Of a stretch of DNA of 64,000 nucleotides, positions 1 through 64,000 are shown in pieces (the stretch's first letter is position 1; each line of letters opens with the position of its first letter). Where the stretch lies: positions 294,606 to 358,605 of the forward strand of contig CAWHSF010000003.1 in NCBI GenBank assembly GCA_963832025.1, written 5' to 3'. Position numbers and translations under genes: made by a program. A model generated the notes under the pieces. That model made no database searches and was not told where the DNA came from. It saw only the letters and a program-made list of their open reading frames with translations. Source of the stretch: Candidatus Nomurabacteria bacterium (GTDB lineage: Bacteria; Patescibacteriota; Minisyncoccia; Phycocordibacterales; UBA9973).

Positions 1-1
1 T

Positions 2-946
2 GGACACGCTGACTACATCAAGAACATGATTACCGGTGCCGCTCAAATGGACGGTGCTATCTTGGTGGTAGCTGCTACAGATGGAGCTATGCCACAGACC
101 CGTGAACACGTTTTGCTTGCAAAACAAGTGGGTGTTCCAAAGATTATTGTTTTCTTAAACAAGTGCGACATGGTTGATGACAAAGATATGATTGACCTCG
201 TCGAAGAAGAAATTCGCGAGCTTCTTACCAAGCAAGGTTTTGATGGCGCAGGCGCTCCGGTTATCCGTGGTTCTGCCCTTAAAGCTCTCGAAGCAAAATC
301 AGTTGATGACCCTTGGGCAGTAAAAGTTCTTGAACTCGTAAATGCTCTTGATACTTACATTCCTATTCCAGAACGAGATGTGAAGAAGCCTTTCCTCATG
401 CCAGTCGAAGACATCTTCTCAATTGAAGGACGAGGTACAGTTGTGACCGGTAAAATCGAAAGAGGAATGGTGAAAGTTGGCGAAGAAGTAGAAATTGTTG
501 GAATTAAGCCAACCCAAAAGACTACTGTTACTGGTATTGAAATGTTCAACAAAAATCTTCAAGAAGGTATGGCTGGCGACAATGCCGGTGTTCTCCTTCG
601 AGGTTTGAAAAAGGAAGACATTACTCGTGGACAAGTCTTGGCAAAGCCAGGAACCGTTACTCCGCACGACAACTTTACATGCGAAATTTACGTTTTGAAA
701 AAAGAGGAAGGCGGACGCCATACTCCATTCTTCAAAGGTTACAAGCCTCAGTTTTATATCCGCACTACGGATGTGACTGGCGATGTTACTTTGGCTGAAG
801 GAACCGAAATGGTTATGCCCGGAGATACAGTAAAGATTACCGTTAAGTTAGTGACCCCGGTCGCGCTGGAAGAAGCTCAGAGATTTGCTATCCGCGAAGG
901 AGGTAAGACTGTCGGTGCCGGAGTTGTCACCAAGATATTGGGATAA
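2..946 (+). CDS. tuf: elongation factor Tu, C-terminal ~315 aa (5' end outside window)
   Basis: Frame open from window edge; [28 protein letters not shown]...[15 protein letters not shown] matches EF-Tu domains I(C-term)-III. Confidence 0.95.
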
Positions 947-1006
947 GCGAAACTGAATAGATGTCCGACGTTTCTAAATAAGTATATTGTTCATTAAAAT
1001 AAATCC

Positions 1007-1435
1007 ATGCCAACAACAGAAACAAAAATAAAAAAGCCAAAGGTGGCAAAAGCTGCCGCACCGAAAGTCGTTAAAGCGACAAAGCCGGCAAAAGTTTCTC
1101 CCAAAAAAGAGAAAAATACCGGTGAAAGCAAGGTGGTGCTTCGTATCCGAGTTCGTGCTTACGAGAGCAAGATCTTAGATGCTTCTGTTAAACAAATCAT
1201 GGATACCGCCACCCGTTACGACGCAAATATTGTCGGACCAGTACCTCTACCAACTGAAATAAAAAAATATACCGTCAATCGTTCCGCTTTTATTTACAAA
1301 AACACACGAGAACAATTTGAAATAAGAGTGCACAAGAGATTGATTGATATCATAAATCCAAACGCAAAGACCGTCGAGGCTCTGACTAATCTTTCGCTAC
1401 CTTCCGGGGTAGATATCGATGTTAAGATGATGTAA
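1007..1435 (+). CDS. rpsJ: 30S ribosomal protein S10 with ~40-aa Lys/Ala-rich N-terminal extension (alternative internal GTG start near 1133 possible)
   Basis: Core VLRIRVRAYESKILD...GPVPLPTEIKKYTVNRS...IRVHKRLIDI matches S10; operon position after tuf. Confidence 0.9.
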   Translation: MPTTETKIKKPKVAKAAAPKVVKATKPAKVSPKKEKNTGESKVVLRIRVRAYESKILDASVKQIMDTATRYDANIVGPVPLPTEIKKYTVNRSAFIYKNTREQFEIRVHKRLIDIINPNAKTVEALTNLSLPSGVDIDVKMM

Positions 1436-1452
1436 TTAATTAAATTTAGCTT

Positions 1453-2067
1453 ATGAAATTTTTACTGGGAACAAAAGAAAATATGGCAGAATATTTCCGA
1501 GAAGACGGAACGGTTGTTCCGGTGACGATTGTTTCTGTGCCTTCAGTTACCGTCACCAGAATTTTTGAAAAAGCCAAAGATGGTTATGATTCAGTGCAGG
1601 TTGGTTTTGGAACTCAAAAAAAAGAACGAGTGACCAAAGGTAGCGCTGGAGCCATGAAAGGTGCTTTTTATAAAACTTTAAAAGAATTTAGACTTAAACC
1701 GGCGGACAAGAATACAGCCAAAGAGGGGGATGTGATTGACGTTACTACATTTGCTTCCGGTGAAAAAATATCAGTTGCGAGTGTTTCTAAAGGAAAAGGT
1801 TTTCAAGGAGTAGTGAAGCGTCATGGTTTTCATGGCGGTCCACGCACACACGGACAAAAACATTCCGAACGAGAGCCCGGAAGTATCGGCGGAGGGTTGC
1901 GAACACACGTGCCAAAAGGCATGAGAATGGCCGGCCGAATGGGTTCAGATAGAATTTTTCAGAAAAATTTGGAAGTTGTTTTTGTCGATAAAGAAAACAG
2001 TTTGATGTTTATAAAAGGAGCAATTGCCGGCAAGCGCGGCACTTTGGTTGAAATAGTGCAGAGATAA
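1453..2067 (+). CDS. rplC: 50S ribosomal protein L3
   Basis: GTKENMAEYFREDGTVVPVTIV...GKGFQGVVKRHGFHGGPRTHGQ L3 signature; synteny. Confidence 0.95.
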   Translation: MKFLLGTKENMAEYFREDGTVVPVTIVSVPSVTVTRIFEKAKDGYDSVQVGFGTQKKERVTKGSAGAMKGAFYKTLKEFRLKPADKNTAKEGDVIDVTTFASGEKISVASVSKGKGFQGVVKRHGFHGGPRTHGQKHSEREPGSIGGGLRTHVPKGMRMAGRMGSDRIFQKNLEVVFVDKENSLMFIKGAIAGKRGTLVEIVQR

Positions 2068-2098
2068 TACTTCGATAAACTCAGTATAAATAAATTAT

Positions 2099-2758
2099 AT
2101 GGATGCAAAGATATACAATCAAAAAGGAACGGAAGCAGGAAGCATAGCTCTCCCAGAAAAAGTTTTTAGCGCAAAATGGCGCGCAGACTTGGTGCACCAA
2201 GTGGTGGAAGGGATGAAGAGCAATAAACGTGCTGGCACAGCGGATACCAAAGACCGTGGAGAAGTTCGTGGCGGTGGTAAAAAACCTTGGAAACAAAAAG
2301 GAACCGGACGCGCTCGTCATGGCTCTACTCGCAGTCCCATTTGGGTCGGCGGAGGAGTCACTCATGGTCCACTTTCCGACAAAAATTATAAGAGAAAAGT
2401 TTCAAAGAAAATGCGTGCGCAAGCTCTCTTTTCTGTTCTTTCTAAAAAACTGAAAGATAAAGAGATAATTTTCGTTGATAGTTTGACTATGTCCGACATC
2501 AAAACAAAACGAGCAGTGGATGTGATGAAAAATTTGGCTAAAGCTTCCGGAATGAAAACTTTGGCATCCTCAAAAAAGCCGAGAGTTCTGACGGCTTTAT
2601 TTGAGAGAGATGCAAAAACCGAAAAAAGTTTCAGAAATATTCCTGCGCTAGAGATGGTTTTCTTGAAAAATTTAAATCCGATGGATGTACTTAATTATAA
2701 ATATCTTTTGATAGAAAATCCGGTCGAAAGTGTAAAATTTTTAGAATCACGCGGATAG
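2099..2758 (+). CDS. rplD: 50S ribosomal protein L4
   Basis: RAGTADTKDRGEVRGGGKKPWKQKGTGRARHGSTRSPIWVGGGVTHGP L4 motif. Confidence 0.95.
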   Translation: MDAKIYNQKGTEAGSIALPEKVFSAKWRADLVHQVVEGMKSNKRAGTADTKDRGEVRGGGKKPWKQKGTGRARHGSTRSPIWVGGGVTHGPLSDKNYKRKVSKKMRAQALFSVLSKKLKDKEIIFVDSLTMSDIKTKRAVDVMKNLAKASGMKTLASSKKPRVLTALFERDAKTEKSFRNIPALEMVFLKNLNPMDVLNYKYLLIENPVESVKFLESRG

Positions 2759-2796
2759 ACGTTGTACGCCCGTAGCAACGGATGTCCAACGTCTGG
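2757..2796. repeat. palindromic repeat family A, degenerate copy A1
   Basis: AGACGTTGtacgcccgtagcaacGGATGTCCAACGTCTGG. Confidence 0.5.
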
Positions 2797-2805
2797 AATA
2801 AAACC

Positions 2806-3075
2806 ATGAGCTCAATCATCAAAAACCCAAGAGTTACCGAAAAGGCTTCATTTGCCGCCGAACAAAATGTTTACACTTTTGATATTTCGCAATCTGCAAA
2901 CAAAAGAGAAATCAAAAAAGCTGTCTTTACTCTTTATAAAGTGCATCCAGTAAAAGTAAATGTTATGACTATTCCAAGAAAGAAAACAATGTCCCAGGGA
3001 AAGAAGGGCATGCGTGGTGGAGGAAGAAAAGCTTTTGTATATTTAAAAAAGGGAGATAAAATAGAATTTATATAA
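2806..3075 (+). CDS. rplW: 50S ribosomal protein L23 (upstream ATG at 2782 lies inside palindromic repeat, so 2806 preferred)
   Basis: SSIIKNPRVTEKASFAAEQNVYTFDISQSANKREIKKAVFTLYKV L23 signature. Confidence 0.88.
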   Translation: MSSIIKNPRVTEKASFAAEQNVYTFDISQSANKREIKKAVFTLYKVHPVKVNVMTIPRKKTMSQGKKGMRGGGRKAFVYLKKGDKIEFI

Positions 3076-3914
3076 TGAAAACATACAAACCGACAAGCAA
3101 ATCAAGAAGGCAAATGACCAATGTGAGCTACAGGGGAGTTTTGAGCAATACCACACCCACCAAATCCCTGACCCATGGTTTTAAAAGAAACGTCGGTCGC
3201 AACAGCCAAGGACGTATCACCATGCGCCACAAGGGAGCCGGACACAAGCGCTTGTATCGAGACGTCGATTTTATTTACAATAAAAAAAACATTCCTGCAA
3301 AAATAGTTTCTGTAGAATACGACCCAAATCGTTCCGCATTTATCGGTCTGGCAGTTTACAAAGACGGAGAAAAAAGATACGTCGTATTGCCGAAATCAGT
3401 CAAACCAGGCGATTCTTTTGTCGTTTCCGAAAAAGCCGAACTAAAACCGGGCAACAGACTCCCTTTGCAATTTATTCCGGTCGGAACTTTTGTTTACAAT
3501 GTTGAAATCAAACCGATGGGTGGCGCAAAGATCGGACGCTCTGCAGGAATTTTCGCCCAAGTTGTCGCAAACGCCGACGGATATACAAATATTAAAATGC
3601 CTTCTACGGAAATTCGCAAAATAAACGAAAAGTGCTGGGCTTGCGTCGGAACTGTTTCCAACGAGGAACATCACTTGGAGAATTATGGCAAGGCAGGACG
3701 CAGTCGCTGGAAAGGAATTCGTCCGACAGTTCGCGGAACAGCTATGAACCCAGTAGACCATCCATACGGCGGAGGTGAAGGACGCCAAGGGCGCGGAACC
3801 AAAAGACCAAAGACTATGTGGGGTAAAGTTACCGGCGGACGTAAAACCCGCGGACCAAAGAAATACTCGAACGTCTTTATTGTTTCTCGCCGAAAAACAG
3901 GAAAGAATAAATAG
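3075..3914 (+). CDS. rplB: 50S ribosomal protein L2
   Basis: GRNSQGRITMRHKGAGHKRLYR...GTAMNPVDHPYGGGEGRQ L2 signature. Confidence 0.95.
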   Translation: MKTYKPTSKSRRQMTNVSYRGVLSNTTPTKSLTHGFKRNVGRNSQGRITMRHKGAGHKRLYRDVDFIYNKKNIPAKIVSVEYDPNRSAFIGLAVYKDGEKRYVVLPKSVKPGDSFVVSEKAELKPGNRLPLQFIPVGTFVYNVEIKPMGGAKIGRSAGIFAQVVANADGYTNIKMPSTEIRKINEKCWACVGTVSNEEHHLENYGKAGRSRWKGIRPTVRGTAMNPVDHPYGGGEGRQGRGTKRPKTMWGKVTGGRKTRGPKKYSNVFIVSRRKTGKNK

Positions 3915-3955
3915 TTCGACGAACTCACTACAAGTAAAAAATAATAATACTTAAA

Positions 3956-4012
3956 ATTGGGACGTCGGACACCTGCTTTAGCAGATGTCCGACGTCTGGA
4001 GGTTTATGCACT
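3956..4012. repeat. palindromic repeat family A, copy A2 (island left border)
   Basis: GACGTCGGACACCTGCTTTAGCAGATGTCCGACGTCTGGAGGTTTATGCAC. Confidence 0.8.
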
Positions 4013-4098
4013 TGTGTAATTTTGCATAAATGTTATAAATGCATTCATATAGTTCTATTCATTCTGGCTTCATAATCCACTCAGAGGAGTGTTACACC

Positions 4099-4290
4099 TT
4101 GAAAGAAAGTGCCACAGTACTTCGCAACAACAACCAAAAGGCGGCCGTTGCGGCCAAGGTGTTTAAGGGGGGCGTTCAAAAACCCCAAAGACAAGATGTT
4201 GCTGCTGACATTCGTCGGCAGTGGGGCAAACCGAGTCACAGCAAAAGTCGCAACTGGCGTTGGGGAGTGGCGCTGGCTGGCATTGCATAA
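4099..4290 (+). CDS. hypothetical small basic protein (~63 aa, TTG start after GAGGAG RBS); first cassette of S10-operon island
   Basis: RBS gaggag 8 nt upstream of TTG; preceded by TTGCAT-17-nt-TATAAA promoter-like unit; followed by hairpins 4296-4360. Confidence 0.25.
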   Translation: MKESATVLRNNNQKAAVAAKVFKGGVQKPQRQDVAADIRRQWGKPSHSKSRNWRWGVALAGIA

Positions 4291-4451
4291 ATAAAGACAG
4301 CCGGAGCTGTCTAAAGAAAGGAGGGAAGGGCGTCGGGATTAACTCGGCGCCCTCTTTACATTTACTTGCATTGTCATAAATAAATGTTATAAATAAAAAC
4401 GAATTCGTAATTAGTGAGCTACGGATAGTAGCTCGCTTTGGGAGAGAAGAA

Positions 4452-4649
4452 ATGGCCAACAGAGGTTCAGCAGTTTTACCGCATCGTAAGCAAGTGAAAA
4501 CCACCATGACAACCTTGCCCCGGCAAACACAGGAACCAGATGTTGTGGAAGAGATCATCGGTCGAGTTTTTCACGGCGGACACAAGCCACAACTTTATCC
4601 ACCCAATCCACGACAACAGCAAGCAGCCGAAGAATCTGCAGAAGAGTAG
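4452..4649 (+). CDS. hypothetical 65-aa protein (second island cassette)
   Basis: ATG preceded by GGGAGAG RBS, own promoter-like TTGCAT..TATAAAT at ~4368-4398, strong terminator 4663-4715. Confidence 0.35.
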   Translation: MANRGSAVLPHRKQVKTTMTTLPRQTQEPDVVEEIIGRVFHGGHKPQLYPPNPRQQQAAEESAEE

Positions 4650-4662
4650 ATCGAATTTCAAC

Positions 4663-4715
4663 GGGCGGGGAGTCGATGTTTCGACACCCCGCCCGCATTT
4701 GCGTTTACTCGATTT
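4663..4715 (+). terminator. intrinsic terminator after 65-aa ORF
   Basis: GGGCGGGGagtcgatgtttcgacaCCCCGCCC + T-rich tail. Confidence 0.6.
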
Positions 4716-4728
4716 TAATATTTTATTT

Positions 4729-4780
4729 CCAGACGTTGGACATCTGCTAAAGCAGGTGTCCAACGTCAGTCCAACGTCTC
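4729..4780. repeat. palindromic repeat family A, copy A3
   Basis: CCAGACGTTGGACATCTGCTAAAGCAGGTGTCCAACGTCagtCCAACGTCTC. Confidence 0.8.
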
Positions 4781-4929
4781 TTCACTTTTGTATTCTTGTG
4801 TTATATTTTTTGTATGGTATAAATATAAGTAGAACTAGTTCCTGCCGCCTAGCAGGGAGGCGGTACAACCTCAAAGCAAAAAAAACAAAGTGGATGCGTA
4901 AGCACACGTAAGCCATTGAGGGTCAGGTA

Positions 4930-5109
4930 ATGCAGAAAGAAGTAAACAAAAAAGCTGATTTGTCTACGACGCCTGTCGTCAAGGTTTCCAGTAGCATCGA
5001 ACCGGTTGGAGCAGCAGAAGCAGCAGGGACATACTGCATCGTGTTCGCTCCGCCGGAAAACCGGAAACCGCGGAACTTGATCGTGTACGACAATCGAGGC
5101 CACTACTAA
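4930..5109 (+). CDS. hypothetical 59-aa peptide MQKEVNKKADLSTTPVVKVSSSIEPVGAAEAAGTYCIVFAPPENRKPRNLIVYDNRGHY (below ORF-track cutoff)
   Basis: GAGGG RBS 8 nt upstream of ATG; upstream promoter-like TGgTATAAAT ~4803-4815 and 5'UTR hairpin; intrinsic terminator 5120-5176 immediately downstream. Confidence 0.45.
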   Translation: MQKEVNKKADLSTTPVVKVSSSIEPVGAAEAAGTYCIVFAPPENRKPRNLIVYDNRGHY

Positions 5110-5119
5110 AGTGGCCACA

Positions 5120-5176
5120 GGGGTTCATCGGCAAGCCAGCTGATGAACCCCACCGTTATTTTTACCCGATTTTTTA
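5120..5176 (+). terminator. intrinsic terminator after 59-aa peptide gene
   Basis: GGGGTTCATCggcaagccagctGATGAACCCC + TTATTTTTaccCGATTTTTT. Confidence 0.65.
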
Positions 5177-5195
5177 TAATTTTAAATTGCGAAAC

Positions 5196-5223
5196 TTGCT
5201 TTTATTTTAAAGTATGTTATACT
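5196..5223 (+). promoter_or_regulatory. sigma70-like promoter TTGCTT-16-TATACT driving candidate sRNA
   Basis: -35 5196-5201, -10 5218-5223. Confidence 0.4.
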
Positions 5224-5229
5224 TTATGG

Positions 5230-5420
5230 TAGATAGCTCCTCCGTGCTTTTTGTGGAGGCCTGTCTCCTGGCAATTCGTGAGTGGCTCCTCCACTCCTCA
5301 GGAGTTGAGCGCTTTGGCAACACTCTGCGGATGCTAGGTTGTAACATTGCTCCATTTTTCTATTCTCCTTGGGTCTGAATTCGGGTTTTGCCTCCCGTAA
5401 TATCAGACCCTATTTTTTTT
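5230..5420 (+). ncRNA. candidate ~190-nt structured sRNA of unknown family inside S10-operon island
   Basis: No ORF; own promoter; multiple nested hairpins (CCTCC/GGAGG, GAGTGG-ctcct-CCACTC, CCTG..CAGG); ends in GGGTCTGA...TCAGACCC stem plus T8 terminator 5371-5420. Confidence 0.4.
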
Positions 5421-5433
5421 ACCTAATTTTTAC

Positions 5434-5511
5434 TTGACCCGGTAGTAGAACTTTGCGATATGTAAAATTTGCATCAAAGATGCGTCGCAAAGTCTCACTA
5501 CTGGGTTGACT
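5434..5511. repeat. repeat family C copy C1 (long hairpin TTGACCCGGTAGTAG...CTACTGGGTTGAC; 3' end = -35 box)
   Basis: ttgacccggtagtagaactttgcgatatgtaaaatttgcatcaaagatgcgtcgcaaagtctcactactgggttgact. Confidence 0.8.
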
Positions 5512-5533
5512 TTTCAATACTTTGTGCTATGAT
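5506..5533 (+). promoter_or_regulatory. promoter TTGACT-16-TATGAT; -35 box contributed by 3' end of repeat C1
   Basis: -35 5506-5511, -10 5528-5533, followed by GGAG RBS and ATG 5556. Confidence 0.5.
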
Positions 5534-5555
5534 ATTAGAGAAGGAGATTTGCACC

Positions 5556-5792
5556 ATGTCGACCCAAGCAACAAAGGAGCGGGTTGGCCCGTTCCTCTTA
5601 ATCGGTTCCCTGTTTGCGGTGCCGATAGGTCTAGCGTTCTTTTACGAGGGTTTCAAAATCCAGGGAGACACATTACTGTCCCCGTCAAAGCTGACATGCT
5701 TTGTAGCTGGCGGGCTAATGGCTCTCTTCGGCATCATCTTTTGCTGGAGACACAACAACGACGGGAGGTTGGACAATGAAAGGTGGCGCTAG
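5556..5792 (+). CDS. small 2-TM membrane protein (78 aa), paralog of following ORFs
   Basis: GGAG RBS; two hydrophobic helices; internal similarity CFVAGGLMALFGIIFCW ~ FWVPGSLLALVGGIYLLY in next ORF. Confidence 0.5.
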   Translation: MSTQATKERVGPFLLIGSLFAVPIGLAFFYEGFKIQGDTLLSPSKLTCFVAGGLMALFGIIFCWRHNNDGRLDNERWR

Positions 5793-5976
5793 GAGGGGTA
5801 CTAGTTTCAACGTGGGTGCTGCAGTTGCGGCGGTGGCGCTCGCGATGGTAGTTTTCATCCACGACGATGCCGCCAAAAGCGCCCCTGACTTTATCGTCAG
5901 ATTTTGGGTGCCTGGTAGCCTCCTAGCTCTTGTGGGAGGAATCTACCTGCTCTACCGCCTCATCGTTCACAAGTGA
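5776..5976 (+). CDS. small 2-TM membrane protein (66 aa), overlaps previous ORF, paralogous
   Basis: RBS-like aggagg; hydrophobic; terminator 5990-6036 downstream. Confidence 0.45.
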   Translation: MKGGARRGTSFNVGAAVAAVALAMVVFIHDDAAKSAPDFIVRFWVPGSLLALVGGIYLLYRLIVHK

Positions 5977-5989
5977 TCGTTTTCACAGA

Positions 5990-6036
5990 CCGGTACCTGC
6001 GCAAAGACGCGGGGCCGGTTTTCGCTTTTTATTTAA
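5990..6036 (+). terminator. intrinsic terminator (repeat D copy 1)
   Basis: accggtacctgcgcaaagacgcggggccggttttcgctttttattt. Confidence 0.55.
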
Positions 6037-6039
6037 TTT

Positions 6040-6067
6040 GACTTTCTTGGATTTTATGCTATGATCT
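6040..6067 (+). promoter_or_regulatory. promoter TTGACT-16-TATGAT (near-copy of 5506 promoter incl. gaggagat RBS)
   Basis: -35 6040-6045, -10 6062-6067. Confidence 0.5.
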
Positions 6068-6083
6068 TCTTGAGGAGATCTTT

Positions 6084-6551
6084 ATGACAACAACAAGGTT
6101 CGGAGGTTCTCTCTGCATCGGTAGAGAGGAACTTGTAATAGCTGCGGTGTTTGTTACCATGGGCTTGGCCTGCCGTGTATCGACAAAAAGCAGTCGTGAA
6201 GCTGCCACAATGGTAATTGTGGTGGGGGTAGTCGCATTGTTAGCCTTACTATGGCAGGGGGTGAGAAAGGCCATTTCCTCCATTCTTCTCCCAACGTGGC
6301 GTGTGGTACCCAGGTTCGCAATCGCTTCGTGGAAGTTTGCGAGGAAGGGTCCGCGATACTGGATTCAGATTGCGGCGGTTGGGCTAATCTTCATCGGGGC
6401 TTTTGTCCTTGTGAGGTTGGATTTCAGCAAAGGAACGTCACTGGCGACGCTCCTTTCTCAAGTGTTAGCGAGCTTCTCTATACTTATTGGAGCGGGTTCG
6501 TACGTTTATTGTATAGGAGTGTTCAAGTTTCCAAACAGGTCCCAAGAGTAA
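6084..6551 (+). CDS. 4-TM membrane protein (155 aa), looks like tandem fusion of the 2-TM unit
   Basis: gaggagatctttATG RBS; 4 hydrophobic helices; terminator 6570-6617 is a copy of the 5990-6036 terminator. Confidence 0.55.
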   Translation: MTTTRFGGSLCIGREELVIAAVFVTMGLACRVSTKSSREAATMVIVVGVVALLALLWQGVRKAISSILLPTWRVVPRFAIASWKFARKGPRYWIQIAAVGLIFIGAFVLVRLDFSKGTSLATLLSQVLASFSILIGAGSYVYCIGVFKFPNRSQE

Positions 6552-6569
6552 ATCGTTTCGTTTCAATTC

Positions 6570-6617
6570 GACCGGCACCCGCGCAAAGACGTGGGGCCGG
6601 TCTTCGCTTTTTATTTT
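6570..6617 (+). terminator. intrinsic terminator (repeat D copy 2)
   Basis: accggcacccgcgcaaagacgtggggccggtcttcgctttttatttt, ~90% identical to 5990-6036. Confidence 0.55.
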
Positions 6618-6736
6618 GAATATGCTATGTTTCTCAGTAGGATAGTTCTTTTGGAGAGCGGTCTCCTGACAGGAACTATCTCGTGTGATAACGGGCTCTA
6701 AGCGTTTAAGCGCGTCCGTTACCACACATTCCGCAA

Positions 6737-6780
6737 CCGGGAGCCAGCTGCTTTTGGCAGGCTCCCGGTCTTTTTATTTT
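6737..6780 (+). terminator. intrinsic terminator closing the island
   Basis: ccgggagccagctgcttttggcaggctcccgg + T-run. Confidence 0.6.
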
Positions 6781-6839
6781 ACGTGAAAAAATGGTTTTTT
6801 TATTTCAGCTTTTCGGAATAAGGGCAATATAAAATCTAG

Positions 6840-6868
6840 TTGACAATTTTTCCTTATTTGCTACTATG
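6840..6868 (+). promoter_or_regulatory. internal promoter TTGACA-17-TACTAT re-initiating the r-protein operon at rpsS
   Basis: -35 6840-6845, -10 6863-6868, 28 nt upstream of rpsS ATG. Confidence 0.5.
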
Positions 6869-6896
6869 AAACCAAGCTCGTAGCGAGCTTTTTATT

Positions 6897-7247
6897 ATGA
6901 CTCGAAGTATCAAAAAAGGATTAAATGTCGACGAAAAACTTCTCTCAAAGATTGTGGGCAAAAACCCGCTCGAGACACCAATGGTAAAAACTTGGAAAAG
7001 AGCCTGCGTCATTTCTCCGGAGATGCTGGGTTTTACTTTTGGTGTGCATAATGGCAAAACCCATGTGGAAGTTTTGGTGACCGAAGATATGGTCGGGCAC
7101 AGACTCGGAGAATTTTCCCCAACCAAGAAATTTATTAAACACGGAGGAAAGATGCAGAAAGAGCTTGAACAGAAGAAAAAAGAAGCGGAGATTACTGCTG
7201 CCAAAGGTGCGACAGCGGCTGCCGAAGATGCTAAGGGTAAAAAGTAG
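6897..7247 (+). CDS. rpsS: 30S ribosomal protein S19 with ~25-aa Lys/Glu/Ala-rich C-terminal extension
   Basis: RSIKKGLNVDEKLL...HNGKTHVEVLVTEDMVGHRLGEFSPTKKF S19 signature. Confidence 0.93.
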   Translation: MTRSIKKGLNVDEKLLSKIVGKNPLETPMVKTWKRACVISPEMLGFTFGVHNGKTHVEVLVTEDMVGHRLGEFSPTKKFIKHGGKMQKELEQKKKEAEITAAKGATAAAEDAKGKK

Positions 7248-7369
7248 AAATGAATCCCGTACGAAATCGCGGACGCATAAAATAAACAAAAATATGAAAA
7301 AGATAAAATATATTATAAATAACAAAAAGGACAACGAAGCGTAAGCGTACGCGTCCTATTTCGTACGGG
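7246..7369. repeat. repeat family B copy B1 (~120 bp: GC-rich palindromic ends around A/T-rich core), ends exactly at rplV ATG
   Basis: CCCGTACGAAATCGCGGACGCATAAAATAAA...AAAAGGACAACGAaGCGTAAGCGTACGCGTCCTATTTCGTACGGG. Confidence 0.85.
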
Positions 7370-7762
7370 ATGAAAGCATTTTTAAAAAATTACAGACAAT
7401 CACCCAGAAAAGTTCGCTTAGTGGCGAGTTTGGTTAAAGGAAAAAGTGTGGCACAAGCGATTGCCGAGCTTGATTTTTTAGCAAAACGTTCAGGATTACC
7501 GATTAAGAAACTTTTACTTTCTGCAGTGGCCAATGCAAAACAAATGGGCATTGAAAGTGAAAATTTATTTATCAAAGAATTACGAGTAGACAAAGGAATT
7601 GTGATGAAGAGGATGATGCCTGCAGCCATGGGTACCGGACACCGCATCAATAAACGCACCAGCCACATCAATATTCTTTTGGCTGAAAAAGTTGTTGCTG
7701 TTCCAAAAACCAAGGTTGCCAAAGTTAAAAACACAAAAACTAAAAAAGTAGCAAAAAAATAA
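7370..7762 (+). CDS. rplV: 50S ribosomal protein L22 (C-terminal K-rich tail)
   Basis: SPRKVRLVASLVKGKSVAQAIAELDF L22 signature; ATG directly abuts repeat B1. Confidence 0.93.
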   Translation: MKAFLKNYRQSPRKVRLVASLVKGKSVAQAIAELDFLAKRSGLPIKKLLLSAVANAKQMGIESENLFIKELRVDKGIVMKRMMPAAMGTGHRINKRTSHINILLAEKVVAVPKTKVAKVKNTKTKKVAKK

Positions 7763-7777
7763 TTTTACAAAAACAAC

Positions 7778-8500
7778 ATGAGTAAAATAGTTCACCCATA
7801 TGCGCATAGATTGATAATATTAAGAGACTGGAAATCTCGCTGGTTTGCCGACCCTAAAAAATACGTGGCTTACTTGAAGGGTGATGTTTTGATTCGTGAA
7901 TATTTGACCAAGAAATTACGTGGAATGTATATTTCCACAATTGAAATCGAGAGAAGTAGAAAAGCTACTCGTTTCATTATCAAGACTTCTCGTCCGGGTA
8001 TGATTATTGGCCGAAACGGTGAAGGGGTAACAAAACTCAAGGAAGATATCTTGAAAAAGATGGACAAGTTGGGTATTCCAAAACCGGAAGACTTCAAACT
8101 GGAAATTGTGGAAATTACCAATCCCGAAGCCGATGCCGCAATCGTTGCTTACATGATTGCCGAAGGTTTGGAGAAGAGAATGCCTTATCGTCGCGTTATC
8201 AAACAAATTATTGAGAAAGTTATGCAAGCGCACGGAGTGGAAGGTGCGAGAATCGTGCTTTCGGGCCGTTTGGGTGGAGCGGAAATTGCCCGCACGGAAG
8301 AATTGAAGCGCGGAAGTGTTCCACTTCAAAGTTTCCGCGCGGATATCGATTTCAAACGTGAACGTGCAACGCTTTCTTATGGAGTTGTCGGTATCAAGGT
8401 TTGGATTTATCGCGGTAAAATTTTTGCTGACAAAAAACCTGCTCGTGGCATGGATGGCGGAGACGGAAGCTCATTAGAAAATAAAAATAAGACGGATTAA
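7778..8500 (+). CDS. rpsC: 30S ribosomal protein S3
   Basis: KIVHPYAHRLIILRDWKSRWFA...KH domain GMIIGRNGEGV. Confidence 0.95.
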   Translation: MSKIVHPYAHRLIILRDWKSRWFADPKKYVAYLKGDVLIREYLTKKLRGMYISTIEIERSRKATRFIIKTSRPGMIIGRNGEGVTKLKEDILKKMDKLGIPKPEDFKLEIVEITNPEADAAIVAYMIAEGLEKRMPYRRVIKQIIEKVMQAHGVEGARIVLSGRLGGAEIARTEELKRGSVPLQSFRADIDFKRERATLSYGVVGIKVWIYRGKIFADKKPARGMDGGDGSSLENKNKTD

Positions 8501-8503
8501 TAT

Positions 8504-8935
8504 ATGGCATTAGTACCGAAAAAAGTAAAATTTAGAAAATGGCAAACTGGGCGGAACAATCCGAAGTCCAGAAATCCAGAAACTCGTGGCACCAAGCTTG
8601 CTTTCGGTTCTTTCGGTTTAAAATCTGAAACTCAAGCGCGAGTAAAATCAAATCAACTTGAATCCGCTCGAAAAGTAATTTCGCGCACTTTAACTAAGAC
8701 CGGTAAATATTGGATTCGTGTGTTTCCGGACCGTCCTTATACCGCTAAGGCCGCAGAAGTAGGCATGGGAAAGGGAAAAGGAGACCCGCAAGGATATTGC
8801 TTTGATGTTCTTCCGGGTAGAATTATTTTTGAAGTGGATGGAGCGGAAGAAAAAGTTGCTCGCGAAGCGCTCCGAAAAGCAGGAACAAAACTTCCTGTTA
8901 AAACCAGAATTATTTCACGAGCTCACAAGCAATAA
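8504..8935 (+). CDS. rplP: 50S ribosomal protein L16
   Basis: MALVPKKVKFRKWQTGRN...GMGKGKGDPQGYCFDVLPGRIIFEV. Confidence 0.95.
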   Translation: MALVPKKVKFRKWQTGRNNPKSRNPETRGTKLAFGSFGLKSETQARVKSNQLESARKVISRTLTKTGKYWIRVFPDRPYTAKAAEVGMGKGKGDPQGYCFDVLPGRIIFEVDGAEEKVAREALRKAGTKLPVKTRIISRAHKQ

Positions 8936-8944
8936 ATTATACCT

Positions 8945-8972
8945 GTCCCGTACTAAATTTTTGATTACGGGG
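8945..8972. repeat. mini family-B-like hairpin (rplP-rpmC spacer)
   Basis: TCCCGTACtaaatttttgatTACGGGG. Confidence 0.45.
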
Positions 8973-9012
8973 CATAAAGATAAAGATTATTAATTAAAAT
9001 TTTAGTACTGGG

Positions 9013-9225
9013 ATGGTCAAAACAAGCAAAAACACAAAAAAAAGTTTTAAAGAAATGCCCGACACAGAGCTTAAAAAAGAGTTGGTTGTTTTGAAGGAAA
9101 ATTTACGAGTAATACATTTTAAATCTGAAGGTTCAAGACCAAAAAATGTTAAAGAAGCCACAACCTTAAAAAAACAAATTGCCCGCATCATGACGGAATT
9201 AAACAATAAAAAAGTAATAAAGTAA
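9013..9225 (+). CDS. rpmC: 50S ribosomal protein L29
   Basis: [21 protein letters not shown]29-like; synteny. Confidence 0.88.
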
Positions 9226-9229
9226 TTAT

Positions 9230-9541
9230 ATGAAAACAGACAAAGAACAAGAAAAAAAACCTGCCCGCAATACTTTCAGCATAGCTGATGCAGGCGGGGA
9301 AGATGAAGCCAAAGGCAAATTCCTAAAAGGAGTGGTTACTTCCGACAAGATGGATAAAACTGTCGTGGTTTCTGTTTCTCGTTTTGTGAAGCATCCTCTT
9401 TATGGAAAATTTTACAAAGTCAGCAAGAAATACAAAGCGCACGATGAAGGCAATATATATAAAACAGGCGATAAGGTAGAAATCATGGAAACCAAGCCGA
9501 TTTCTAAAGACAAAAGATTTAAAGTAATTTCCAAAGAATAA
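9230..9541 (+). CDS. rpsQ: 30S ribosomal protein S17
   Basis: [28 protein letters not shown]17 signature. Confidence 0.93.
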
Positions 9542-9546
9542 TTTTT

Positions 9547-9918
9547 ATGATTCAAAATGAAACTTTAGTAAAAATAACAGATAATGCCGGAGGCACCGTG
9601 GGAAAGGTGTTCAAAATTTTAGGCTCTTCAAAAAAGAGATATGCTACCCTTGGGGAAGTGGTAATCATCTCCGTTAAAGTGGCGAGCCCTCGAAAGGCGG
9701 TAAAAAAGAAAGATGTTCATCAAGCTGTTGTAGTACGCACTCGTGGAGCTTATCGCCGAAAAGACGGTTCATATATTCGTTTTGATGATAACGCTGTTGT
9801 GATTTTGGAAAAAGGTAAAAAAGATCCAAAGGCAGGTCGTGTTTTCGGACCGATTCCGAGAGAGTTGGCAGAAAAAGGTTTTCAAAAAATAATTTCGTTG
9901 GCGCAGGAAGTAATATAA
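9547..9918 (+). CDS. rplN: 50S ribosomal protein L14
   Basis: MIQNETLVKITDNAGG...VVVRTRGAYRRKDGSYIRFDDNA. Confidence 0.95.
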   Translation: MIQNETLVKITDNAGGTVGKVFKILGSSKKRYATLGEVVIISVKVASPRKAVKKKDVHQAVVVRTRGAYRRKDGSYIRFDDNAVVILEKGKKDPKAGRVFGPIPRELAEKGFQKIISLAQEVI

Positions 9919-9924
9919 TAAGAA

Positions 9925-9965
9925 CAGACGTTGGATATCTGCTAAAGCAGGTGTCCAACGTCTCC
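9925..9965. repeat. palindromic repeat family A, copy A4 (rplN-rplX spacer)
   Basis: CAGACGTTGGATATCTGCTAAAGCAGGTGTCCAACGTCTCC. Confidence 0.8.
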
Positions 9966-9978
9966 AAAAATAAATTTT

Positions 9979-10197
9979 ATGAAGATGAAAAAAAATGACA
10001 ATGTGAAGATAATTACGGGCAAGGACAAAGGTAAGTCCGGTAAAATTGTGCGTGTTTTGGTGAAAGAGAATAAAGTTGTGATTGAAGGTATCAATATGAT
10101 GAAAAAACACCAACGCCCACGAAAAACAGGGGAGAAGGGGTCTATGATGAATGTGGCCATGCCGATTCACGCTTCCAACGTTAAAAAGACAGAATAG
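9979..10197 (+). CDS. rplX: 50S ribosomal protein L24 (short form)
   Basis: KKNDNVKIITGKDKGKSGKIVRV KOW motif. Confidence 0.9.
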   Translation: MKMKKNDNVKIITGKDKGKSGKIVRVLVKENKVVIEGINMMKKHQRPRKTGEKGSMMNVAMPIHASNVKKTE

Positions 10198-10233
10198 TTC
10201 GACTTCGCTCACTATAAATAAATTTAAAAACAT

Positions 10234-10806
10234 ATGGCAACAAAACATTTAACCGTAAAAAACAAAGAACAAGAGGCATTTGAAAAAATGAAAAGTATGT
10301 TTCATTATAAAAATGCTATGGCTGCGCCAAAACTAAAAAAGGTTGTTGTAAATACTGGCACTGGCACACCGATGAAAAAAGATAAAAACAAAAATACTTC
10401 TATCGCGGAACGTTTAGCAAAAATTACCGGACAAAAAGGAGCACTCCGAGGCGCAAAACAATCCATTTCATCTTTCAAGGTTCGCCAAGGTGACCCAATC
10501 GGTATCGTGGTTACTATCCGTGGAAAGAGAATGTATGCATTCTTGGAAAAACTTATAAATGTGGCTATCCCTCGCACAAAAGATTTCAGAGGAATCAATC
10601 GCACCGCTGTGGACAATATCGGCAACCTGACTATCGGCATCAAAGAACACACCATCTTCCCGGAAACAGCCGATGAAGATATTCGCGATGTATTTGGCAT
10701 GTCTATCACTTTGGTTTCCACCGCAAAAAATAAAAAAGAAGGTACCGCATTTTTTGAAATTCTAGGTATTCCTTTCAAGAAGGAAGAAGTGATTAAGAAA
10801 AAATAG
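10234..10806 (+). CDS. rplE: 50S ribosomal protein L5
   Basis: RQGDPIGIVVTIRGKRMYAFLEKLINVAIPRTKDFRG L5 signature. Confidence 0.95.
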   Translation: MATKHLTVKNKEQEAFEKMKSMFHYKNAMAAPKLKKVVVNTGTGTPMKKDKNKNTSIAERLAKITGQKGALRGAKQSISSFKVRQGDPIGIVVTIRGKRMYAFLEKLINVAIPRTKDFRGINRTAVDNIGNLTIGIKEHTIFPETADEDIRDVFGMSITLVSTAKNKKEGTAFFEILGIPFKKEEVIKKK

Positions 10807-10887
10807 GGTTTGACCCGGGTAGTGAATTTTGGCGAAGCGCAAAGCGCAATAATAAATTATCGCCAAAATCTACTACCGGGTTTGACT
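10806..10887. repeat. repeat family C copy C2 (rplE-rpsN spacer)
   Basis: gggtttgacccgggtagtgaattttggcgaagcgcaaagcgcaat...atcgccaaaatctactaccgggtttgact. Confidence 0.8.
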
Positions 10888-10910
10888 AATTTCTATAAAC
10901 CTGCTAGTAT
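10882..10910 (+). promoter_or_regulatory. promoter TTGACT-17-TAGTAT; -35 box is 3' end of repeat C2
   Basis: -35 10882-10887, -10 10905-10910 upstream of rpsN. Confidence 0.4.
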
Positions 10911-11025
10911 CACAGCAAGGGAATAGGGCTTTGCTTAATCCATTTTTCTCCTCCGACGCTCTAAAGGGTTAGAGGTTCGGAGAAAAAAAATGAGATATTG
11001 GTAGAGTAACCCCGATAAATTATTT

Positions 11026-11211
11026 ATGGCAAAAACATCAGTCAAAGCAAGAGCGAGAAAGGTACCGAAATTTTCTACTCGACAAAAAAATCGATGTTTT
11101 CGTTGCGGACGAGGCAATGCTTTTATGCGTGACTTTGGCATTTGTCGTATCTGTTTCAGAGAATTAGCAAACGAAGGAATGATGCCTGGCGTTCGAAAGT
11201 CTTCTTGGTAG
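11026..11211 (+). CDS. rpsN: 30S ribosomal protein S14 type Z (zinc-binding)
   Basis: 61 aa, [23 protein letters not shown] Cys4 motif. Confidence 0.93.
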
Positions 11212-11212
11212 T

Positions 11213-11330
11213 CCCGAACGAAATCGCGGACGCATAAAATAAATAAAAACATGACAATGACAAAATATATTAAAAATAACAAAAAGGACAACGAGGTAAG
11301 CGTAAGCGTACGCGTCCTATTTCGTACGGG
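11213..11330. repeat. repeat family B copy B2, ends exactly at rpsH ATG
   Basis: ~85% identical to 7246-7369 including both ends. Confidence 0.85.
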
Positions 11331-11717
11331 ATGGATCCAATTTCAAATATGATAATCGTGATGAAGAATGGAAGCTTGGCAGGCCTAGAGTCTGTAACTT
11401 TTCCTTATTCCAAAATGAAAAATGCTATCGGCGAATGTCTAAAAAAAGAAGGCTATGTTTCCGAAGTTTCCAAAAAAGTAAAAAAAGGCATTCCGGTGTT
11501 GGAAATAAAATTAGTGTATACAGACAAAAAACCAAAAATTACCGAAGTGGAGAGAATTTCCAAACAATCCCGCCGTGTTTATTTTGGGATGAAAGACATT
11601 CATTCTGTCCGTAATGGCTCGGGTTTACTTGTGCTTTCAACACCGAAAGGAATTTTATCCGGTAAAGAAGCAAGGAAAGAACAGGTCGGAGGAGAAGCAT
11701 TGTTTAGGTTGTGGTAA
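11331..11717 (+). CDS. rpsH: 30S ribosomal protein S8
   Basis: MDPISNMIIVMKNG...LLVLSTPKGILSGKEA; ATG directly abuts repeat B2. Confidence 0.93.
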   Translation: MDPISNMIIVMKNGSLAGLESVTFPYSKMKNAIGECLKKEGYVSEVSKKVKKGIPVLEIKLVYTDKKPKITEVERISKQSRRVYFGMKDIHSVRNGSGLLVLSTPKGILSGKEARKEQVGGEALFRLW

Positions 11718-11721
11718 TTAT

Positions 11722-12255
11722 ATGTCAAGAATAGGAAAACAAGAAATTTTAATACCAGCGGGAGTGAAAGTCGTTCAAAACGGCAACTCTTTGTCAGTGA
11801 CTGGCCCAAAAGGTACCCTAACCAGGGTTTTCCGAGATGATATAATCATTACTGTTGCTGACAAGAACGTAACTTTAAATATAAAAAGGAATGACAAGTT
11901 TTCCAAATCTTTATGGGGAGCTTATGCTTCGCATATCAAAAATATGATAAAGGGAGTTGAAACGCCTTATCAAAAGAAATTAATCTTGGAAGGTGTCGGA
12001 TTTAAATCCGAGGTCAAAGGGAAGGAATTTAATTTTGCTCTTGGATTTTCTCACCCGGTCATTGTAAAAATTCCGGAAGGGATTTCGGCTACCGCAGAGA
12101 AAAATGTCATCACTATTTCCGGTATTGATAAAGAACTTGTCGGAAGTTTTACGGCAGCCATTCGCGCATTAAAAAAGCCGGAACCATATAAAGGTAAAGG
12201 TATGCGTTACGAGGATGAAGTTATAAGACGAAAACAAGGCAAGAAAACAGTATAA
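11722..12255 (+). CDS. rplF: 50S ribosomal protein L6 (ORF-track start 11614 overlaps rpsH; 11722 preferred)
   Basis: MSRIGKQEILIPAGVKV...two L6 repeats. Confidence 0.92.
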   Translation: MSRIGKQEILIPAGVKVVQNGNSLSVTGPKGTLTRVFRDDIIITVADKNVTLNIKRNDKFSKSLWGAYASHIKNMIKGVETPYQKKLILEGVGFKSEVKGKEFNFALGFSHPVIVKIPEGISATAEKNVITISGIDKELVGSFTAAIRALKKPEPYKGKGMRYEDEVIRRKQGKKTV

Positions 12256-12263
12256 AGATAAGT

Positions 12264-12304
12264 CCAGATGTTGGACATCCGCAGAGCGGGTGCACAACAT
12301 CTGA
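12264..12304. repeat. palindromic repeat family A, variant copy A5 (rplF-rplR spacer)
   Basis: CCAGATGTTGGACATCCGCagagCGGGTGCACAACATCTG. Confidence 0.6.
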
Positions 12305-12315
12305 GCAAAAAAGAT

Positions 12316-12657
12316 ATGCAAAACAAAACAGACAAAAGAATAAGATTAAAGAAAAAGATAAGAGCCAAAATAGTGGGCACGGCAACACGTCCTAGGCTCA
12401 CGATTTTTCGCTCCAATAAATTTATCTATGCGCAGATTATTAACGACGCTACAGGCAAAACTCTAACGGAAGCCAGCGATGTTAAAATCACCAAAGGAAC
12501 AAAAACCGAACGAGCAAAAATAGTCGGGAACACTATCGCTACAAATGCGATAAAAACAAAAATCAAAAAAGTAGTTTTTGATCGCAATGGATTTAAATAT
12601 ACCGGACGAGTCAAAATAGTGGCGGACGAAGCGAGAGCTGGGGGATTAGAATTTTAA
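12316..12657 (+). CDS. rplR: 50S ribosomal protein L18 (start 12316; upstream ATG 12268 lies in repeat A5)
   Basis: RIRLKKKIRAKIVGTATRPRLTIFRSNKFIYAQIINDATGKTL. Confidence 0.92.
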   Translation: MQNKTDKRIRLKKKIRAKIVGTATRPRLTIFRSNKFIYAQIINDATGKTLTEASDVKITKGTKTERAKIVGNTIATNAIKTKIKKVVFDRNGFKYTGRVKIVADEARAGGLEF

Positions 12658-12672
12658 ATTATTTTTAATCAT

Positions 12673-13269
12673 ATGGAAAAAGGCAAAGAAAATACAAGAG
12701 AAAATACAAGTGGAGGAAAGAAACGCAATGACCGAAGAGGTTCTTCTTTTGGCAGAGTAAAACCGGAATTTGATCAAAAGATTTTAAATATTCGTCGTGT
12801 GACCAGAGTGGTCGCCGGAGGACGCAGATTTTCTTTTAGTGTGGCTCTCGTTGCAGGAGATAAAAAAGGTTCTATTGGTTTAGGTTTGGGAAAAGCCGGA
12901 GATACGGCCTTGGCCATCAACAAAGCTCTTCGCAATGCCAAGAAAAATATGATTAGATTAAAACTCACCAAGGCGATGTCCATTCCCCACGAACTTTCCG
13001 CCAAGTTTTCCAGTTCATATATTGTCTTGCGCCCAAACAAAGGACGTGGGCTTGTGGCTGGGTCAGTCATTCGCGACATAGTCAAACTCTCTGGTATGAA
13101 AGATATTACCGGGAAAATATTTTCCAACAGTAAAAATAAATTAAATAATGCCAAGGCAGTAATGTCCGCTTTGTCTCAGATTTCTTCAAAATACGCAAAG
13201 ATAGTCCCAGAAACCATTGTTGTTGCCAACAAAGAGGTTGTTGTCCCGGAAATTGAAACTGAAAAATAA
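12673..13269 (+). CDS. rpsE: 30S ribosomal protein S5 (N- and C-terminal extensions)
   Basis: RVTRVVAGGRRFSFSVALVAGDKKGSIGLGLGKAGDTALAINKALRNAKKNMIRL S5 dsRBD. Confidence 0.95.
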   Translation: MEKGKENTRENTSGGKKRNDRRGSSFGRVKPEFDQKILNIRRVTRVVAGGRRFSFSVALVAGDKKGSIGLGLGKAGDTALAINKALRNAKKNMIRLKLTKAMSIPHELSAKFSSSYIVLRPNKGRGLVAGSVIRDIVKLSGMKDITGKIFSNSKNKLNNAKAVMSALSQISSKYAKIVPETIVVANKEVVVPEIETEK

Positions 13270-13293
13270 ATTTATTCTTAATTTAAGAACATC

Positions 13294-13596
13294 ATGCAAA
13301 CACATAATCTAAAAAGAACTCACAAGAATAAAAAAGACAGAATCGTTGGCCGTGGAGGGAAACATGCGAAAACTTCTGGCCGTGGAGGCAAGGGGCAGAC
13401 AGCGCGCGCGGGGAACAAGCGTCGTCCAGAGCTTCGTGATATCATTAAGAAATTGCCAAAGAATCGTGGCTATCAATTCAAATCCAAAAAGAAGCCATTT
13501 GTCTTGAAAAAAGAAAAATTAGCTTCTCCCACGGAAAAATTTTCTGAAATCAGAAAACGCCTGGGAATAAAAGGAAAAAAGATAGTTATAAAATAG
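13294..13596 (+). CDS. rplO: 50S ribosomal protein L15 (short, 100 aa); rpmD/L30 absent between rpsE and rplO
   Basis: GRGGKHAKTSGRGGKGQTARAGNKRRPEL Gly/Arg-rich L15 N-domain; synteny before secY. Confidence 0.8.
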   Translation: MQTHNLKRTHKNKKDRIVGRGGKHAKTSGRGGKGQTARAGNKRRPELRDIIKKLPKNRGYQFKSKKKPFVLKKEKLASPTEKFSEIRKRLGIKGKKIVIK

Positions 13597-13606
13597 AAAA
13601 AAGCCA

Positions 13607-14878
13607 ATGCAAAATTTCTGGAATAAAATAAAGTTGATTTGGACAGACAAAATTCTTCGCAAAAGAGTTCTCTTTGTTTTTTTTGCTTTGATAATTTTCA
13701 GACTGCTTGCCGCTATTCCCATTCCCGGAGTGGACACCGTGCAATTAAATCAATTTTTGAATAATAACCAGTTTTTCGGGATTTTAAACATTTTCTCCGG
13801 TGGAGGACTTTCCAATCTTTCCATCATCATGCTCGGCGTCGGTCCCTATATTACCGGCTCCATCATCATGCAACTTCTCACCATCATGGTTCCTGCTTTG
13901 AAGAAAATTTATCACGAAGAAGGAGAGGCTGGTCGTAAGAAATTTGCTCAATACGGCAGATTACTCACGGTTCCTCTCGCTGCTATTCAGGGTTTCAGTC
14001 TTTTGTATATCTTGGAGAAAGAAAATATTTTAGTTAATCTGACAACTTTTGATCGCATCACCAATATCTTTATTGTCATTGCCGGAAGTGTACTTTTGAT
14101 GTGGATCGGCGAACTTGTTTCTGAATTTGGTATTGGCAACGGGGTATCACTTATAATTTTTGCCGGTATTGTCGCTCGTTTGCCTGCCTGGGTGAGTCAA
14201 CACATTTTCACTTTTGATATTTCTCAACTTCCTTTATATCTCGTGTTTCTGGTCGTGGGTGTGCTTATTTTGGCCGGCATCGTTTTGGTGACGGAAGCTG
14301 AAAGACCGATTCCTGTGACTTACGCGAAACGAGTTCGGGGTGCCAAAATGTATGGAGGCGGTTCTACCTATCTGCCATTGCGTGTAAATCAAGCAGGAGT
14401 TATTCCAATAATTTTTGCTCTTTCTATCTTGCTTTTTCCGCAAATGATTGGCGCCTTTTTATCTAGATATTCAAATGCTATTATCTCAAAAATTTCTCAT
14501 GTTTTGATTGGTTTCACGCAGACCAGTGTGCTTTACGCGGTGCTTTATTTCATCTTCGTCTTCCTGTTTACTTATTTTTACACTGCGGTAACTTTTGACC
14601 CCGAAGCTCTTTCTGAAAATCTGCAAAAAAATGGCGCATTTATCCCAGGTATTCGTCCAGGCGCTTCAACTTCTAGTTATATTTCCAACGTCTTAAATCG
14701 CATTACTCTTTTAGGTGCGGTCTTTCTGGGAATAGTGGCTATCTTGCCTCTCATTATGCAATTCGTCACCGGCAACACTTCTTTTGCGCTTGGTGGTACG
14801 TCCATCCTCATCGTCGTCTCCGTCGTTCTCGACCTGATGAAAAAAGTCGATGCGCAAATTTCAATGCGGGAATACTAG
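13607..14878 (+). CDS. secY: preprotein translocase subunit SecY
   Basis: 423 aa, 10 TM, GVDTVQLNQF...GGGLSNLSIIMLGVGPYITGSIIMQLL. Confidence 0.95.
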   Translation: MQNFWNKIKLIWTDKILRKRVLFVFFALIIFRLLAAIPIPGVDTVQLNQFLNNNQFFGILNIFSGGGLSNLSIIMLGVGPYITGSIIMQLLTIMVPALKKIYHEEGEAGRKKFAQYGRLLTVPLAAIQGFSLLYILEKENILVNLTTFDRITNIFIVIAGSVLLMWIGELVSEFGIGNGVSLIIFAGIVARLPAWVSQHIFTFDISQLPLYLVFLVVGVLILAGIVLVTEAERPIPVTYAKRVRGAKMYGGGSTYLPLRVNQAGVIPIIFALSILLFPQMIGAFLSRYSNAIISKISHVLIGFTQTSVLYAVLYFIFVFLFTYFYTAVTFDPEALSENLQKNGAFIPGIRPGASTSSYISNVLNRITLLGAVFLGIVAILPLIMQFVTGNTSFALGGTSILIVVSVVLDLMKKVDAQISMREY

Positions 14879-14919
14879 ATTTGTAGTTTTAGAAATTTTA
14901 TATATATAAAATAAAGCAC

Positions 14920-15177
14920 ATGGAAGAACTTAGTTTTAAAAGGGAAGGGAGAGAGTATAGTAAAGAATTATACCATGAGCTCGAATCTTTCATAGCTCAG
15001 GATTGTGTGTTAGTTTTACAAGACGGTAAAAAAGTAAAAGGACATTTAAATTCTCTCAGTCTCAGTGCCGATGGAATTCCACAGATTGGTTTTAAAGTAA
15101 AGGATGGAAAAATTTTTTCTCAATACAATTACAATTTAGAATTTGATAATATCAAGGACGTTGAAAGAGTGGAATAA
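14920..15177 (+). CDS. hypothetical 85-aa protein
   Basis: ORF with plausible composition in secY-adk gap; no recognisable motif. Confidence 0.4.
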   Translation: MEELSFKREGREYSKELYHELESFIAQDCVLVLQDGKKVKGHLNSLSLSADGIPQIGFKVKDGKIFSQYNYNLEFDNIKDVERVE

Positions 15178-15215
15178 TTTTTAAGCATTTTCCTCTCTCC
15201 ACTTTTTTATTCTTA

Positions 15216-16100
15216 TTAGGCAGATTCCTCTTTAGGCCTGTTCGGATTTCCTAGTCCTTTTTCGTCTACTCCAACATCAAGTAGAATAAAAGTTCCCGTG
15301 TTGAAATTGCAGAATAAATTTGCATACAAATCACCAGTATTAACACCAGCCCTTCTCAATGTGTTCTCAATTCTTTGAGCTTTTATTTTTAACTCCGCAA
15401 ACCTCATCTGGCTTGCTTCTGAACGAAAGTCATTTCTTGAAAATCCGTCTATCGAGTTTCCGTAATCATCTATGCCACCTAAGGACAAGGTGTCAAAGGG
15501 AACAAATCCTGCTTGCTCTATTTCTTGCCATTCTGAAACGTACCAGCTTTCATTTTTATCTTGATATCCCAATTTTGCCTCTACCACTTTAATAAAATTT
15601 AGATCCTTTAATGCTTCTTTGGCTTTAATTGTGCTTTCAAATTCAGTAAAACCAGGATTTATTGTAACAAAGCTCCTTTTTACAAAAAAAGAATGACCCT
15701 TAAAATTTATTTTCAAATAATCACAATCGTCAACCCTAACACTTTTTTTATTTTCTGATTCCAATTCTCTCTTTGATTTGCCTAGCATTGCAACTTCTAG
15801 GTCAGAGTTTTCATCCGTGAAAGTTTTGCCTGGTGAAATAAAAGTACCTCTTCCTTCTGTTGCGGGTTCTCCGTCTGCTTGTAACCATTGTCCACTTTCT
15901 TTGTCATATGACACTTCTGTGTTTTTTATTGCAATAGGCTGTGGTTCGTATTCTTCAGAAGCGCGGGTCGCCAGAGCAATGGCTTCTTTTATTATCCCTG
16001 GACTTTCTCGCAACATTTTTCTGAACTCTAAATCATCATAGGCGATTTTTCTACTTTCGGTTTTGATTGATCTTGTTGTTGGAGTTTTTTCAGTAGGCAT
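15216..16100 (-). CDS. hypothetical 294-aa protein, co-operonic with adk-like kinase (3-nt gap)
   Basis: Long ORF; weak GRG..x..DLE stretch but no firm family assignment. Confidence 0.55.
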   Translation of the reverse strand: MPTEKTPTTRSIKTESRKIAYDDLEFRKMLRESPGIIKEAIALATRASEEYEPQPIAIKNTEVSYDKESGQWLQADGEPATEGRGTFISPGKTFTDENSDLEVAMLGKSKRELESENKKSVRVDDCDYLKINFKGHSFFVKRSFVTINPGFTEFESTIKAKEALKDLNFIKVVEAKLGYQDKNESWYVSEWQEIEQAGFVPFDTLSLGGIDDYGNSIDGFSRNDFRSEASQMRFAELKIKAQRIENTLRRAGVNTGDLYANLFCNFNTGTFILLDVGVDEKGLGNPNRPKEESA

Positions 16101-16103
16101 GAT

Positions 16104-16715
16104 TTATTTTCCTATCTTCTTCTTATATTCCTCTATTTTTTTCAAAATATCTTTGGTAACTTTCACGATAGGCTGATTGCCGTTGATTATATTCATTTTT
16201 CCTAAACTTTGATAATATTTTACGGTTTTACCGACTTGGTCTTTGTGCCACTTGATGCGCGCAGCGATGATTTTTTTATCATCCAAAACTTTGTAAATTT
16301 CTTTCATGTTTCCTTTTTTTCTCGCGAGCGAACGTCTGTAGACTTCTTTATCCGGCAGGGTAATGTAAAAAGCTAAAAAATCTTCTTTGCGTTCAGTCAT
16401 CAATTTCTTCATTAGCTGCGCTTCGGGCTTTAACCTGCCTCCCAAAAAAAGCAAGCTTTTATTTTTTGGTTTGTTATTTATTTCTTTCACCAAAAATCTT
16501 TGCATCAGAATTGTTGGCAGAGGCTTGCCCTTACCGACAGTTTTTCTCGCCCATTCTCCGTCCTTGCTTTTTGCTTTTAAAAGCTTACGGGAAAATACTC
16601 CGGTTTCCACAAATTTTAAGGCATACTTCTTTTTCAGGATATTTGCTTGTGTTTCCTTGCCGGAAGTAATCATGCCAAGCAGAACGATATTAAATCCAAG
16701 TTTTTTCATACACAT
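16104..16715 (-). CDS. adenylate kinase-like nucleoside monophosphate kinase (divergent second Adk paralog)
   Basis: P-loop LLGMITSGKETQ, C-terminal HKDQVGKTVKYYQSLGKMNIINGNQPI resembles Adk CORE end. Confidence 0.65.
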   Translation of the reverse strand: MCMKKLGFNIVLLGMITSGKETQANILKKKYALKFVETGVFSRKLLKAKSKDGEWARKTVGKGKPLPTILMQRFLVKEINNKPKNKSLLFLGGRLKPEAQLMKKLMTERKEDFLAFYITLPDKEVYRRSLARKKGNMKEIYKVLDDKKIIAARIKWHKDQVGKTVKYYQSLGKMNIINGNQPIVKVTKDILKKIEEYKKKIGK

Positions 16716-16741
16716 ATTAAAGCACTTTTACAAATAAAATT

Positions 16742-16798
16742 CACCTCACCCGTCTTTGGCACCCTCTCCTTGGCAAGGAGAGGGGCTGGGGTGGGGTG
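16742..16798. repeat. repeat family F copy F1 (between divergent adk genes)
   Basis: cacctcacccgtctttggcaCCCTCTCCTTGGCAAGGAGAGGGgctggggtggggtg. Confidence 0.75.
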
Positions 16799-16834
16799 TT
16801 TGATTTTTGTGCCAAATTTCTGTATTGTGTATAT

Positions 16835-17422
16835 ATGACTCCACAAACGTTCGTATTTTATGGTATTGCTGGTGCTGGGAAGGGAACCCAGATTAAACTC
16901 CTAACGGAACTTCTAAAAAATAAAGGCGGACTAGAGACTGTCTATGCATCTCCTGGCAATGAATATAGAAGGATAACACAATCTGACGATTACATAGGTT
17001 CTTTAGTGAAAGGCCCTCTTTCTAGAGGTGAGCTTCTTCCAGGATTTTTAACCGATTCAATCATAGCTAATATTTTTATTTCTTTTTTAACTCCGGAAAA
17101 AAATTTAATTGCGGATGGATATCCTCGTGCAGTGGATCAATCTGTTAGTTTTGAGAAAATGATGGGATTTTTTGAAAGAAAAAATGTGAAAATTATTTAT
17201 ATTGAAATATCCAAAGAAGAAGCAATAAAGAGATTAAAACTAAGAGGAAGACATGACGACACCGACGAAGGAATAGCTAAAAGATTTGACGAATATGTAA
17301 AAAGCGTAGTTCCATCAATGAATTATTTTAAAGAGAAAGAAGGATATAAAATATATACTATTAATGGAGAGCAGAGCGTGGAGGATGTGCACAAAGAGAT
17401 TGTATCTGCTGTCGAACTTTAA
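16835..17422 (+). CDS. adk: adenylate kinase
   Basis: FVFYGIAGAGKGTQ P-loop; RGRHDDTDE LID region; canonical position after secY. Confidence 0.9.
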   Translation: MTPQTFVFYGIAGAGKGTQIKLLTELLKNKGGLETVYASPGNEYRRITQSDDYIGSLVKGPLSRGELLPGFLTDSIIANIFISFLTPEKNLIADGYPRAVDQSVSFEKMMGFFERKNVKIIYIEISKEEAIKRLKLRGRHDDTDEGIAKRFDEYVKSVVPSMNYFKEKEGYKIYTINGEQSVEDVHKEIVSAVEL

Positions 17423-18193
17423 ATGATAATAATTAAAACACCGGAACAAATAGAAAAAATTCGCGAAGGCTGTAAAAACCTCGCAATTGTTTTGCATAAG
17501 GTAAAAGAAAAAGTTGCTCCAGGAATTTCCACCAAGGACTTGGATATTTACGCGGAAAAATTAATTCGTGAAATGGGTGATACCCCTGCTTTTTTGAATT
17601 ATCGTCCGGAAGGTGCTTCCACGCCATTCCCCGCGACACTTTGTGTTTCCGTGAATGATGAAGTGGTGCACGGTATTCCTAGCAAAAATAGAATTTTTAA
17701 AGAAGGTGATATAGTTTCGCTTGATTTGGGAACCAACCATCAAGGTTTTTTTACCGATATGGCTTTGACTGTGCCGGTCGGAAAAGTGAGTGACAAGAAT
17801 TTAAAGCTCTTGGAAGTTACCGAGAAATCTTTACAAGTTGGCATAAGTGTAGCTGTCGCAGGAAATACTGTTGGCGATATCGGTTATGCAATTGAAAGTT
17901 ATATCCACTCGGAAGGGCAATATGGAATCGTGGAAGTTCTGTCTGGGCATGGTGTGGGCGTAGCTATCCATGAGGACCCTTATATTCCAAACTTTGGGAA
18001 ACCAGGTAAAGGAGCCAAGCTTTTGCCAGGAATGATTATTGCCATTGAACCGATGGTAAATTTAGGGACTAAAAATGTCACCATAGATGAAGATGATTGG
18101 ACTTTTCGTACTGCTGATAAAAAACCCTCCGCGCATTTTGAACATACTATTTTGATTACCGAAGGCGAGCCAGAAATTCTGACACAAATATAA
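17423..18193 (+). CDS. map: type I methionine aminopeptidase
   Basis: SVNDEVVHGIP...SLDLG...GHGVG..HE pita-bread metal ligands. Confidence 0.93.
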   Translation: MIIIKTPEQIEKIREGCKNLAIVLHKVKEKVAPGISTKDLDIYAEKLIREMGDTPAFLNYRPEGASTPFPATLCVSVNDEVVHGIPSKNRIFKEGDIVSLDLGTNHQGFFTDMALTVPVGKVSDKNLKLLEVTEKSLQVGISVAVAGNTVGDIGYAIESYIHSEGQYGIVEVLSGHGVGVAIHEDPYIPNFGKPGKGAKLLPGMIIAIEPMVNLGTKNVTIDEDDWTFRTADKKPSAHFEHTILITEGEPEILTQI

Positions 18194-18339
18194 AAACTCT
18201 TTCTTGGCGTACTTTTTATAAAGCAATCTATCTCCGCAAGCTTGCGGAGCGAACTGCTCGGCTACCCGCCTGTGCAAGGCTTTCTAAAAAGTACGCCTTC
18301 GACGAGTTTTTAATTTGCTTCTTTTATTGTATAATTTAG

Positions 18340-20442
18340 TTGATGGAACCATCCTTTTTTAAGGAAATGCCGAAGTTTAAGACTCCCGAGGAGGAGCTCG
18401 ATTATTTGCGCGCGCATGTGAAAGCACGTGAAGAAGAATTAATCAGCATTGGGCACATAGAAAATGCAGGAGACAATGCCGCCTCCGAAGTTATCGGCGC
18501 ATATAAAAATATACCGGCAGAGAAACTAATTCATAAAGATAATATTATAAAAGAAAAAGAAGCCAAAGGTATCGTTTTGGCTCTGCGCCCGGAGACTCAC
18601 GACAGTGTGATGGAGGAACTTTTGGGGATTGTAGTTACTAAAGGAGTTCGCAATGCTCTTTCGGTGGCAGAAGAGATGGATAATCCCCATATTGATGATG
18701 ATTTTCACAGAATTCTCATTCAATATTTAAAAACCGGACAAACCATGTTGGATTTTAAAGAAGGCTCGCCGGTTTACAAAGCTCTCAATATGACTCTTTT
18801 TGAAATTACGCTTCCGCCTCCGGCTGAAGGAGGAGATGCAGCGAAAGGTTTTAAAGAATTTATCGGCGCGATGGAACAATTTTACGCCGGCATGCAATCT
18901 ATCGGCGAAGGTAAGTATAACGAAAAAGAAAACTATTTTGTTTTGGAGGTGGGGCTTGGGATGAATACCGACGAGGTAGTGGTTTATGCGGCAATTCCAA
19001 ACAAACATCTATCTCTTTTTGAAAAACAAATCTTGGCTTTTTATCACAATGCAAAGATTCGTGAAGCGACTGACGACTACAATGTTTTCAACGAAAATGG
19101 CAATTCTGTCGGTGCTTATGCTGTCCTTTCTGAGCGTGGAGTGATGCCGATAAAAACCTATGACAATATTGACCATGACCCGATGAATCCGATTTTAAAT
19201 GTTTTTTCTCAATTAAAAACGATCGGCGAAGGTGCCGCGATTCAATTGGTGGTTGTGCCAGCCGGTGAAAAGTTTATCAATGAGTTTCATATGATTCTGG
19301 ACGATGTGAAAGATGGTTATTCGGTCAAACATGCATCCGATAATTTTTATAAGTTCAACAAAGCCTTTTTGAAAGTGGGCAAAGATTTTGTTTTTGGACA
19401 TAAAGAGAAAGAAGAAGAGCCCAAAGAAAAATATATGAAAGGCAGACGCGCGGTAGATGAGGGCGCGGCGGAAAAAATCGGCAACAAAATAAAAAGCACA
19501 ATCATGAAAGCTAATATTCGCGTGGTTGCCTCCGGGCAAACGCTCGAACGTGCCGAAGCTATTTTGCGCGAGATAGAATCTTCCTTCAATCAATTTTCGG
19601 AAGCAGCTAGCAACTCTTTTGTTTTTGAACAAATGAGAGGCAGTGAACTGAAACAACTCTTTCACGATTTTTCTTTTCGTACATTTAAGCCTGATAAGAC
19701 GTTGCCGTTAAATTTAAAAGAATTATCTTCAGTCTTTCATTTCCCAGTAGGTATTGATAGTCAACCACAATTGAAAGAAGCGAAAGCCGGTATCGCTCCG
19801 GCTCCGATAGAGATGGGGCAAACGGGAATTATACTCGGAATAAACAGCTATCGGGGCAGAGATACGGAAATTCACTTGGCGAGAGAAGACCGCATGAGAC
19901 ATTTTTATGTTATCGGTCAGACAGGTACAGGTAAAACGAATATCATGCTCAACATGATTACGCAAGATATAAAAAATGGAGATGGTTGCTGTTATATTGA
20001 CCCGCACGGTACCGATATTCAAACAATTCTTTCTCGTATACCTAAAGAGCGTATTGACGATGTGATTTATTTTGACCCAGCCTATACTGCACGACCGATG
20101 GGGCTTAACATGTTGGAATATGACCCGAGATATCCCGAACAGAAAACATTCGTGGTAAACGAAATGATGGGAATTTTCAATAAACTTTTTGATATGAAAG
20201 TGGGCGGTGGAGCGATGTTTGAACAATATTTTAGAAACAGCGCCTTTCTTGGTGATGGAAGACCCGGAATCCGGCTCAACCTTGCTGGAAATTACCCGTG
20301 TCTTGGCCGACAAAGAATTTCGCGATATGAAACTTGCCCGATGCAAGAACCCAATCATCAAACAATTTTGGATTTCTGCCGAGCAAACAACCGGAGACCA
20401 GTCGCTCGCGAACTTCGTGCCTTATATTTCTTCCAAGTTTGA
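18340..20442 (+). pseudogene. P-loop ATPase of VirB4/TraD/HerA-FtsK (AAA_10/DUF87-like) class with ~450-aa N-terminal domain; N-terminal ORF fragment of a gene interrupted by two compensating 1-nt frameshifts (~20228 +1, ~20446-20479 -1)
   Basis: Walker A HFYVIGQTGTGKTN, YIDPHGT, FDP motifs; true continuation is in frame 2 (20207-20479) then frame 1 (20467-21111). Confidence 0.7.
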
Positions 20443-20466
20443 TAACTTTATTTCAGTAACGATATT

Positions 20467-21111
20467 ATGCGTCCGGTAGTGCTTCAACAAAACTCCGTTT
20501 TCAATTTTAGAAAAATCATGGACGAGAAAAAAATTCTTTTAGTTAATCTTTCCAAAGGAAGATTGGGAGATATTAACGCAAACCTTATCGGTTTGGTATT
20601 GGTCGGCAAGATTCAAATGGCGGCGCTTTCCCGCGTGGATATGTTTGGTAAACCAATGAATGATTTTTATCTATATATCGATGAGTTCCAAAATGTCACC
20701 ACTGATTCCATCGCTTCCATTTTGTCTGAAGCAAGAAAATACAGACTCTCGTTAAATATTGCGCATCAATATATCACTCAACTCGAAGATAATATCAAGA
20801 ATGCTGTCTTTGGGAATGTCGGCTCGATGGCTGTTTTCCGTGTCGGCACCGAAGATGCGACATTTTTGGAACCAAAATTTAAACCGCAATTTACTGCGCA
20901 AGATATAACCAAGCTTGATAATTACAATGCTTATGTAAATATGCTGGTAAATGGTCAGCCAACCAAACCTTTCAATTTAAAAACTCTCGCGCCAGAGGTA
21001 GGCAATGCGGAAATCGTGGATAGTCTAAAAGAACTTTCTTATGTAAAATTTGGTCGTGACCGCGCCGAAGTCGAAGCCGAAATCATGGCGCGATATAGTA
21101 CGATGGAATAA
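20467..21111 (+). pseudogene. C-terminal fragment of the same ATPase (Walker B YIDEFQN region)
   Basis: LYIDEFQNVTTDSIASIL...LNIAHQYITQLED; contiguous with 18340-20442 after frame correction. Confidence 0.7.
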
Positions 21112-21113
21112 GA

Positions 21114-21155
21114 CCTCACCCCCGACCCCTCTCCTTGTGAAGGAGAGGGGAGAGA
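21114..21155. repeat. repeat family F copy F2 (after ATPase gene)
   Basis: acctcacccccgaCCCCTCTCCTTGTGAAGGAGAGGGGagag. Confidence 0.75.
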
Positions 21156-21198
21156 AATTAATTTTGCAAAAAGAATTTTTTCTGCTAGAATACTTGTT

Positions 21199-21783
21199 AT
21201 GAAACATCCAAAAGAAGAAAGAACATATGTCATGGTCAAGCCAGACGGAGTTCGTAAGGGTCTGACAGGGGAGATTATTAGTCGCTTTGAACAGCGAGAT
21301 TTGAAAATTGTGGCGTTGGAAATGTTTAAACCTTCGCACGACCAATTAGACAATCATTATCCAAAAGACGAGGCTTGGATTACTCGACTCGGCAAAAAAA
21401 CTCTTTCTACCTATGAAAAATATGGCTATGACGCGATGACGGATTTTGGCACAATTGACCCGGTTGTTATCGGTCCAGATATCCGCAAATGGCTGATTGA
21501 TTATATGGAATCTTCTCCATTAGTAAAGATGATTGTGCAAGGAGTTCATGCCGTAGACGTAGTCAGAAAAATTGCTGGTCCAACGATGCCTTATTTGGCA
21601 GAAGTCGGAACAATTCGCGGAGATTTTTCCATTGATAGTCCGGCTCTTGCGAATAAAGAAAAACGCGCGGTGATGAATATTGTACACTGTTCCGAAACTC
21701 CGGAAGAAGCGGAACATGAAATCAAGCACTGGTTTGGCGATATGAAAACTTTTGAATATAAACGCTTTGGAGTAGATGAGTAA
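21199..21783 (+). CDS. ndk: nucleoside diphosphate kinase with ~50-aa internal insertion (194 aa)
   Basis: RTYVMVKPDGVRKGLTGEIISRFEQRDLKIVALEM...NIVHCSE (active-site His). Confidence 0.88.
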   Translation: MKHPKEERTYVMVKPDGVRKGLTGEIISRFEQRDLKIVALEMFKPSHDQLDNHYPKDEAWITRLGKKTLSTYEKYGYDAMTDFGTIDPVVIGPDIRKWLIDYMESSPLVKMIVQGVHAVDVVRKIAGPTMPYLAEVGTIRGDFSIDSPALANKEKRAVMNIVHCSETPEEAEHEIKHWFGDMKTFEYKRFGVDE

Positions 21784-21786
21784 AAC

Positions 21787-22335
21787 ATGTACGAAGTTGA
21801 AGTAAAAGCAAGGTTAAAAAATAGGCAAGAAATTGTAAAAAAACTTGAATCTTTAGGCTGTAAATTTGGAGAAGAACTTCACCAAATTGACCATATTTAT
21901 TTTCCTGAAGGGCTTACTTTTCCTCCACCAATTGGCACTGGTATTTTGAGAGTTCGCAATCAAGGTGATAAATATTTTTTCACCTTAAAAATTTCTCAGT
22001 CTGGCAGACAGGATTCAATTGAAAGAGAATTGGAAGTAAAAGATGGAGAAATGATGATGGAAATTATAAAACTTTTAAAATATCAAGAAGCTCCAACCGT
22101 AAATAAGAAAAGAACTAAAACAAAGTACAAAGATATGGTAATTGAACTTGATACTGTGAAAGATTTGGGAGAATTCATTGAAGTGGAAAAAATTGTCACA
22201 GAAGAAAATCCTGAAGAAAGAAAAAAAATTCAGCAAGACTTAGCTGACTTTATTATTGCTCTAGGTGTTTCCAAAGAAGACCTGATGGTAAACAGCAAAT
22301 ACGATATTATGCTTTTTGAGAAAAATAAAAAATAA
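21787..22335 (+). CDS. CYTH-domain protein (triphosphate tunnel metalloenzyme / class IV adenylyl cyclase-like)
   Basis: N-terminal YEVEVKARL (ExExK), LRVRNQGDKYFFTLK, IEVEKIV motifs. Confidence 0.7.
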   Translation: MYEVEVKARLKNRQEIVKKLESLGCKFGEELHQIDHIYFPEGLTFPPPIGTGILRVRNQGDKYFFTLKISQSGRQDSIERELEVKDGEMMMEIIKLLKYQEAPTVNKKRTKTKYKDMVIELDTVKDLGEFIEVEKIVTEENPEERKKIQQDLADFIIALGVSKEDLMVNSKYDIMLFEKNKK

Positions 22336-22339
22336 ATTT

Positions 22340-22885
22340 ATGGCTGTTAAAATAACTTATTTTGTGCACGGAACAACCACGGACAACGAGAAAGACTTGT
22401 CCACGGGTTGGCTGGGAGGAGAATTATCGGCAAAAGGAATTGGACAAGCCAAAGAACTCGGAACTCTTGTGGCAGATAAACATTTTGATGTTGTGTTTTG
22501 TTCTGACTTAAAAAGAGCGGTTGATTCTGCCGAGCTTGGTTTCGGAGATAAATATGAAATTATTCCAGATGCTCGACTTCGTGAATGTAATTATGGAGAT
22601 AATAATGGGAAATCTATGTTCCTGTGGATAAATTCAAAGACTAAATTTATAGACACCCCGTTTCCTAAGGGAGAAAGTTATTTAGATGTTGAAAAGAGAA
22701 TAAAAGATTTTTTGGATTTTTTAAAAAATAATTATGATGGGAAAAGTGTTGCCATTGTTGCGCATCAAGCTCCGCAACTCGCCTTGGATGTTTTATTAAA
22801 AGGAAAAACTTGGGAACAAGCTTTTGTCGAAGATTGGCGAAACACCCACAGTTGGCAACCAGGATGGGGATATCAATTAGACTAA
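22340..22885 (+). CDS. histidine phosphatase family protein (phosphoglycerate-mutase-like)
   Basis: ITYFVHGTTTDNE (RHG-like catalytic His), RECNYG; start 22340 preferred over 22316. Confidence 0.75.
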   Translation: MAVKITYFVHGTTTDNEKDLSTGWLGGELSAKGIGQAKELGTLVADKHFDVVFCSDLKRAVDSAELGFGDKYEIIPDARLRECNYGDNNGKSMFLWINSKTKFIDTPFPKGESYLDVEKRIKDFLDFLKNNYDGKSVAIVAHQAPQLALDVLLKGKTWEQAFVEDWRNTHSWQPGWGYQLD

Positions 22886-22911
22886 ATTATAATTTCAACT
22901 ATAATCTTTTT

Positions 22912-23355
22912 ATGGATAAAAAAATTTGTGTATATTGTACTAATCCAAGCGTGAAGGAGAGAGAAATAATAAGCAACGAACTTGCGTGGGCTTTTCCGAC
23001 AAATATCCCGATTGTTCCTGGACATATTTTAATATGTCCGATAAGGTGTGTAGCCGATTTTAATGATATGACAAAAGAAGAGGTGACAGCCATCTTTGCT
23101 TTACAAAAAAAGTTAAAAAAAGCCTTGCAAGAAGCATTTAATGCCGAAGGTTTTAATTACGCTTGGAATGAAAACAAAGTGGCTGGGCAAGCAGTCCCTC
23201 ACTTTCATTTGCATATGTTGCCGAGAAAAGAAGGAGACACCGGAATTACTGAATATGATCCAAGAAAATTTCTTTACAGACCAGGGAGTCGAGAAACATC
23301 TCCCGACGAGGAATTAATTGCCGTAGTAGAAGGAATAAAAAAACATTTAGAATAA
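22912..23355 (+). CDS. HIT-family nucleotide hydrolase/transferase
   Basis: HFHLHMLPR histidine triad; start 22912 preferred (22810 start overlaps upstream gene). Confidence 0.85.
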   Translation: MDKKICVYCTNPSVKEREIISNELAWAFPTNIPIVPGHILICPIRCVADFNDMTKEEVTAIFALQKKLKKALQEAFNAEGFNYAWNENKVAGQAVPHFHLHMLPRKEGDTGITEYDPRKFLYRPGSRETSPDEELIAVVEGIKKHLE

Positions 23356-23363
23356 TTATTCTT

Positions 23364-23906
23364 ATGCAAGAAATTGAAACAAAAATTTTGGATGTTAATA
23401 CTGAAGAGATAAAAAAGAAACTAAATTCACTCGGCGCTGAGGAAATTTTAAACACTCGTCTAACGGTAGACTGGTACGGTCCCAAGGGTTTGACGCACGA
23501 CGGAGATGATCCATGGTTTTTAAGAATCAGGACAGATAGAGAGGGGAACAGCGAAGCAACTTGGAAGGGAAATCGTAATTTTAGCGGAGCTTCAAGTTCG
23601 CACAAAGAAATAAATTTGAAAGTTTTAGACAAAAATGCTCTTGGAAATATGTTTTTGGAATTCGGAATGGAGCTTTATGCGCACCAAGAGAAAGATAGAA
23701 TTTCTTTTTCATTAAAAAATTGGCGTTTTGATTTAGACCAGTATCCAGGGATGCCAGCATATCTAGAAATTGAAGGAACGAGTGAAGAAAGTGTGCAAGA
23801 AGCAATAAAATTACTTGGATTGGAAAATAAAATGGCTACACCAAAAGGCGAAAGAGCTGTGATAAAAGATGATTATAATTTGAATTGGTTTGATATGCGT
23901 TTTTAA
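23364..23906 (+). CDS. second CYTH-domain protein
   Basis: EIETKILDV (ExExK), LRIRTD, YLEIEGTSEE motifs. Confidence 0.7.
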   Translation: MQEIETKILDVNTEEIKKKLNSLGAEEILNTRLTVDWYGPKGLTHDGDDPWFLRIRTDREGNSEATWKGNRNFSGASSSHKEINLKVLDKNALGNMFLEFGMELYAHQEKDRISFSLKNWRFDLDQYPGMPAYLEIEGTSEESVQEAIKLLGLENKMATPKGERAVIKDDYNLNWFDMRF

Positions 23907-23949
23907 TTTAATTTTTTCTCAATTTCATTCCAAAACAAAAAAAATCTTT

Positions 23950-24152
23950 CGTCTAGGTTGCGGAAAAATATTAGGGGAGTATAGTTTAGGTAGGGTTATT
24001 TCTGATTATTACCTAGAACACTAATTTATGGGAGTTTCGATCGAGTTTAGCCTTGGCTCTACACGTCTAACACCCACTTAGCTATTAAGCTATGGTAATA
24101 CATCCGAGATAGTCCTAAGAAGAATTCTCCGCTTCGGTGGAGATTTTTTCTT
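23950..24152 (+). ncRNA. candidate structured RNA / 5' leader of unknown class ending in intrinsic terminator
   Basis: 250-nt gap without ORF; hairpins TAGGTA..TACCTA, TAGCT-ATTA-AGCTA; CTCCGC-TTCG-GTGGAG + T-run at 24124-24152. Confidence 0.25.
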
Positions 24153-24156
24153 TTCA

Positions 24157-25551
24157 ATGAGATATAATACAAGAATGGAAAAAGATATCGGAGGAACAGT
24201 TAAATTGACATTTTATGGAGGTACTGGCTCGGTAACGGGTGCAAATTTTCTTTTAGAAATTGATGGTAAGAGAATTTTAGTTGATTGCGGACTTACTCAA
24301 GGAGCAAAAGTGGCTGATGATATAAACTGGGACCCCTTTACGTACAATCCAAAGGAAATAGACATTCTTTTCGTAACTCACGCTCATGTGGACCATTTAG
24401 GTAGAGTGCCAAAACTGATACAAGAAGGATTTCGTGGAAAAATTTATTCCACTGAACCGACCAAAGGTCTTGCCACGCCAATGCTCGAAGACACTGCCGA
24501 GATTTTGAGCAAAAATACAGATTTGGGTTTGGATAAAATTTATTCAGCCGAAAATATAAAACTGGCATTGTCGCTCTGGCAAGGTTTTAAGTATCACGAA
24601 AATATAAATATCACTCCGAAAGTCACGGTGAACTTTTTAAATGCCGGACATATTTTAGGTTCGGCCATGGTTGAATTTATTTATAACGGAAAGAAAATTG
24701 TTTTTACCGGAGACTTGGGTAATAGTCCTTCGCCTATATTACCAGACACAGATAAGGTGACCGATGCGGATTATTTAGTTATGGAAAGTGTGTATGGCGA
24801 TAGAAATCATGAATCCAGAAATGAACGTCAAAAGTTTTTAGCAGAAACGATTCAGGATAATTATAAGAGAAAAGGAACGCTTATCATCCCGACTTTTTCC
24901 CTGGAACGTTCACAAGAACTTCTCTTTGAGCTTGATGGGCTTGTGACCAATGACCGTATTCCAGTCATGCCGATTTTTTTTGATTCTCCTTTAGCTATCC
25001 GTCTGACCGATGTTTTTAAACAATACAAAAGTTACTTCAACGAAGCGGCGCAAAACGCCATTTCTTCTAAAGAATATTTATTTAATTTCCCGGGTCTGCA
25101 TAGCACTTTGCGCTCGGAGGAATCCAAAATGATTGATACCGTACCAAATCCCAAAATAGTTATCGCCGGTTCCGGTATGTCGACCGGTGGACGTGTGGTG
25201 CATCATGAAAAACATTATTTACCGGACCCAAACAACACCTTATTGTTGACTGGCTATCAATCTGTCGGAACCCCCGGACGTTTGATTGAAGAAGGAATGA
25301 AGACTGTACGTATTTCCGGAGAAGAAGTGGTGGTTCGTTCACACGTTGTTGTAATATCTGGATATTCTGGCCATAAAGACTCTGACCACCTACTCCAATT
25401 TGTGGAAGACATGCAGGATAAAGTGAAACAAATTTTTGTGGTGATGGGAGAACCAAAATCCGAAATGTTTTTGGTACAAAAAATTCGTGACAACTTGGGT
25501 CTCAATGCTTCTGCGCCAGAGCAGGGAAGCAGTGTAATATTAAATTTCTAA
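24157..25551 (+). CDS. MBL-fold beta-CASP ribonuclease (RNase J / CPSF-like)
   Basis: FVTHAHVDHLGRVP motif 2, GDLGNSPSP, beta-CASP length ~460 aa. Confidence 0.8.
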   Translation: MRYNTRMEKDIGGTVKLTFYGGTGSVTGANFLLEIDGKRILVDCGLTQGAKVADDINWDPFTYNPKEIDILFVTHAHVDHLGRVPKLIQEGFRGKIYSTEPTKGLATPMLEDTAEILSKNTDLGLDKIYSAENIKLALSLWQGFKYHENINITPKVTVNFLNAGHILGSAMVEFIYNGKKIVFTGDLGNSPSPILPDTDKVTDADYLVMESVYGDRNHESRNERQKFLAETIQDNYKRKGTLIIPTFSLERSQELLFELDGLVTNDRIPVMPIFFDSPLAIRLTDVFKQYKSYFNEAAQNAISSKEYLFNFPGLHSTLRSEESKMIDTVPNPKIVIAGSGMSTGGRVVHHEKHYLPDPNNTLLLTGYQSVGTPGRLIEEGMKTVRISGEEVVVRSHVVVISGYSGHKDSDHLLQFVEDMQDKVKQIFVVMGEPKSEMFLVQKIRDNLGLNASAPEQGSSVILNF

Positions 25552-25648
25552 TTACAAAAAGGATAGAACATTTTAGGGCACAGATATTTTTTTGCTAAAA
25601 AATTCTTCCTGCTCGCGCCGTTGCACTGCGCAAGTCCCTAAAATGTTC
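25546..25648. repeat. 23-bp perfect inverted repeat AAAAAGGATAGAACATTTTAGGG / CCCTAAAATGTTCTATCCTTTTT around 56-nt spacer
   Basis: Read directly; overlaps stop of RNase J-like gene; no T-run. Confidence 0.6.
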
Positions 25649-25705
25649 TATCCTTTTTGCTGCAATTTTGTTGTCCGACAAGGATGTTTATGCTACACTA
25701 ACGAA

Positions 25706-26324
25706 ATGAATTTAAGTGAATTGAATAATAAACACGGACACAACCAAATCAAAATCTGTGTCTCCGGTGCAGCGGAGACGGGTCATTGCGGAATCGGAGC
25801 GTTAGACTTAGCTAAAGAACTAGGACGGGAAATTGCTCGCCAAGGCGCGGTGTTGGTGACGGGAGCAACGACAGGATTTCCTTTCTGGGCTGCGATGGGC
25901 GCCAAAGAAGAAGGCGGAATTTCCATCGGTATCTCTCCGGCAGCTTCGGAGCGTGAACACGTGGAAGTTTACAAACTCCCGATAGATTACATGGATTTGA
26001 TTATTTATACCGGCTTTGGTTACCCCGGTCGCGATCTTTTACTGACTCGTAGTTCTGATGCTGTCGTACTGCGGTTGTGGGCGAATCGGCACGATTCATG
26101 AGTTTACGGTTGCCTTTGAAGACCAAAAACCAATCGGTATATTTGAAGGTCCTTGGGAGATGAGCGCGGAACTCGAAGAAATAATAGCGAAAGGACATCG
26201 CCCGGATCCGAAAATTGTTCACAGCCCCGACCCCAAAAAACTTCTTGAAGAAGTGATTGCTTTGGTGAAGAAAGACAAAATTGAATACAAAGCTTCCAAA
26301 CCCTCTAGTTCTCCTGTGCAATAA
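25706..26324 (+). CDS. TIGR00725/LOG-like (SLOG Rossmann) protein, interrupted by 1-nt frameshift near 26068
   Basis: ICVSGAAETG...VLVTGATTGFPFWAAMGA; second frame continues CGCGRIGTIHEFTVAFEDQKPIGIFEG. Confidence 0.65.
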
Positions 26325-26384
26325 AAATCAAATAAACAACATAAAGAAAAATCCCCTAGATGGGGATTTTTCTTTATGTTGTTT

Positions 26385-26726
26385 ATTTAGCTGCTGCTAC
26401 GACTTTTGCAAATGTTTTTGGATGATGTTCGGCAAAGTCGGAAAGAATTTTTCTGTCCAGCATTATGTTTTTCTTATGTAAACCATCGATTAACTTGGAG
26501 TATGATATTCCGAGTTCTCTGGCACCAGCATTTATTTTAATATTCCAAAGTTTGCGATTATGTGATTTCTTGTCTCTGCGATGCGCGAAAGAATAACTCC
26601 GGCATGCAAGAGCGCGTCTTTTGCCTGACGTTCCTTGGTACTGCGTCCATGGCGCATTCCCTTAGTTTGCTTCAAAACACTTCTCCTTCTTTTTAATGCA
26701 TGTACTCCTTTTTTTACTCTGGTCAT
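26385..26726 (-). CDS. rplT: 50S ribosomal protein L20, reading frame broken by -1 frameshift near 26597 (GGAAG->GGAG)
   Basis: MTRVKKGVHALKRRRSVLKQTKG then frame 3 SYSFAHRRDKKSHNRKLWNIKINAGARELGISYSKLIDGL matches L20 throughout. Confidence 0.85.
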
Positions 26727-26735
26727 AAAATTCGA

Positions 26736-26791
26736 TTCACCTCACCCCTTCGCCCCTCTCCTTGGCAAGGAGAGGGGTTTGGGGAGAGGTT
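26736..26791. repeat. repeat family F copy F3 (inside infC-rpmI-rplT operon, rpmI/rplT spacer)
   Basis: ttcacctcaccccttcgCCCCTCTCCTTGGCAAGGAGAGGGGtttggggagaggtt. Confidence 0.75.
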
Positions 26792-26985
26792 TAGCTAAAT
26801 GGTAATAAATGTGATTTTGGTTTGTTCTTAATAATAAAAGTCTGGCGTTTCTTACCGGCGAGCTCAGTGGTGCGGGATTGTTTTGCGTTGAAATGATTAA
26901 AGCCTGGTTTGCGAGAAAGAACTTTACCATTTTTGGTAAGTTTCAATCTTTTACTGTATGACTTGTTTGTTTTCATTCCTTTCAT
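26791..26985 (-). CDS. rpmI: 50S ribosomal protein L35 (alt start 26976)
   Basis: MKTNKSYSKRLKLTKNGKVLSRKPGFNHF L35 signature. Confidence 0.88.
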   Translation of the reverse strand: MKGMKTNKSYSKRLKLTKNGKVLSRKPGFNHFNAKQSRTTELAGKKRQTFIIKNKPKSHLLPFS

Positions 26986-27020
26986 AAATTTATTTATTAT
27001 TTATAGTGAGCTTTGTCGAA

Positions 27021-27527
27021 CTATTTTGATTTTTCTATTGTTATGGTTAATCCCTTCGGACCTTTTTTATATGTGTCGGATACTTTATATTCTTCGGTAA
27101 TTAAATGCAAGACTCTGTCTAAGCGTTCTCTTAAAAATTTCTCATCCATGTATTTTGCGCGTCCAGCCAAGAAGAGTTCAACTTTAATTCGGTGCCCTTC
27201 CTTGAGCCACTTGGAAGCAGTTTTTGCTTTCAATTCTAAATCATGGTCTCCGGTGCCTATTTTTATTTGGATTGATTTTGTTTCGGTCTTATTGGCGCCA
27301 GCTTTTGCTTTTTTAAGCTTTTTGTTGGCCTCATATTGATACTTGCCGAAATCCATTATCTTGGCTATGGGCGGATTGCCATTTGGAGATATCTCGATTA
27401 AATCCAAACCTCTACTCTCTGCCATCTCTAGAGCATCTTTAATGCTTAAAACCCCAAGATTTTTGTTTTCGCTGTCTAAGACTCGAACTTCTCGCGCCCG
27501 TATTTGGTTGTTTATTCTTTCTCGCAA
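27021..27527 (-). CDS. infC: translation initiation factor IF-3
   Basis: INNQIRAREVRVLDSENKNLGVLSIKDALEMAESRGLDLIEISPN... Confidence 0.93.
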   Translation of the reverse strand: MRERINNQIRAREVRVLDSENKNLGVLSIKDALEMAESRGLDLIEISPNGNPPIAKIMDFGKYQYEANKKLKKAKAGANKTETKSIQIKIGTGDHDLELKAKTASKWLKEGHRIKVELFLAGRAKYMDEKFLRERLDRVLHLITEEYKVSDTYKKGPKGLTITIEKSK

Positions 27528-27638
27528 TTGATATTTTGTCTAAGTAGAAAACCCTTTGACTACAAGATAATAGCGTATTTATGGCATAAAGTCAACTTAA
27601 AATCAATATATAGACAATTAATATGATAATATGTAGAC

Positions 27639-28085
27639 ATGGCTAGTTATGCAGAAAATAGAAAAGCGAGGTTCAATTACGAAATCTTGGAGAAATACGA
27701 AACCGGTATTGAGCTTTTGGGTACGGAAGTAAAGTCGGTCCGGGCGGGGCAAATGTCGCTTGAGGGTGCTTTTGTCATCGTGCGTGGAGGTGAAGCATTT
27801 ATAATCAATGCGAATATTCCTCCATATCAGCCCAAAAATTCTCCAAAAGATTATGACCCGCTTAGAAATCGCAAACTTTTGTTAACTAAAAAAGAAATAG
27901 GGGAACTTGCAGGAAGCGAGAAAAACAAGAGTTTGACAATAGTGCCAATTTCAGTGTATAATAAAAATAGAAAAATCAAGGTAGAAATTGCGCTGGTCAA
28001 AGGCAAGAAAAAATTTGATAAACGCGAAACTATAAAAAAACGCGACACTGATCGCGAGATTAGAAGGGAATTCAAAGAGAGATAG
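27639..28085 (+). CDS. smpB: SsrA-binding protein SmpB
   Basis: NRKARFNYEILEKYETGIELLGTEVKSVR...KKRDTDREIRREF. Confidence 0.93.
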   Translation: MASYAENRKARFNYEILEKYETGIELLGTEVKSVRAGQMSLEGAFVIVRGGEAFIINANIPPYQPKNSPKDYDPLRNRKLLLTKKEIGELAGSEKNKSLTIVPISVYNKNRKIKVEIALVKGKKKFDKRETIKKRDTDREIRREFKER

Positions 28086-28100
28086 AACTTTGAAATTTGC

Positions 28101-28156
28101 GACCTCACCCGCCCTAAAGGGCACCCTCTCCTTGTGAAGGAGAGGGAAAGGAGAAG
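28101..28156. repeat. repeat family F copy F4 (smpB-ssrA spacer)
   Basis: gacctcacccgccctaaagggcaCCCTCTCCTTGTGAAGGAGAGGGaaaggagaag. Confidence 0.75.
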
Positions 28157-28173
28157 CTCCGCTACAATATTTG

Positions 28174-28563
28174 GGGATGCAAGGCATAGACAGTTGGCCT
28201 ATTTGCATTGATGCATACCGAGTATGAACATAATCTCGTAAAAATTTGTTCAACAGCTAATTGCAAAATCAGCTTTTACAGCAATGCTTTCGCCTTACTT
28301 CGGTAATTCGTTAGCTCTTGCTCCAGCTTTCGCGTAAGCCAAGGTTGGTGTCTCTCGTATAGACTTCCGATATATACGTAGAGGCATAATATTATCGGGA
28401 TAGGGAAGAAGACCGCTCTGACTTTTTTCCAAAACAAAAGAGCTCGATTAAAAAATATTTGGCTCGTTTAAGAATTTTTTAATTTAAAACAAAAAGCGAG
28501 CTACGTATGTAGACTTCTCTGCTATAACCTTCTGCACTGGGATTCAATTTCCCACATCTCCAC
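28174..28563 (+). ncRNA. ssrA: tmRNA (transfer-messenger RNA), one-piece
   Basis: Adjacent to smpB; 5' GGGGAUG pairs with 3' CAUCUCC+A (G3:U wobble = Ala identity); T-arm UGGGA-UUCAAUU-UCCCA; PK1 region GAUGCAUACCGAG...CUCGUAAAAA resembles E. coli GGUGCAUGCCGAG...CUCGUAAAAA; candidate tag ORF GCA(28263)...SLALAPAFA-UAA(28337); -10 TACAAT at 28164. Confidence 0.75.
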
Positions 28564-28609
28564 AATTTTTTTATTTTACTACCATTGTTTTTGATGGTAT
28601 TATTTTAAT

Positions 28610-29185
28610 ATGAAAAACGAGGAATGGTTAATTAGAAAGGTAGATAAAGCTCGGGCTCACTTAGTGTTAGACAATAAACCCCAGCAAGATACTACAAATC
28701 AAACTGAAATACAAAAACAGTTAGCTTCTGCTAGAGGTTTGTTAAACCATTTTTTGTACAATAGAACCGCTAACATAAAAAAAGAAAATAGCGGGTTCAC
28801 TATGACTTTTGACAATATGTTGGTCACACTTGGTTTATCACGTCTTCCTTCGGGGGTAGCACAAAACAAAATGGATGAAATAGTTTTATCTTTGCCTGGT
28901 ATCTCTAAAACAGAAACAGGATATACAGTTTCGAACGTAGATTTATTTTATGAAAATTTTGGACCTGGCGGTATAATAAAAAAAGTTACAGAACTTTTAT
29001 CAAAAAATCCAGAGAACCCCTTATCGATTAAAGAAATAGCAAATGAATTATCGGTAACTGTACAGTCTGCGGGTACTGCTACTAATGGCCTAGTCTCGAG
29101 TGGAAAGGTTGTTGTAGCTTCGGGGCAAGAAAATATCTGGAGTAGAGGAAGAAATAAGCGATATAAAATTATAGACAATAAATAA
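28610..29185 (+). CDS. hypothetical 191-aa protein
   Basis: ORF with normal composition; no motif recognised. Confidence 0.5.
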   Translation: MKNEEWLIRKVDKARAHLVLDNKPQQDTTNQTEIQKQLASARGLLNHFLYNRTANIKKENSGFTMTFDNMLVTLGLSRLPSGVAQNKMDEIVLSLPGISKTETGYTVSNVDLFYENFGPGGIIKKVTELLSKNPENPLSIKEIANELSVTVQSAGTATNGLVSSGKVVVASGQENIWSRGRNKRYKIIDNK

Positions 29186-29232
29186 ATCATTTTCCATTTC
29201 ACTTTTCTCATTTTTTGTGCTAAAGTAGCCAG

Positions 29233-31164
29233 ATGGATTTTAATTTCCTAAATCAAAAAGATCCGCAAGATAAAAGCAAAAAGAAGAAAAAACCGACGAA
29301 GTGGGGAGGCAGTTTGGCTGGAGCAATCCTTTTCTTTTTGGCTATTACCGGACTATATTTAATTGTTTCCGGAAGCGGAAAAACAGTTCCACAAGTTTCT
29401 ATTTCTGACCTCGCCAACAGCGTCATCGCTGGAAATGTGAAAACGATTGTGGTGCAGGGAGATGATTTGACTATCACTTATCAAAACGGTGATGTGAAAG
29501 ATTCTAAAAAAGAAGTTGGTTCACCACTTTCGGAAACTCTTTTTGATTACGGTGTACCTGCGACCGCTATCGCCAAGACTGATATTGAGATACAAGATCA
29601 GACAGGATTTATGTACTGGTTGTTAAATTTCTCTCCTTTGATTTTGTCCCTGCTATTTATTTTACTTTTCTTCTGGTATATCTCCAGGCAAGTCAAAGGC
29701 GCCGGCATGCAGGCATTTTCTTTCGGACAATCCAAGGCGCGAATCACCGATCCGAATGATAAAAATAATCGAGTAACATTCAAAGACGTTGCCGGATGCA
29801 AAGAAGCGAAGGAAGAATTGAAAGAGATTGTTGATTTTCTGAAAAGTCCGAAAAAGTTTTTGGACATCGGAGCGAGAATTCCGAAAGGAGTCATTCTAAC
29901 TGGTGCTCCCGGCACAGGAAAAACTTTACTGGCTCGCGCGGTGGCTGGAGAAGCAGGCGTACCATTTTTTCATCTCTCCGGAAGTGAATTTGTGGAAATG
30001 TTTGTCGGCGTCGGAGCTTCACGCGTACGTGATCTTTTCAAGATGGCTAAGCGCGCGGCGCCAGCAATTATCTTCGTGGATGAGATAGATGCGATCGGAC
30101 GCACTCGCGGAGGGGGATTTGGCGGAGGCAATGACGAACGCGAACAAACCTTAAACCAGATTTTAGTGGAAATGGACGGCTTTGAACCAAACGATAAGGT
30201 CATCGTCATGGCGGCGACAAACAGGCCGGATGTTTTGGACCCAGCCCTTGTTCGACCAGGCCGTTTTGACCGAAAAGTGATTCTAGATTTGCCAGACCGC
30301 GCAGACCGCGAAGAAATATTGAAAATTCATGCTCTAAAGAAACCTTTGGCTGAAGATATAAACTTAAAACTCATCGCCGAACGAACTCCCGGTTTCTCCG
30401 GAGCTGACTTATACTCACTCATGAATGAGGGTGCAATTTTGGCAGCCAGAGAAAATCGAAAAAAAGTTTTCCAGTTTGACTTAATTCGCGCGATTGAAAA
30501 AGTGATGCTTGGCCCTGAACGTAAAAGTCATTTGCTTTCTAAAAAAGAAAAAGAAATCACTGCGTATCATGAAGCCGGACATGCCATCGTGGCTTCTGTG
30601 CTTCCGCATGCCGACCCGGTGCACAAAGTTTCTATCATCGCGCGTGGTAATGCCGGAGGATACACTCTCAAACTTCCGCTCGAAGAAAGACGTTTGCAAT
30701 CCAAAAAAGAATTTATTGATGACATCGCCATGTCCCTCGGCGGTTATGTGGCAGAGCAAATGATTTTCGGAGATGTGACGACTGGTCCATCAAGTGACCT
30801 GCAAGTTTCTACGGGCTTGGCACGCGCGATGGTGACGAGATGGGGCATGTCTGATTTGATTGGACCAATTGCATTGGTTGATGGTGGTGGCAGACCGCAG
30901 TTTGGCGAGGTTGTGGAAAAAGAATTTTCGGAAACTGTTTCTACAAAAATTGATGCAGAAGTTTCCAGAATTATCAACGACGGACTCAAGACCGCTGAAA
31001 AAGTTTTGACCGAACACAAAAAAGCATTTACCGCCATCGCTCACAAGTTGATTGAAGTGGAAACTCTCGAACAAGAAGATTATGAAAAAATTCTTGTCGC
31101 GCACGGAATACTTTTAAAGAAAAAAGAAATTGTTGCACCGATAGAAGAAAATATTAGTTCTTAA
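29233..31164 (+). CDS. ftsH: ATP-dependent zinc metalloprotease FtsH
   Basis: [23 protein letters not shown] Walker [33 protein letters not shown] zinc motif. Confidence 0.95.
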
Positions 31165-31178
31165 TAGATAGCACACAT

Positions 31179-31252
31179 CCGTCCTTAGCTCAGCTGGTTA
31201 GAGCACAGAGCTTATACCTCTGGGGTCCTTGGTTCGAATCCAAGAGGACGGA
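31179..31252 (+). tRNA. tRNA with anticodon UAU (Ile2-type AUA decoder), C1:G72 acceptor end
   Basis: Cloverleaf: acceptor CCGUCCU/AGGACGG, D GCUC/GAGC, anticodon stem CAGAG/CUCUG loop CUUAUAC, T CUUGG-UUCGAAU-CCAAG. Confidence 0.75.
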
Positions 31253-31267
31253 CAAGCAAATAAATTT

Positions 31268-31648
31268 ATGGAAAAAGGAAGTATACAAAAAGGATTAAGT
31301 AAAAATGCGATCGAAGCCCTTCGAAACAAGAAGCTTTTATTGAATGCTGTTCCCGCAATGCAGTTTGAAGACAGGACGCAGTATTTTATGCAATTAAACC
31401 CAAACTTTCAAGCGAAAATTATTTCTTACGCTAATACAAACAAAGAAAATCCGGAAATCATAAAACTTTTATGTGAACTAATTGATAAAAGCTTTGATTT
31501 AGATAAATATATGAACGTAGCTTCGGATTTAAAACACTATCCAGAAGAAAGAAATACTTTAGAAAATTTTGATGCAGATACCTACGCATCTGGCGCTGCT
31601 ACTGCAATACTTGAATCACTCGGAGAAAAAGATCCCGACAAAAAATAG
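31268..31648 (+). CDS. hypothetical 126-aa protein (start after tRNA)
   Basis: ORF 31229 start overlaps tRNA; internal ATG 31268 used. Confidence 0.45.
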   Translation: MEKGSIQKGLSKNAIEALRNKKLLLNAVPAMQFEDRTQYFMQLNPNFQAKIISYANTNKENPEIIKLLCELIDKSFDLDKYMNVASDLKHYPEERNTLENFDADTYASGAATAILESLGEKDPDKK

Positions 31649-31901
31649 AGTATTTTTACTGAAAATTCACAAAGAAACAATAAAATTATTTTGTCAATAG
31701 ATAATTTTTTTAAAAAATCTGGAAAGTGGGAAAAATTTTTCTAAAAAAAGACTTATTTTCAAACTCAAAAATGAACAAGGGTTAAAAGTGTCTTGTTTTT
31801 ATTTTTTTCTATTGCTTAAAAACTTTTTTCAGTGGAATTTCGTAAAAAAGCAAGTTATCCACTTTACACAAATGGCCTGTTTTCGTGTATAATGACTGTC
31901 C

Positions 31902-32468
31902 ATGCAAACGACCCCCAAAAATTATCTTAAATTTTTTCTAACACTTCTTTTGTGTTTACTCGTTAGACTTATTCCGTTTCGCGCACCGAATGTGGAGCCG
32001 ATAATGGCCACGACGATGCCGATTGGTCGTGCTTACGGAGCGTTTATGGGTTTCTCTTTTGCTGTTCTTTCTATTTTACTTTTTGATGTTGTTACTCATA
32101 CTCTCGGAGTGCAAACATTTTTTACCGCGGGAGCTTATGGAGTGGTTGGTCTATGTTCTTTTTATTATTTTTCCGCCAAAGACAGCATTACTTCCGAAAA
32201 AAAGAACAGCATGTGGGGTTATGTGCGCTTTGCATTCGTCGGAACTTTGTTTTATGACGCAGTCACCGGGCTCACGGTCGGCCCACTTTTCTTTCACCAA
32301 TCTTTTTTGGCATCTTTGATTGGACAAATTCCATTCACCGCACTGCATCTCTTAGGAAATGTCACTCTCGCTTTTATTTTATCTCCCGCCATATACAAGT
32401 ATTTGATTAAGAAAAAAGAAAAACCAAAAGAAAGCAGCGTAAACATTTTTAATCCTAAAACAATTTAA
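31902..32468 (+). CDS. 6-TM membrane protein, ECF-transporter S-component-like; candidate corrinoid uptake protein by context
   Basis: 188 aa, six hydrophobic helices, immediately upstream of AdoCbl-dependent RNR; TTTACA-17-TGTATAAT promoter at ~31866-31895. Confidence 0.4.
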   Translation: MQTTPKNYLKFFLTLLLCLLVRLIPFRAPNVEPIMATTMPIGRAYGAFMGFSFAVLSILLFDVVTHTLGVQTFFTAGAYGVVGLCSFYYFSAKDSITSEKKNSMWGYVRFAFVGTLFYDAVTGLTVGPLFFHQSFLASLIGQIPFTALHLLGNVTLAFILSPAIYKYLIKKKEKPKESSVNIFNPKTI

Positions 32469-32473
32469 ATCAA

Positions 32474-34780
32474 ATGCAAACAAAAATAAAAAAAGAAAAG
32501 AAAATTTTAAAAAGTGAGTTGAAAAAAATAAAAGCAATCCGACGACGCACCGGCGAAGTTGTGCCTTTTGATTTGGATAGAATTGCGCGAGCAACTTTTA
32601 AAGCATTTGAAGTTACCGGTGAAGGTGGAGAGCTGGAGTCAAGCATGATTTCTTACAGTGTCTTCAAAAACCTTCTCGATCTTCAATCCAAATTAGAGAG
32701 CACAACCAAAGGAGCAAAATTTTTACCGACAGTGGAATTGGTGCAAGACCTCGTAGAAAAAGAATTGATGACCAAGAGTTTTACCGAGACTGCAAAAAAA
32801 TATATTCTCTACAGAAATAAACGTTCAGAATTGAGAAAAGCTTTTGGTCCGGTTTCAGAAGTTGTAAGGAAGGCAGTGGAAGAATCAAGTAAATATTTTT
32901 CTAGTCCCTACTCGGAATATATTTTCTATCAGTTTTATTCTCGCTGGGTTCCAGAGTTGGGTCGCCGTGAAACTTGGGTAGAAACAGTTGACCGCTACAT
33001 GGCTTACATGAAAGAAAACTTGGGAGAAAAATTATCTGCCAAAGAATATTCCGATGTGCGCGAAGCAATTTTGAGTCAAGATATTTGTCCTTCCATGCGC
33101 TTATTGTGGTCTTCGGGAAAAGCTTGCCGTCAGTCTAATGTCTGGGCATACAACTGTTCTTATATCGCTCCAACCTGTACGCAAGACTTGGGAGAGATTA
33201 TGTATATCTCCATGTGCGGAGCAGGGCTCGGTTTTGCCGTCGAATGGGAAAATGTGCAACAATTTCCACAAATTAAGAAACAAAACAAAGAAAAGTTGGG
33301 TACTCATGTAGTGGTAGACAGCAAAGAAGGCTGGGCGGATGCTTTTGTTCTCGGTTTGGACGCTTGGTTTGGAGGCAAAGATGTAAAATTTGATTATTCT
33401 ATGATTAGGCCAGCTGGGGCGAGATTGGAAACGGCTGGTGGAAAAGCATCCGGCCCTCAACCACTTATTGATTTGATGGATTTTGCCAGAAGAAAAATTT
33501 TATCAAAACAAGGACGCCGTTTATCAAATATAGACATGCACGACATCATTTGCCAGATAGGTTTGATCGTTGTAGCTGGAGGCGTCAGGCGTAGCGCCCT
33601 CATTTCTCTTTCCGAATTGGAAGACACAGATATGCGAGATGCTAAGAAAGGTCAATTCTATCTGACAGAAGGGCAGAGAAGCATGGCAAATAATTCAGCT
33701 GTGTATAATTATAAACCGACCGCAGAGGAATTTTTAAATGAATGGACTTCTTTAGTTAAATCTAAATCAGGAGAACGCGGAATTTTTAATCGAGGAGGCT
33801 TGGAAAAACAGTTGCCGGCTCGTAGATGGGCAGCAATCAAAGATGAAAAGCAAATCGGCTTAAATCCTTGTGGAGAAATTTATCTACGCTCAAAACAATT
33901 TTGTAATTTGACCAGCATCGTCATTCGCCCAAAGGACACTCTCGTAACACTCAAAAGAAAAATGGAGTTGGCTACACTCGTGGGCACCTATCAATCTACT
34001 TTGACCAACTTTGGTTATCTCTCCAAGAAATGGAAAGAAAATTGTGAGGCCGAAAGATTGCTTGGCGTATCCTTGACTGGTTATTATGACAACCCTCTCG
34101 TCAGAGATGACAAAGTTTTAGATACTCTTCGATTGGATTCTATTGAGACAAACAAAAAATATGCAAAACGTTTCGGAATTAATCAATCAACTGCCATCAC
34201 TTGCGTGAAGCCTCATGGAAATTCCGGTCAGCTTCTCGGCGTGGGTTCGGGTATGCATCCTTGGTTTGCTCAGTATTTTATTCGTCGTGTAAGAATTTCT
34301 CATACCGATACATTATTACAGATGGCTCGCGATCAAGGAGTTCCTTGTTTGCCGGAAATTGGTCAATCTGCCAACTCAGCTACCACTTATGTGTTGGAAT
34401 TTCCAGTGAAAGCGCCAGAAGGAGCAATTTTCAAAGACGAAGTGTCTGCCTTGGATTTGCTGAAAGAATGGAAGAGACTTAAAGAACATTTTGTAGAACA
34501 CAATCCATCGGCTACTATTTATGTCGGTCCGGAAGAGTGGTTGGCTGTCGGAAACTTTGTTTATGAAAACTGGGATTGGATTGGCGGACTTTCTTTTTTG
34601 CCTCGTTCTGACCATGTTTATCAATTGGCCCCATATGAAGCTATTACCAAAGAAGAATACGAGAGACGCTCCAAGGCTATTGGTAAGATTGATTTTTCCA
34701 AGCTTTCTCAATACGAAGCCACCGACAACACCGTCGGCGCCAAAGAACTCGCTTGTGTTTCCGGTGTCTGCGAAATATAG
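32474..34780 (+). CDS. nrdJ: class II (adenosylcobalamin-dependent) ribonucleotide reductase
   Basis: 768 aa; ATP-cone-like N-term; active-site NPCGEIYL, CNLTSIV motifs. Confidence 0.88.
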   Translation: MQTKIKKEKKILKSELKKIKAIRRRTGEVVPFDLDRIARATFKAFEVTGEGGELESSMISYSVFKNLLDLQSKLESTTKGAKFLPTVELVQDLVEKELMTKSFTETAKKYILYRNKRSELRKAFGPVSEVVRKAVEESSKYFSSPYSEYIFYQFYSRWVPELGRRETWVETVDRYMAYMKENLGEKLSAKEYSDVREAILSQDICPSMRLLWSSGKACRQSNVWAYNCSYIAPTCTQDLGEIMYISMCGAGLGFAVEWENVQQFPQIKKQNKEKLGTHVVVDSKEGWADAFVLGLDAWFGGKDVKFDYSMIRPAGARLETAGGKASGPQPLIDLMDFARRKILSKQGRRLSNIDMHDIICQIGLIVVAGGVRRSALISLSELEDTDMRDAKKGQFYLTEGQRSMANNSAVYNYKPTAEEFLNEWTSLVKSKSGERGIFNRGGLEKQLPARRWAAIKDEKQIGLNPCGEIYLRSKQFCNLTSIVIRPKDTLVTLKRKMELATLVGTYQSTLTNFGYLSKKWKENCEAERLLGVSLTGYYDNPLVRDDKVLDTLRLDSIETNKKYAKRFGINQSTAITCVKPHGNSGQLLGVGSGMHPWFAQYFIRRVRISHTDTLLQMARDQGVPCLPEIGQSANSATTYVLEFPVKAPEGAIFKDEVSALDLLKEWKRLKEHFVEHNPSATIYVGPEEWLAVGNFVYENWDWIGGLSFLPRSDHVYQLAPYEAITKEEYERRSKAIGKIDFSKLSQYEATDNTVGAKELACVSGVCEI

Positions 34781-34951
34781 ATTAAAATTCGTTGAAAATT
34801 CGTCGAAGGTGTAGTTTTTATGAAACTTTGCGCAGGTCATTCGACTCTGAGAGTCTCAGACTCGATGAGCGGGTAGCCGAGCAAAGCAAAAATTCAGCAG
34901 AATTTTATGTGTGTTGAGTAAAAACTATACCGAGAAAGAATTTTAAAACTT

Positions 34952-35509
34952 ATGCTTTACACGAGAAAAGGAGATGGTGGTACGACAAAGACATTTGGAT
35001 GCGATCAGCGTATCTCCAAGAGCTCTTCAGTTGCCGAAGCATTGGGCTCACTTGATGAAACAAATTCTTTTCTTGGCTTAGTTCGCGCCAAAACTAAAGG
35101 CATGATTTTTAAAACCGCCATAGGTGAAAATAATTTTTCCGAGATTATCTTAGAAATCCAGCAAAATTTATTTATTGTTCAAGCCGAAGTCGCTGGCTCT
35201 GCTTTAAATATTACCCCTGATAAAATAACTAGAGCCGAAAGTATTGTGGATGAGATAGAAAAAGTTTTACCACCAATAAAAAGTTTCTTCATCAGCGGGG
35301 CGACAGAAGTCGGTGCATTGTTTGATGTCGCGCGTACACTTTCACGCCGGGCGGAGAGGCGAGTGGTAGCGGTAAAAGAAGAAGGCAGAGTGAATATGAA
35401 CGAACACACGATGAAATACTTAAATCGTCTTTCCAGTTTGCTTTACGCACTTGCCAGAGTTTCTAGTCATATTGAAGGTGCAGAAGAAATAAAACCCAAT
35501 TATAAATAA
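34952..35509 (+). CDS. ATP:cob(I)alamin adenosyltransferase, PduO type
   Basis: MLYTRKGDGGTT...DETNSFLGLVRA PduO/MMAB N-terminal signature. Confidence 0.82.
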   Translation: MLYTRKGDGGTTKTFGCDQRISKSSSVAEALGSLDETNSFLGLVRAKTKGMIFKTAIGENNFSEIILEIQQNLFIVQAEVAGSALNITPDKITRAESIVDEIEKVLPPIKSFFISGATEVGALFDVARTLSRRAERRVVAVKEEGRVNMNEHTMKYLNRLSSLLYALARVSSHIEGAEEIKPNYK

Positions 35510-35522
35510 AGAATAAATAGTT

Positions 35523-37799
35523 TTATTCAAAATGAAACTCAGAAGTTTTCTCGTGAACTTTCTGCTTTAAAAGCGGACAGCTTGCAAGCTCGGGATCTTT
35601 TTCTATCAGGGCGACGGCTTCCGCACGGGCAGCTTCTACCATCTTTATATTTTTTATTGCTTCCATACCGAGGTCGGTGATACCCCATTGTTTCGTGCCT
35701 CCAAGTTCTCCTGCGCCTCGCAGGGTCAAGTCCAATTCCGCCAATTCAAAACCATTCTTAGCAGTTTTTAATGCTTTCAATCTGGCGATTGTCTTTTCGC
35801 TTTTCGCATCAGCAAAAATATAACAATAAGCTTGGTATGTGCTGCGGATGACTCGTCCGCGGAGCTGGTGCAGTTGGGCGAGTCCAAAACGCTCTGCGCC
35901 TTCAATGATGATGATGGTTGCATTTGGAACATTCACGCCGACTTCTACCACAGATGTGGCGCATAAAATATTTATTTTCCCGGCGTTAAAATCTTCCATC
36001 ACTTGTTCTTTTTTTTCTTTACTCATTTTGCTGTGCAAGATTCCTATTTCGTATTCTGGAAAGATTTCTTTTTTCAAACGTTTAGCTTCGGCGGTGACAG
36101 ATTTAATCGCTTCATCCTGAATATTTCTGTCGGCACGCATATTTTTCTGCTGAAAAATTGCTTTTCTCGCGCCGTCGCGCTGCGAAGAGCGTCCAGAAAC
36201 ATTCAGGATTTCACTCCCAGCTTCTTCCTCTGCTTCAAAGATTCTTGGGCAAATCACATAAAGCTGCCTGCCATTTTTTAGTTCTTCTTTTATTTTTTCG
36301 TATGTTTCGCTTCGCTTGTTTGGCGTAATTATTTCCGTAATGATTTCTTTGCGTCCGGCTGGCATTTCGCTTAAAAGTGATAAATCCAAATCCCCATATA
36401 TGGTGAGCGCCAGAGTGCGGGGGATGGGTGTGGCAGTCATTGAAAGTAAATGCGGGGCTATGTTGTCTTTGCGTACCAGTTTTCTTCTTTGGGCTGTGCC
36501 GAAACGGTGTTGTTCATCAATCACGACCAAGGCCAGATTTTTGAATTTTACAGTTTTCTGAATGAGCGCATGAGTTCCGATTAAAATCGGTATTTCTCCG
36601 TTCGCCACCCATTTTAAAAGTTGCGCGCGAGATATGGTGGTCCATCCGCTTGGATTTACTTTTGATGGAAATTTTCTACAGCCGCTGCCGGTTATTAGTC
36701 CCACATTGATTGGCAAATGTCTAAAATATTGTATAAAAGATTCAAAATGTTGAGCCGCCAATATTTCCGTGGGTGCCATATATGCCACTTGTAGATTTCC
36801 AAAATCTTGGCCATTCGGTCTCTGTCTTACTGTCACGTAAGAAGCTGTCGCTGCCACAGCTGTTTTCCCGGAGCCGACATCTCCTTCTAACAACCTAGAC
36901 ATCGGGAAGTTTTTTCCCATATCTTCCAAAATTGTTTTTATGGAGTTTTTTTGTGAATTAGTCGGTTCAAAAGGAAAACGTTTCAAAAAATCTTGCACAT
37001 CTCTTGCCCCTCCATTTATTTGGAAAGATTTATTTTTTCTATATTCAAACTTGTCATGCTGGCGTTCCAGTTGAATGCAAAACACTTCTTCAAAAGCAAA
37101 TCTTTTTCTGGCAGATTCGGCATCATCTTTATTTTTTGGTTTATGAATCCAAATTAATGCTGTTTTTAAACTCGGTAAATGGTATTTTTTCAAAATTTCC
37201 ACTGGAATATAATCTTCTATTTTGCTCAATGTTTTTTCTTTGAATATTTTATCTAGCGCATGGTAAAACCACTTGGAAGTGATACCACGAGTTTCCGCAT
37301 AAATTGGATACGAGAATCCTGTGTTAGAAATATTATTTCCGTCTGCCCCGACAGGTTTGGCAAAAAGTGTCTCGTGTGAATCTATCGGCATGTAAGGTAA
37401 TTTTTCAAATTCTGGGTTTGCTAAATAAACACTATTTTTACCTTGCGTAACTTTGCCGGTTAGTTTCACACTCTCGCCATCATGTAACATCTTGGCAAGA
37501 TAAGCTTGATTGAACCAAGTAATTTTAATTTTTCCGGACAAATCTTCAATTTCTCCTTCGCCCATGGAAAGTTTGGAGCGAAAAGCCTTTTTAGTTTTTA
37601 ATTTGGAAACTTTCCCATAAACCGTGGCACTAGTGCCTACGGTTAGCTCACTGATTTTCATTACCGTGCTGACATCGCTATATCGAACAGGGAAGTGGAA
37701 AAGCAAGTCTGCCACAGAAAAAATATTGAGCTTCCGTAAAGCTCTTTTTTGATTTATATCCAGGCGGAATTTATCTTCCAATTTATCATGCAATTCCAT
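35523..37799 (-). CDS. recG: ATP-dependent DNA helicase RecG
   Basis: wedge domain + GDVGSGKTAVA Walker A, DEQHRFG, helicase C motifs. Confidence 0.93.
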   Translation of the reverse strand: MELHDKLEDKFRLDINQKRALRKLNIFSVADLLFHFPVRYSDVSTVMKISELTVGTSATVYGKVSKLKTKKAFRSKLSMGEGEIEDLSGKIKITWFNQAYLAKMLHDGESVKLTGKVTQGKNSVYLANPEFEKLPYMPIDSHETLFAKPVGADGNNISNTGFSYPIYAETRGITSKWFYHALDKIFKEKTLSKIEDYIPVEILKKYHLPSLKTALIWIHKPKNKDDAESARKRFAFEEVFCIQLERQHDKFEYRKNKSFQINGGARDVQDFLKRFPFEPTNSQKNSIKTILEDMGKNFPMSRLLEGDVGSGKTAVAATASYVTVRQRPNGQDFGNLQVAYMAPTEILAAQHFESFIQYFRHLPINVGLITGSGCRKFPSKVNPSGWTTISRAQLLKWVANGEIPILIGTHALIQKTVKFKNLALVVIDEQHRFGTAQRRKLVRKDNIAPHLLSMTATPIPRTLALTIYGDLDLSLLSEMPAGRKEIITEIITPNKRSETYEKIKEELKNGRQLYVICPRIFEAEEEAGSEILNVSGRSSQRDGARKAIFQQKNMRADRNIQDEAIKSVTAEAKRLKKEIFPEYEIGILHSKMSKEKKEQVMEDFNAGKINILCATSVVEVGVNVPNATIIIIEGAERFGLAQLHQLRGRVIRSTYQAYCYIFADAKSEKTIARLKALKTAKNGFELAELDLTLRGAGELGGTKQWGITDLGMEAIKNIKMVEAARAEAVALIEKDPELASCPLLKQKVHEKTSEFHFE

Positions 37800-37836
37800 A
37801 TTTGAATTATATAACTAAAAAGAGTACAATGCAGTT

Positions 37837-38085
37837 ATGGACACATCTTCACAATCAGAGCTTTTCTTCTTTATTTCTTCAGTGGGTTTTGTTTTTCTGT
37901 GGATTTTAGTAGCTATCTTTTTGTACTACCTTATTCGCGCTGCTAGTGCGTTATCCAGAATTACCGAAAAATTTGAAAAAAATATCAACAATATCGGAGA
38001 TACGACTAGAGAACTGCTTGATGATATGAAAGACAATATAATTTTTAAATTTCTTTTTGGAAAGAAAAGAAAATCCAAAAAATAA
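37837..38085 (+). CDS. hypothetical small membrane protein
   Basis: one TM helix, 82 aa. Confidence 0.4.
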   Translation: MDTSSQSELFFFISSVGFVFLWILVAIFLYYLIRAASALSRITEKFEKNINNIGDTTRELLDDMKDNIIFKFLFGKKRKSKK

Positions 38086-38154
38086 TTTGTAATAATTCTT
38101 GTTTTAAAACGGCTAGTATTAAGAACTGAGAATAAATAATTAATAACAATAGAT

Positions 38155-38544
38155 ATGAAAAAAGTTATGAAAAAGAAAAACGGAATGACAGGGGGAAAAA
38201 TGTTGGCGACGGGAGTGGGGATGGCGCTTGGCGCCGGAGCTTATTATTTGCTCGGCCCGGAAGGGAAGAAGCACCAAAAGAAAGTTTCGGATTTAATCGG
38301 TAAGATGAAAACAGAAGTAGAAAAGGAAGTAAAAAAATCAAAAGAAATCACTGTTCCTCTTTACCATAAAGTAGTAGACAGTATTTCCGCGGAATATGCC
38401 AAGCAATACGAGATGCACGAACCAGAAATTAAAGCTTTTACGAAAAAACTAAAAAGAGAATGGAAAGGTGCCGTAAAAAAAGCAAAAACAAAGCCAGTCA
38501 AGAAACTTGCCAAAACATCCAAGAAGAAAAAAGCCGTAAAGTAA
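38155..38544 (+). CDS. hypothetical Lys-rich protein (YtxH-like?)
   Basis: N-terminal TM, K/E-rich; terminator-like palindrome 38561-38625. Confidence 0.45.
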   Translation: MKKVMKKKNGMTGGKMLATGVGMALGAGAYYLLGPEGKKHQKKVSDLIGKMKTEVEKEVKKSKEITVPLYHKVVDSISAEYAKQYEMHEPEIKAFTKKLKREWKGAVKKAKTKPVKKLAKTSKKKKAVK

Positions 38545-38650
38545 AAATAAAGCCTCATTCTTGTTACAAGAAATACATTAAAATACTATTAAGAGTATTT
38601 CTTTGTAATATTTACAATACACGTTCGTCAAGGTTACAATAGTTTATGTT

Positions 38651-39190
38651 ATGAAAATACAGAAATTAATTATTGTAAATGGGTTGCCGGCGAGTGGCAA
38701 AACCAGTTTGGCAGAAGAGCTTTCACGTGAGTTGCATATTCCGATGTTCAACAAAGATGGAGTGAAAGAAGTTTTGTCCGACAGTATGAGGGTGGTCAGC
38801 GTGCAAGGGTCTCGCAGATTTAATGATCCCAGCTGGGCGCTGCTTTTTTATATTTCTAAAACACTTTTGACACACAAGTTTTCTGTTATCATAGAAGGGA
38901 ACTTTAAACCTAGTCCCGACATGGAAGAATTCGGACTGCAATTAAAAAATTCTGGTGTGACTATCATAGAGATTTTTTGTAAAGTACCCGGAGAGATTTT
39001 AGTGGACAGATTTACAAAAAGATTGGATGGGCGGCATCCTATCCACCCTCGGGTTATACCCTTGTCTTTTGTGCGAGAACTTCGAGCTAGTAAACTCACT
39101 CCGCTTAATATTGGTAAAACTTTAGAAATAGACACTTCCGATTTCTCAAAAATTCCATATAGAAAAATAATAAAATTCATCAGGAAATAA
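38651..39190 (+). CDS. P-loop kinase/ATPase (AAA_33-like)
   Basis: IVNGLPASGKTSLAEEL Walker A. Confidence 0.65.
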   Translation: MKIQKLIIVNGLPASGKTSLAEELSRELHIPMFNKDGVKEVLSDSMRVVSVQGSRRFNDPSWALLFYISKTLLTHKFSVIIEGNFKPSPDMEEFGLQLKNSGVTIIEIFCKVPGEILVDRFTKRLDGRHPIHPRVIPLSFVRELRASKLTPLNIGKTLEIDTSDFSKIPYRKIIKFIRK

Positions 39191-39192
39191 TT

Positions 39193-39263
39193 CCTCCAGA
39201 CGTTGGATTGACGTTGGACACCCGCCAAAGGCGGATGTCCAACGTCTGGAGGTTTATCCACAA
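39193..39263. repeat. palindromic repeat family A, extended copy A6
   Basis: CCTCCAGACGTTGGAttgacgTTGGACACCCGCCaaaGGCGGATGTCCAACGTCTGGAGGTTTATCCAC. Confidence 0.8.
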
Positions 39264-39277
39264 GTAAATTTAAAGTG

Positions 39278-39364
39278 CGGAGAGAGAGGGATTCGAACCC
39301 TCGGTCCTTTTAAGGGGACGACAGTTTAGTAAACTGTTGGTTTAAACCACTCACCCATCTCTCC
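39278..39364 (-). tRNA. type-II (long variable arm) tRNA, Ser-like, anticodon loop UUACUAA (apparent ACU anticodon, atypical)
   Basis: rc: GGAGAGA-UG-GGU..ACC-A-ACAGU-UUACUAA-ACUGU-long arm-CGAGGGUUCGAAUCCCUC-UCUCUCC-G. Confidence 0.6.
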
Positions 39365-39454
39365 ATAGCCCACCAACATAAAATGAGTATAGCATATAAA
39401 AAATGGAAAAATAGCTGAAATATGCTAGAGTAATTAAGTTATAAAAAAATAAAA

Positions 39455-39543
39455 GGAGCCGTGTCAGAGCGGTCTAACGTACCTCTTTGCTAAAGAGGCA
39501 GGGGCTTCAAAACCCCTCGGCGGTTCGAATCCGCCCGGCTCCG
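39455..39543 (+). tRNA. tRNA-Ser (anticodon GCU), type II
   Basis: acceptor GGAGCCG/CGGCUCC, anticodon stem CCUCU/AGAGG loop UUGCUAA, long variable arm, T GGCGG-UUCGAAU-CCGCC; D-arm non-canonical. Confidence 0.7.
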
Positions 39544-39576
39544 CAGCTAATATTTCTTCTGTGTTATACTCAAAAG

Positions 39577-41187
39577 ATGGGATTTTTGAGACGAAATAAA
39601 TATAAATTCGTGGTTTTAGGATTTTTTATCACATTTCCCTTTTTTTCTTTTGCGGGCGGAATTAATTATGGAGATATTCTTTCTCAGGGAACTGATTCTT
39701 TTGTTTTGAAATATGGCAACACGGACAATCCGGATTATTATACATGCACGGTTAGCAGCTTGTCTTGTGTTGATGCCGGCAAAAATATTCCAACCTTGCC
39801 GGCAAGTGGCACGACCAGTGCTTCGCCGCGTTTTTCTTATTCCACCAGTTCATATTTTAAAAACAATATTCATACCAGATATCTTTATTTGACGGACAAT
39901 GTTACCGGCAAAACTTACACCCGAAGCTATCGCCTGAGTTCTTGGGATACACTGGGAGATGAAGGGACGATTGTCGCATTTTCTCCGGATTATACGCGCA
40001 TGGTTTATCAGGATGATTCCAGCGGTTATCCGGTTCTTTATTCGCTCAACCTTACGACCTTAAAGGGAAAAACTTTTAAAGGCACAAAAATTTTTACCAA
40101 ATCTATTACTGTCAACGGTTTTAATTTAACCAGCGCCAATGATTTATATTTTATTTCCAACGAGTCCGGTCCTTATGCCTGGGATTTATATAAATATGAT
40201 TTTTCGACCAAAACCACTTCTGTTATAGCTAAAAACGCTTCTTATGCTTTTAAAATAAGAAGATGGGCGGACGGAATTACTTTTTTTGTGATACAAGGTG
40301 CTTCATCTTTTCCAGAATTTTATAATGAAACGACCAATCAAATCCAAAGATTTTCCGGTTTAACGACAGACACTTCCGCTCCGGTTGCAAACAGTCAAGA
40401 CGTATCTTTTAGTGGCGGGATGCACGGAGTTTTAATGACGCCACAAAATTTTGATAAAAATTTACCACACCAACTGGTGATTTGGCTTCATGGCGGTCCA
40501 TATAGACAAACACATTTAGGCTATGATGTTTATGCGAGTTATGCTGTTTATGATTTGACATTAAATCAATTGGCGGCAAACAACGTGATTGTTTTGAAAC
40601 TAGATTATCGAGGAAGTTATGGATACGGTGGAACTTTTGCAAAAGAAATTCTAAAAAATGTCGGTAGAGGAGATGTGACCGATGTGGTAAACGCAGAAGC
40701 ATTAATCAAAAAAGATTTTTCCATTTCAGACACTTATTTGATGGGTAATAGCTATGGCGGTTACCTGGCACTCCGCAGTCTCGTAGCTTATCCGGCAAGA
40801 TTTAGCGGAGCAATTTCCATCAACGGAGTCACCGACTGGGCGACGATGCTCAAACTTTTAAAAACTTCCATATTTAATGTGGACTTCGGTGGCTTGCCAA
40901 ATAAAAGCAACGCAACCCTCTATGCCAAAGCTTCAATTCTTTCTCGTATTAGTGACTTAACCAACCAAAAAATAATTTTGATGCAATCCCAGGCTGATAG
41001 AACGGTTCCTCCTTCGCAAGCCACTTTGCTTTATAACGCCCTGCAGGCTAAAGGAAAAAATGTTCAGTTTATTCCGTATTCCGGAGAAGATCACACTTTC
41101 ACCAAAACGGCTGACATTGAGAATATCTGCCAAAATGTGTTCAACACACTTTCTATACCACTCAATGATAATTGCAGTTTTCAATAG
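39577..41187 (+). CDS. secreted S9-family (prolyl oligopeptidase/dienelactone hydrolase-type) alpha/beta hydrolase
   Basis: signal peptide; LHGGPYRQT, GNSYGGYLA (GxSxG), C-terminal D..H triad region. Confidence 0.75.
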   Translation: MGFLRRNKYKFVVLGFFITFPFFSFAGGINYGDILSQGTDSFVLKYGNTDNPDYYTCTVSSLSCVDAGKNIPTLPASGTTSASPRFSYSTSSYFKNNIHTRYLYLTDNVTGKTYTRSYRLSSWDTLGDEGTIVAFSPDYTRMVYQDDSSGYPVLYSLNLTTLKGKTFKGTKIFTKSITVNGFNLTSANDLYFISNESGPYAWDLYKYDFSTKTTSVIAKNASYAFKIRRWADGITFFVIQGASSFPEFYNETTNQIQRFSGLTTDTSAPVANSQDVSFSGGMHGVLMTPQNFDKNLPHQLVIWLHGGPYRQTHLGYDVYASYAVYDLTLNQLAANNVIVLKLDYRGSYGYGGTFAKEILKNVGRGDVTDVVNAEALIKKDFSISDTYLMGNSYGGYLALRSLVAYPARFSGAISINGVTDWATMLKLLKTSIFNVDFGGLPNKSNATLYAKASILSRISDLTNQKIILMQSQADRTVPPSQATLLYNALQAKGKNVQFIPYSGEDHTFTKTADIENICQNVFNTLSIPLNDNCSFQ

Positions 41188-42348
41188 TTAGTGCGTGTGA
41201 TGAAAATGACTTAAATCTTTTTCTTCTTTTTGCAGTTGTTCTTTTTCTAAAACTTGCTTACCTTTCGGTATGAGTATAATCACTGAAAGGATGGTAGTAA
41301 TCGGCACCGCGAGCACGAGGCCGATGCTGCCGATTAAAATTCGGATAATTTCTGTGGCAAAAACTTCGCGATTGATGATGATTGCAAAGCTGGCGTCCGC
41401 TCCGGAATAAAAAAGAAGTAAAAGCGGAAGCGATGCGCCGACGTAAGCGATGGCGAGAGTGTTTACCAAGGCGCCGATGTGTTCTCGGCCGATACGAATT
41501 GCTCTTTTATATATTGTCCATCTGCTTAAATGTTTCGCAACGTTATGCAATTCTTCTACGGCGATTGATTGTCCTATAGACACATCATAAAGCACCCCCA
41601 AAAGTCCAATCATAATTCCGCCCATCAAAAGACCAACCAAATCAATTCCACCGGTAGTATCAAAATTAAGATAAATCGATTCGTCGCCAGTGATGCCGGT
41701 AAGCTGGCTTTGGTGCACAGCATAAAATGCCATGATGCCGGTGATTATCACGGTGACAATCATTCCAATAACCGCCGACGAAGTTGTTTTATTGAATCCG
41801 TGCGTGATATAAGAACCCAAAATAATAATAATTGAAGAAACTACGATACTTACCAAAAGAGGGGAGAATCCGTGCAGAATTGCCGGAAGCAGGACAAAGG
41901 TTATGACCAGTAAACTTCCGCACAGACTGAGGAGTCCGCGCAATCCTTGTAAGCCTCCGAAAATTAACACTAGAGCAATAAATAAAATTGCGAAAAACAA
42001 AAGCACCGGAACGCGATCGGGCTCAAAGACACTATATATATAACTTCCATCCGGTTGTGCCGTGGAATTGAGATAAAAAATATCACCACTTTTTAGCATT
42101 ACGTAATCATTGTCAAAAATTACAGTTTTTCCGCTGTCTGTTCCGGAAGTTATCTGCGCTTCCAGACTTTGCGTGGGGATGGGCGTGGAGCTTCCCGGCA
42201 AAAGTTCGGTAGATGTCGTCAGCACATCCAACACCTTCGCTTTAACAATGGTCGCTTGATTTTGCGTTTGGGCATGAGCCTCGAAAGAGAAGAGAGCAAA
42301 CGCGCCGAATATGATTACAAAGAAAAATAAATATTTAAAATATCGCAT
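41188..42348 (-). CDS. polytopic membrane protein, YibE/F-like
   Basis: signal/TM + ~100-aa extracytoplasmic domain + ~8 TM helices; family call tentative. Confidence 0.45.
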   Translation of the reverse strand: MRYFKYLFFFVIIFGAFALFSFEAHAQTQNQATIVKAKVLDVLTTSTELLPGSSTPIPTQSLEAQITSGTDSGKTVIFDNDYVMLKSGDIFYLNSTAQPDGSYIYSVFEPDRVPVLLFFAILFIALVLIFGGLQGLRGLLSLCGSLLVITFVLLPAILHGFSPLLVSIVVSSIIIILGSYITHGFNKTTSSAVIGMIVTVIITGIMAFYAVHQSQLTGITGDESIYLNFDTTGGIDLVGLLMGGIMIGLLGVLYDVSIGQSIAVEELHNVAKHLSRWTIYKRAIRIGREHIGALVNTLAIAYVGASLPLLLLFYSGADASFAIIINREVFATEIIRILIGSIGLVLAVPITTILSVIILIPKGKQVLEKEQLQKEEKDLSHFHHTH

Positions 42349-42394
42349 GAACGTATATTTTACTATAACTTTCTTTGATTATCCACTTTCCTAC

Positions 42395-42423
42395 TTGCAA
42401 ATGATTTGCGTTTAGGTTATAGT
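42395..42423 (+). promoter_or_regulatory. znu promoter TTGCAA-17-TATAGT overlapped by palindromic Zur/Fur-type operator GCAAATGATTTGC
   Basis: 13-bp near-perfect palindrome 42397-42409 inside spacer; Fur-family regulator encoded at operon end. Confidence 0.5.
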
Positions 42424-42454
42424 CACATTGCGGAATTATCAATAAAAAAATAAC

Positions 42455-43378
42455 ATGAATAAAAAAATAATTATTTGGATTGTAGTCCTTTTGGTGGTGG
42501 TTGTAGGAGCGGGAATAATTTTTAGCAAAAAAGCTGCTGCTCCTTTGGCAAACAACTCCAAGGTGGTGCAGATTGTCGCGGCGGAAAATTTTTGGGGAAG
42601 TTTAATCTCGCAATTGGGTGGTATTCACGTAAACGTTGTCAGTATCGTTTCTGACCCGAATGCCGATCCGCACGAATATGAGAGCGACACCACTAACGCA
42701 CGGGAAGTGGCAAATGCTGATTACGTAATAGAAAATGGAGCTGGATATGACAGCTGGATGGATAAACTTCTTTCTGCCGGCGGGAACCCAAACCGCAAAG
42801 TTTTGAACGCAGCTCTTTTGCTTGGTAAAAAAGACGGAGACAATCCACATTTTTGGTATAACCCACAATATGTAAATCAAGTTATTTTTCAGATGAAACA
42901 AGATTTGATTGCGATTGACCCTACCAATTCTGATTATTATAATTCTCAATATACTTTATTACAGACAGCGCTAAAACCTTATCAAAATAGAGTTTTGTCC
43001 ATCAAGCAGCAATTTGGCGGCACAAACATTGCTGCCACCGAAAGCATCTTTGTTTATCCGGCTCAAGCTCTAGGACTCAATCTTGTATCACCAACTCAAT
43101 TTATGAATGCCATCGATGAAGGCAATGATCCTTCTGCGCAGAGCGTCATTCAGTTTGAAGATTTGCTGAAAAATAATCAGGTGAAAGTGTTGGTTTACAA
43201 TGAACAGACCGTTACGCCGATTACTTTGACTATGAAAAAACTAGCGGGAGATGCTAATATACCTGTTGTGGGCATAACGGAAACCATCCAACCACCAGAC
43301 GCGTCTTTTCAAGATTGGATGAACTCTGAACTTATTAATTTGGAAAATGCTCTTAATGCAAATGCGCTTGGCAAATAA
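42455..43378 (+). CDS. znuA: metal (Zn/Mn) ABC transporter substrate-binding protein, TroA/ZnuA family
   Basis: VAAENFWGSLISQLGG...DPHEYE...NPHFWYNP metal-ligand motifs. Confidence 0.85.
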   Translation: MNKKIIIWIVVLLVVVVGAGIIFSKKAAAPLANNSKVVQIVAAENFWGSLISQLGGIHVNVVSIVSDPNADPHEYESDTTNAREVANADYVIENGAGYDSWMDKLLSAGGNPNRKVLNAALLLGKKDGDNPHFWYNPQYVNQVIFQMKQDLIAIDPTNSDYYNSQYTLLQTALKPYQNRVLSIKQQFGGTNIAATESIFVYPAQALGLNLVSPTQFMNAIDEGNDPSAQSVIQFEDLLKNNQVKVLVYNEQTVTPITLTMKKLAGDANIPVVGITETIQPPDASFQDWMNSELINLENALNANALGK

Positions 43379-43383
43379 TTTTT

Positions 43384-44187
43384 ATGTTAGAAAAAGAAAA
43401 AATAATAATAGCCAAGAATCTTTCTGTGGGATACGGAGAAAAAATTGTTTGGGAAAACACCAATTTTTCTGTTACCAGGGGAGAATTTGTGGCTATTATC
43501 GGACCTAATGGTTCCGGTAAGACGACTTTGTTGCGTGTATTGCTTGGACTTCTGGGTCCGCGCTCAGGCGAAATTCTATTATTTGGAAAAAAACCAGAGA
43601 AGGGAAATAAACGAATAGGATATATTCCACAAAGACATATTGTTGACACCGGAACAACAATCGAAGCTCTTGAAATCGTTCGTCTCGGGGCATGCAACTG
43701 TCGATGGGGATTTGATTTGCCGGCGAAAGCAAAAGCTGAAAGAGACGAAGCTTTGAAAGCACTCCGCGCGGTCGGCGCCGAAGAATTTGCACACCGACCA
43801 CTGGTTTCTCTTTCTGGTGGAGAATTGCAAAGAGTTTTTTTGGCGCAAGCTTTAGTCGGAAATCCAGAGTTGTTGCTTTTAGACGAACCGCTTGCAAATC
43901 TTGACATACGTCGTGAAAATGAAATGGTTCAGTTGGTAAAAGAGATTGCGCGCTCGAGGGGTGTCACAGTCTTGCTTATTGCTCACAATATAAATCCGCT
44001 GCTTGGAGCGCTAGACACTGCCATATATGTAGCTGGCGGAAAAGTTGTCGCTGGAAAACCGGAAGAAGTTCTGACATCGGAAGCCCTTTCAAAATTATAT
44101 GGATCAGAAGTGGAAGTGCTCCGAGATTCGCGTGGTCGCGTGGCTATTTTAGGAGTAGAAAATAACGATTTACATCATCATGAATAA
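43384..44187 (+). CDS. znuC: metal ABC transporter ATP-binding protein
   Basis: GPNGSGKTTLLRVLLG, LSGGELQRVFLAQAL, LLLDEP. Confidence 0.9.
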   Translation: MLEKEKIIIAKNLSVGYGEKIVWENTNFSVTRGEFVAIIGPNGSGKTTLLRVLLGLLGPRSGEILLFGKKPEKGNKRIGYIPQRHIVDTGTTIEALEIVRLGACNCRWGFDLPAKAKAERDEALKALRAVGAEEFAHRPLVSLSGGELQRVFLAQALVGNPELLLLDEPLANLDIRRENEMVQLVKEIARSRGVTVLLIAHNINPLLGALDTAIYVAGGKVVAGKPEEVLTSEALSKLYGSEVEVLRDSRGRVAILGVENNDLHHHE

Positions 44188-45013
44188 TCCTTATTTCAGT
44201 TTTAATATCATATCTGATTTACATACCATATTCGCGTATGCTTTTATGCGCAATGCATTCCTGGCTGGAACAATTGTCGCAATTATTGCTGGAGCGGTTG
44301 GGTATTTTGTCGTCTTACGCCGTTCGTCTTTTGCGGCGCATGGTTTATCTCATGCCGGTTTTACTGGTGCGGCCGGAGCGGTGCTTTTAGGTATTAATCC
44401 GATTCTTGGGTTGCTTGTGTTTACCGTAGGAGGCGCTCTGTTAATGGGTTCTCTGGGACGACGCACAAGCAATAGAGATGTAGAGATAGGAACAGTGCTG
44501 GCCTTCATGCTTGGTCTTGGGATCCTTTTTATTAGTTTATATTCCGGGTATGCGACTGAGGCGTATTCTCTTTTGTTCGGTGAAATTCTGGGTATTAGTT
44601 CCGCCAGTGTAATCATAACGCTGATTGCTGGATGTTTTATTTTGGCAATGCTTGCCACTCTTTACCGTCCCCTCGTATTTACTTCGCTTGATGAAGATGT
44701 GGCTGAAGCAAAAGGTGTCTCAATCTCTTTAATTTCCGTCGGTTTTATGGTTTTAGTTGGTGTAGCTACTTCCATTGCGGTGCAAGTGGTCGGTGTTCTT
44801 TTGATTTTTGCTTTAATGGTTACTCCGGCCGCGATTGCGACTCGTTTTACCAAACGCCCGGCTAGCGGTATGATGTTGTCAATCACTATCGCACTTTTAG
44901 TAACATGGATTTCTTTGTTCGTCTCATTTTATTTGCCATATCCGGTAAGTTTCTTTATCACCAGCATTGTTTTTGCCACTTATCTTTTTTCACGTTTTAT
45001 TAAAACAGTTTAA
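44180..45013 (+). CDS. znuB: metal ABC transporter permease
   Basis: 277 aa, ~8 TM, ABC-3 family pattern. Confidence 0.85.
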   Translation: MNNPYFSFNIISDLHTIFAYAFMRNAFLAGTIVAIIAGAVGYFVVLRRSSFAAHGLSHAGFTGAAGAVLLGINPILGLLVFTVGGALLMGSLGRRTSNRDVEIGTVLAFMLGLGILFISLYSGYATEAYSLLFGEILGISSASVIITLIAGCFILAMLATLYRPLVFTSLDEDVAEAKGVSISLISVGFMVLVGVATSIAVQVVGVLLIFALMVTPAAIATRFTKRPASGMMLSITIALLVTWISLFVSFYLPYPVSFFITSIVFATYLFSRFIKTV

Positions 45014-45020
45014 AACTTTT

Positions 45021-45443
45021 ATGAAAACAAAACAGGACTTCAAAAAAATACTACAACAAGCTGGACTTAAAAATACAATTCCACGATTGATTATTTTGAA
45101 AACGCTTTTTGAAATTATGCATCCGGAAACGGCGCAAAAAATACACAAAAAATTAAAAAACAGTAAAATTGATTTAGTCACTTTATACCGTACCCTTGCT
45201 TCCTTTGAAAAGAACCAGTTGGTAAAAAGAATAGACTTGCACCAAGATGCAATTTACTATGAACTTGATTCAGATCATCATCACCATATCGTTTGTACAG
45301 AGTGTAATAAACTGGAACGTTTTGAAAATCCGGAAATTGAAAAAGTTCTGACTCAAATTGTCTCAAAATCCGCAAAATTCAAAAATATCAAAGAACACTC
45401 TTTGGAACTTTTTGGAGTCTGTAACGCATGTGTAAAAAATTAA
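45021..45443 (+). CDS. zur: Fur-family transcriptional regulator (likely Zur)
   Basis: winged helix + HHHHIVCTECNKLERF...GVCNAC metal sites. Confidence 0.82.
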   Translation: MKTKQDFKKILQQAGLKNTIPRLIILKTLFEIMHPETAQKIHKKLKNSKIDLVTLYRTLASFEKNQLVKRIDLHQDAIYYELDSDHHHHIVCTECNKLERFENPEIEKVLTQIVSKSAKFKNIKEHSLELFGVCNACVKN

Positions 45444-45447
45444 ATCA

Positions 45448-45960
45448 TTGTGTTATAGTAAGTGTATGGATTTTTCCGATAAGGTAAAACAAAAAACTTG
45501 GGATTTTATTTATACCTTCTTTTTGCCCACCAGACAATTTCTGCTTAAAAAAGGAATAATTTGGCATAAAAGGGGAAGACAAAAATACCATCTTGGCTGG
45601 CTGGCTCCGGGTAGAAACTTGGAAGAACTCAAACATCACCTGAATGAAAAGTGGGGATTCGGCAATCACTTCATCGCTTGGATTGACCAAGATCAAGTTT
45701 TAAGTTGGAGAAAATTAACCGATTTTCAAGACCAATATCATTTGCGCGTTTACAAGGATGGAGAAATTTGCGGACATTTTGAATATACGCCCGAAGCGCA
45801 TCCATTTGAACACATGGAAGAAAAAGGGGAGATTAATAAAACATCCGACTTCTTGAGATTCTTGGGTGATTTTGTCGTGGAGAAGAAACATATTTCTCAT
45901 CTCAAAATGGACCCAGATGCATTTAATCCAAAATCAGAACTTACCATAGAAAAAATATAA
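45448..45960 (+). CDS. hypothetical protein
   Basis: 170-aa ORF, His-rich, no family recognised. Confidence 0.45.
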   Translation: MCYSKCMDFSDKVKQKTWDFIYTFFLPTRQFLLKKGIIWHKRGRQKYHLGWLAPGRNLEELKHHLNEKWGFGNHFIAWIDQDQVLSWRKLTDFQDQYHLRVYKDGEICGHFEYTPEAHPFEHMEEKGEINKTSDFLRFLGDFVVEKKHISHLKMDPDAFNPKSELTIEKI

Positions 45961-45964
45961 ACTT

Positions 45965-46981
45965 ATGGACTTTTTTGACATTTTTGATCAAGATTTTGCC
46001 ACTGAAAAAAAATGGATAAGTATTCAATCTGAACTTGTCGGAGTGGATGGAAACAAGAAAGATATTAAATTAGAAATAATGGAAAATGGTGAACCTCGCG
46101 CAGTTGCCTTTTTTGATATTGATGGAACTCTGGCGCATCTTTCAGCCATTCACGGCAAAGCTATCACTAAACTTTTTTCGGACCAAGAGCCAAAAGAATT
46201 AGAGGAAACTTATTACAAAGGTTTTAAGTTAGGAAACTCTTTTAGAGAATTTGATAGAATGCGAGGGATTTATGTTGACGGACACACCGAATGGAAAGAC
46301 GAAGAGGTTTATTTTAAAGAACGTTTTATTCCAAATAAAAAAGAAATTGATGAACCGGGGCACTCTGCGCACAATGTAGCCGAAGCAATTCTTGAAGAAT
46401 ATGGAAAAATTGCGGCAAGAATCTGTGATGAATTATACGAAAAAAATCCTGAAGAATTTGAAAAAGCAGACATTGCTCCAATATTTAAATTAGCAGAGAT
46501 GTATTCACGTCTTGGAATTCCAATGGTTGGTTTTACTGCAAATGCAAAAGTATTTGTGGAAAAACTTGCAAAATATTTAAAGTTGTCAGATATCTTTTTA
46601 GATATTGCGACCGATGAAACTATGTCTGGAGGTGGAAAAGAAGTTGCCATACATTATTTGATAAATGAAATGGAAAAAAAGGGAATCAAAATTCCGGAAG
46701 GACGGATGATATTTGTCGGTGATTCACTGCGAGGAGACATTGGTATCAGCCTGATCGCCAGAGAAAAAAACGGAGGAATTTCCGGGCAAGGTATTTTAGT
46801 CTTGAAAGACAAAGATGCTTTAATTGAAATAGAGAAACAAATAAATGAGAATCCAGAATTGCGTAATATTGTTGATAATATAAATGTTCATGGTTTTATC
46901 GTTGATGACGTGCCACTAGATGAAAATGGCAATCAAATGATGCTTTCTAGATTCAGAGATAAATTTCTTAAAAAACTTTAA
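45965..46981 (+). CDS. HAD-superfamily hydrolase
   Basis: motif I FFDIDGTLA, motif IV FVGDSLRGD. Confidence 0.7.
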   Translation: MDFFDIFDQDFATEKKWISIQSELVGVDGNKKDIKLEIMENGEPRAVAFFDIDGTLAHLSAIHGKAITKLFSDQEPKELEETYYKGFKLGNSFREFDRMRGIYVDGHTEWKDEEVYFKERFIPNKKEIDEPGHSAHNVAEAILEEYGKIAARICDELYEKNPEEFEKADIAPIFKLAEMYSRLGIPMVGFTANAKVFVEKLAKYLKLSDIFLDIATDETMSGGGKEVAIHYLINEMEKKGIKIPEGRMIFVGDSLRGDIGISLIAREKNGGISGQGILVLKDKDALIEIEKQINENPELRNIVDNINVHGFIVDDVPLDENGNQMMLSRFRDKFLKKL

Positions 46982-46986
46982 TTTAT

Positions 46987-48210
46987 TTAAATTTTGCTTT
47001 TAGATTCGGGCAACACTAAATCCCATAGTTTGCCCGCAACATTGTTGGGCTTGCCGAACATCACATAATGGTGGAGGTCAATAAACGGCAGACTATTGCA
47101 TTCAATGATTCCACAGTGCTGTTCTTCTTTCCAAGATTTGGTAATGTCTTCAATTATAAAGTCTACGCCAATTAACGGGTCATCTAAAAACTTGGCCACA
47201 TGTTCCAACATTGCAATATTATCCGGGTGAACAATATCCGTGACTTCAGTAGTTGTTCCGCCACAGCCACGACTGGTTTTTTGGGAAAATGTTATCACTT
47301 GGCCTTTTTGGGGAATGTCTTCCAATTTTATATTTTGTCTTTCCAACTCCACTTCTGCTTCTTTGTCTATGATTATTTTGTGAAAGATGGGCCCATCGCG
47401 TTCCGGTCTTTTGTTTTCTTCATCCAACAATTCTTGCAAGGTATGCATTCCATCGCCAAGAACCTCTGGCTGGTCGCGTTTGACTACGCCAACTAATTTC
47501 TCTCCAATTAAAGTTCCACGGAAAAGATATCCACGTAGTTCTTCTTCAACCACCACAACTGGTGAAAGTTTCTTAGCTTTTTCAAAACCCACTATCAGCT
47601 TTGCGGGTGTATCTATGTGAATCATCGTGTGTCGGCTACGGGAACCCAAATTTGGTTTGGTGATAACAGATGTTTTTTGTGCTTTTTGCAAATCATTAAA
47701 AATTTTTAATGCTCCTCTTTTTGTCAAAGCGGTTCCGCCTCTTGCAACAGGCAGCCCTTCTTCCAAAAACTTTTTTTTCATGATGCCTTTATTGTCCATC
47801 CATTTAAGCGTCGGAGAATCCTTAAATCCCGGGCGAGGGAGCCCATCAAAAAAAATTGTTTTGTTTTTCCCGCCTTGGCGTGGGTCTTTATATCGAGCGA
47901 TAAAAGTATCTCTAATTGGACCAAAATGGAATTCCTGCATTTTTATGCCACGCGCAGCTGCTTCGTCCCAAAAACATCTTGCTCGCCAAGTGTCTTTTTT
48001 GTCAGGTTTATCGGTGTAATGTCCAAGTCTCAAAAAAACCATTAGTTTAAAAAACGGGATAGTCATCGCATCTGCCAGTTTTTCCGCAGAGTTACTGAAC
48101 ATCCTTTCCATCAAATCAAAGAATGGCTCATCAATATAACCCAAAACTACAGTGGTGTAAGCTACGAAGTGATTTTCTTGCGCTGGTTCACAATCCTTAC
48201 AAAATTTCAT
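46987..48210 (-). CDS. ATP-grasp domain protein (sugar-transfer-associated / RimK-like)
   Basis: ATP-grasp fold pattern; operon with GT4 and PAP2. Confidence 0.55.
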   Translation of the reverse strand: MKFCKDCEPAQENHFVAYTTVVLGYIDEPFFDLMERMFSNSAEKLADAMTIPFFKLMVFLRLGHYTDKPDKKDTWRARCFWDEAAARGIKMQEFHFGPIRDTFIARYKDPRQGGKNKTIFFDGLPRPGFKDSPTLKWMDNKGIMKKKFLEEGLPVARGGTALTKRGALKIFNDLQKAQKTSVITKPNLGSRSRHTMIHIDTPAKLIVGFEKAKKLSPVVVVEEELRGYLFRGTLIGEKLVGVVKRDQPEVLGDGMHTLQELLDEENKRPERDGPIFHKIIIDKEAEVELERQNIKLEDIPQKGQVITFSQKTSRGCGGTTTEVTDIVHPDNIAMLEHVAKFLDDPLIGVDFIIEDITKSWKEEQHCGIIECNSLPFIDLHHYVMFGKPNNVAGKLWDLVLPESKSKI

Positions 48211-48853
48211 TAATTTTTTTTGAGTTAAAAATTTTCCACTCTTTTTTATAGAAAACCTGGCAGATATGGAAAATACTATAGGTTATAAAGAAAGCCGACA
48301 AAACATCAATGGAGTAATGCAAATGTCCCAAGAGCACGACGACGGCGAACATAGCGGAAAATCCAAGAAAGGTCACTCGTAGAGTTTTGTTTTCCCAAAA
48401 AATTAAAGCGAGCAGAAACGGCAGACCGGTGTGTCCGGAAAAGAAAAGATCATTGCCGGAAAAAATTCCGTAAAAAGCTTCTTTGTTAAAAAATACCGAA
48501 TTAATGATGGCGTGAGTAGGGAATGGGCTGATGTGGGTCAAGCTGACAAAAACCGATCTGATTAAGGTAAAAGTTCCGACACTTTTCATTATAAATGGTG
48601 TACAGTTAATTTTTTTTATACAGACAAAAAGACCTACCAAAAATAGAGTCACGGATCCCCACACAAAAATTCCACCCACAGCATATACGCGAGTGTTGGA
48701 AAGTATGATATCGGTGACTGAAAAGCTTGAAGAACGGCTGACATAGCCGGTGATGAAAAATTGAGTGATTAGGCTTACTCCCAACAAAACCAAACCTTCC
48801 ATAAAAGAAACGAGAAACTTCGTATCTTTAAAATAATCTTTATAAGACCGCAT
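48197..48853 (-). CDS. PAP2-superfamily membrane phosphatase
   Basis: FFSGHTG (PSGH) and GHLHYSIDV (SRx5Hx3D) motifs; 6 TM. Confidence 0.7.
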   Translation of the reverse strand: MRSYKDYFKDTKFLVSFMEGLVLLGVSLITQFFITGYVSRSSSFSVTDIILSNTRVYAVGGIFVWGSVTLFLVGLFVCIKKINCTPFIMKSVGTFTLIRSVFVSLTHISPFPTHAIINSVFFNKEAFYGIFSGNDLFFSGHTGLPFLLALIFWENKTLRVTFLGFSAMFAVVVLLGHLHYSIDVLSAFFITYSIFHICQVFYKKEWKIFNSKKINEIL

Positions 48854-48870
48854 ACGATGATTATAGCAGA

Positions 48871-49701
48871 TTAATTACTATTCAGTAAAGATTCTTTGTT
48901 TTTTCCTAAAAATGATTCTATCGCTTCGGAGATTTCTTTGAAATTGTTGCGTGCGGAATCATGAGTGGCATTTGGAATGATGACTATTTCTGCACCTCCT
49001 ATTTTTTCTTTTAAGCGTAAGACATTCTTGACCGGCACCATTCCATCTTTTTCTCCGTGAATTATTAGGGTCGGTATGTGAACGTTTTGTAAATTATATT
49101 CTTGTTCCTTTTCGAAGGAATGTCGGAGGGTGTACATATGCGCTCGGAGTCCGGTATTGCTTATATCTGCCCAATTACGCCCTAAATCCCACTCGGACAC
49201 ATTTATGTATTTTGAATAATCTACATGTCCACGCGGTTTTGGATTCCAGGGTAGGATCGATACGATTTTTGTGATGAGCCAAAAAATCGGCCTAATTATT
49301 TTCGCCGTGGGTTCCTCGTTTAAAAATATTTCCGGTGAAGTCATTATATTTCCGAGCAGAACGTCTTGATGTTTCTCTATATATTTTAACGCTATGAGTT
49401 CTCCAAAAGAATTTGTGATTAAAATAAATTTTTTAATTTGCAGATATTTTACCAGCTCCTCCAAATCGTTCGAAAAATTTCCTATTTCGTAGTCGGAATA
49501 ATTTGGATATTTTTTTGACATTCCGTGTCCACGAATATCATATAATAAAATATTATATTTATTTTCAAATATTGGTTCGTAGTTTAGCCAAGCAGAACAA
49601 GACCCAGAAACTCCATGCACAAATACCAGAGTCAGTCTGCCTGGGACAAACTCATTGGTCCGGTAGTAGATTCTTTTGTTGTCTAAATAATATTCTTTCA
49701 T
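48871..49701 (-). CDS. alpha/beta-fold hydrolase
   Basis: FVHGVSGS, ITNSFG (GxSxG), HG..D..H triad. Confidence 0.75.
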   Translation of the reverse strand: MKEYYLDNKRIYYRTNEFVPGRLTLVFVHGVSGSCSAWLNYEPIFENKYNILLYDIRGHGMSKKYPNYSDYEIGNFSNDLEELVKYLQIKKFILITNSFGELIALKYIEKHQDVLLGNIMTSPEIFLNEEPTAKIIRPIFWLITKIVSILPWNPKPRGHVDYSKYINVSEWDLGRNWADISNTGLRAHMYTLRHSFEKEQEYNLQNVHIPTLIIHGEKDGMVPVKNVLRLKEKIGGAEIVIIPNATHDSARNNFKEISEAIESFLGKNKESLLNSN

Positions 49702-50954
49702 TTTCCTAATGCATTATGGTAAACTTCCTCTAGTTTTTTTACACTCTCGTGTATATCATATTTTTGAACCATCTTGAAGCTAACCTCACCCATCCTCTCT
49801 CTCAATTCTTTGTCTTGAATTAATTTCAAAGTTTGCTCGGCTAGGTCTTTAGGATCCAAGGTTTTAAACAAAAATCCGTTGCCATTCACAAAATAACGGG
49901 AAGCGCTCATTTTTGTATCGGAAATAATAATCGGTTTTCCACAAGCCATCGCTTCAAGCACCACCATACCTTCCAGTTCCGCGAGCGACGGCAAAATAAA
50001 AATATCGCAGGCATTAAAAGCCAAGATTTTATCTTCTTCACTGACCAATCCTAAAAAGGTGATATGTTTTCGCATTTTTAGATTGTCCACTAATTTTTCT
50101 AATTTATTTCGCAAGATTCCACCGCCCGCAATCATTAGATACACATTAGGATTTACTTTGAGTATCTCTGGTATTGCTTTGATGAGTGTATCCACGGATT
50201 TTTCCGGGAACAGACGCCCGACGAAAAGCAATTTTATTTTATCTTTCGGTATTTCAAATCTTTCGTAAAAATTTCCAATTGGAAATTTCTGAAAATGTTT
50301 CAAATTTATTCCATTGCTGATGACAATCGATGGCTGGTCACGCTTGTTTAATTTATGTAGCAGATTTTTTGCCATTTCGGAGGGATAGATTATTATTTCT
50401 GCTTTACTGTAAACCCACATCAGATATTTGTTCCATAAGCTAAATAAAATGGGCTGAATAATATGGGGGGTGTCGGCAAATAAATTTTCCGGTTGCGAGT
50501 GCGAATGCGCCACGATTTTTATATGAAGTGCTCGCGCTGCTTTGATGGCGACAACCGCTCCCGACATTGGCAGAATAATATGCACGATGTTTATTTTTTC
50601 TTCCAGAAAAACTTTTTTTAATTCATTCACTGTCGGAAAGGCTAAATGCCAGCCGTTTGATTTAGGAATAGGAATACTGCGATAATGATAAAGCCTGATG
50701 CCATCGTAATAATCGTTGTTCGCGTGTTCCTTAGAGGTTGCTCCGACAAAAATGACATGATGTCCTTGTTCTTTTAATAATTTGGAAAATCGCAAAATAG
50801 ACACAAGCACTCCGGCTTTGTCTCCGCCAATCGGGTCGCAAATCATCGCGATATTCAATTTCCCGGTAGTAGATTTTTGCAATGCAAGTTTACTTGCGCG
50901 CTCTGCGCTTTGCGAAAACTCACTACCGGGTTTTCCTCTTTTTTCTTCAGGCAT
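49698..50954 (-). CDS. GT4-family glycosyltransferase
   Basis: EGMVVLEAMACGKPIIISD (EX7E motif), two Rossmann halves. Confidence 0.85.
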   Translation of the reverse strand: MPEEKRGKPGSEFSQSAERASKLALQKSTTGKLNIAMICDPIGGDKAGVLVSILRFSKLLKEQGHHVIFVGATSKEHANNDYYDGIRLYHYRSIPIPKSNGWHLAFPTVNELKKVFLEEKINIVHIILPMSGAVVAIKAARALHIKIVAHSHSQPENLFADTPHIIQPILFSLWNKYLMWVYSKAEIIIYPSEMAKNLLHKLNKRDQPSIVISNGINLKHFQKFPIGNFYERFEIPKDKIKLLFVGRLFPEKSVDTLIKAIPEILKVNPNVYLMIAGGGILRNKLEKLVDNLKMRKHITFLGLVSEEDKILAFNACDIFILPSLAELEGMVVLEAMACGKPIIISDTKMSASRYFVNGNGFLFKTLDPKDLAEQTLKLIQDKELRERMGEVSFKMVQKYDIHESVKKLEEVYHNALGK

Positions 50955-50955
50955 T

Positions 50956-51537
50956 TTATTTTTGATCGTTGGGCGGAACTGTTCGCATATTAAATTTATA
51001 TTTTCGTAAAAAGATGACTACGAGAAAAATCAAAGCGAGAACACTGACAAATGCCGCGTAATAATTCAAATATTTGCCGATTACCACGTAAGCATGTCCG
51101 AATAAAATTCCCAACATCAACATGACAAATGATTGGATGACGGAAATCGTCGCGCATGTCTTGAAATATTTTTTATACGGCACACGGATGGCGCCGGCGG
51201 CGACTAGTCCGGTAAAGCCGATGCCGTGTACGAGTTTGCTCATGGCGATGGCTTTTTTGTGATTGTCTCGAAAATATAATTTTGCTTTTTCCAGCTTCTC
51301 GTCCGTGACCTTGAAATATTTTAAAAATCTTTTCCCCGAATAACCCATGTAATAAATCAATCCATCACCGACGATGTCACCCAAAACCATGACAACATAG
51401 ACTAAAAACGGATTGAAAAATTTCAATGTCACCAAAAATCCGCAAATGACCGTAACGATTGGTCCTTCAATAATAGACAAGGGGATTAGAATAATATATT
51501 TATAGGTCAACAACAGTTGAATCATATATGAGAACAT
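50956..51537 (-). CDS. DedA/SNARE-associated family membrane protein
   Basis: 193 aa, VLGDIVGDGLIYYMG, DedA topology. Confidence 0.8.
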   Translation of the reverse strand: MFSYMIQLLLTYKYIILIPLSIIEGPIVTVICGFLVTLKFFNPFLVYVVMVLGDIVGDGLIYYMGYSGKRFLKYFKVTDEKLEKAKLYFRDNHKKAIAMSKLVHGIGFTGLVAAGAIRVPYKKYFKTCATISVIQSFVMLMLGILFGHAYVVIGKYLNYYAAFVSVLALIFLVVIFLRKYKFNMRTVPPNDQK

Positions 51538-51565
51538 TATATGGTATTTTAATGTTTTACCTACT

Positions 51566-51593
51566 ATTGACTTTTGTCTATTTTCTGGTATAT
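51566..51593 (+). promoter_or_regulatory. promoter TTGACT-16-TATATTGTAAA (copy 1)
   Basis: -35 51566-51571, -10 51588-51593. Confidence 0.45.
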
Positions 51594-51689
51594 TGTAAAG
51601 GAATTTCAGGTTCTATCGCAAGTTTTTTGACGAGTTTCTTGACATCAACCGAGCAAATTTTGCTCTCAACCGCTTTTCAGGAGATACCC

Positions 51690-52262
51690 ATGACGCATAA
51701 CTTTTTGGAGGGAATCTTGTGGATTCTTTTCTTCCTGGGGCCGCTGGGAACTATGGCCGCTCTCTGGGTTTTGCTACTAGCCGTTCCGGTCGGTCGCCGA
51801 ATCCTCGAAGGGAAAAGCTACGATGTTTCCCTCGCCTCAAACTACGGGGATAAGGGTCTGACGCTTATTGCGCTAATTGGCGCGTACATTATTTCGTTTC
51901 ACCAACCCATCTTCGTCCCGGCTTGGTTGCGAGACGGAGATGTTCACAGCGCGATCTACTTCGTGGCATTGATGTTTTGCTTCATCATCAGCGCTTTCAC
52001 CTTCAAAAAAAGAGAAGCAAACTTTGTGGATGTGTTCCGCGACGTGGTGATTGCGCCGGTGTTCATTCTCATGATAATCGTCGTTGTGCCTGTCATTTAC
52101 CTGAACGGCACATGGTTAGAAAAATCGGTAACAGTTACCTGTCTTATGCTTTGGGGGGTGCTGGGGGTTGTTGACCTTGTGACCGGCAGATTTAACCAGC
52201 AGCAATGGATGAGACAGCAAGAACAAAAACGTCAAGATAGGAGGCACTTCATCTTTTCTTGA
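51690..52262 (+). CDS. polytopic membrane protein, paralog A (start 51690 after cAGGAGatacccATG)
   Basis: ~5 TM; shares VIAPVFILMIIVVVPVIYLNGTWLEKS block with paralog B. Confidence 0.6.
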   Translation: MTHNFLEGILWILFFLGPLGTMAALWVLLLAVPVGRRILEGKSYDVSLASNYGDKGLTLIALIGAYIISFHQPIFVPAWLRDGDVHSAIYFVALMFCFIISAFTFKKREANFVDVFRDVVIAPVFILMIIVVVPVIYLNGTWLEKSVTVTCLMLWGVLGVVDLVTGRFNQQQWMRQQEQKRQDRRHFIFS

Positions 52263-52263
52263 C

Positions 52264-52378
52264 TGGTCCAGCTAGAGAACCGAAATTTCCAGCAGCGCAT
52301 CGGGCGAGATGTAGTGAATGTCTTGCCCACGAGCCCTGAAGCAGAAATCAGCTTTCAGGGTTTTTGTTTTGCCATTTT
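52264..52378 (+). terminator. ~115-bp direct repeat E1 containing two hairpins and T-run
   Basis: CGGGCAAGA..TCTTGCCC and CCCTGAAGC..GCTTTCAGGG+TTTTTGTTTT; near-identical to 53053-53168. Confidence 0.6.
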
Positions 52379-52401
52379 TATAAATATTTTCCTGAATTAC
52401 C

Positions 52402-52430
52402 ATTGACAAATGACGTATTTTCTGCTATAT
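52402..52430 (+). promoter_or_regulatory. promoter TTGACA-17-TATATTGTAAA (copy 2)
   Basis: -35 52402-52407, -10 52425-52430. Confidence 0.45.
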
Positions 52431-52517
52431 TGTAAATGAGTGTTCTGTAACAAAAGCAGATTTTTTCTCAATCGGGAGGAAAAATTTTGCTCCACAACCT
52501 ACCTTGAAGGAGGTCCC

Positions 52518-53051
52518 ATGTTAATTTTTCGGTTGCTCACAGTGTCGCCCATCTGGATGACAGCATTTGTGTTGTATATCGGTACCATCGGCGTGCTGTT
52601 TGTCTTGCGAGATAAGTGCGAGGGACTGTATTATCAAACCTCGTACTCGGCCCAGCTCGGCGATGGCGGACTGATTGTCATCGTGCTTATGGTCGCCGAG
52701 ATTCTGAAGCAGGGCGCATCCATGCCGACATGGCTACAGAGTAATTGGTATCACGCAATGGCCATTGTCGTCGCAGTAGCACTTGGATTGGTCTGGGTGT
52801 TTCGGGGTCACCCCAAGGAGTGGGCCGACTATTACCACCATCTCGTGATAGCGCCGTTACTATGCTATTTCGGTGTTACCCTTGTGCCAGTAATTTACCT
52901 GAATGGCACAAGAGGAGAGAAAGAATCCACAATCCTTCTCGTGCTTTTCTGGGCATTGCTGTGCTGGTACGATGCGACCGCCCACCGCCTTGACCAGCGG
53001 AATTATCACTTACTGGGAGAACATCTCGATGAGATGATGCGGGAGGGCTAA
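52518..53051 (+). CDS. polytopic membrane protein, paralog B (start 52518 after GAAGGAGGtcccATG)
   Basis: shares HLVIAPLLCYFGVTLVPVIYLNGTRGEKES block with paralog A. Confidence 0.6.
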   Translation: MLIFRLLTVSPIWMTAFVLYIGTIGVLFVLRDKCEGLYYQTSYSAQLGDGGLIVIVLMVAEILKQGASMPTWLQSNWYHAMAIVVAVALGLVWVFRGHPKEWADYYHHLVIAPLLCYFGVTLVPVIYLNGTRGEKESTILLVLFWALLCWYDATAHRLDQRNYHLLGEHLDEMMREG

Positions 53052-53052
53052 A

Positions 53053-53168
53053 ACAAAGTCCAGCTGGAGACTTAGAAACATCTAGCACATCGGGCAAGAT
53101 GTAGTGAATGTCTTGCCCACGAGCCCTGAAGCAGAAATCAGCTTTCAGGGTTTTTGTTTTGCCATTTT
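53053..53168 (+). terminator. direct repeat E2 (copy of 52264-52378)
   Basis: same two hairpins + T-run. Confidence 0.6.
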
Positions 53169-53178
53169 GAAATAATTT

Positions 53179-53883
53179 CTAATGCGCCACGGTGAAAGCT
53201 ATTACTTTTCGCGCGCCGGACTTTTTCAAAGTCCGGCGCGCTTCGTTCAAGGTCGCGCCGGTGGTGGTTATATCGTCTATCAAAATTATATTTTTCTTTT
53301 TGATTAGCTCCTCATTTTTTACGGCAAACGAGCCAACGATATTTTTTAATCTTATACTTCGGTCCTTGATGCGCGCTTGATGTTCGGTGTCCTTGGGTTT
53401 AATTAAAATATTGTTTGCAAGAGTAAATGTCATATTTCGCCCCTCTCCAAAAAAGGTTTTTGGAGAGGGGTTGGGGGTGAGGTTTTGTCTTTTTGATATT
53501 CTTACCAACTCCCGACAAATCAATTCCGCTTGGTTGAACCCGCGTTCACGGTATCTCTTGGCCGAAAGGGGAATAGGAATTAAAATCGGATTATTAAAAT
53601 TCTCCATGAGAGAAAGTTCCGAAAGCTCTTGCAGAATATTTTCATAAATATTCTCCGCAAAAATATTCGCCAATCTTTTCTTACCACTATATTTTAGAAG
53701 CCACAAAGATTTTTTGATAACCGGATGGCGATAATCATACAAAGGAAAAATCCATGTCGCGCTTTCACGTTCAGCTGTTCCCACTTCGGCCAAGCAAGTG
53801 CTACATAAATTTATCCCACTTTTACCGCAAGAAATACATTTTGGCGGGAACACTATATCCAATATGGTGTTTAAAAACCGCAT
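53179..53883 (-). CDS. comF: ComF-family phosphoribosyltransferase (competence protein ComFC-like) carrying in-frame palindromic-repeat insertion
   Basis: N-terminal CxxC..CxxC double zinc ribbon, C-terminal PRTase ILIDDITTTGAT; repeat F5 at 53437-53484 encodes NLTPNPSPKTFFGEGRN. Confidence 0.8.
   Translation of the reverse strand: MRFLNTILDIVFPPKCISCGKSGINLCSTCLAEVGTAERESATWIFPLYDYRHPVIKKSLWLLKYSGKKRLANIFAENIYENILQELSELSLMENFNNPILIPIPLSAKRYRERGFNQAELICRELVRISKRQNLTPNPSPKTFFGEGRNMTFTLANNILIKPKDTEHQARIKDRSIRLKNIVGSFAVKNEELIKKKNIILIDDITTTGATLNEARRTLKKSGARKVIAFTVAH
53437..53484. repeat. repeat family F variant F5, located inside comF coding sequence (in frame)
   Basis: tcgCCCCTCTCCaaaaaaggtttttGGAGAGGGGttgggggtgaggtt. 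Confidence 0.7.
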
Positions 53884-53912
53884 TTATGGTATAATTTTAG
53901 CACAGATATTAT

Positions 53913-55052
53913 ATGAATAATAAAAATTTGCTGAAAAATCTTTTGGCGAGCTTTAATAAGGGGAAGGGCGGAGATAGTGCTGTCGGCGTTGATATAGGGT
54001 CTTCGGCAATCAAAGTAGTTGAGATAAAAAGAAAAGGAGGTAAGGCAGTGCTAGAGACTTACGGAGCGATAGAGCTCGGTCCTTATGGTGACATGGATGC
54101 TGGACGTGTTACAAATTTGCCGATTGATAAAATTGTTTTAGCTTTAAAAGAAGTTCTCAAGCAGTCCAGCGTAGAGAATACTTCTTTGGCCATGTCGATT
54201 CCCATTCAATCAAGTTTGATTTTTACTATTGAGCTTCCAGAAACCGTCGGCGATACTGAAATAGCTGCCATTGTCCCCACTGAAGCTCGCAAATATATTC
54301 CAGTTCCGATTACCGAAGTTTCAATTGATTATTTTGTGTTACCCAAAAAAGAAGCTTCTTTTTCGGAAATGAATGCTGAGCCAAGCAGTGCCGATAAAGC
54401 TAAAGCGCAGACAGAAAAAATAAATGTTTTGGTAATTGCTACGCAAAACGATGCCGTGGCAAAATATCGTTCAATTATTTCGCAGTGCAATTTTGATGCT
54501 TCCTTTTTTGAAATTGAGATTTTCTCTTCTATTCGCGCAAATTTTGAGCACGAATTATCGCCAGTCTTACTGGTGGACTTTGGCGCATCTCGCACCAAGC
54601 TTTCGATTGTTGAATTTGGTTTGGTGAAGACCTATCACACGATAGACAGAGGCGGAGCTGATATTTCCAATTCTATCGCGCAGTCTTTAAATATTTCTTT
54701 TACCGAAGCCGAAAAAATGAAAAAGGAGTTTGGGTTTTTTGAAAATCCGGCGGAAAAAAGTTTGAGTGACATCATTAAAATTCATATCAATGATATTTTT
54801 TCCGAGACCAATAATGTTTTGTTGGGATATGAAAAGAAATATAACCGCACTATCAGTAAAATCATATTCACCGGAGGAGGTTCGCTCTTAAAAGGGCTGA
54901 AAGAAGTTGCAGCCAATAATTTTCAAACAGAAATAGAAGTCGGTCGTCCATTTTCCAAAGTCGGTGCACCGGAGTTTTTGGAAAAGGTTTTAGATACCAT
55001 GGGGCCGGAATTTGCCGTTGCTCTCGGACTCGCACTACGAAAATTGCAATAA
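53913..55052 (+). CDS. pilM: type IV pilus assembly protein PilM (actin-like ATPase)
   Basis: VGVDIGSSAIKVVEI... actin fold; precedes pilN/pilO. Confidence 0.85.
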   Translation: MNNKNLLKNLLASFNKGKGGDSAVGVDIGSSAIKVVEIKRKGGKAVLETYGAIELGPYGDMDAGRVTNLPIDKIVLALKEVLKQSSVENTSLAMSIPIQSSLIFTIELPETVGDTEIAAIVPTEARKYIPVPITEVSIDYFVLPKKEASFSEMNAEPSSADKAKAQTEKINVLVIATQNDAVAKYRSIISQCNFDASFFEIEIFSSIRANFEHELSPVLLVDFGASRTKLSIVEFGLVKTYHTIDRGGADISNSIAQSLNISFTEAEKMKKEFGFFENPAEKSLSDIIKIHINDIFSETNNVLLGYEKKYNRTISKIIFTGGGSLLKGLKEVAANNFQTEIEVGRPFSKVGAPEFLEKVLDTMGPEFAVALGLALRKLQ

Positions 55053-55129
55053 GGAAGCCGGAATAACGTCGGAGTTATACACAATTTGCTTCTTTAAAAG
55101 TTGCTTTTGTTATATAATATTGGAGTAGA

Positions 55130-55732
55130 ATGGATCAAAACTTTCAAACATCATTTATACCCAAGAAGCCAATCTTAGAAGAGCGTGCTGTTTCATCTGC
55201 GCCTGTTAGTATTTTTTTTATTGCTTCTCTCTTTATTTTGTTTGTTGTCCTGTTGGGAACAGGAGGGCTTTATTTTTATAAAACAAGGGTGATAAATAAT
55301 CTCAATGTTTTACAATCGAGTCTTACTAGCGCCCAAAACAATTTTGAACCTTCCGAACTCACACAGTTGCAGACTTTAGACAAACGTTTAAAAGCAGCGT
55401 CAGAAATTTTATCCAACCACATAACGATTACTCCTGTTTTCAATGAGCTGGAGCAGATAACCATGCATACTGTTCGCTTTACTAAATTTAGTTACGATGT
55501 AAGTTCAGACTCAACTGCAGATGTAGACATTAAAATGTCTGGTGTTGCTATCGGTTACCGTTCTGTCGCACTTCAGTCGGACTTATTAGCGCAAGATAAA
55601 AATTTCATTAACCCGGTTTTTTCCAATCTAACGCTTGATAACAGTGGCAATGTCCTTTTTGACTTGGAGTTTTCGGTTCCGGCATCTTTTGTGAATTATA
55701 AACAGTCACTTTTAGCAACAACCACCAATTAA
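55130..55732 (+). CDS. pilN: PilN-like bitopic protein
   Basis: single N-terminal TM then periplasmic domain; synteny. Confidence 0.65.
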   Translation: MDQNFQTSFIPKKPILEERAVSSAPVSIFFIASLFILFVVLLGTGGLYFYKTRVINNLNVLQSSLTSAQNNFEPSELTQLQTLDKRLKAASEILSNHITITPVFNELEQITMHTVRFTKFSYDVSSDSTADVDIKMSGVAIGYRSVALQSDLLAQDKNFINPVFSNLTLDNSGNVLFDLEFSVPASFVNYKQSLLATTTN

Positions 55733-55736
55733 TTTT

Positions 55737-56375
55737 ATGATGAGATATATTATGCCAATCATTTTAATAGGAATTGCCATAACATTCTTTTTCATGGTGA
55801 CGAATCCGCTCTACAACAATGATTCGACGACCAATCCCGGTGTTGTTCAATTAGAATCGCAGGTTGCATCTTATAATAATGCGCTTAGTACTTCTAAAAC
55901 CTTGGAAAGTGAAAGAGATGCGTTAACTCAAAAATACAACAGTATTGACCCAAATAATTTAGCTGAATTACAAAAACTTTTACCGGACAATGTAAACAAC
56001 GTCCGTTTAATTCTAGAAATAGAACAGATAGCTGCGCCTTTTAATATGACTTTAACTAATATCAAATATGACAGCAATGCAGCTTCGTCAGCTACTGGCA
56101 CTACCGCTGCGCCGGTAGTGCAGGGAGGAAATGCTACAGTCAATTCGAATCAAGATTATGGCACTTTTAATTTAGAATTTTCCACATCTGGAACTTACGA
56201 TAATTTTATAAATTTCACCAAAGATTTAGAAAGTAATTTTAGAATTGTAGATATCTCTTCCATTTCATTTTCATCCGACACCTCTGCGGGCGGTGGAGGA
56301 GTCGCAGTTAAAGCTGGCGCTCCCGAAGTGTACACTTATGATTTTAAGATTCAAACTTATTGGTTAAAGAGTTAA
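55737..56375 (+). CDS. pilO: PilO-like protein
   Basis: N-terminal TM, coiled-coil; synteny. Confidence 0.65.
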   Translation: MMRYIMPIILIGIAITFFFMVTNPLYNNDSTTNPGVVQLESQVASYNNALSTSKTLESERDALTQKYNSIDPNNLAELQKLLPDNVNNVRLILEIEQIAAPFNMTLTNIKYDSNAASSATGTTAAPVVQGGNATVNSNQDYGTFNLEFSTSGTYDNFINFTKDLESNFRIVDISSISFSSDTSAGGGGVAVKAGAPEVYTYDFKIQTYWLKS

Positions 56376-56382
56376 CAAACAC

Positions 56383-56873
56383 ATGCCAAAAATTAGAAAC
56401 ATTTTAATATTTGTAGCAATCGCAGCGGTGCTTGTTTTTGCTTACATATTTTTTGCCAAACCACCATCTGCTGAACAAACTAACTTAGTGTCTTCTTCTG
56501 GGACTACAGCATCGGGTGGGCAAGCTCCAACGTAGGCACAAATACGGCAAACGGTAGTGATACTTCCGCTGTTGCCAGCAATTTTCTAACGTTGCTTTTA
56601 AGTGTAAAAACTATTCAATTAAATACGGATATTTTTTCTGATCCAGCCTTTACTAGTTTACACGATTCAAGCATTGTTCTTGTGCCAGATGCGACGACAG
56701 GCAGACCGGATCCATTTGCACAATTTGGAGTAGGAGACACGACACCCACGTCCTCCACAACGGGAACCGTCAATCCACCCACCACAGCGTCAACAGGTTC
56801 TACGGCTTCAAATACTTCTACGCCAATTCAAATGCCAGTTGTGCCACCTGCTCCGTCAGCCACTAAGTCATAA
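56383..56873 (+). pseudogene. bitopic Thr/Ser/Pro-rich protein (PilP-like?) split by 1-nt frameshift near 56530
   Basis: MPKIRNILIFVAIAAVLVF...GGQAPT* then frame 0 continues GTNTANGSDTSAVASNF... Confidence 0.45.
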
Positions 56874-56962
56874 TTAGATACGAGTCCCGTTAGAAATAAC
56901 GAAAACTTCTCAAGTAGGTTATAATAAATGAGTATTAATAATTAATATAAATTTCTAACGGG

Positions 56963-58706
56963 ATGAGTTTTTTAGAAGAATTAGCCAAAAAGGGTTTAAT
57001 AAATGGAAACCAAATAGGTGAAATTAAAAATCGCGCAAACGAAGATTTTGGTGGCGATATCGAGAAAACACTCATCGAATCCGGTGTTCCAGAAGAAAAA
57101 ATTCTTGAAACAAAAGGAGAATATTTGGGGTTGCCGGTCAAGCAAATAAATCTTCAAGGAATGTCTTTTGATGTATTGAAATATATTTCCGAAGATTCTG
57201 CTTCACATTATAATTTTGTGCCGATAGAGTTAAGAGATGGAGTGCTAGAAGTTGGAGTGATAGACCCGGAGAACATCCAAGCGATGGATGCTCTGCAATT
57301 TATTTCCAATAAAATAGGTATTCCTTTTAAAATTTTTCTTATTTCGAGGAGTGATTACGACAGTGTCATGCAGAGTTATAAAGGCTCGGCAGTCAAGTGG
57401 AGGAATCTTTAAAAGAAATAAAACAAGAAGAAAATGAAGACGTGAAAGGTGTGAACGAAGAGAGTCTTAGCAAGGAAATTAAAAATATAAAAACAAAAGA
57501 GGAGGCAAAAATTACTGAAGCTGCGCCAGTTATAAAAATTGTTGCGGTTATTTTGCGTAATGCTCTAGAAGGAGGTGCTTCGGATATACATATTGAATAT
57601 AATGGTGAAAAAGTAAAAGTGCGTTTTCGTGTGGATGGTATATTGCACACCTCTATCGTTTTACCATCAAATGTTTACAATGGAATCGTTGCTCGTATAA
57701 AAATTTTATCCAAACTTAGATTGGACGAAAAACGCAAACCGCAAGATGGTTCTTTCAGTGCCAACATTGATGATAGAAAAATTGATTTTCGTGTTTCCAC
57801 CATGCCGGCATATTATGGCGAGAAGATCGTGATGCGTATTTTGGATTCCGAAAAAGGTGTTAAACCACTGACCGAACTCGGTCTTTCCAAAGTAAATTTA
57901 GAAATTATAGAAGAGGCAATTAAAAAACCATACGGATTGATTTTGATTACTGGTCCGACCGGTTCCGGAAAATCCACTACACTTTATTCCATGATGAATG
58001 CGTTTAGATAAAGAAAAAAGTAATATCGTGTCGTTGGAAGACCCAATAGAATACCATATGTCGGACATCAACCAATCTCAAATGATGCCGGAAATTGGAT
58101 ATACTTTTGCTTCTGGACTTCGTTCAATTTTGCGTCAGGATCCGGATGTGATAATGGTGGGAGAGATCCGTGATAAAGAAACAGCTCAACTTGCCATTCA
58201 AGCAGCTTTGACCGGACACTTGGTGCTTTCCACTTTGCACACCAACTCTGCTGTCGGAGCTATTCCTCGCTTGGTGGATATGGGAGTTGACCCATACTTG
58301 ATTGCCCCAACGTTGATTGTTTCTATCGCGCAACGTCTCGCGAGACTTACTTGTCCATCGTCGAGAAAACTCATGCCGATGGATCCAACTATAAAAATTC
58401 AGATTGAAAAACAAATGGAAGATTTACCGGAACAATTTAAACCAGCAATCAGTAATGAAATGTATGACACGGTTCCATCCGGTGAATGTCCTTCCGGTAC
58501 GCGAGGTCGTATCGCAGTATTTGAAATGTTTAAAGTTGATAAAGAAATGCAAGGCAGTGATTTTAAAAAGTCCTGTGAACGGTGAAATTTACAAACTAGC
58601 TCGCAGTAAGGGAATGTTGATGATGAGAGAAGATGCAATGCTAAAATCATTACAGGGAATTATTCCTTTTACCGAAGTTTATAACTTTAACAACGAAAAT
58701 GAATAG
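56963..58706 (+). pseudogene. pilB: type IV pilus assembly ATPase PilB/GspE, fragmented into 4 ORFs by >=3 single-nt frameshifts (~57395, ~58000, ~58545)
   Basis: T2SSE_N domain, LILITGPTGSGKSTTLYSMM Walker [37 protein letters not shown] zinc motif; junctions in short homopolymers. Confidence 0.8.
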
Positions 58707-58721
58707 TGTATAATTAATTTC

Positions 58722-58762
58722 CCTATAGTAGAACTTTGTAAAAGTTTCACTACGGGGTATAA
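58722..58762. repeat. mini family-C hairpin upstream of response-regulator gene
   Basis: ccctatagtagaactttgtaaaagtttcactacgggg (same TAGTAGAACTTTG...CACTAC arms). Confidence 0.55.
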
Positions 58763-58771
58763 TATAAATAT

Positions 58772-59173
58772 ATGGAAGGAGAAAAAAGAAAAATTTTAAT
58801 AGTTGATGATGATAGCTTTCTTTTGGATATGTATGCGCTCAAGTTCAGCCAGAATAATTTTGAAGTTTATGCGGCCAGTGGCGCGCTGCAAGCTATTGAG
58901 AAACTCAAAGGGGGTTTATTGCCCGACGTTATGTTGATGGACATTATTATGCCGGAGATGAATGGTTTTGAAATGTTAGAGCAAATAAACAAAGAAAATC
59001 TTGTGTACAGATTGTCTGAAGATAGTTTTATCCAACAAGAGTCAACAGTCAGATATTGATGAAGGTAATCGCTTGGGAGTGGCGGGATATATCGTCAAAG
59101 CCAACTCTACTCCGACAGAAGTGATTGACCAGGTGGTAAATATTTTAGAAAAGAAAGCCGTGGTGCCAAAGTA
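58772..59173 (+). pseudogene. single-domain response regulator (CheY/PilH-like) with frameshift(s) near 58990-59040
   Basis: ILIVDDDSFLLDMYA...DVMLMDIIMPEMNGFEML then other frame SQQSDIDEGNRLGVAGYIVKANSTPTEVIDQV. Confidence 0.65.
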
Positions 59174-59205
59174 AAATAATTAAGAATTAATAATTAAACA
59201 AGAAA

Positions 59206-60240
59206 ATGGATTATAAAAAAGAATTTGAAAATCTTGTTTTGAATGTTATCCAAGAAAATGGTTCGGATTTGCATTTGGGCGCCGGGCGCGTGCCGGTTAT
59301 TCGAGTAACAGGAGAACTTGATTTTTCTTGTAAAACATCCGGTTTTAACCCAAGAAGACATGCTCGGATTTTTAGATGAAATTTTAGATAAAAAAAAAGT
59401 TGAAAAATTTAAAGAAGAACAAGAAGCCGATTTTTCTTATGATTTTCGTGGAGAAGCCAGATTGCGCGGCAATGCTTTTTTTCAAAAAGGTTTAATCAAT
59501 ATGGTTTTTAGATTAGTGCCAAAAGTTAAAACACTGGAAGAGTTGCATTTGCCTAAAATTTTAGCTGATTTAACTCGCAAAAAACAAGGATTTTTTCTGG
59601 TTGTCGGTCCTGTCGGACAAGGTAAATCAACTACTTTGTCCTCAATGGTTAATTTAATAAACAATGAACAGGCGCGCCATATTGTGACCATCGAAGATCC
59701 GATTGAGCATCTTTATGTTGCCAAATAAATCCATCATCAATCAACGTGAAGTCGGTATTGATACCAAAGATTTTCATATTGCTCTCAAAGAAGTTTTTCG
59801 TGAAGATGTGAATGTTATTTTAATTGGTGAAATGCGTGACGCAGAAACTATTTCTACAGCGGTGACGGCCGCGGAGACAGGACATCTCGTGCTTTCAACT
59901 TTACATACCAATACCGCTTCGCAAACAATCGATAGAATAATCAATTCTTTTCCGGGCGACTCAACAAGACCAAATTCGCAATCAGCTCGCCTCTTCACTT
60001 CTCGGTATTTTCTCTCAAAGACTTATTCCGAGAATTTCCGGCGGACTTATTCCAGCCTATGAACTTTTGTTAAACAATACCGCAGTGGCCAATTTGATTC
60101 GCGAAAAACGCACTCATGAGATAGATGTGGTCATAGAGACAGGGTCGGAACTTGGTATGGTGGACTTGAACCATTCTTTAATTGAGCTTGTGCGTGCCGG
60201 AGAGATTTCCATTGAAAATGCTTATCAGTATTCACTATAA
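59206..60240 (+). pseudogene. pilT: twitching-motility ATPase PilT, fragmented by >=3 frameshifts (first at T5 run ~59322)
   Basis: [94 protein letters not shown]. Confidence 0.8.
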
Positions 60241-60283
60241 TCCGAAAGGGTTTAGGAAACGATAAAGATTATCATAAAATATA

Positions 60284-61493
60284 ATGTTATTCAAATATAA
60301 AGCAATAGATGACAAAGGGGTAAGTAAAGAAGGGGAAATTGATGCGCCCACTCGCGATATAGCGATTGGCGGTCTTCAACGCCGAGGCTTGGTTGTTATT
60401 TCTATAAAAGAACAAGGAGAAAAAAAATCAATTTTTGACATTTCTTTTTTTGATAAAGTAAAACAAAAAGATGTCGTAGTTTTTTCGCGTCAAATCGCAA
60501 CTTTGTTTGAAGCGCAAGTTTCTGCTTTGAAAGCATTTACAATGCTGGCTGCCAATAGTGAAAATAAACTTCTCGGAGTTAAGCTCACTGAAATTGGAGA
60601 TGATTTACAAGCCGGAGTTTCCATCTCTGGTGCCTTGGCTAAACATCCAGACATATTTTCTGATTTTTATATAAATATGGTGAAAGTCGGGGAAGAGACA
60701 GGAAAACTCAATCAAACTTTCTTGCATTTGGCGGATTATTTAGATCGTCAATATGCTCTTAACCTCCAAAACTAAAAATGCACTTATTTATCCTGCTTTC
60801 GTTATTCTTACTTTTTTTGTAGTGATGACTTTGATGTTTACGATTGTTATTCCAAAATTAGCTGCAATTATTTTGGATTCTGGACAATCCGTTCCGTTTT
60901 TTACTCAAATAATTATTGATATTTCAAATCTGTTTATCAATTATGGTATTTTTATACTCATTATTTTGGTTTTTGTGGCTATTTTGGTTTGGCGTTTGGC
61001 TTCCACCGCTTCCGGAAAAGCATATCTTGATAGTTTGAAGCTTTCTACTCCGGTTGTCGGTAATTTATACAGAAAACTTTATCTCTCTAGGATAACGGAC
61101 AATTTAAACACCATGCTTTCTTCGGGTGTGCCAATCGTGCGAACACTGGATATTACTTCACAGGTTGTGGGGTCTGTGGTTTACAAAAATTTACTGGAAG
61201 AAGTGGCAGATGGTGTAAAATCCGGATTGTCTTTGTCTGTGGCTTTTGAAAAACATAAAGATTTTATTCCACCGATTTTAATTCAAATGGTAGCGGTTGG
61301 AGAGGAAACAGGTTCTCTGGGGGCGATTTTACATACCTTAACCCTGTTTTACGCGCGTGAAGTTGATGGTGCGGTCGATACGCTGGTTGGTCTTATCGAG
61401 CCGGTCATGATTGTGATTTTGGGTGTCGGTGTAGGGATATTGTGTGTTTCTGTGCTAGGGCCAATTTACAATATGTCGAGTAGTATTAGCTAA
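60284..61493 (+). pseudogene. pilC: type IV pilus platform protein PilC/GspF, split by frameshift near 60760
   Basis: two GspF repeats (INMVKVGEETGKL... / IQMVAVGEETGSL...). Confidence 0.75.
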
Positions 61494-61494
61494 T

Positions 61495-61587
61495 CACCAC
61501 CCCCTAGCCCCCTCCTCCAACAAGGAGGGGAGGAAATATTCTCCTCCTTTTGAAGGAGGAGTGCCCTAAGGGCGAGGTGGTTCCCCT
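61495..61587. repeat. repeat family F-like compound copy F6 (pilC-pilin spacer)
   Basis: caccaccccctagccCCCTCCTCCaacaaGGAGGGGAGG...CTCCTCCttttgaaGGAGGAG... Confidence 0.6.
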
Positions 61588-61718
61588 GTGGATAACTTTA
61601 TTGCTTATATATTATTGTTCCTATGATATAATGGGTATAGTAAAAAATAAGTCGAAATTATTATTATAATTTATTATTAACTTGTCCCGAGCTTGGCGAG
61701 GGATGAAAAAAGATTTTT

Positions 61719-62205
61719 ATGAAGAAAATGAATTTCAAGAAAGGTTTTACGTTAATCGAACTCTTGGTGGTCGTCGCAATCATCGGTATTTTGGCTTCTG
61801 TTGTGTTGGCATCACTCAACACTGCTCGTGCAAAAGGTGCTGATGCAGCTAGTTAAAGCAAACTTGGACAATATGAGAGCACAGGCAGCGTTAGACTATG
61901 CTGCTACCAGTTTGTATAACACAACGGTAGGTACGGCAATCACTTGTACTGTAACTAGTGCTGGTGTATTTACGCCTGCGCCTTGTACTGGCCCTTTGTT
62001 TGGTGATACGACAGTACAGTCTGCAATGTCACAAGCTGCATCAAACTCAGGTAGTACAACCTATGGAGCTACTGATACGACTGGTCAGTTGTATGCGATT
62101 GAGACACAATTAAAAAGCGTTCCAGGTGACTATTGGTGTGTAGATTCAAGTGGCAAATCTGAAGAAAAGACTGGTACCGCTGCTTCTGCTACAGCTTGTC
62201 CATAA
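61719..62205 (+). pseudogene. pilA: type IV pilin (major pilin candidate 1) with frameshift near 61850
   Basis: class III signal: KKGFTLIELLVVVAIIGILASVVLA; C-terminal Cys pair (CVDSSGKSEEKTGTAASATAC). Confidence 0.7.
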
Positions 62206-62229
62206 TTTTGGTTAAGCTTCTTATACAAA

Positions 62230-62268
62230 AACCACTCCGACCTAGGTCGGAGTGGTTTTTGTTTTATG
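62230..62268 (+). terminator. intrinsic terminator after first pilin gene
   Basis: AAAAACCACTCCGACCtaGGTCGGAGTGGTTTTTGTTTT. Confidence 0.7.
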
Positions 62269-62331
62269 CGGGGTATGATATAATTATCGGGTAAAAATGT
62301 TCCCTTATTATTAAATAAAATTATTTTTTAC

Positions 62332-62847
62332 ATGAAAAAGAACAAAGGTTTTACCCACAAGAATATTCTAAAAAAAATTTCAGGCGGATTTACATTGATT
62401 GAGCTTTTGGTTGTAGTAGCGATTATTGGCATCTTGGCTTCTGTTGTTTTGGCTGCTTTGTCTAAGGCCAATAAAAGCGGTAACGATGGGGGTATAAAGG
62501 AAAACCTTAGAAATGCAAATGCGCAAGGAGAAATTTTTTGGAATACAAATACTGCTGCTGTGAATAGTTATACCAATGTATGTAAAAATGTTGCTCAGAT
62601 AGGCGGAGCCAACACCCTTTATTTATTTATGACTACTGCTTCCAAGGACGCTGGTTTGGGTGGTACTTATACTTGGGACGGTACAGGTAGTTTGACGACG
62701 GCCACTTGTAATGATAGTTCTTCTGCTTGGGCAGGCGAAGTGCCTCTAAGTTCAGCTTCAGGTACAAATCAAATGTGGTGTGTTGATAGCACAGGAAAAT
62801 CAAAACAGGAATCAACTTCAATTGGTGCAGGAACAGCTTGTAATTAA
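62332..62847 (+). CDS. pilA: type IV pilin (intact)
   Basis: GGFTLIELLVVVAIIGILASVVLAAL; C-terminal disulfide loop CVDSTGKSKQESTSIGAGTAC; terminator 62230-62265 upstream. Confidence 0.85.
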   Translation: MKKNKGFTHKNILKKISGGFTLIELLVVVAIIGILASVVLAALSKANKSGNDGGIKENLRNANAQGEIFWNTNTAAVNSYTNVCKNVAQIGGANTLYLFMTTASKDAGLGGTYTWDGTGSLTTATCNDSSSAWAGEVPLSSASGTNQMWCVDSTGKSKQESTSIGAGTACN

Positions 62848-62851
62848 TTTT

Positions 62852-63643
62852 ATGATTATCACTTTTACTTTAATTTTCTTTGTCTTTGGTCTCATTATTG
62901 GAAGTTTCTTAAATGTGGTAATTATTCGGCTCAATACGCAAAAATCTTTCGGTGGCAGGAGTGGTTGCATGTCTTGCATGAACACGCTTTCTTGGTATGA
63001 ATTGATACCGGTCTTTAGTTTTTTGGGTTTAAGAGGAAGATGTAAAAATTGTAAAGCAAAAATCTCAATTCAATATCCAATCGTTGAGTTTCTGACAGGG
63101 TTGATTTTTGCTTTGCTTTTTCTCAAAGCTCAATATATATTTTTTTACAACACGACACCAATATTTAGCATAATTTATGCTTTTTATGCGGCTGTTTTTT
63201 CACTTCTACTCGTGATTGCTGTTTATGATTTCAAACATAAAATAATCCCTGATACGCTTTCTCTGGTTCTAGGCATTTTGACTTTTATCGGATTATTTTT
63301 ATTTAATAGTTCAGGTTTCTATCCCCATATACCTTCGGTATTAGAATTTCTTTCAGGATTAATTATTGCCGCGCCTTTTGCCTTTTTCTGGCTAGTGTCT
63401 TCTGGCAGATGGATGGGGTTGGGAGACGCCAAACTGGCTATTAGCATAGGGTGGTTCCTCGGATTATCGCGAGCGCTTTCTGCCTTAACTATTGCTGTTT
63501 GGGTTGGTGCTATTGTGGGCATACTGCTTGTGATTTTTTCCAAGAAACACGGCATGAAAAGCGAAATTCCTTTTGCGCCTTACCTGGTGCTAGCTACTGT
63601 TTTGGTATTTCTTTTTGGTATAACTTTGTTTCCGGTTTTTTAA
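62852..63643 (+). CDS. pilD: prepilin peptidase PilD (A24 family)
   Basis: N-terminal Cys4 (CMSC..CKNC), polytopic, DAKLAISIG. Confidence 0.82.
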   Translation: MIITFTLIFFVFGLIIGSFLNVVIIRLNTQKSFGGRSGCMSCMNTLSWYELIPVFSFLGLRGRCKNCKAKISIQYPIVEFLTGLIFALLFLKAQYIFFYNTTPIFSIIYAFYAAVFSLLLVIAVYDFKHKIIPDTLSLVLGILTFIGLFLFNSSGFYPHIPSVLEFLSGLIIAAPFAFFWLVSSGRWMGLGDAKLAISIGWFLGLSRALSALTIAVWVGAIVGILLVIFSKKHGMKSEIPFAPYLVLATVLVFLFGITLFPVF

Positions 63644-63649
63644 GATATT

Positions 63650-64000
63650 ATGAAAAAAAATCGCAGCTACAAATCGACAATTGGTAATTTACAAAACGGG
63701 ATGACATTGATAGAGCTCATCACCGTTCTGGCTATTTTTGCAGTCGTATCTACTGTGGTCATTTTTAACTACGGAGGTTTCCAATCTAAAGTTGATATCA
63801 CAAATTTATCCAACGATACTGCCCTACAAGTCGTTCAAGCGCAACATTCAGCCTTGGATGGTTTATTACCGACTCAAGTATACCCTCCCGCATGGAAGCC
63901 AGCTTATGGAGTTTATTTTAGTTCCACCGTTGCTCCAGCCACAGATGCCAAAGGTGCCAATAATCATAATTTTATTTATTTTGTTGATCTTAACGAACAA
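63650..64000 (+). CDS. minor pilin/pseudopilin (3' end outside window)
   Basis: GMTLIELITVLAIFAVVSTVVIF prepilin N-terminus. Confidence 0.7.
   Translation, partial: MKKNRSYKSTIGNLQNGMTLIELITVLAIFAVVSTVVIFNYGGFQSKVDITNLSNDTALQVVQAQHSALDGLLPTQVYPPAWKPAYGVYFSSTVAPATDAKGANNHNFIYFVDLNEQ

Follow-up and report, generated by a model that had tools for sequence, protein, structure and literature searches.

In the genome of an uncultured Candidatus Nomurabacteria bacterium (Paceibacteria, CPR), two small transcription units with similar promoter, ribosome-binding and terminator signals stand side by side inside a ribosomal-protein operon. The question they raise is whether the repetition of the signals means that the genes between them have been amplified as well. 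An initial annotation of this DNA proposed that it does, reading the locus as the recent amplification of a cassette for a membrane protein with two transmembrane (TM) helices, present once each as ORFs of 78 aa (A) and 66 aa (B) and in two further copies within an ORF of 155 aa (C). We analyzed the window, by which we mean the whole 64,000-nucleotide stretch of contig that contains the locus, and compared it with the corresponding loci of relatives. The coordinates of the features are given in Table 1.

Table 1. Features of the islet between rplB and rpsS, in window coordinates.
Feature	Position	Strand	Description
rplB-rpsS islet	3915-6896	+	Chain of mini transcription units, with units P1-A-B-T1 and P2-C-T2 at its end
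sRNA candidate	~5230-5428	+	Structured, conserved with compensatory pairs
Palindromic insertion	5439-5505	+	67 nt, MITE/REP-like hairpin just upstream of P1
Promoter P1	5506-5533	+	TTGACT-16 nt-TATGAT, extended -10 TG at 5525-5526; 10/12 to consensus
ORF A	5556-5792	+	78 aa, 2 TM; SD AAGGAG at 5541-5546; predicted by gene callers
ORF B	5776-5976	+	66 aa, 2 TM; own SD GGGAGG at 5763-5768, inside the 3' end of A
Terminator T1	5988-6034	+	13-bp stem, one bulged A, loop CAAAGA, U-rich tail
Promoter P2	6038-6065	+	TTGACT-16 nt-TATGAT, extended -10 TG; 10/12 to consensus
ORF C	6084-6551	+	155 aa, 4 TM plus amphipathic linker helix; SD GAGGAG at 6072-6077
Terminator T2	6570-6616	+	Copy of T1, 43/47 nt (91% identity)
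Two strong hairpins	6636-6735	+	Between T2 and ancestral T3; window-specific
Terminator T3	6736-6790	+	Orthologous to the terminator directly 3' of B2 in sister-species locus L002

The local gene order runs from rplB through a 3-kb gap to rpsS, and the islet that fills this gap is bounded by a terminator after rplB on one side and on the other by a dedicated rpsS promoter, which is kept across relatives. Besides A, B and C the islet holds further small ORFs at 4100-4291, 4452-4649 and 4930-5109. It is GC-rich (0.49-0.54 vs a window mean of 0.40 +/- 0.04), with more T than A on the + strand, a GC3 of 0.54-0.65 vs 0.38 +/- 0.06, and atypical codon usage. The S10 operon, elsewhere ultra-conserved, is thus split in this clade: the rplB-rpsS gap measures 75-5101 bp in the closer Nomurabacteria relatives (RpsS identity of ~57% or more), and among the listed loci of greater distance it measures 9-230 bp. 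What the gap carries in relatives is unrelated to the units described here, being either a PemK toxin-antitoxin with GIY-YIG (loci L178-L183) or larger proteins, and the gap is proven to be a hotspot with unrelated cargo in relatives. The kinds of accessory cargo found at the split include toxin-antitoxin systems, GIY-YIG genes, membrane proteins, sRNA candidates and MITE-like hairpins.

The description of the locus as tiny membrane proteins in two adjacent insulated transcription units stood up well. Hydropathy gave 2, 2 and 4 TM helices for A, B and C, respectively, and an AF2 model of C, made from the single sequence and of low confidence (pLDDT 56), placed helices at residues 14-32, 37-64, 74-86, 91-114 and 120-148. 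An N-in/C-in topology fits all three proteins with a consistent positive-inside bias (in A, 6 K+R inside vs 2 outside), and the central loop of C is strongly basic, with 8 K/R. The overlap between A and B is exactly 17 nt, as annotated (5776-5792, ATGAAAGGTGGCGCTAG), with B in the +1 frame. All three ORFs were called by gene callers, and the annotated frame of each was the best of six in frame statistics. The leaders of A and C are very short, ~12-16 nt, with strong, unobstructed SDs that are each followed by ATG; the units are 529 and 579 nt long, and in both the ORFs exactly occupy the interval between promoter and terminator. In codon usage B and C fall outside what is seen among the genes of the genome. 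The chance of 155 open codons is (61/64)^155, or ~6e-4. Taken by itself, an ORF of this length in DNA of 50% GC is only mildly improbable as a chance product. Taken together, the expression signals, frame statistics and topology support B and C as putative coding sequences.

The islet is syntenic with that of a sister species, represented by locus L002, and the two are diverging fast. Loci L001-L007, L002 among them, come from peat and fen samples. ORF A has one ortholog, A2 (in L002 and L003), with 41% identity and an alignment z of 11-15. Between A and A2, pN is 0.36 and pS is 0.72, and most differences within the conserved CFV-GGL block fall on the third base of a codon; the dN of A is 0.49 vs 0.008-0.13 for ribosomal proteins, at a species-split dS of ~0.85. 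At the level of substitution patterns, these values show A to be under purifying selection, yet fast-evolving. B has a positional counterpart, B2, with the same SD and start position, and no sequence similarity between B and B2 was detectable. Two or three independent assemblies (L002, L003, L004) carry A2 and B2 in identical form, and in L002 the two lie in one frame with a single TAA between them. There B2 is followed directly by the T3-orthologous terminator, without a C unit, and window positions 6734-6896 match L002 positions 3661-3826 at 72.6% (blastn). The comparison of the two loci shows the C unit as a presence/absence difference between sister species, which would be an insertion here or a deletion in L002; outgroups carry no A-B module. 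The other mini-ORFs of the islet had no significant protein homology to the L002 mini-ORFs (p 0.06-0.15).

Homologues were sought much more widely. Searches with A, B and C in a word-indexed set of 5.8 billion clusters returned self matches only, and an exhaustive phmmer search with C of 1.84 billion representatives returned itself and one spurious repeat protein (P0004). When A, B, C, A2 and B2 were compared by tblastn with 183 loci and with the window, A-A2 was the sole match. None of the five proteins matched Pfam or NCBIfam at E <= 1, and at the same threshold PHROGs and Pfam gave nothing save one meaningless match at E = 0.73, and the PADLOC defence HMMs gave no match; the suggested search among holin and SMR-like families thus came back empty in Pfam, PHROG and NCBIfam. 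A PDB sequence search with the proteins found no match, an exact-pattern scan of JGI metagenomes for the conserved P1 leader had 0 matches, and RpsS-based genome and metagenome scans recovered relatives and no further A/B/C modules. As for a phage origin, there was no blastn match in 50,697 phage records, and the terminator pattern was absent from IMG/VR. By these sequence searches both B and C are orphans. Small membrane proteins of this orphan kind are commonplace in CPR genomes, and the three proteins are in themselves unremarkable.

What sets the locus apart is that its regulatory shell and its coding content differ greatly in history, with terminators near-identical, promoters consensus-like and proteins unrecognisably diverged. 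The promoter type shared by P1 and P2 has only 4 occurrences in 64 kb, and the leaders had been called nearly identical. Their layout bears this out, each having TTGACT-16-TATGAT, an SD and an ATG, but their likeness does not go beyond that to an unrelated promoter: from promoter to ATG, P1 and P2 have a similarity score of 15, whereas comparison with a consensus promoter at 51567, unrelated to either, gives 14 for P1 and 13 for P2, and true orthologous promoters reach 35. Because P1 and P2 are no more alike than either is to the promoter at 51567, the shared consensus explains their resemblance. P1 does have an orthologous promoter and leader in L002, identical at 44/48 positions.

The claimed near-identity of the terminators is borne out in full. 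T1 and T2 align with a z of 20 vs shuffles, compared with 4.4 or less for other terminator pairs. Pairing is kept at all three stem differences (U-G to C-G twice, G-C to G-U once), and the fold energies are -21.7 and -26.5 kcal/mol, respectively. No third copy of the 47-nt repeat was present in the 64-kb window, and T1 and T2 form direct repeats that bracket P2-C exactly. Alignment of the two units shows demonstrable duplication to be limited to the terminators, where it appears recent. In a DNA comparison of the units, alignment was confined to the promoter elements and the stop-codon-to-terminator segment; the coding DNA could not be aligned. Terminators at 91% identity imply ~90% identity of the coding DNA had the units been copied whole, and since the coding DNA is unalignable, a recent duplication is excluded. 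Repeated signals alone are a poor ground for inferring gene amplification.

At the protein level, BLASTP found no similarity for A-B or A-C and gave E = 1.1 for B-C, and hhalign gave P of 0.015 for A-B and 0.16 for A-C, with probabilities < 3%. The helix motif said to be common to A and B is marginal: the G-rich motif in TM2 of both reached p ~0.04 in a local-shuffle test, while BLASTP and hhalign gave the results just cited. Shuffle tests gave p 0.04-0.11 for A-B, 0.003-0.005 for A with the first half of C (C1) and 0.02-0.04 for B with the second half (C2), and A2 vs B gave p ~0.005. The crossed comparisons, A vs C2 and B vs C1, were at noise level, and C1 vs C2 gave z ~0 and p 0.5, which disposes of the two further copies of one unit within C. 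The sole signal above noise was a collinear pattern in which A resembles C(1-82) and B resembles C(83-155), with p ~0.01. A semi-global alignment of A+B with C scored 44 vs 13-17 +/- 6-7 in local shuffles (shuffle p ~0.0005-0.03). In an empirical null, 1/154 unrelated membrane-protein windows matched this score, and one such window scored 56 against C; the similarity is borderline and matrix-dependent, with a PAM250 z of 2.4-2.9. An in-frame 16-nt match between the units, D7 (5825/6370), was discarded as evidence of homology, since another match, D5, is of comparable quality although it lies out of register and out of frame. Protein paralogy of A, B and C is no more than suggested.

We read the locus, with somewhat more confidence than doubt, as two compact insulated expression units, apparently accessory cargo, for fast-evolving helical-hairpin membrane proteins. 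It is a lineage-specific curiosity, and gene-family amplification is not demonstrated. P1-A-B-T1 and P2-C-T2 would be transcribed from strong predicted sigma-70-type promoters and stopped at intrinsic terminators. A and B would be co-translated from one mRNA and probably form a 4-helix membrane unit through small-xxx-small (Gly/Ala) helix faces, of which C would be the single-chain counterpart; the weak collinear similarity of A+B to C and the one-TAA split of A2 and B2 both suggest a 4-TM ancestor, split or fused. The near-identity of T1 and T2 would reflect recent copying of the terminator, or gene conversion over a short tract, and not a recent gene duplication. From their context, A, B and C may be non-essential, rapidly evolving envelope proteins, and protective, exclusion or host-interface functions are candidate roles, these being the least certain part of the reading.

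Among the closest parallels to such an arrangement are the SMR pairs (EbrAB/YkkCD) and the Fluc/CrcB pairs, which like A and B are tiny, co-transcribed from adjacent or overlapping genes and all-helical; they form a small helix bundle, and split and fused versions both exist. Their subunits, however, have 4 TM each, whereas A+B has 2+2 and C has 4 in total. The SMR family (Multi_Drug_Res, PF00893) has a conserved membrane-embedded Glu in TM1; A and B have no acidic residue in TM1, and E15/E16 of C lie just at the cytoplasmic edge of its TM1. Fluc/CrcB genes usually have a fluoride riboswitch upstream. Here there was no CRCB HMM match and there were no Fluc motifs, and no riboswitch of a known class lies upstream of the units.

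The split or fused ancestor could have reached its present state by an ancient tandem duplication of a 4-TM module, in which P-A-B-T gave rise to P-C-T as genes fused or split, the membrane proteins then diverged very fast, the terminators were later homogenised by conversion, and the module was lost in the L002 lineage. This history, which we hold to be possible but doubtful, accounts for the collinearity of A+B with C, their equal topology, the comparable lengths of the units, the like architecture and spacing of the promoters, and the joint frame of A2 and B2; fast divergence, which it needs, is shown for A and for B/B2. It leans, however, on a similarity that is borderline and varies with the matrix, D7 being no stronger than D5, and it requires an extra loss in L002 as well as the conversion event. 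If there was a duplication, the copied unit would have been the whole 4-TM module, with fusion or fission, and the event would be old.

A tentative alternative, which we rate no differently, is that C shares no origin with A and B, having been inserted beside the A-B operon as an independent cassette with the terminator copied along. A circular intermediate recombining at the terminator hairpin would leave T1 and T2 as direct repeats around P2-C, which is the arrangement seen, and it would explain the missing C unit in L002; the atypical codon usage and the unrelated cargo of this gap in relatives also fit. Against it, we found no recombinase, att-like core or donor, no C homolog that could serve as a donor and no copy of the terminator elsewhere in the 64-kb window, and the likeness of A+B to C would then be coincidence. 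Integron cassettes are comparable in being short ORF units with an imperfect hairpin at either end, the two hairpins being nearly identical and having an extrahelical base. They differ in that T1 and T2 are canonical intrinsic terminators, have U tracts and lack RYYYAAC/GTTRRRY cores, and in that the units here have their own promoters and number two; no integrase adjoins them.

It is unlikely, in our judgment, that B and C, perhaps together with further mini-ORFs of the islet, encode no functional protein and are either ORFs that arose by chance or proto-genes of very recent origin, in a T-rich, GC-rich spacer that is transcribed by accident. The orphan status and codon usage of B and C and the lack of significant conservation of islet ORFs between the sister species are what this would predict, and T-rich sequence readily gives TM-like segments, as in the de novo TM proteins of yeast (PMC7005711). 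Like those proteins, A, B and C are lineage-restricted, TM-rich, encoded by T-rich DNA, fast-evolving and free of homologues; unlike them, A, B and C have full consensus expression signals, and A has outlasted a species split. The precise placement of promoter, SD, ATG and terminator, the extent of ORFs that span the whole interval (~6e-4 for the 155 codons of C), the consistent positive-inside bias, the purifying selection on A and the retention of the start and SD of B in L002 all argue against chance. No ancestral non-coding state of A, B or C was observed.

A broader conjecture, to which we give little credence as it stands, is that in Nomurabacteria the terminator-to-promoter gap between rplB and rpsS serves as a nursery that is ready for expression. 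Tiny genes, here for hairpin membrane proteins, would arise or be captured in it, acquire consensus promoters and terminators, undergo duplication, splitting or fusion, and be replaced on the time scale of species; A, B and C would be young or ultra-fast envelope proteins outside existing families, possibly at a symbiont-host or phage interface. If its expression is real, the islet would be a tractable site for studying how small genes arise and are replaced in symbionts with reduced genomes.

We consider it quite improbable that the proteins are membrane-damaging toxins, of type I or holin-like, that are held in check by the sRNA candidate in an addiction or abortive-infection module. In its favor are the small size, hydrophobicity, N-in/C-in hairpin form and charged tails of the proteins, the conservation of the adjacent sRNA candidate with compensatory pairs, the synteny of the arrangement sRNA-P1-A-B in L002, and the PemK toxin-antitoxin that occupies the equivalent gap in L178-L183. 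As in type I systems, small hydrophobic proteins lie beside a conserved structured small RNA gene, but 66-155 aa and 2-4 TM exceed the typical size of such toxins, and the short leaders are unstructured and leave strong SDs open. In pairing of the sRNA candidate with the mRNAs of A, B and C no helix was longer than 11 bp, vs 9-12 in 30 shuffles, and L002 had no conserved sRNA-mRNA pairing site; duplexfold pairing energies were discounted, as they allow long internal loops. No Rfam family was found in 3900-6900 at E <= 5, and none in the loci of 13 relatives. Class II holins and pinholins are similar in having 65-95 aa, two TM, N-in/C-in topology, a charged C-terminal tail and Gly-rich helix faces. 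The units here sit, however, in a chromosomal ribosomal-protein operon, flanked by rplB, rpsS and mini-ORFs, with no endolysin, spanin or phage gene near them and no holin or toxin match in PHROG, PADLOC or Pfam.

Recent amplification of a single 2-TM unit to four (A, B and the halves of C) within a shell of promoter, RBS and terminator, as first proposed, is very improbable, since the marginal A/B TM2 motif with its hhalign P, the A2-B likeness and the 91% terminators are outweighed by halves of C that do not resemble each other, A-C2 and B-C1 at noise, nothing in BLASTP, unalignable coding DNA and promoters no closer than unrelated ones.

Several structured elements surround the two units. 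The region 6636-6792, which takes in the hairpins downstream of T2, folds at -68.4 kcal/mol with a z of -6.7. A decayed third unit beginning at a remnant P3' (6613-6642) was considered here and rejected: the repeat on which it rested, D4, is weak (16/22), and the hairpin region at 6636-6735 has no similarity to the coding DNA of A, B or C. The segment 6613-6642 is possibly a decayed promoter remnant ahead of the hairpins. The palindrome upstream of P1, absent at the equivalent site in L002, folds as RNA at -35.7 kcal/mol (z -7.9). A direct repeat of TTGAC stands on either side of it (5434-5438 and 5506-5510), the -35 box of P1 having thereby been rebuilt, and related copies of the palindrome lie at ~10815-10872 and ~50860-50935.

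The window opens with tuf and the S10 operon genes rpsJ, rplC, rplD, rplW and rplB (3075-3914), and the operon resumes after a 2982-bp gap with rpsS (6897-7247), rplV and rpsC, on to secY; no L30 gene lies in this ribosomal-protein run. MAGs bearing the names Candidatus Nomurabacteria or Paceibacterota encode ribosomal proteins that match these in full or at over 85% identity, so the host is a CPR bacterium. The final third of the gap (the islet, 3915-6896) carries three mini membrane-protein ORFs, A, B and C, in two insulated transcription units, P1-A-B-T1 and P2-C-T2, where P1 and P2 are promoters and T1 and T2 terminators. Together they form two lineage-specific units for orphan membrane proteins, with a terminator that has been copied, in a hotspot specific to the clade.

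Small ORFs and terminators of the rplB-rpsS islet
Feature	Position	Description
ORF A	5556-5792	78 aa, 2 TM
ORF B	5776-5976	66 aa, 2 TM; GGGAGG of its own 8 nt upstream
ORF C	6084-6551	155 aa, 4 TM and amphipathic linker
T1	5988-6034	terminator, 47 nt, -21.7 kcal/mol
T2	6570-6616	terminator, 47 nt, -26.5 kcal/mol
Three more mini-units	ORFs 4100-4291, 4452-4649, 4930-5109	each promoter, SD, 59-65-aa ORF, terminator

The ORFs are as the initial annotation gave them, save that the first start shifts by 1 nt; B begins inside A in the +1 frame, with a 17-nt overlap. In front of both units stands a TTGACT-16-TATGAT promoter carrying an extended -10 TG, a type of which the 64-kb window contains just four (the rpsS promoter at 6840 being the third), and the distance from -10 to ATG is just 22 nt in unit 1 and 18 nt in unit 2, with AAGGAG and GAGGAG in the leaders. 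T1 and T2 are identical at 43 of 47 nt, a repeat confined to these two sites within the window, and fold alike, with a 13-bp stem from which a single A bulges, a CAAAGA loop and a U-rich tail, pairing being retained at all three stem differences. The products are TM hairpin proteins whose topology is compatible with N-in/C-in (judged from hydropathy, the placement of K and R, and an AF2 model of low confidence). Between T2 and a further terminator, T3, lie two very stable hairpins (6613-6735; -68.4 kcal/mol with T3, z -6.7); before them, 16 of 22 nt agree with the P2 -10 region. This window-specific stretch may represent either a further sRNA or the decayed remains of a third unit.

The initial annotation had read the locus as recent cassette amplification of a 2-TM unit with duplicated promoter, RBS and terminator modules. 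In a global alignment of the two units, similarity was confined to the promoter hexamers, the SD and the segment running from the stop codon to the end of the terminator; the coding DNA showed only random-level similarity. As a control, promoter-to-ATG segments of several strong promoters were aligned pairwise. P1 and P2 scored 15 against each other and 14 and 13, respectively, against an unrelated promoter at 51567; orthologous promoters (P1 or the rpsS promoter against its counterpart in the sister-species contig L002) scored 35. T1 against T2 scored 38 (z = 20), and every other terminator pair had z <= 4.4. The terminator alone is thus demonstrably copied, and recently, because loop and flanks are conserved too; P1 and P2 are alike in consensus features only.

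At the protein level, BLASTP gave no alignment for A-B or A-C and E = 1.1 for B-C. Smith-Waterman scores, judged against composition-preserving and local-window shuffles, gave p ~0.04 for A-B, ~0.005 for B against A2 (the L002 counterpart of A), 0.003-0.005 for A against C1 (residues 1-82 of C) and 0.02-0.04 for B against C2 (residues 83-155), and A-C2, B-C1, C1-C2 and B against its L002 counterpart B2 were at or under the shuffle mean. The semi-global score of A+B against C was 44, with local shuffles at 13-17 +/- 6-7 (z 3.8-4.9 with BLOSUM62, 4.7-5.5 with BLOSUM45, 2.4-2.9 with PAM250); as an empirical null, 154 actual hydrophobic segments of 150 aa were taken from unrelated membrane proteins, and a single one scored as high, the maximum being 56. 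The A/A2 profile matched neither B (P = 0.015) nor C (P = 0.16) in hhalign with a probability as high as 3%. With coding DNA and C1-C2 similarity at these levels, recent amplification of a 2-TM unit is unsupported as stated, and the initial annotation is upheld in part of its observation, not in its amplification reading. Paralogy of A, B and C is unproven; if it is real, the collinearity of A+B with C would point to one entire 4-TM module in which genes fused or split, not to four 2-TM copies.

The 8-kb contig L002 (S19 identical, L2 96% identical, ribosomal-protein dS ~0.85) has a syntenic islet of 2.5 kb, and shares with the window the P1 promoter and leader (44/48) and an upstream structured RNA candidate. 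A2 is an ortholog of A (64 aa, 41% identity, z 11-15). Differences in the conserved CFV-GGL...F-W-HN block fall mostly at third codon positions and overall pN is 0.36 against a pS of 0.72, so A is a real, selected, yet fast-evolving gene; its dN is 0.49, compared with 0.008-0.13 in the ribosomal proteins nearby. The start of B2 (74 aa, 2 TM) is at an SD/ATG position homologous to that of B, with no detectable sequence similarity between the two proteins. Both A2 and B2 are identical in two more assemblies, L003 and (partly) L004. The C unit is absent from L002, where B2 is directly followed by a terminator aligning with T3 (6736-6790) and by the rpsS promoter region, so approximately 5977-6735 (T1, P2, C, T2 and the two further hairpins) is window-specific. 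In L002 (3212-3643) A2 and B2 lie in the same frame, split by one TAA and 12 nt carrying the SD, and in the window A and B overlap in different frames; the in-frame layout may reflect a 4-TM ancestor that was split, or readthrough of the stop codon.

For B and C, the annotated frame ranked top of six under a codon model built from the long genes of the window, and each ORF extends from its SD-ATG to shortly before the terminator; 155 open codons in the given frame have a chance of ~6e-4 for C. The positive-inside rule is obeyed by all three proteins. Codon usage is foreign to the genome, both in GC3 (0.54-0.65 against 0.38 +/- 0.06) and in synonymous log-likelihood (-0.11 to -0.20 against +0.09 +/- 0.04), the region's GC is ~3 SD over that of the window, and T exceeds A on the coding strand. 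This composition fits DNA acquired horizontally, or an origin in T-rich spacers of the kind described for de novo TM proteins in yeast (PMC7005711).

Searches with A, B and C against 5.8 billion protein clusters returned self matches only, and an exhaustive HMMER search with C against 1.84 billion representatives returned itself and one spurious repeat protein. There was no match in Pfam, PHROGs, NCBIfam, PADLOC or PDB, no paralog elsewhere in the 64-kb window, no phage similarity, and no homolog among 183 related loci save the A ortholog at the A2/B2 locus. Holin, SMR, Fluc, integron-cassette and defence-system membership were rejected on every feature that could be tested. For a type I toxin-antitoxin link, complementarity to the adjacent sRNA candidate was no greater than chance. 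A and B would be translated from a single short-leadered mRNA and might associate via Gly/Ala small-xxx-small faces to give a 4-helix unit, of which C would be a single-chain analogue; all three are probably dispensable, rapidly evolving envelope proteins. We consider the structural and evolutionary description given here moderately probable, and any specific role far less so.

The rplB-rpsS gap measures 75-5101 bp among closer relatives (Nomurabacteria/Paceibacteria with RpsS identity of ~57% or more, including L002, L008-L047 and L169-L183) and only 9-230 bp in the more distant loci listed after these, among them Planctomycetota, Clostridia and other CPR groups. Relatives, some with a gap of 136 bp, keep the rpsS promoter and a hairpin immediately before its ATG. 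The variable gap and conserved promoter indicate that in this clade the S10 operon comprises two transcription units, and the neutral terminator-promoter gap is a collector of accessory and selfish genes. Its cargo is lineage-dependent: a 68-aa ORF, a PemK-family toxin, a 66-aa ORF and a GIY-YIG protein in L178-L183, proteins of 316, 245 and 123 aa in L012, other membrane proteins in L033, L092 and L120, and no called gene in L169. The membrane-protein cargo of L012, L033 and L120 is of larger size. Further ribosomal-operon junctions take cargo too, since in another Nomurabacteria lineage (L169-L174; ~9630-10525 in L169) a 137-aa ORF and a 161-aa N_methyl (pilin-like) gene lie between rplE and rpsN. 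This hotspot and the several small repeated elements around it are more unusual than the A/B/C finding itself. The rpsS gene has no recognisable Shine-Dalgarno site (6868-6896; likewise L002 and L012), and the conserved terminator-like hairpin AAGCTCG...CGAGCTT with U-run (6874-6890), between its promoter and ATG, may be a leader or attenuator.

Directly 5' of P1 lies the candidate structured sRNA (~5230-5428; promoter 5196-5223, terminator hairpin 5371-5418; L002 2962-3152), which retains 73% identity to L002, where neutral sites approach saturation. It folds at -70.4 kcal/mol (z -5.1) with four compensatory pairs, from only two sequences, holds two CUCCUCC motifs, has no Rfam match and was found in the window and L002 lineages only. 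The three more mini-units encode hydrophilic or basic proteins, and two of their promoters have AAATGTTATAAAT in common; syntenic L002 ORFs are the best match to each, yet the similarity is not significant (p 0.06-0.15).

Palindromic insertions of ~60-70 nt (CCCGGTAGTAGA...TCTACTACCGGG) occur at 5439-5505, ~10815-10872 and ~50860-50935, two of the three exactly at the -35 box of strong promoters with flanking TTGAC direct repeats; both of these are missing at the orthologous L002 sites, and the family resembles a MITE-like element targeting TTGAC. The Logan contig L001 breaks exactly at 5436. A 122-nt repeat (7255-7372 and 11212-11333, 91% identical, terminal inverted repeats ATCCCGTACGAAAT/ATTTCGTACGGGAT) ends within the ATG of rplV and of rpsH and so provides what lies directly 5' of the start codon in two ribosomal-protein genes; the rpsS-rplV gap in L002 is only 6 nt, making the repeat a lineage-specific insertion. 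A perfect-hairpin palindrome of 36-40 nt, GACGTCGGACACCTGCTTTAGCAGATGTCCGACGTC (3961-4000, 4728-4767, 9927-9962; L002 115-165), is intergenic, recurrent in ribosomal operons and REP-like. ARAGORN called a tRNA-Ile with anticodon TAT (31179-31253) and a tRNA-Ser with anticodon ACT (39277-39364), both unusual unmodified anticodons.

Follow-up and report, generated by a model that had tools for sequence, protein, structure and literature searches.

The window, a stretch of 64,000 nucleotides from a Candidatus Nomurabacteria contig, contains three full copies and one 37-bp mini copy (C3) of a palindromic repeat, Family C. The first full copy, C1 (5438-5505, + strand, 68 bp, CCCGGTAGTAGA-ACTTTGCGA...TCGCAAAGT-C-TCACTACTGGG), has near-identical relatives within its subfamily, differently located, in other genomes (L036, L051, L104, L147) and is flanked at both ends by the same tetranucleotide, the target duplication TTGA (5434-5437 and 5506-5509), of which the right-hand one forms the first four bases of a TTGACT -35 hexamer (5506-5511). 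The promoter-like site to which this hexamer belongs, TTGACT-16-(TG)TATGAT (5506-5533, + strand), is host sequence adjoining C1, outside the element, and is followed by an ORF for a 78-aa membrane protein (ATG at 5556). The second full copy, C2 (10814-10880, - strand, 67 bp), has the rplE stop codon (10804-10806) on one side and the rpsN promoter on the other, the flanking genes being L5 and S14 according to Pfam. Its flanks are TTTGA (10809-10813 and 10881-10885), attributed to target duplication on the basis of the empty sites of relatives, where this sequence is single (...TAG-(A/G)nTTTGACT); the right-hand one overlaps the TTGACT hexamer (10882-10887) of the presumed ancestral rpsN promoter, TTGACT-17-(TG)TAGTAT (10882-10910, + strand), host sequence that is kept in element-free relatives. 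An initial annotation had described C1 and C2 as inverted repeats of about 80 bp: the palindromes are real, but those limits (5434-5511 and 10806-10887) take in flanking host DNA, and the terminal TTGAC that was counted as part of the inverted repeat is actually a direct repeat, the duplicated target. The promoter-like hexamers that it pointed out are present as described, both with an upstream TG.

A third full copy overlooked in that annotation, C4 (50862-50930, + strand, 69 bp), is on the strand opposite to the neighbouring genes, which were named via Pfam, and is situated past the stop codon of a VTT/DedA gene (50956-51537, - strand) and within the frame of a GT4 glycosyltransferase ORF (49698-50954, - strand). 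It is flanked by a TTT repeat (50859-50861 and 50931-50933), so that 69 + 3 = 72 nt leave the GT4 reading frame open. The mini copy, C3 (58721-58757, + strand, 37 bp, previously placed at 58722-58762), has a degenerate 5' arm (CCCTATAGTAGA) and lacks the interior domain; it is preceded by TATAAT at 58709-58714 and directly followed, as had been noted, by another TATAAT (58758-58763), and 14 nt separate the mini copy from the ATG (58772) of a response-regulator gene (Pfam Response_reg).

The element reads CCCGGTAGTAGA...TCACTACCGGG, and its outer stem consists of 11 bp of fixed sequence, 5' CCCGGTAGT-A-GA / TC-ACTACCGGG 3', with one bulged A that is invariant among the collected copies by construction of the search pattern. 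A sister hairpin at 8947-9012 is an example of variation in the outer stem. The inner stem, roughly 9 bp of free sequence that is always paired, leads to a variable tip with usually one or two small GC hairpins. It covaries strongly: 94% of cells are paired across 88 copies, versus 30-47% when the partner is slid; double changes occur at 9/9 inner-stem pairs (263 cells); and the covariation score is 0.354 versus 0.086 in shuffles. The strong hairpin proposed earlier is borne out by C1, C2 and C4, which fold far more stably than their shuffles, at -30 to -38 kcal/mol and z scores of -5.5 to -7.3 (C1 at -36.7 kcal/mol, z -7.3), and are recovered by a covariance model trained on unrelated copies with 62-70 bits (E about 1e-17 to 1e-20), C4 being the top match in the window (70.1 bits). 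The corresponding values for C3 are z -3.2 and 32.3 bits (E about 1e-7). Internal asymmetry, namely the bulged A in the 5' arm and the small GC hairpin in the 3' half of the loop, places C1 and C2 in opposite orientations, with model scores of 62.3 bits on the + strand versus 41.1 on the - strand for C1, and 62.3 bits on the - strand versus 36.3 on the + strand for C2.

The family is not confined to the source genome and extends across the CPR radiation. A scan of one genome per species found the element at more than 118 loci, with variation in the stem under-sampled because the exact outer-stem pattern was used; among the matches listed, 116 of 118 come from genomes labelled or recognisable as Patescibacteria/CPR, in lineages that include Saccharibacteria, Kazan, Doudna-, Moran-, Nomura- and Nealsonbacteria. 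There were no matches among 2.9 M viral contigs, no Rfam family matches the element, and no published description of it was found in the literature. Family C has apparently not been described before; it is MITE/REP-like, and its choice of targets is unusual.

A direct repeat of at least 4 bp abuts both ends of 74 of 124 copies (exactly 4 bp in 58), whereas about 10 reach at least 3 bp when the flank pairings are shuffled, and after removal of look-alike flanks 44 of 88 copies keep a flanking repeat; copies from related species are partly non-independent, and these counts therefore overstate the number of events. About 40% of copies have no clean 4-bp repeat, and some of these are doublets, such as L015, where the repeat brackets the pair of copies. 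The four bases adjoining the element vary between copies (TTGA, TCAA, CATA, CAAG, TATA and others) and fit YNNR (TTGA 13, TCAA 12, CATA 8, CAAG 6). Adjacent copies are often only 4-5 nt apart (L021, L027, L030, L092). No transposase recurs near copies or is encoded by the 26 ORFs scanned (20 of them in the window), and no arms paired at kilobase distance were found; as no enzyme was found, transposition is argued from these footprints. Among relatives whose L5 is 66-90% identical, 44 of 47 scorable rplE-rpsN spacers have no copy, and the empty spacers checked contain a single intact TTGACT-N17-TAGTAT after the rplE stop codon (alignment A4), a reading that covers short spacers and the promoter-proximal end of long ones. 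The filled site in the window is GGTTTGA[C2]TTTGACT. The -35 box of rplE-rpsN is also abutted by L147, a copy from another subfamily, and by a pair of orthologous copies (L056/L001), and so has probably been the target of three independent insertions.

At a frequency far above chance, the junction lies at the first base of a -35 hexamer, a -10 hexamer, a start codon or a perfect DnaA box. An outward TTGAC is abutted by 30 of 123 copies, 15 at each arm, and TAnnnT follows at 16-18 nt in 22 of these 30, against a rate of 12% for TTGAC overall in this DNA. Two sharp peaks stand out in the distance from junction to -10 hexamer, one of 15 flanks at 0 and one of 43 flanks at 22-24 nt, the background being about 4 flanks per bin. 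Of the 32 perfect DnaA boxes in the 0.97 Mb of DNA analysed, 8 begin exactly at a junction and a ninth is 3 nt off; the ATG of real genes is abutted by 10 copies. Called ORFs hold 18% of copies versus 85% of bases, and about 5% of copies are within real genes. The association with promoters that the initial annotation had perceived is non-random, but cause and effect are the other way round, -35 boxes being sites into which the element inserts.

Family C is probably a non-autonomous MITE/REP-like mobile DNA hairpin, widespread in Patescibacteria (CPR), that lands on pre-existing promoter, DnaA and start motifs. Insertion creates a 4-bp target duplication, at junctions that, as a statistical pattern, are TTGA/C in the -35 hexamer, TATA/AT in the -10 hexamer, T/ATG of leaderless-looking genes and TTA/TCCACA in the DnaA box (slashes marking the junction). 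The bases that are duplicated restore the motif at the outer edge of the element, and this leaves the host signal intact. To judge from the sequence, the promoters whose -35 boxes C1 and C2 occupy were there before and were not created by them. The fixed outer stem may be the recognition site for a trans-acting enzyme encoded away from the copies, and pairing of the inner stem may be kept by selection or by the transposition mechanism, perhaps because a folded single strand or a cruciform is the form in which the element is processed. Most copies would be neutral passengers, with possible side effects such as a stable hairpin in neighbouring transcripts or, where they are in frame, 23-26 residues added to proteins. 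The compensation in the inner stem and the radiation-wide identity of the outer stem exceed the expectation for a purely selfish, decaying MITE; such conservation is suggestive of a function at host level or of a host enzyme that is itself highly conserved.

Movement as single-stranded DNA by an HUH/tyrosine enzyme in the style of REP-RAYT or IS200/IS605, and not by a DDE transposase, is a possibility of some weight, though a doubtful one. The apparent duplication would then be the target tetranucleotide plus an identical one carried at the 3' end of the element, and a 3' tetranucleotide that travels with the element in the manner of IS200/IS605 could mimic a duplication. There is a correlation between flanking 4-mer and subfamily (CATA goes with the AAATTCGAC subfamily, at an orientation ratio of 8:1), which a staggered cut of the simple DDE kind does not predict; one extra-helical base of the hairpin is invariant, and GTAG occurs internally; G-T mismatches exceed A-C mismatches 2:1 on the element strand (33:16); there are REPIN-like doublets in which both outer ends are 5'-type arms (L015, L071); and no transposase is in or beside copies, as with REPs that are served by one distant RAYT (PMC3733652). 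The likeness to the RAYT-served REPs and REPINs extends to the imperfect palindrome with conserved extra-helical bases, to singlets and inverted doublets, and to occasional copies in genes, including those of replication and repair (PMC3733652); Family C copies are also found at uvrB, dnaB and ileS. However, REPs are 20-40 bp with GTAG at one end (PMC3733652), whereas Family C is 60-80 bp with GTAG four bases into the stem, and its 4-bp flanking repeat is of a kind that PMC3733652, in which CPR are not among the phyla with GTAG repeats, does not mention for REPs. The TTGA target shows both orientations equally often within one subfamily. A strand bias is expected of IS200/IS605-type elements, but there is no bias relative to co-directional genes (29 same, 25 opposite). 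We know of no report of flanking duplications at REPs.

Alternatively, but with rather low probability, the copies may be mobile regulatory modules and not neutral, the outer stem binding a CPR-conserved protein that rewires initiation of transcription or replication, and would be retained where the binding site adjoins a -10 or DnaA box or, with its centre near -41.5, a -35 box. An outer stem that is identical in many CPR lineages, alongside an interior free to vary, would fit this, although the search pattern itself imposed that identity; in either insertion orientation the arm nearer to the promoter offers an identical sequence at an equal distance, junctions match the edges of protein-bound motifs, and inner-stem covariation suggests constraint beyond transposition. 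Against this, the binding protein has no named candidate, relatives run the same rpsN promoter without the element, and many copies are far from recognisable motifs, some being in frame in genes or in convergent gaps.

The original proposal was of a promoter-carrying MITE, the terminal GGGTTGACT of which supplies an outward -35 and so makes new promoters for downstream genes. Mobility is upheld by the 4-bp duplications and by the filled and empty rplE-rpsN sites; the promoter cargo is not, and as a whole the proposal has become very unlikely. TTGACT does stand 16-17 nt before TATGAT or TAGTAT at C1 and C2, with equal geometry at 22 foreign copies, but TTGAC is external to the conserved element, other 4-mers take its place in most copies, and its 15:15 division between the arms is as a duplicated target predicts. 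Donation of the -35 box is contradicted for C2 by the complete promoter already at empty rplE-rpsN sites, and is unlikely for C1, since a promoter unit almost identical to that of C1 (TTGACT-16-TATGAT...GGAGAT...ATG, 6038-6065) occurs in the same island without an element; the box is the target of insertion. Only C3 (TTGTAA) and the foreign copy L098 (TTGACC) have internal sequence at the -35 position, 16 nt before TATAAT, which could be due to chance. The precedent for promoter cargo is the Correia elements (CREE/NEMIS) of Neisseria, non-coding inverted repeats of about 100-155 bp that make target duplications, exist in hundreds of mostly intergenic copies, show an association with promoters and give rise to RNA hairpins (PMC2649163, PMC10969869). 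Family C is likewise short, non-coding, inverted-repeat, multi-copy, target-duplicating and promoter-associated, but has no sequence similarity to CREE, which are limited to one genus whereas Family C spans a radiation; the duplication made by CREE is TA, and their own ends contain the promoter hexamers (PMC2649163), whereas Family C duplicates 4 bp, with the -35 in the target and the promoter pre-existing.

A structured non-coding or cis-regulatory RNA that is not mobile (a terminator, an RNase III site or a protein-binding leader) would account for the strong covariation, the stable folds and the copies directly after stop codons (C2) or directly before start codons, but is highly improbable given that both orientations to genes are equally frequent, that many copies are upstream of the -35 and hence outside the downstream transcript, that insertion is evident from flanking duplications and empty sites, and that a U-tail and a matching Rfam family are absent. 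Fold-back chimeras at contig joins, suggested by nothing other than the palindromic nature of the repeats, can practically be dismissed, as copies are mid-contig in many independent assemblies made with different assemblers, at more than 118 loci, with conserved anatomy and intact flanking genes.

MITEs are defined as mostly intergenic multicopy elements of 50-800 bp with inverted repeats of 10 bp or more at their termini, a flanking duplication of 2-10 bp and no ORF (PMC11602168), and Family C shares the defining features of generic bacterial MITEs (ERIC, RUP, MITEAba12 and others). In contrast to the usual MITEs, which can be linked to an IS that shares their ends and do not extend beyond a genus or family, Family C has no parent IS that could be found, its ends are identical across many CPR lineages, and compensatory change keeps its whole length paired. 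The RPEs of Rickettsia are palindromic repeats in a reduced genome, and can lie in frame within protein-coding genes and undergo translation. To our knowledge, targeting of promoter hexamers has not been reported for RPEs. They are mentioned in PMC10969869 and PMC3733652, and end in CGTC (PMC3733652). Like RPEs, copies of Family C are found in frame in genes, such as those for a P-type ATPase (L099), RseP (L016) and FemAB (L037), and at L065 and L074; the GT4 gene of the window possibly hosts another.

Imperfect palindromes of family C, the mobile hairpin element under study, are present at all three places named in the initial annotation: C1 (5438-5505, plus strand, its register set by the internal asymmetry of the element), C2 (10814-10880, minus strand) between rplE (L5) and rpsN (S14), and the 37-bp mini copy C3 (58721-58757), which is without the interior and has a type II/IV secretion ATPase fragment on one side and a response-regulator gene on the other, the neighbours being identified by Pfam. 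That observation holds with corrections: an inverted-repeat scan found an overlooked full-length copy, C4 (50862-50930), flanked by VTT/DedA and GT4 glycosyltransferase genes (Pfam), and the TTGAC that had been taken as part of the inverted repeat is actually a direct repeat on both sides, TTGA at C1 and TTTGA at C2. The hairpin is as strong as was claimed, the long copies folding at -30 to -38 kcal/mol as single strands (z of -5.5 to -7.3 against dinucleotide shuffles), and the short copy C3 gives z of about -3.2 to -3.8 by the same comparison.

C1 sits among small ORFs, two of which were tested and have no Pfam match, in a block (approximately 4300-7360) that interrupts the ribosomal-protein gene cluster. 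The block carries repeated terminator-plus-promoter units, with GYGGGGCCGGTYTTCGC-TTTTTATTT at 6009-6025 and 6591-6607; TTGACT-16-TATGAT (6038-6065) comes after the first. C4 may be an in-frame insertion, its 69 nt plus 3 making 72 nt that leave the GT4 frame open and encode residues 9-32. The pilus ATPase region beside C3 is split into several short overlapping ORFs (57397-58706 and 59360-60062), the sole one tested (57998-58585) matching positions 166-328 of 370 in the T2SSE profile, and these broken ORFs right beside the mini copy suggest frameshifts or pseudogenes.

Copies were oriented by the internal asymmetry of the element, which is a consistent feature because the covariance model built from the alignment scores every copy approximately 20 bits higher in element orientation than in reverse. 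Oriented copies, 37-81 bp in size and with no ORF of their own, share a 5' arm CCCGGTAGTAGA, a 3' arm TCACTACNGGG and a small GC hairpin in the 3' half of the loop; the terminal inverted repeat, CCCGGTAGT(A)GA / TC-ACTACCGGG, has 11 paired bases, and the inner stem varies in sequence while its pairing stays constant (ACTTTGCGA/TCGCAAAGT, TTTTGGCGA/TCGCCAAAA, TTTTTGCAA/TTGCGAAAA). The explicit structure tested on an alignment of 88 copies has 11 outer-stem pairs, a bulged A10 and, opposite, a single unpaired pyrimidine, followed by 9 inner-stem pairs. The outer arms are invariant in the 88 copies, but this invariance is imposed by the search pattern, and the outer stem is therefore uninformative on covariation. 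Across the alignment, 94.3% of cells are paired, versus 30-47% after partners are shifted by 1-3 columns; changes on both sides occur in each of the nine inner-stem pairs (263 cells), and the covariation score is 0.354 versus 0.086 in shuffles. G-T mismatches exceed A-C mismatches on the element strand by 33:16, a weak hint that this is the strand that folds; a strand-specific RNA role is argued against by orientation relative to co-directional neighbours (29 same, 25 opposite). Inspection by eye revealed no guide-like link between the flanking 4-mer and the inner-stem sequence. At locus L038 (approximately 7555-7729), at least four mini copies of 34 nt (CCCnGTAGTAGAACGCTTnGCGTTCACTACAGGG) form a tandem array with the same 12-13-nt spacer and a period of 46-47 nt.

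The pattern CCCGGTAGTAGA-N35-60-TCACTACNNGG, scanned in one genome per bacterial and archaeal species, occurs at no fewer than 118 loci; among the matches listed, 116 of 118 are in genomes labelled or recognisable as CPR (Patescibacteria), so family C is not private to the genome of the window. Named lineages that possess it include Saccharibacteria, Kazan, and Doudna-, Moran-, Nomura-, Nealson-, Lipton-, Yanofsky-, Portnoy- and Wildermuthbacteria. A match in Vicinamibacterales (L088) was rejected as a GC-rich chance match with only the pattern-imposed arms in common, and a bona fide copy on a 6-kb contig binned as Binatia (L059) probably owes that assignment to a binning error. Phage origin was dismissed, the pattern being unmatched in 2.9 million viral contigs. 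The covariance model recovered about 20 further copies that the pattern scan had missed and, in 336 kb of unselected DNA of relatives, just one full-length and one mini copy, so that density is low and patchy; at four copies in 64 kb, the window is comparatively rich. No description of family C was found in the literature on CPR MITEs, REPs, palindromes, target duplications or the arm sequence, and a 2024 survey of prokaryotic MITEs (183,232 genomes) has no mention of Patescibacteria; family C is apparently a previously undescribed, CPR-wide mobile hairpin family with unusual target-site choice.

Left and right flanks match over at least 4 bp directly next to the arms in 74 of 124 copies (44 of 88 with look-alike flanks removed) and over exactly 4 bp in 58, whereas only about 10 of 124 shuffled left/right pairings reach 3 bp or more. 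The duplicated 4-mers vary and follow YNNR (TTGA 13, TCAA 12, CATA 8, CAAG 6, and others). Neighbouring copies are often just 4-5 nt apart (L021, L027, L030 and L092), and some genomes have doublets, in which two inverted hairpins are enclosed together by one duplication (L015). Metagenomic relatives of the L5 protein encoded in the window (80 sequences, 66-90% identity) provided 47 scorable rplE-rpsN spacers, 44 of which are without a family C copy. In the short spacers, the stop codon is followed after 1-30 nt by one TTGACT-N17-(TG)CTAGTAT, behind which come a conserved leader and then rpsN; the long spacers show that single promoter arrangement at their promoter-proximal end. By alignment, the window has the relatives' site with 67 bp inserted and TTTGA duplicated (TAG-GGTTTGA-[C2]-TTTGACT-N17-TAGTAT). 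The same rpsN -35 box bears a copy of another subfamily (C1 type) in L147 and a third copy type in the orthologous pair L056/L001; because the three are of different types, they are probably independent insertions on one promoter box. The proposal of a mobile, MITE-like hairpin is thus supported by the 4-bp flanking repeats and by filled versus empty rplE-rpsN sites. An exact-protein look-up of the window's S14 protein, aimed at sister strains, returned no record.

The rplE-rpsN spacer reaches 0.7-2.4 kb in L120, L124, L128, L130, L141, L144-L147, L153, L156, L162, L180, L189, L192, L196 and L197; many of these long spacers begin with a terminator-like hairpin, and an additional small gene appears to lie within them. 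Foreign DNA lands repeatedly at this spot in the ribosomal operon.

The initial annotation had the element donate an outward-facing -35 box. For C2 this is refuted, since relatives without the element already have TTGACT-N17-TAGTAT once, and for C1 it is unlikely, since a near-identical unit without an element lies nearby at 6038-6065 (T-rich tail, TTGACT-16-TGCTATGAT, GGAGAT, ATG). Because the empty rplE-rpsN sites already hold the promoter, the -35 box is target and not cargo; among copies adjoining a -10 box, an element-supplied -35 box is seen only in L098 and, weakly, in C3. A consensus promoter beside a repeat is not proof that the repeat brought it, as target duplication can mimic such a donation.

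What survives of the claim is the promoter association itself, which is real and general. Outward-facing TTGAC adjoins 30 of 123 copies, 15 per arm, and a TAnnnT hexamer lies 16-18 nt beyond in 22 of these 30, versus 12% of all TTGAC in the same DNA. With both flanks of all copies pooled, the distance from junction to -10-like hexamer peaks at 0 nt (15 flanks) and at 22-24 nt (43 flanks) over a background of about 4 per position. Perfect DnaA boxes (TTATCCACA) number 32 in 0.97 Mb, of which eight start exactly at a junction, in several unrelated flanking contexts, and a ninth is 3 nt away. Ten copies adjoin the T-ATG of real genes (uvrB twice, dnaB, ileS, an ABC ATPase and others), and a -10-like box 6-8 nt upstream of the duplicated ATG suggests that these genes are leaderless. 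The copies exactly at the uvrB start codon in two different genomes (L034 and L108, duplication TATG) stem either from one ancient insertion common to both or from two separate events.

Whatever the class of motif, the duplication covers its first 3-4 bases, and an intact motif is therefore left on the outer side. This pattern may reflect a choice of target, the survival of insertions that do no harm, or a combination of the two. TTGA/TCAA are in extreme excess (25 of 58 duplications), which speaks for a genuine sequence preference, and the three hits on one rpsN box point likewise. Called ORFs cover 85% of the bases in the loci but hold only 18% of the copies, mostly within ORF over-extensions. 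Genuine in-frame insertions in real genes, with element plus 4 divisible by three in each, account for at least five copies: in a P-type ATPase N-domain (L099), RseP/M50 (L016), FemAB (L037), a Wzy_C-TPR protein (L065) and a PMT-type glycosyltransferase (L074).

Family C was compared with several known kinds of element. Rfam 15 at gathering scores gives only tmRNA and two tRNAs in the window, with no family C model, and at E up to 10 it gives the copies only generic miRNA-hairpin noise. An intrinsic terminator was rejected because C1 and C2 are followed by TTGAC with no T-run; a terminator scan called neither, and a T-rich tail is found only on the plus strand of C4, antisense to genes. An integron attC site, considered for its hairpin with extra-helical bases, is contradicted by the lack of RYYYAAC/GTTRRRY cores and by flanks that are direct, variable 4-mers, and a DNA uptake sequence by single arms that are never above chance and by the low density of one full copy in 336 kb of relatives' DNA. 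IS200/IS605-derived palindromes insert 3' of a fixed tetra- or pentanucleotide, with no true duplication and with strand bias; on this comparison the evidence from family C points both ways, since its flanking 4-mer tracks the subfamily, while TTGA and TCAA are equally frequent within a subfamily and orientation relative to genes is 29:25. Correia elements are similarly promoter-associated hairpin repeats, but they duplicate TA and carry promoter boxes in their own ends (PMC2649163), whereas family C has a 4-bp YNNR duplication and a -35 box that is ancestral and outside the element. REPs, which are 20-40-bp palindromes with GTAG at one terminus (PMC3733652), are similar in anatomy, but family C is about twice that size (60-80 bp), has its GTAG at positions 5-8 inside the stem, and has a flanking duplication, which REPs are not known to have. 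Tolerated in-frame insertion is a likeness to Rickettsia RPEs. The closest fit is the MITE, defined by a length of 50-800 bp, lack of coding capacity, inverted repeats of at least 10-15 bp at the ends and a flanking duplication (PMC11602168): family C agrees in size, inverted ends, duplication and absence of an ORF, its duplication is of fixed length (mode 4 bp), with the duplicated bases present once in empty sites, and it departs only in parentage, no autonomous IS with matching ends having been found in the loci. Its distinctive features are identical ends radiation-wide, compensatory upkeep of the full-length hairpin, and junctions at the first base of promoter and DnaA boxes.

The search for what moves family C was negative on each count. 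No arms paired at 0.3-3 kb occur in 0.9 Mb, where unpaired arms are roughly at the number estimated for chance; all-against-all clustering of 1,232 ORFs from the 118 listed loci gave no recurrent transposase-like cluster near copies, the clusters there being housekeeping only (GTPase factors, tRNA synthetases, ribosomal proteins, DnaA); Pfam identified no transposase among 26 ORFs (20 in the window, 6 at other loci); and no RAYT-like cluster was seen in 8-kb pieces of host genomes. A DDE enzyme acting in trans fits the duplication of fixed length and the random orientation, and a single-strand mechanism like that of REP/RAYT or IS200/IS605 fits the doublets, the invariant bulged base, the GTAG inside the stem and the absence of a linked gene (REP features from PMC3733652), as well as the way in which the flanking 4-mer goes with the subfamily (CATA at 8:1). 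It is conceivable, though we consider it doubtful, that a radiation-wide hairpin transposon chooses targets by the footprint of host DNA-binding proteins, going in exactly where the bound motif has its upstream edge and restoring the motif via the 4-bp duplication; candidate footprints would be those of sigma factor on -35 and -10 boxes, the leaderless transcription start, and DnaA on its box. If so, the element would be either a transposon evolved to be harmless where spare DNA is almost absent, or a vehicle setting a conserved protein-binding arm beside promoters and origin boxes throughout CPR, and the moving enzyme would be a conserved, unlinked CPR gene as yet unrecognised as a transposase.

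Genomes of CPR are approximately 1 Mb, tightly packed, and reputedly poor in mobile DNA. An identical-ended hairpin in Saccharibacteria, Kazan, Doudnabacteria and many Paceibacteria means that a small parasite or domesticated module has persisted or spread radiation-wide. With junctions that mark -35 and -10 boxes, leaderless start sites and DnaA boxes, the copies map, at no cost, the promoters and origin boxes of mostly uncultivable organisms. Copies also disturb annotation, lengthening ORFs, splitting operons and adding about 24 residues to proteins, and the covariance model from this analysis can flag them.

A sister hairpin family (tacYtgtCCCGTWnnAAAT...ATTTnnWACnGGG-ATG) occurs in the window at 8947-9012 (26.8 bits by covariance model), ending exactly at the start codon of rpmC (L29; ATG at 9014), and just upstream of rpsN in L123, L127, L130, L174, L178 and L182. 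In several relatives it separates the rpsN leader from the rpsN ATG; its absence from others (e.g. L134) makes it look like an insertion too, and its stem appears to pair with the start codon. The conserved leader of approximately 115 nt between the rpsN promoter and the rpsN ATG (10911-11025; aagggaata...ttaatccnnTTTTCTCC-hairpin-GGAGAAAAAAAgtgagatatt) is common to most relatives with a scorable spacer, has no Rfam match, and is a candidate ribosomal-protein leader.

Unrelated to family C are a second palindrome family, GACGTTGGACAYCTGCT / AGCAGRTGTCCAACGTC, with arms of 17-18 bp and loops of 2-3 nt (3961-3996, 4732-4767, 9926-9963, 12265-12303 and 39210-39246), located in or beside the ribosomal-protein gene cluster and beside tRNA-Ser, and two perfect inverted repeats, one of 27 bp with a 5-nt loop (26330-26388) and one of 24 bp with a 57-nt spacer (25555-25659). 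Two adjacent ORFs (18343-21111; 699 and 214 aa) have weak matches to conjugative coupling-protein domains, near or below Pfam curated cut-offs except for TraG-D_C, and may be a split VirD4-like gene. Two tRNAs predicted by ARAGORN have unusual anticodons: tRNA-Ile with TAT (31179-31253) and tRNA-Ser with ACT (39277-39364).

Follow-up and report, generated by a model that had tools for sequence, protein, structure and literature searches.

The repeats and their host genes

The window analysed here is a 64,000-nucleotide stretch of DNA from Candidatus Nomurabacteria bacterium. Two copies of a short repeat, called A and B, lie among its ribosomal protein genes, and a third member, copy C, lies further downstream. 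The relevant features are the following.

7250 to 7254, plus strand: upstream duplicate of the rplV start (ATGAA), identical to the 5 nt at 7370-7374
7250 to 7285, plus strand: uORF1 (MNPVRNRGRIK, then a stop), starting at the duplicated ATG and spanning the entire 5' arm
7255 to 7369, plus strand: copy A, miniature element between rpsS and rplV (covariance model 116 bits; 5' arm 7255-7276, 3' arm 7351-7369)
7294 to 7344, plus strand: conserved 16-codon mini-ORF of the loop (MKKIKYIINNKKDNEA, then a stop), the stop 25 nt 5' of the rplV ATG
7370 to 7762, plus strand: rplV (L22), host of copy A (Pfam PF00237, E=6e-32, profile beginning at residue 5)
8944 to 9012, plus strand: weak mini relative in the rplP-rpmC spacer (covariance model E=0.94 only)
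11212 to 11330, plus strand: copy B, between rpsN and rpsH (covariance model 103 bits; 5' arm 11212-11233, one mismatch, CCCGAACG; 3' arm 11312-11330)
11251 to 11352, plus strand: loop ORF of copy B (MTMTKYIKNNKKDNEVSVSVRVLFRTGWIQFQI, then a stop), crossing the rpsH start
11331 to 11717, plus strand: rpsH (S8), host of copy B (Pfam PF00410, E=2e-35, profile position 1 at residue 2)
56885 to 56962, plus strand: copy C, 78-nt family member, TCCCGTTAGAAATAACG...AAATTTCTAACGGG (covariance model 41.7 bits, E=3e-9)
56963 to 57412, plus strand: host of copy C, a 149-aa MshEN-domain (PilB/GspE N-terminal-like) protein (Pfam PF05157, E=8e-12)

Copies A and B measure 115 and 119 nt, and the last base of each directly precedes the ATG of its host gene, as an earlier sequence-only reading of this DNA had noticed. 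That reading had begun copy A at 7246, which included flanking sequence, and had placed copy B at 11213-11330; its estimate of about 85% identity was too low, since the global identity over the whole element is 0.908 (92% over 83 nt and 90% over 50 nt, with one 4-nt indel). When the arms CCCGTACGAAATCGCGGACGC and GCGTCCTATTTCGTACGGG are searched with three mismatches allowed, only copies A and B are recovered in the 64 kb, for a chance expectation of 0.00-0.02. Translation starts of rplV and rpsH located further downstream are excluded by the positions at which the L22 and S8 profiles begin. The antisense ORFs 6945-7334 and 10935-11291, described as translations of the repeat, do begin with LSFLLF.IYF derived from it but are reverse-strand read-through over rpsS and rpsN, not genes. 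The coding content of the window copies is confined to ORFs of 11 and 16 codons, with no GIY-YIG domain.

At both start codons, the mRNA is predicted to fold into a 13+6-bp stem, with a dG of -35.4 kcal/mol for copy A and -35.6 kcal/mol for copy B (z-scores of -5.2 and -3.6, respectively). In copy A, the stem is lengthened into the AUG by the pairs A7254:U7371 and U7255:A7370. The proposal of a standby site is borne out only loosely by this fold, in which the stem would sequester the regenerated AUG instead of presenting it.

Copy B has no upstream ATG duplicate, and the TAG stop of rpsN (11209-11211) adjoins its 5' arm; the equivalent rpsN-rpsH site of a related genome, L153, carries a canonical ATGGA duplication. 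The loop ORF of copy B crosses the rpsH start because a 4-nt insertion shifts its frame. Copy C, which the sequence-only reading had missed, is also recovered by an arm scan at 0 mismatches, and the ACGAG just upstream of it (56880-56884) is a duplicated ATGAG that has decayed. The 28-bp mini version that had been reported between rplP and rpmC is indeed a weak relative, but one that corresponds to the whole 77-nt spacer. Its 3' end (...GTACTGGG) adjoins the rpmC ATG (9013), and its CCCGTAC is able to pair with a nearby TACGGGG or with the terminal GTACTGGG. Near-identical copies precede the starts of rpsQ, rplE, rplO and rpsN in relatives, and the element may tentatively be placed in the same start-codon repeat family.

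A mobile family inserted at start codons

An exact-pattern scan of GTDB species genomes revealed at least 118 further loci, all those listed belonging to CPR/Patescibacteria. The resulting set of 121 copies was gathered with an exact 24-nt pattern, so that arm conservation within it holds by construction, and the copies are phylogenetically related, so that the counts below overstate the number of independent events. A start codon is directly abutted in 117 of the 121 copies (ATG in 108, GTG in 9), always in the orientation of the gene, and in 113 copies the ORF that follows has at least 60 codons or runs off the locus. The upstream flank repeats the ATG and the next 1-3 nt of the host gene, usually as ATGNR, in 102/121; most of the exact duplications span 5 nt (87 copies), the others 4 nt (8 copies) or 6 nt (7 copies). 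The duplication is decayed or absent in 15 others, and about 12% of the copies lack an upstream ATG. This variable length (0, 4, 5, 6 or 8 nt) is unusual for a fixed staggered cut. A purine occupies gene position +5 in 111/117 element-bearing genes versus 42/75 ORFs of the window.

The dozens of unrelated genes preceded by the element include topA, ssb, tpiA, murG and pilB; many of the targets elsewhere are translation genes. Copy A shares 95.7% identity with a copy located at a different gene in another genome.

The orthologous spacers were compared in 80 related operons whose RpsC proteins are 83-96% identical. Most rpsS-rplV junctions are empty (TAA-n-ATGAAAGC), as in L119 at 96% (TAAaaaaataatATGaaagc), and hold a single ATGAAAGC, whereas ATGAA stands on either side of copy A. 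The window, L177, L044, L153 and L158 carry the element at this junction together with a duplicated ATGAA, and the rpsN-rpsH junction is filled in the window and L153 only. Since the same site is either empty or filled with ATGAA duplicated among close relatives, the element is mobile. By this comparison, the ATG at 7250 is the original start codon of rplV, now opening a short ORF. The suggestion of a specific insertion site was therefore well founded, the site being the start codon itself, duplicated upon insertion. The census and the operon comparison show a family of elements, present or absent directly 5' of a start codon, co-oriented with the gene and flanked by a duplication of ATG plus about 2 nt.

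The long form and its GIY-YIG nuclease

The termini, duplication and position of the miniature copies are shared by a long form of about 290 nt, found in genomes L067 (two) and L102, with none within the 64-kb window. The long form encodes a UPF0213-type GIY-YIG nuclease of 94-95 aa (Pfam PF01541, E=2.5e-17, 63 bits versus a cutoff of 22.6), whose closest solved structures are UPF0213/YhbQ proteins (COG2827, E=1.2e-8). The nuclease ORF uses the duplicated ATG of the host as its first codon and closes with a TGA that overlaps the regenerated ATG (ATGA). The inverted termini of the element themselves encode the N-terminus MNPVRD, to which the start of uORF1 is homologous, and the C-terminus RFLSLTG followed by the stop. 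Among 3281 nuclease homologues, the pattern MNPVR/MSPVR/MNPAR...(RFLSLTG|RFLALTG) was present in 13/13 full-length sequences read, and in several members the N-terminal region offers no further in-frame ATG. Six distinct full-length copies precede ruvX, a methyltransferase gene, smpB, a carboxypeptidase gene, a response regulator gene and an rmlD-like gene, all with a 4-nt overlap with the host gene and matching ATGNN on both sides.

Because the long form has the same termini and duplication and encodes a nuclease, the window repeats are likely to be non-autonomous, MITE-like copies of a CPR/Patescibacteria mobile element family. The features of a MITE are found in them: they are short (115-119 nt), have terminal inverted repeats (13+6 bp) and encode no mobilising enzyme; the target duplication is exact in 102/121 copies of the family, with ATGAA on both sides of copy A and none at copy B; and empty and filled rpsS-rplV and rpsN-rpsH junctions coexist among the 80 operons. 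The long form is a candidate autonomous partner, its nuclease being linked to mobility by association only.

Proposed translation through the element

Of the 64 copies of the GTTAG subtype, 40 have a loop free of stops in the uORF frame, versus 7 and 6 for the other frames, and 45 stops fall in the frame of the upstream ATG versus 119 and 107. The uORF terminates either 4 nt short of the host ATG or overlapping it. The AUG is partly within the stem, through U:A and R:U pairs, and the closing pair covaries from U:A (110 copies) to C:G (9), the latter yielding a GTG start. A -10 box peaks 6-7 nt 5' of the upstream ATG in 41/108 starts. The lack of a Shine-Dalgarno sequence, already remarked for rplV and rpsH, is real but not peculiar to these genes: such a motif was found in only 7/108 element-bearing starts, and its absence is normal in these organisms. 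The idea that the element carries translation-initiation information holds loosely, in that the original ATG of the host is reused, but no ribosome-binding signal is brought in.

In the window subtype (GAACG/GTACG), the long uORF is not maintained: it is cut short by an early stop, and a second mini-ORF is present. The position, length and stop of this mini-ORF are kept in 24/37 copies of the subtype of copy A, and in the mini-ORFs of exactly 16 codons (n=19) the entropy by codon position is 0.42/0.58/0.86, the third position being the most variable.

The short ORFs kept open from the upstream ATG suggest either translation-dependent unmasking of the host start or reinitiation. By inserting at the start codon and duplicating it, the element probably ensures that it and the host gene both remain translated. 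In the proposed mechanism, ribosomes would initiate at the original upstream ATG by means of the host's own signals; about 40% of the targets have a -10 box 6-7 nt upstream and look leaderless. On entering the 5' arm, the ribosome would disrupt the helix in which the A and U of the downstream AUG are paired, and initiation on the host gene would follow, either as reinitiation or with a second ribosome that binds the exposed AUG. Three variants of this coupling are needed in the window, because of the early stop and second mini-ORF, the missing upstream ATG of copy B and the ACG of copy C. In copy A, the 11-codon uORF (7250-7285) would be read first and the 16-codon mini-ORF next; in copy B, the ribosome terminating on rpsN would itself occupy the 5' arm.

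The combined proposition, that the nuclease is the mobility enzyme of long and miniature forms alike and that the element is tolerated because translation is preserved, has about an even chance of being correct. A broader reading, possible but somewhat less probable, would make this family a new prokaryotic transposon superfamily. Its sole mobility protein would be a bare UPF0213 GIY-YIG nuclease of about 95 aa, acting on hairpin termini inside its own coding sequence and inserting at ATGNR start codons; the ORF would borrow the initiation signals of the host, whose gene would stay expressed by ATGA termination-reinitiation, and the miniature copies would be translated hairpin cassettes on which rplV and rpsH expression depends.

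Alternative explanations

The alternative that survives best, though it is unlikely, is an ordinary selfish repeat of the MITE or REP type with an ATGNR target, the location at starts reflecting survivorship and the ORFs and AUG pairing being by-products. Terminal inverted repeats, target duplication, multiple copies and insertion polymorphism are all expected of such a repeat; covariation is no proof of an RNA structure, since terminal repeats that share a recognising enzyme covary as well, and the window's own subtype does not maintain an open uORF. Against it, the ATGNR sites of the window comprise 49 called starts and 86 intergenic non-starts, so that about 36% of the copies would be expected at starts if only intragenic insertions were lost, versus about 95% observed, and the orientation is 100% fixed. 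Stop depletion restricted to one frame in highly diverged loops, the placement of uORF stops at the host ATG and the third-position variability of the mini-ORF also argue against it.

A vertically inherited mRNA structure of the ribosomal protein operon, such as an autoregulatory leader or structured standby site bound by a ribosomal protein or the ribosome, is very improbable. The stable hairpin over the AUG of two ribosomal protein genes, the translation genes among the other targets and the stem covariation would suit it, but the same junctions are empty in the closest relatives, dozens of unrelated genes carry the element at their starts, part of the host gene is duplicated next to the element, and there is a long form that encodes a nuclease. 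No Rfam family matched at the gathering threshold across the window; a permissive search gave a single chance-level match, RefA9 (E=0.27, 21.6 bits versus a threshold of 49).

Marginally less probable still is removal or skipping at the RNA level, by cutting at the stem base and rejoining to a single AUGNN or by a ribosome hopping from AUG to AUG. A stable hairpin does lie between identical take-off and landing codons, and the original mRNA would be restored once the element and one duplicate were removed. Bypass (hop) elements have such matching codons, with a stop right after take-off and an untranslated insert. Here, unlike in T4 gene 60, no stop follows the upstream AUG, the frame through the element is preferentially open and encodes a real protein in the long form, the upstream ATG is lost in some copies, and no ribozyme or intron family was matched. 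An assembly artefact or collapsed repeat, in favour of which stands nothing beyond the window coming from an assembly, has a negligible probability, as more than 100 independent assemblies, produced by many projects, show the same architecture with different flanking genes.

Comparison with known systems

Like the bacterial MITEs Correia/CREE of Neisseria and MITEAba12, the element is short and multicopy, with hairpin-forming terminal repeats, target duplication and presence/absence polymorphism, and it shares its ends with a longer coding element from which it probably derives. It differs from them in its GIY-YIG parent, which replaces a DDE, HUH or serine/tyrosine transposase, in its start-codon target and fixed orientation, and in ends that lie inside a parent ORF begun at the duplicated host ATG. 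Free-standing GIY-YIG homing genes (phage T4 seg; intron-borne I-TevI) are likewise small, selfish nuclease genes, patchily distributed between conserved genes. They have, however, a DNA-binding domain and a long single-gene target, home into the same locus and lack inverted termini, target duplication and miniature derivatives, whereas the long-form protein is a bare domain. Although the catalytic domain is present, a homing endonuclease with one long specific site was rejected, as ATGNR is all that is shared by the different genes downstream of the six full-length and more than 100 miniature copies.

REP/BIME and IS200/IS605-derived repeats are palindromes of about 20-40 nt without target duplication, located 3' of a fixed tetra- or pentanucleotide and associated with a Y1/HUH partner; the variable duplicated target and GIY-YIG partner rule them out. 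Integron attC sites have the core order 5'-RYYYAAC ... GTTRRRY-3', lie 3' of the cassette ORF and are associated with IntI. Here the arms GTTAGAA...TTCTAAC are in reverse order, other subtypes read GTACG/GTATG and the element lies 5' of genes, so that attC was discarded.

The proposed mechanism, and that only, resembles ATGA-overlap coupling and ermC-type attenuation, in which an upstream-ORF ribosome opens a start-hiding helix or reinitiates at ATGA; the device here is portable and made by insertion, and, unlike in ermC-type attenuation, no evidence for a regulatory signal was found. T4 gene 60, the 'byp' elements of Magnusiomyces mitochondria and the Rickettsia palindromic elements are also mobile hairpin inserts tolerated by translation, byps having matching codons on both sides. 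Byps and Rickettsia elements sit inside ORFs and are skipped or translated in frame, respectively, whereas the present element sits at the start codon and is apparently read as a separate short ORF. A description of such an element was not found in the literature.

Significance

The UPF0213 proteins BH0048 (PDB 1ZG2) and EF2693 (1YWL), single-domain GIY-YIG proteins of about 95-107 aa like that of the long form, were deposited as hypothetical proteins, and no report of mobility is known to us for UPF0213/YhbQ proteins of this kind. If the proposed role is correct, this large uncharacterised family would acquire a mobility function and a testable substrate. This nuclease family is not known to drive transposition with terminal repeats and target duplication in prokaryotes, and it would be a new one for that process. 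In thousands of CPR genomes, the copies lengthen ribosomal protein operon spacers, yield spurious antisense ORFs, introduce short ORFs that are not annotated and displace the apparent starts of genes (GTG from the element's own end). They are also natural experiments in which Shine-Dalgarno-independent, leaderless and reinitiation-based translation can be studied, in hosts not yet growable alone. Finally, they illustrate one way in which selfish DNA persists in the most streamlined genomes known, by occupying and recreating the start codon of essential genes.

Copies at the start codons of rplV and rpsH

The region is a CPR-type ribosomal-protein operon with Pfam-confirmed genes, in which the rpsS-rplV and rpsN-rpsH spacers are both filled by an element that occurs a third time elsewhere in the window:

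6897-7247, S19 (Pfam)
7255-7369, copy A, filling the rpsS-rplV spacer
7370-7762, L22 (Pfam)
9013-9225, L29 (Pfam)
11026-11211, S14 (Pfam)
11212-11330, copy B, filling the rpsN-rpsH spacer
11331-11717, S8 (Pfam)
56885-56962, copy C, before an MshEN-domain gene (covariance model, E=3e-9)

The sequence-only reading had placed the 3' ends of copies A and B exactly at the ATGs of rplV and rpsH. This is borne out: the Pfam profiles of S8 and L22 begin at residues 2 and 5, respectively, and the ATGs touching the repeats are therefore the true ones. The kinship of the two copies is equally real, although the identity, first put at about 85%, amounts to 92% across 83 nt and 90% across 50 nt, with a single indel, of 4 nt (0.908 globally). 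The antisense ORFs reported across them exist as strings and are merely the reverse strand of the repeat, and a supposed 28-bp mini version between rplP and rpmC does correspond to a covariance model match, but a weak one.

The arms of copies A and B have no other match in the 64 kb at up to 3 mismatches, for a chance expectation of 0.00-0.02. Free-energy folding gives each copy an outer stem of 13 bp and an inner stem of 6 bp with an A-rich loop (dG -35.4 and -35.6 kcal/mol for A and B, z-scores -5.2 and -3.6 versus shuffles). ATGAA stands on either side of copy A, and a decayed duplicate, ACGAG, opposite ATGAG at copy C. Copy B is one of the exceptions, its 5' arm directly adjoining the rpsN stop TAG, a layout also present in L023, L044, L136/L152 and L198 (L-numbers designate loci from other genomes or metagenomes). 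No Rfam family matched the elements at the gathering threshold or in permissive mode, and ARAGORN made no tRNA-like call on them.

A family spread across CPR genomes

One genome per GTDB species was scanned with the inner-arm pattern AAATCGCGGACGC N60-90 GCGTCCTATTT. At least 118 stretches matched outside the window, and the matches listed all belong to Patescibacteria/CPR (Nomura-, Kaiser-, Wolfe- and Giovannonibacteria, Paceibacterota and others). The resulting set holds 121 copies, window included; these counts refer to sequences and not to independent insertions, and inner-arm conservation within the set is circular, since an exact pattern was used to collect it.

An ATG or GTG lies immediately 3' of 117 of the 121 copies (ATG 108, GTG 9), followed in 113 of these 117 by a reading frame that has 60 codons or more or runs off the locus, and all copies are co-directional with the gene. 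The targets are varied and largely housekeeping: many ribosomal proteins, topA (four genomes), ssb, typA, lepA, fusA, nusA, nusG, dnaX, recO, recR, tpiA, atpD, murG, aminoacyl-tRNA synthetases and pilB-like genes. The upstream flank is a copy of the gene start, extending over ATG+2 nt in 87 copies, ATG+1 nt in 8 and ATG+3 nt in 7; it is decayed (ACG, TTG, GTG, AAG) or missing in 15. While the 3' junction is constant (...GGG/ATG), the 5' junction varies, with 0, 4, 5, 6 or 8 nt of the gene repeated, which may reflect either the cutting pattern of an enzyme or selection. The base preceding the element is a purine in 115/117 copies, as is gene position +5 in 111/117, compared with 42/75 long ORFs of the window. 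No in-frame fusion occurs among the 23 copies whose upstream ATG is in the gene frame, a count that is not significant alone. In L010, L013 and L111, the remnant of an older 3' arm (…TTCTAACGG(G)A…) lies just 5' of an intact copy, which suggests recurrent insertion into a start codon regenerated by an earlier one.

Empty and filled alleles

The orthologous rpsS-rplV and rpsN-rpsH spacers, whose comparison had been proposed as a check, were retrieved by a metagenome scan with the RpsC of the window as query (80 operons, 83-96% identical), and both empty and filled alleles were found. Most of these operons, nearest relatives included, have a short, empty rpsS-rplV junction (TAAaaaaataatATGaaagc in L119, 96% identical; L121 likewise). 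Filled alleles occur in the window and in L177, L044, L153 and L158, each of the form TAA/TAG-n-ATGAA(element)ATGAAAGC, so that the filled allele equals the empty one plus the element and one extra ATGAA. The arms in L044, L153 and L158 differ from those of the window by paired changes (…GAAGCCGCGATCGC / GATCGCGATCTGCTTC…); the same site was thus taken by different subtypes. At rpsN-rpsH, the window and L153 have the only filled alleles among the operons compared, that of L153 with the canonical ATGGA duplication. Copy A is nearer to a copy preceding another gene in another genome (L031, 95.7% identical) than to its sister copy B.

A covariance model built from the 121 copies was applied to the window and to the loci selected by RpsC. 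It scores about 30 elements best on the operon strand, with weaker minus-strand matches at the same coordinates because the element is palindromic; with one exception, each is followed by an ORF of 37 codons or more, in most cases a recognisable ribosomal-protein gene. Judged from these alleles, the element is mobile. The targeting of a specific insertion site, one of two functions first suggested for it, is upheld: this site is the start codon, duplicated, at many genes.

A probable GIY-YIG parent

A search for unpaired arms brought to light versions of about 290 nt in L067 (two copies) and L102. Solitary arms bracketing a kilobase-scale transposase were considered and rejected, the long-range pairs being due to chance or neighbouring copies and the real long form measuring about 290 nt. 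Its ends are those of the miniature copies (ATGAA/TCCCGTTAGAGAT…ATCTCTAACGGG/ATGAA) and its interior is a single ORF (for example MNPVRDNNMCYVYVIRSLSSNYWYTGVTNDLRKRF…GKRYLKNRLKRFLSLTG, then a stop) encoding a GIY-YIG catalytic domain (Pfam, E=2.5e-17, 63 bits). Among solved structures, those of the 'hypothetical UPF0213' proteins BH0048 (1ZG2, E=1.2e-8) and EF2693 come closest. PHROGs holds no viral family for this nuclease, and NCBIfam gave only a sub-threshold match to a group-I-intron endonuclease.

A search of 5.8 billion proteins returned 3281 relatives, of which the best 120 are nearly all 85-96 aa long (outliers 99 and 107 aa), many from CPR genomes. All 13 full-length sequences read start with MNPVR (or MSPVR/MNPAR) and end with RFLSLTG or RFLALTG, which places the inverted termini inside the coding sequence; in the two shorter gene calls, the start is an internal Met. 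The nuclease ORF opens with the duplicated host ATG, and in several members no further ATG in this frame lies near the N-terminus. Flanks were retrieved for six distinct full-length copies, which lie before ruvX, a methyltransferase gene, smpB, a D-Ala-D-Ala carboxypeptidase gene, a response regulator gene and an rmlD-like gene, each overlapping the host gene by 4 nt (…ACG GGA TGA) and bordered on either side by an identical ATGNN. The copy in L208 has C…G as its end pair and a host gene starting with GTG.

In the miniature copies, the short ORF opened by the duplicated host ATG (the uORF, MNPVRNRGR…) is a remnant of the nuclease N-terminus, and one frame, closing with …VRVLFLTG and a stop, of its C-terminus. 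As termini and duplication are shared with the long form, the 115-nt copies are internally deleted derivatives of it. The repeats are thus very probably start-codon-inserted miniature derivatives of a GIY-YIG element. The 64-kb window contains no nuclease homologue, nor the related terminus CCCTGTTAAAT of the second GIY-YIG subtype, seen in L153.

The window copies conform to the structural definition of a MITE. Their parent is unlike known insertion sequences, being without a DDE, HUH or serine/tyrosine enzyme. It also differs from classical free-standing GIY-YIG homing endonuclease genes in lacking a long specific site, in its many target genes, and in its inverted termini, target duplication and miniature derivatives. 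An integron attC was rejected on core-site order, and IS200/IS605-type and REP readings on the presence of a variable target duplication. The full texts searched, all from outside subscription journals, describe no GIY-YIG element that inserts at start codons and no miniature form of one. Two papers touch on GIY-YIG genes of CPR bacteria in passing: the first notes such ORFs within insertions of rRNA genes that are not introns, and the second includes such genes in its list of those transferred horizontally.

Start codons as insertion sites

By a crude gene call of the window, 49 ATGNR sites are gene starts, 86 are intergenic without being starts, and 747 lie inside genes. Random insertion at ATGNR with loss of only the intragenic events would leave about 36% of copies at starts, against about 95% observed; the copies are non-independent and the gene call is rough, and the gap is large. 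The association with start codons exceeds survivorship.

Unrelated inserts occupy the exact rplV ATG, with a duplicated gene start, at the rpsS-rplV junction of L194, L165/L167, L157 and L175. That of L194 is another hairpin (TCCGCCAAAACTTTT...AAAAGTTTAGGTGG) with ATGAA on both flanks, and that of L165/L167 a 23-nt duplication, ATGAAAGCATTTTTAAAAAACTA. In these genomes, start codons may thus attract insertions in general.

Other repeats and features of the window

3915-6896, non-ribosomal insert of about 3 kb between rplB and rpsS, with promoter-like sites, several hairpin repeats and small doubtful ORFs
2757-2793, 3960-3996, 4731-4767, 9926-9962, 12265-12303, 39210-39246, second hairpin family, AGACGTTGGACAnCTGCT..AGCAGnTGTCCAACGTCT, in gene spacers
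5437-5506, 10815-10880, 50862-50930, third palindromic family, CCCGGTAGTAG...CTACTACCGGG
5988-6034 and 6570-6616, terminator-like 47-nt hairpin with a T-run, 91% identical
52294-52378 and 53084-53168, 85-nt repeat, 98% identical
63631-63699, hairpin TCCGGTTTTTTAAG...TACAAAACGGG
28173-28565, tmRNA gene (122 bits)
31179-31253, tRNA-Ile, anticodon TAT (ARAGORN)
39277-39364, tRNA-Ser, anticodon ACT (ARAGORN)

The rplB-rpsS distance is 105-1345 nt in relatives. The rplE-rpsN spacer, which holds one copy of the third family, is likewise enlarged (136-2905 nt in relatives), and in L153 it contains a GIY-YIG gene that differs in its termini (AACCCTGTTAAAT...ATTTAACAGGGT) and has an ATG of its own. The longest rplR ORF has its first 12 codons within the second-family copy at 12265, which makes the downstream ATG near 12316 the probable true start of rplR. 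A pilin-like ORF (MTLIELITVLAIFAV) has its ATG (63700) immediately after the hairpin at 63631-63699, whose end logic is that of the element (TCC...GGG/ATG), with two arm mismatches and the upstream duplicate absent. The two tRNA anticodons are unusual. No rpmD (L30) lies between rpsE and rplO (13270-13293), and rplO, at 100 aa, is short; CPR genomes typically lack L30, and the absence of rpmD fits such an origin.

Proposed translation across the element

The consensus stem reaches into the start codon. The first base of the element pairs with the A of AUG (U:A 110, C:G 9, U:G 2) and the last base of the upstream duplicate with its U (A:U 100, G:U 16), the excess of G:U over the A:C cell being dominated by the host base; selection acting on DNA terminal repeats would give the same covariation as selection acting on an RNA stem. 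Copies A and B show this pairing in their minimum-free-energy folds, and the regenerated start is thus partly sequestered. Nothing like a ribosome-binding site is supplied by the element. Of the structured standby site carrying initiation information that had been envisaged, the stem was found, without a binding-site-like signal and with the AUG partly sequestered.

The host gene keeps its original ATG, with the signals belonging to it, upstream of the element. A TANNNT box ends 5-9 nt before this upstream ATG in 41/108 copies, with a sharp peak at 6-7 nt and the extended TGn form in 23; the genes concerned are likely leaderless. Shine-Dalgarno-like motifs were seen in only 7/108. In the commonest subtype, with GTTAG arms (n=64), the highly diverged loop is stop-free in the upstream-ATG frame in 40 copies versus 7 and 6 in the other frames (45 stops versus 119 and 107), and the uORF ends with a TAA 4 nt before the host ATG or a TGA overlapping it. 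This open frame fits a need for ribosomes to read through the hairpin and then reinitiate. In the window subtype, the uORF is 11 codons long (7250-7285), enough to span the entire 5' arm, and a second ORF of 16 codons follows (7294-7344, MKKIKYIINNKKDNEA, then a stop), with the same position, length and stop in 24/37 copies; third codon positions are the most variable (entropy 0.42/0.58/0.86 in the 19 copies with exactly 16 codons).

In the translational model proposed for the working of the element as RNA, for and against which the balance is even, ribosomes would start at the original upstream ATG on the host's own signals, read through the hairpin and reinitiate at the host start; at copy B, the 5' arm would be covered by the very ribosome that terminates on rpsN.
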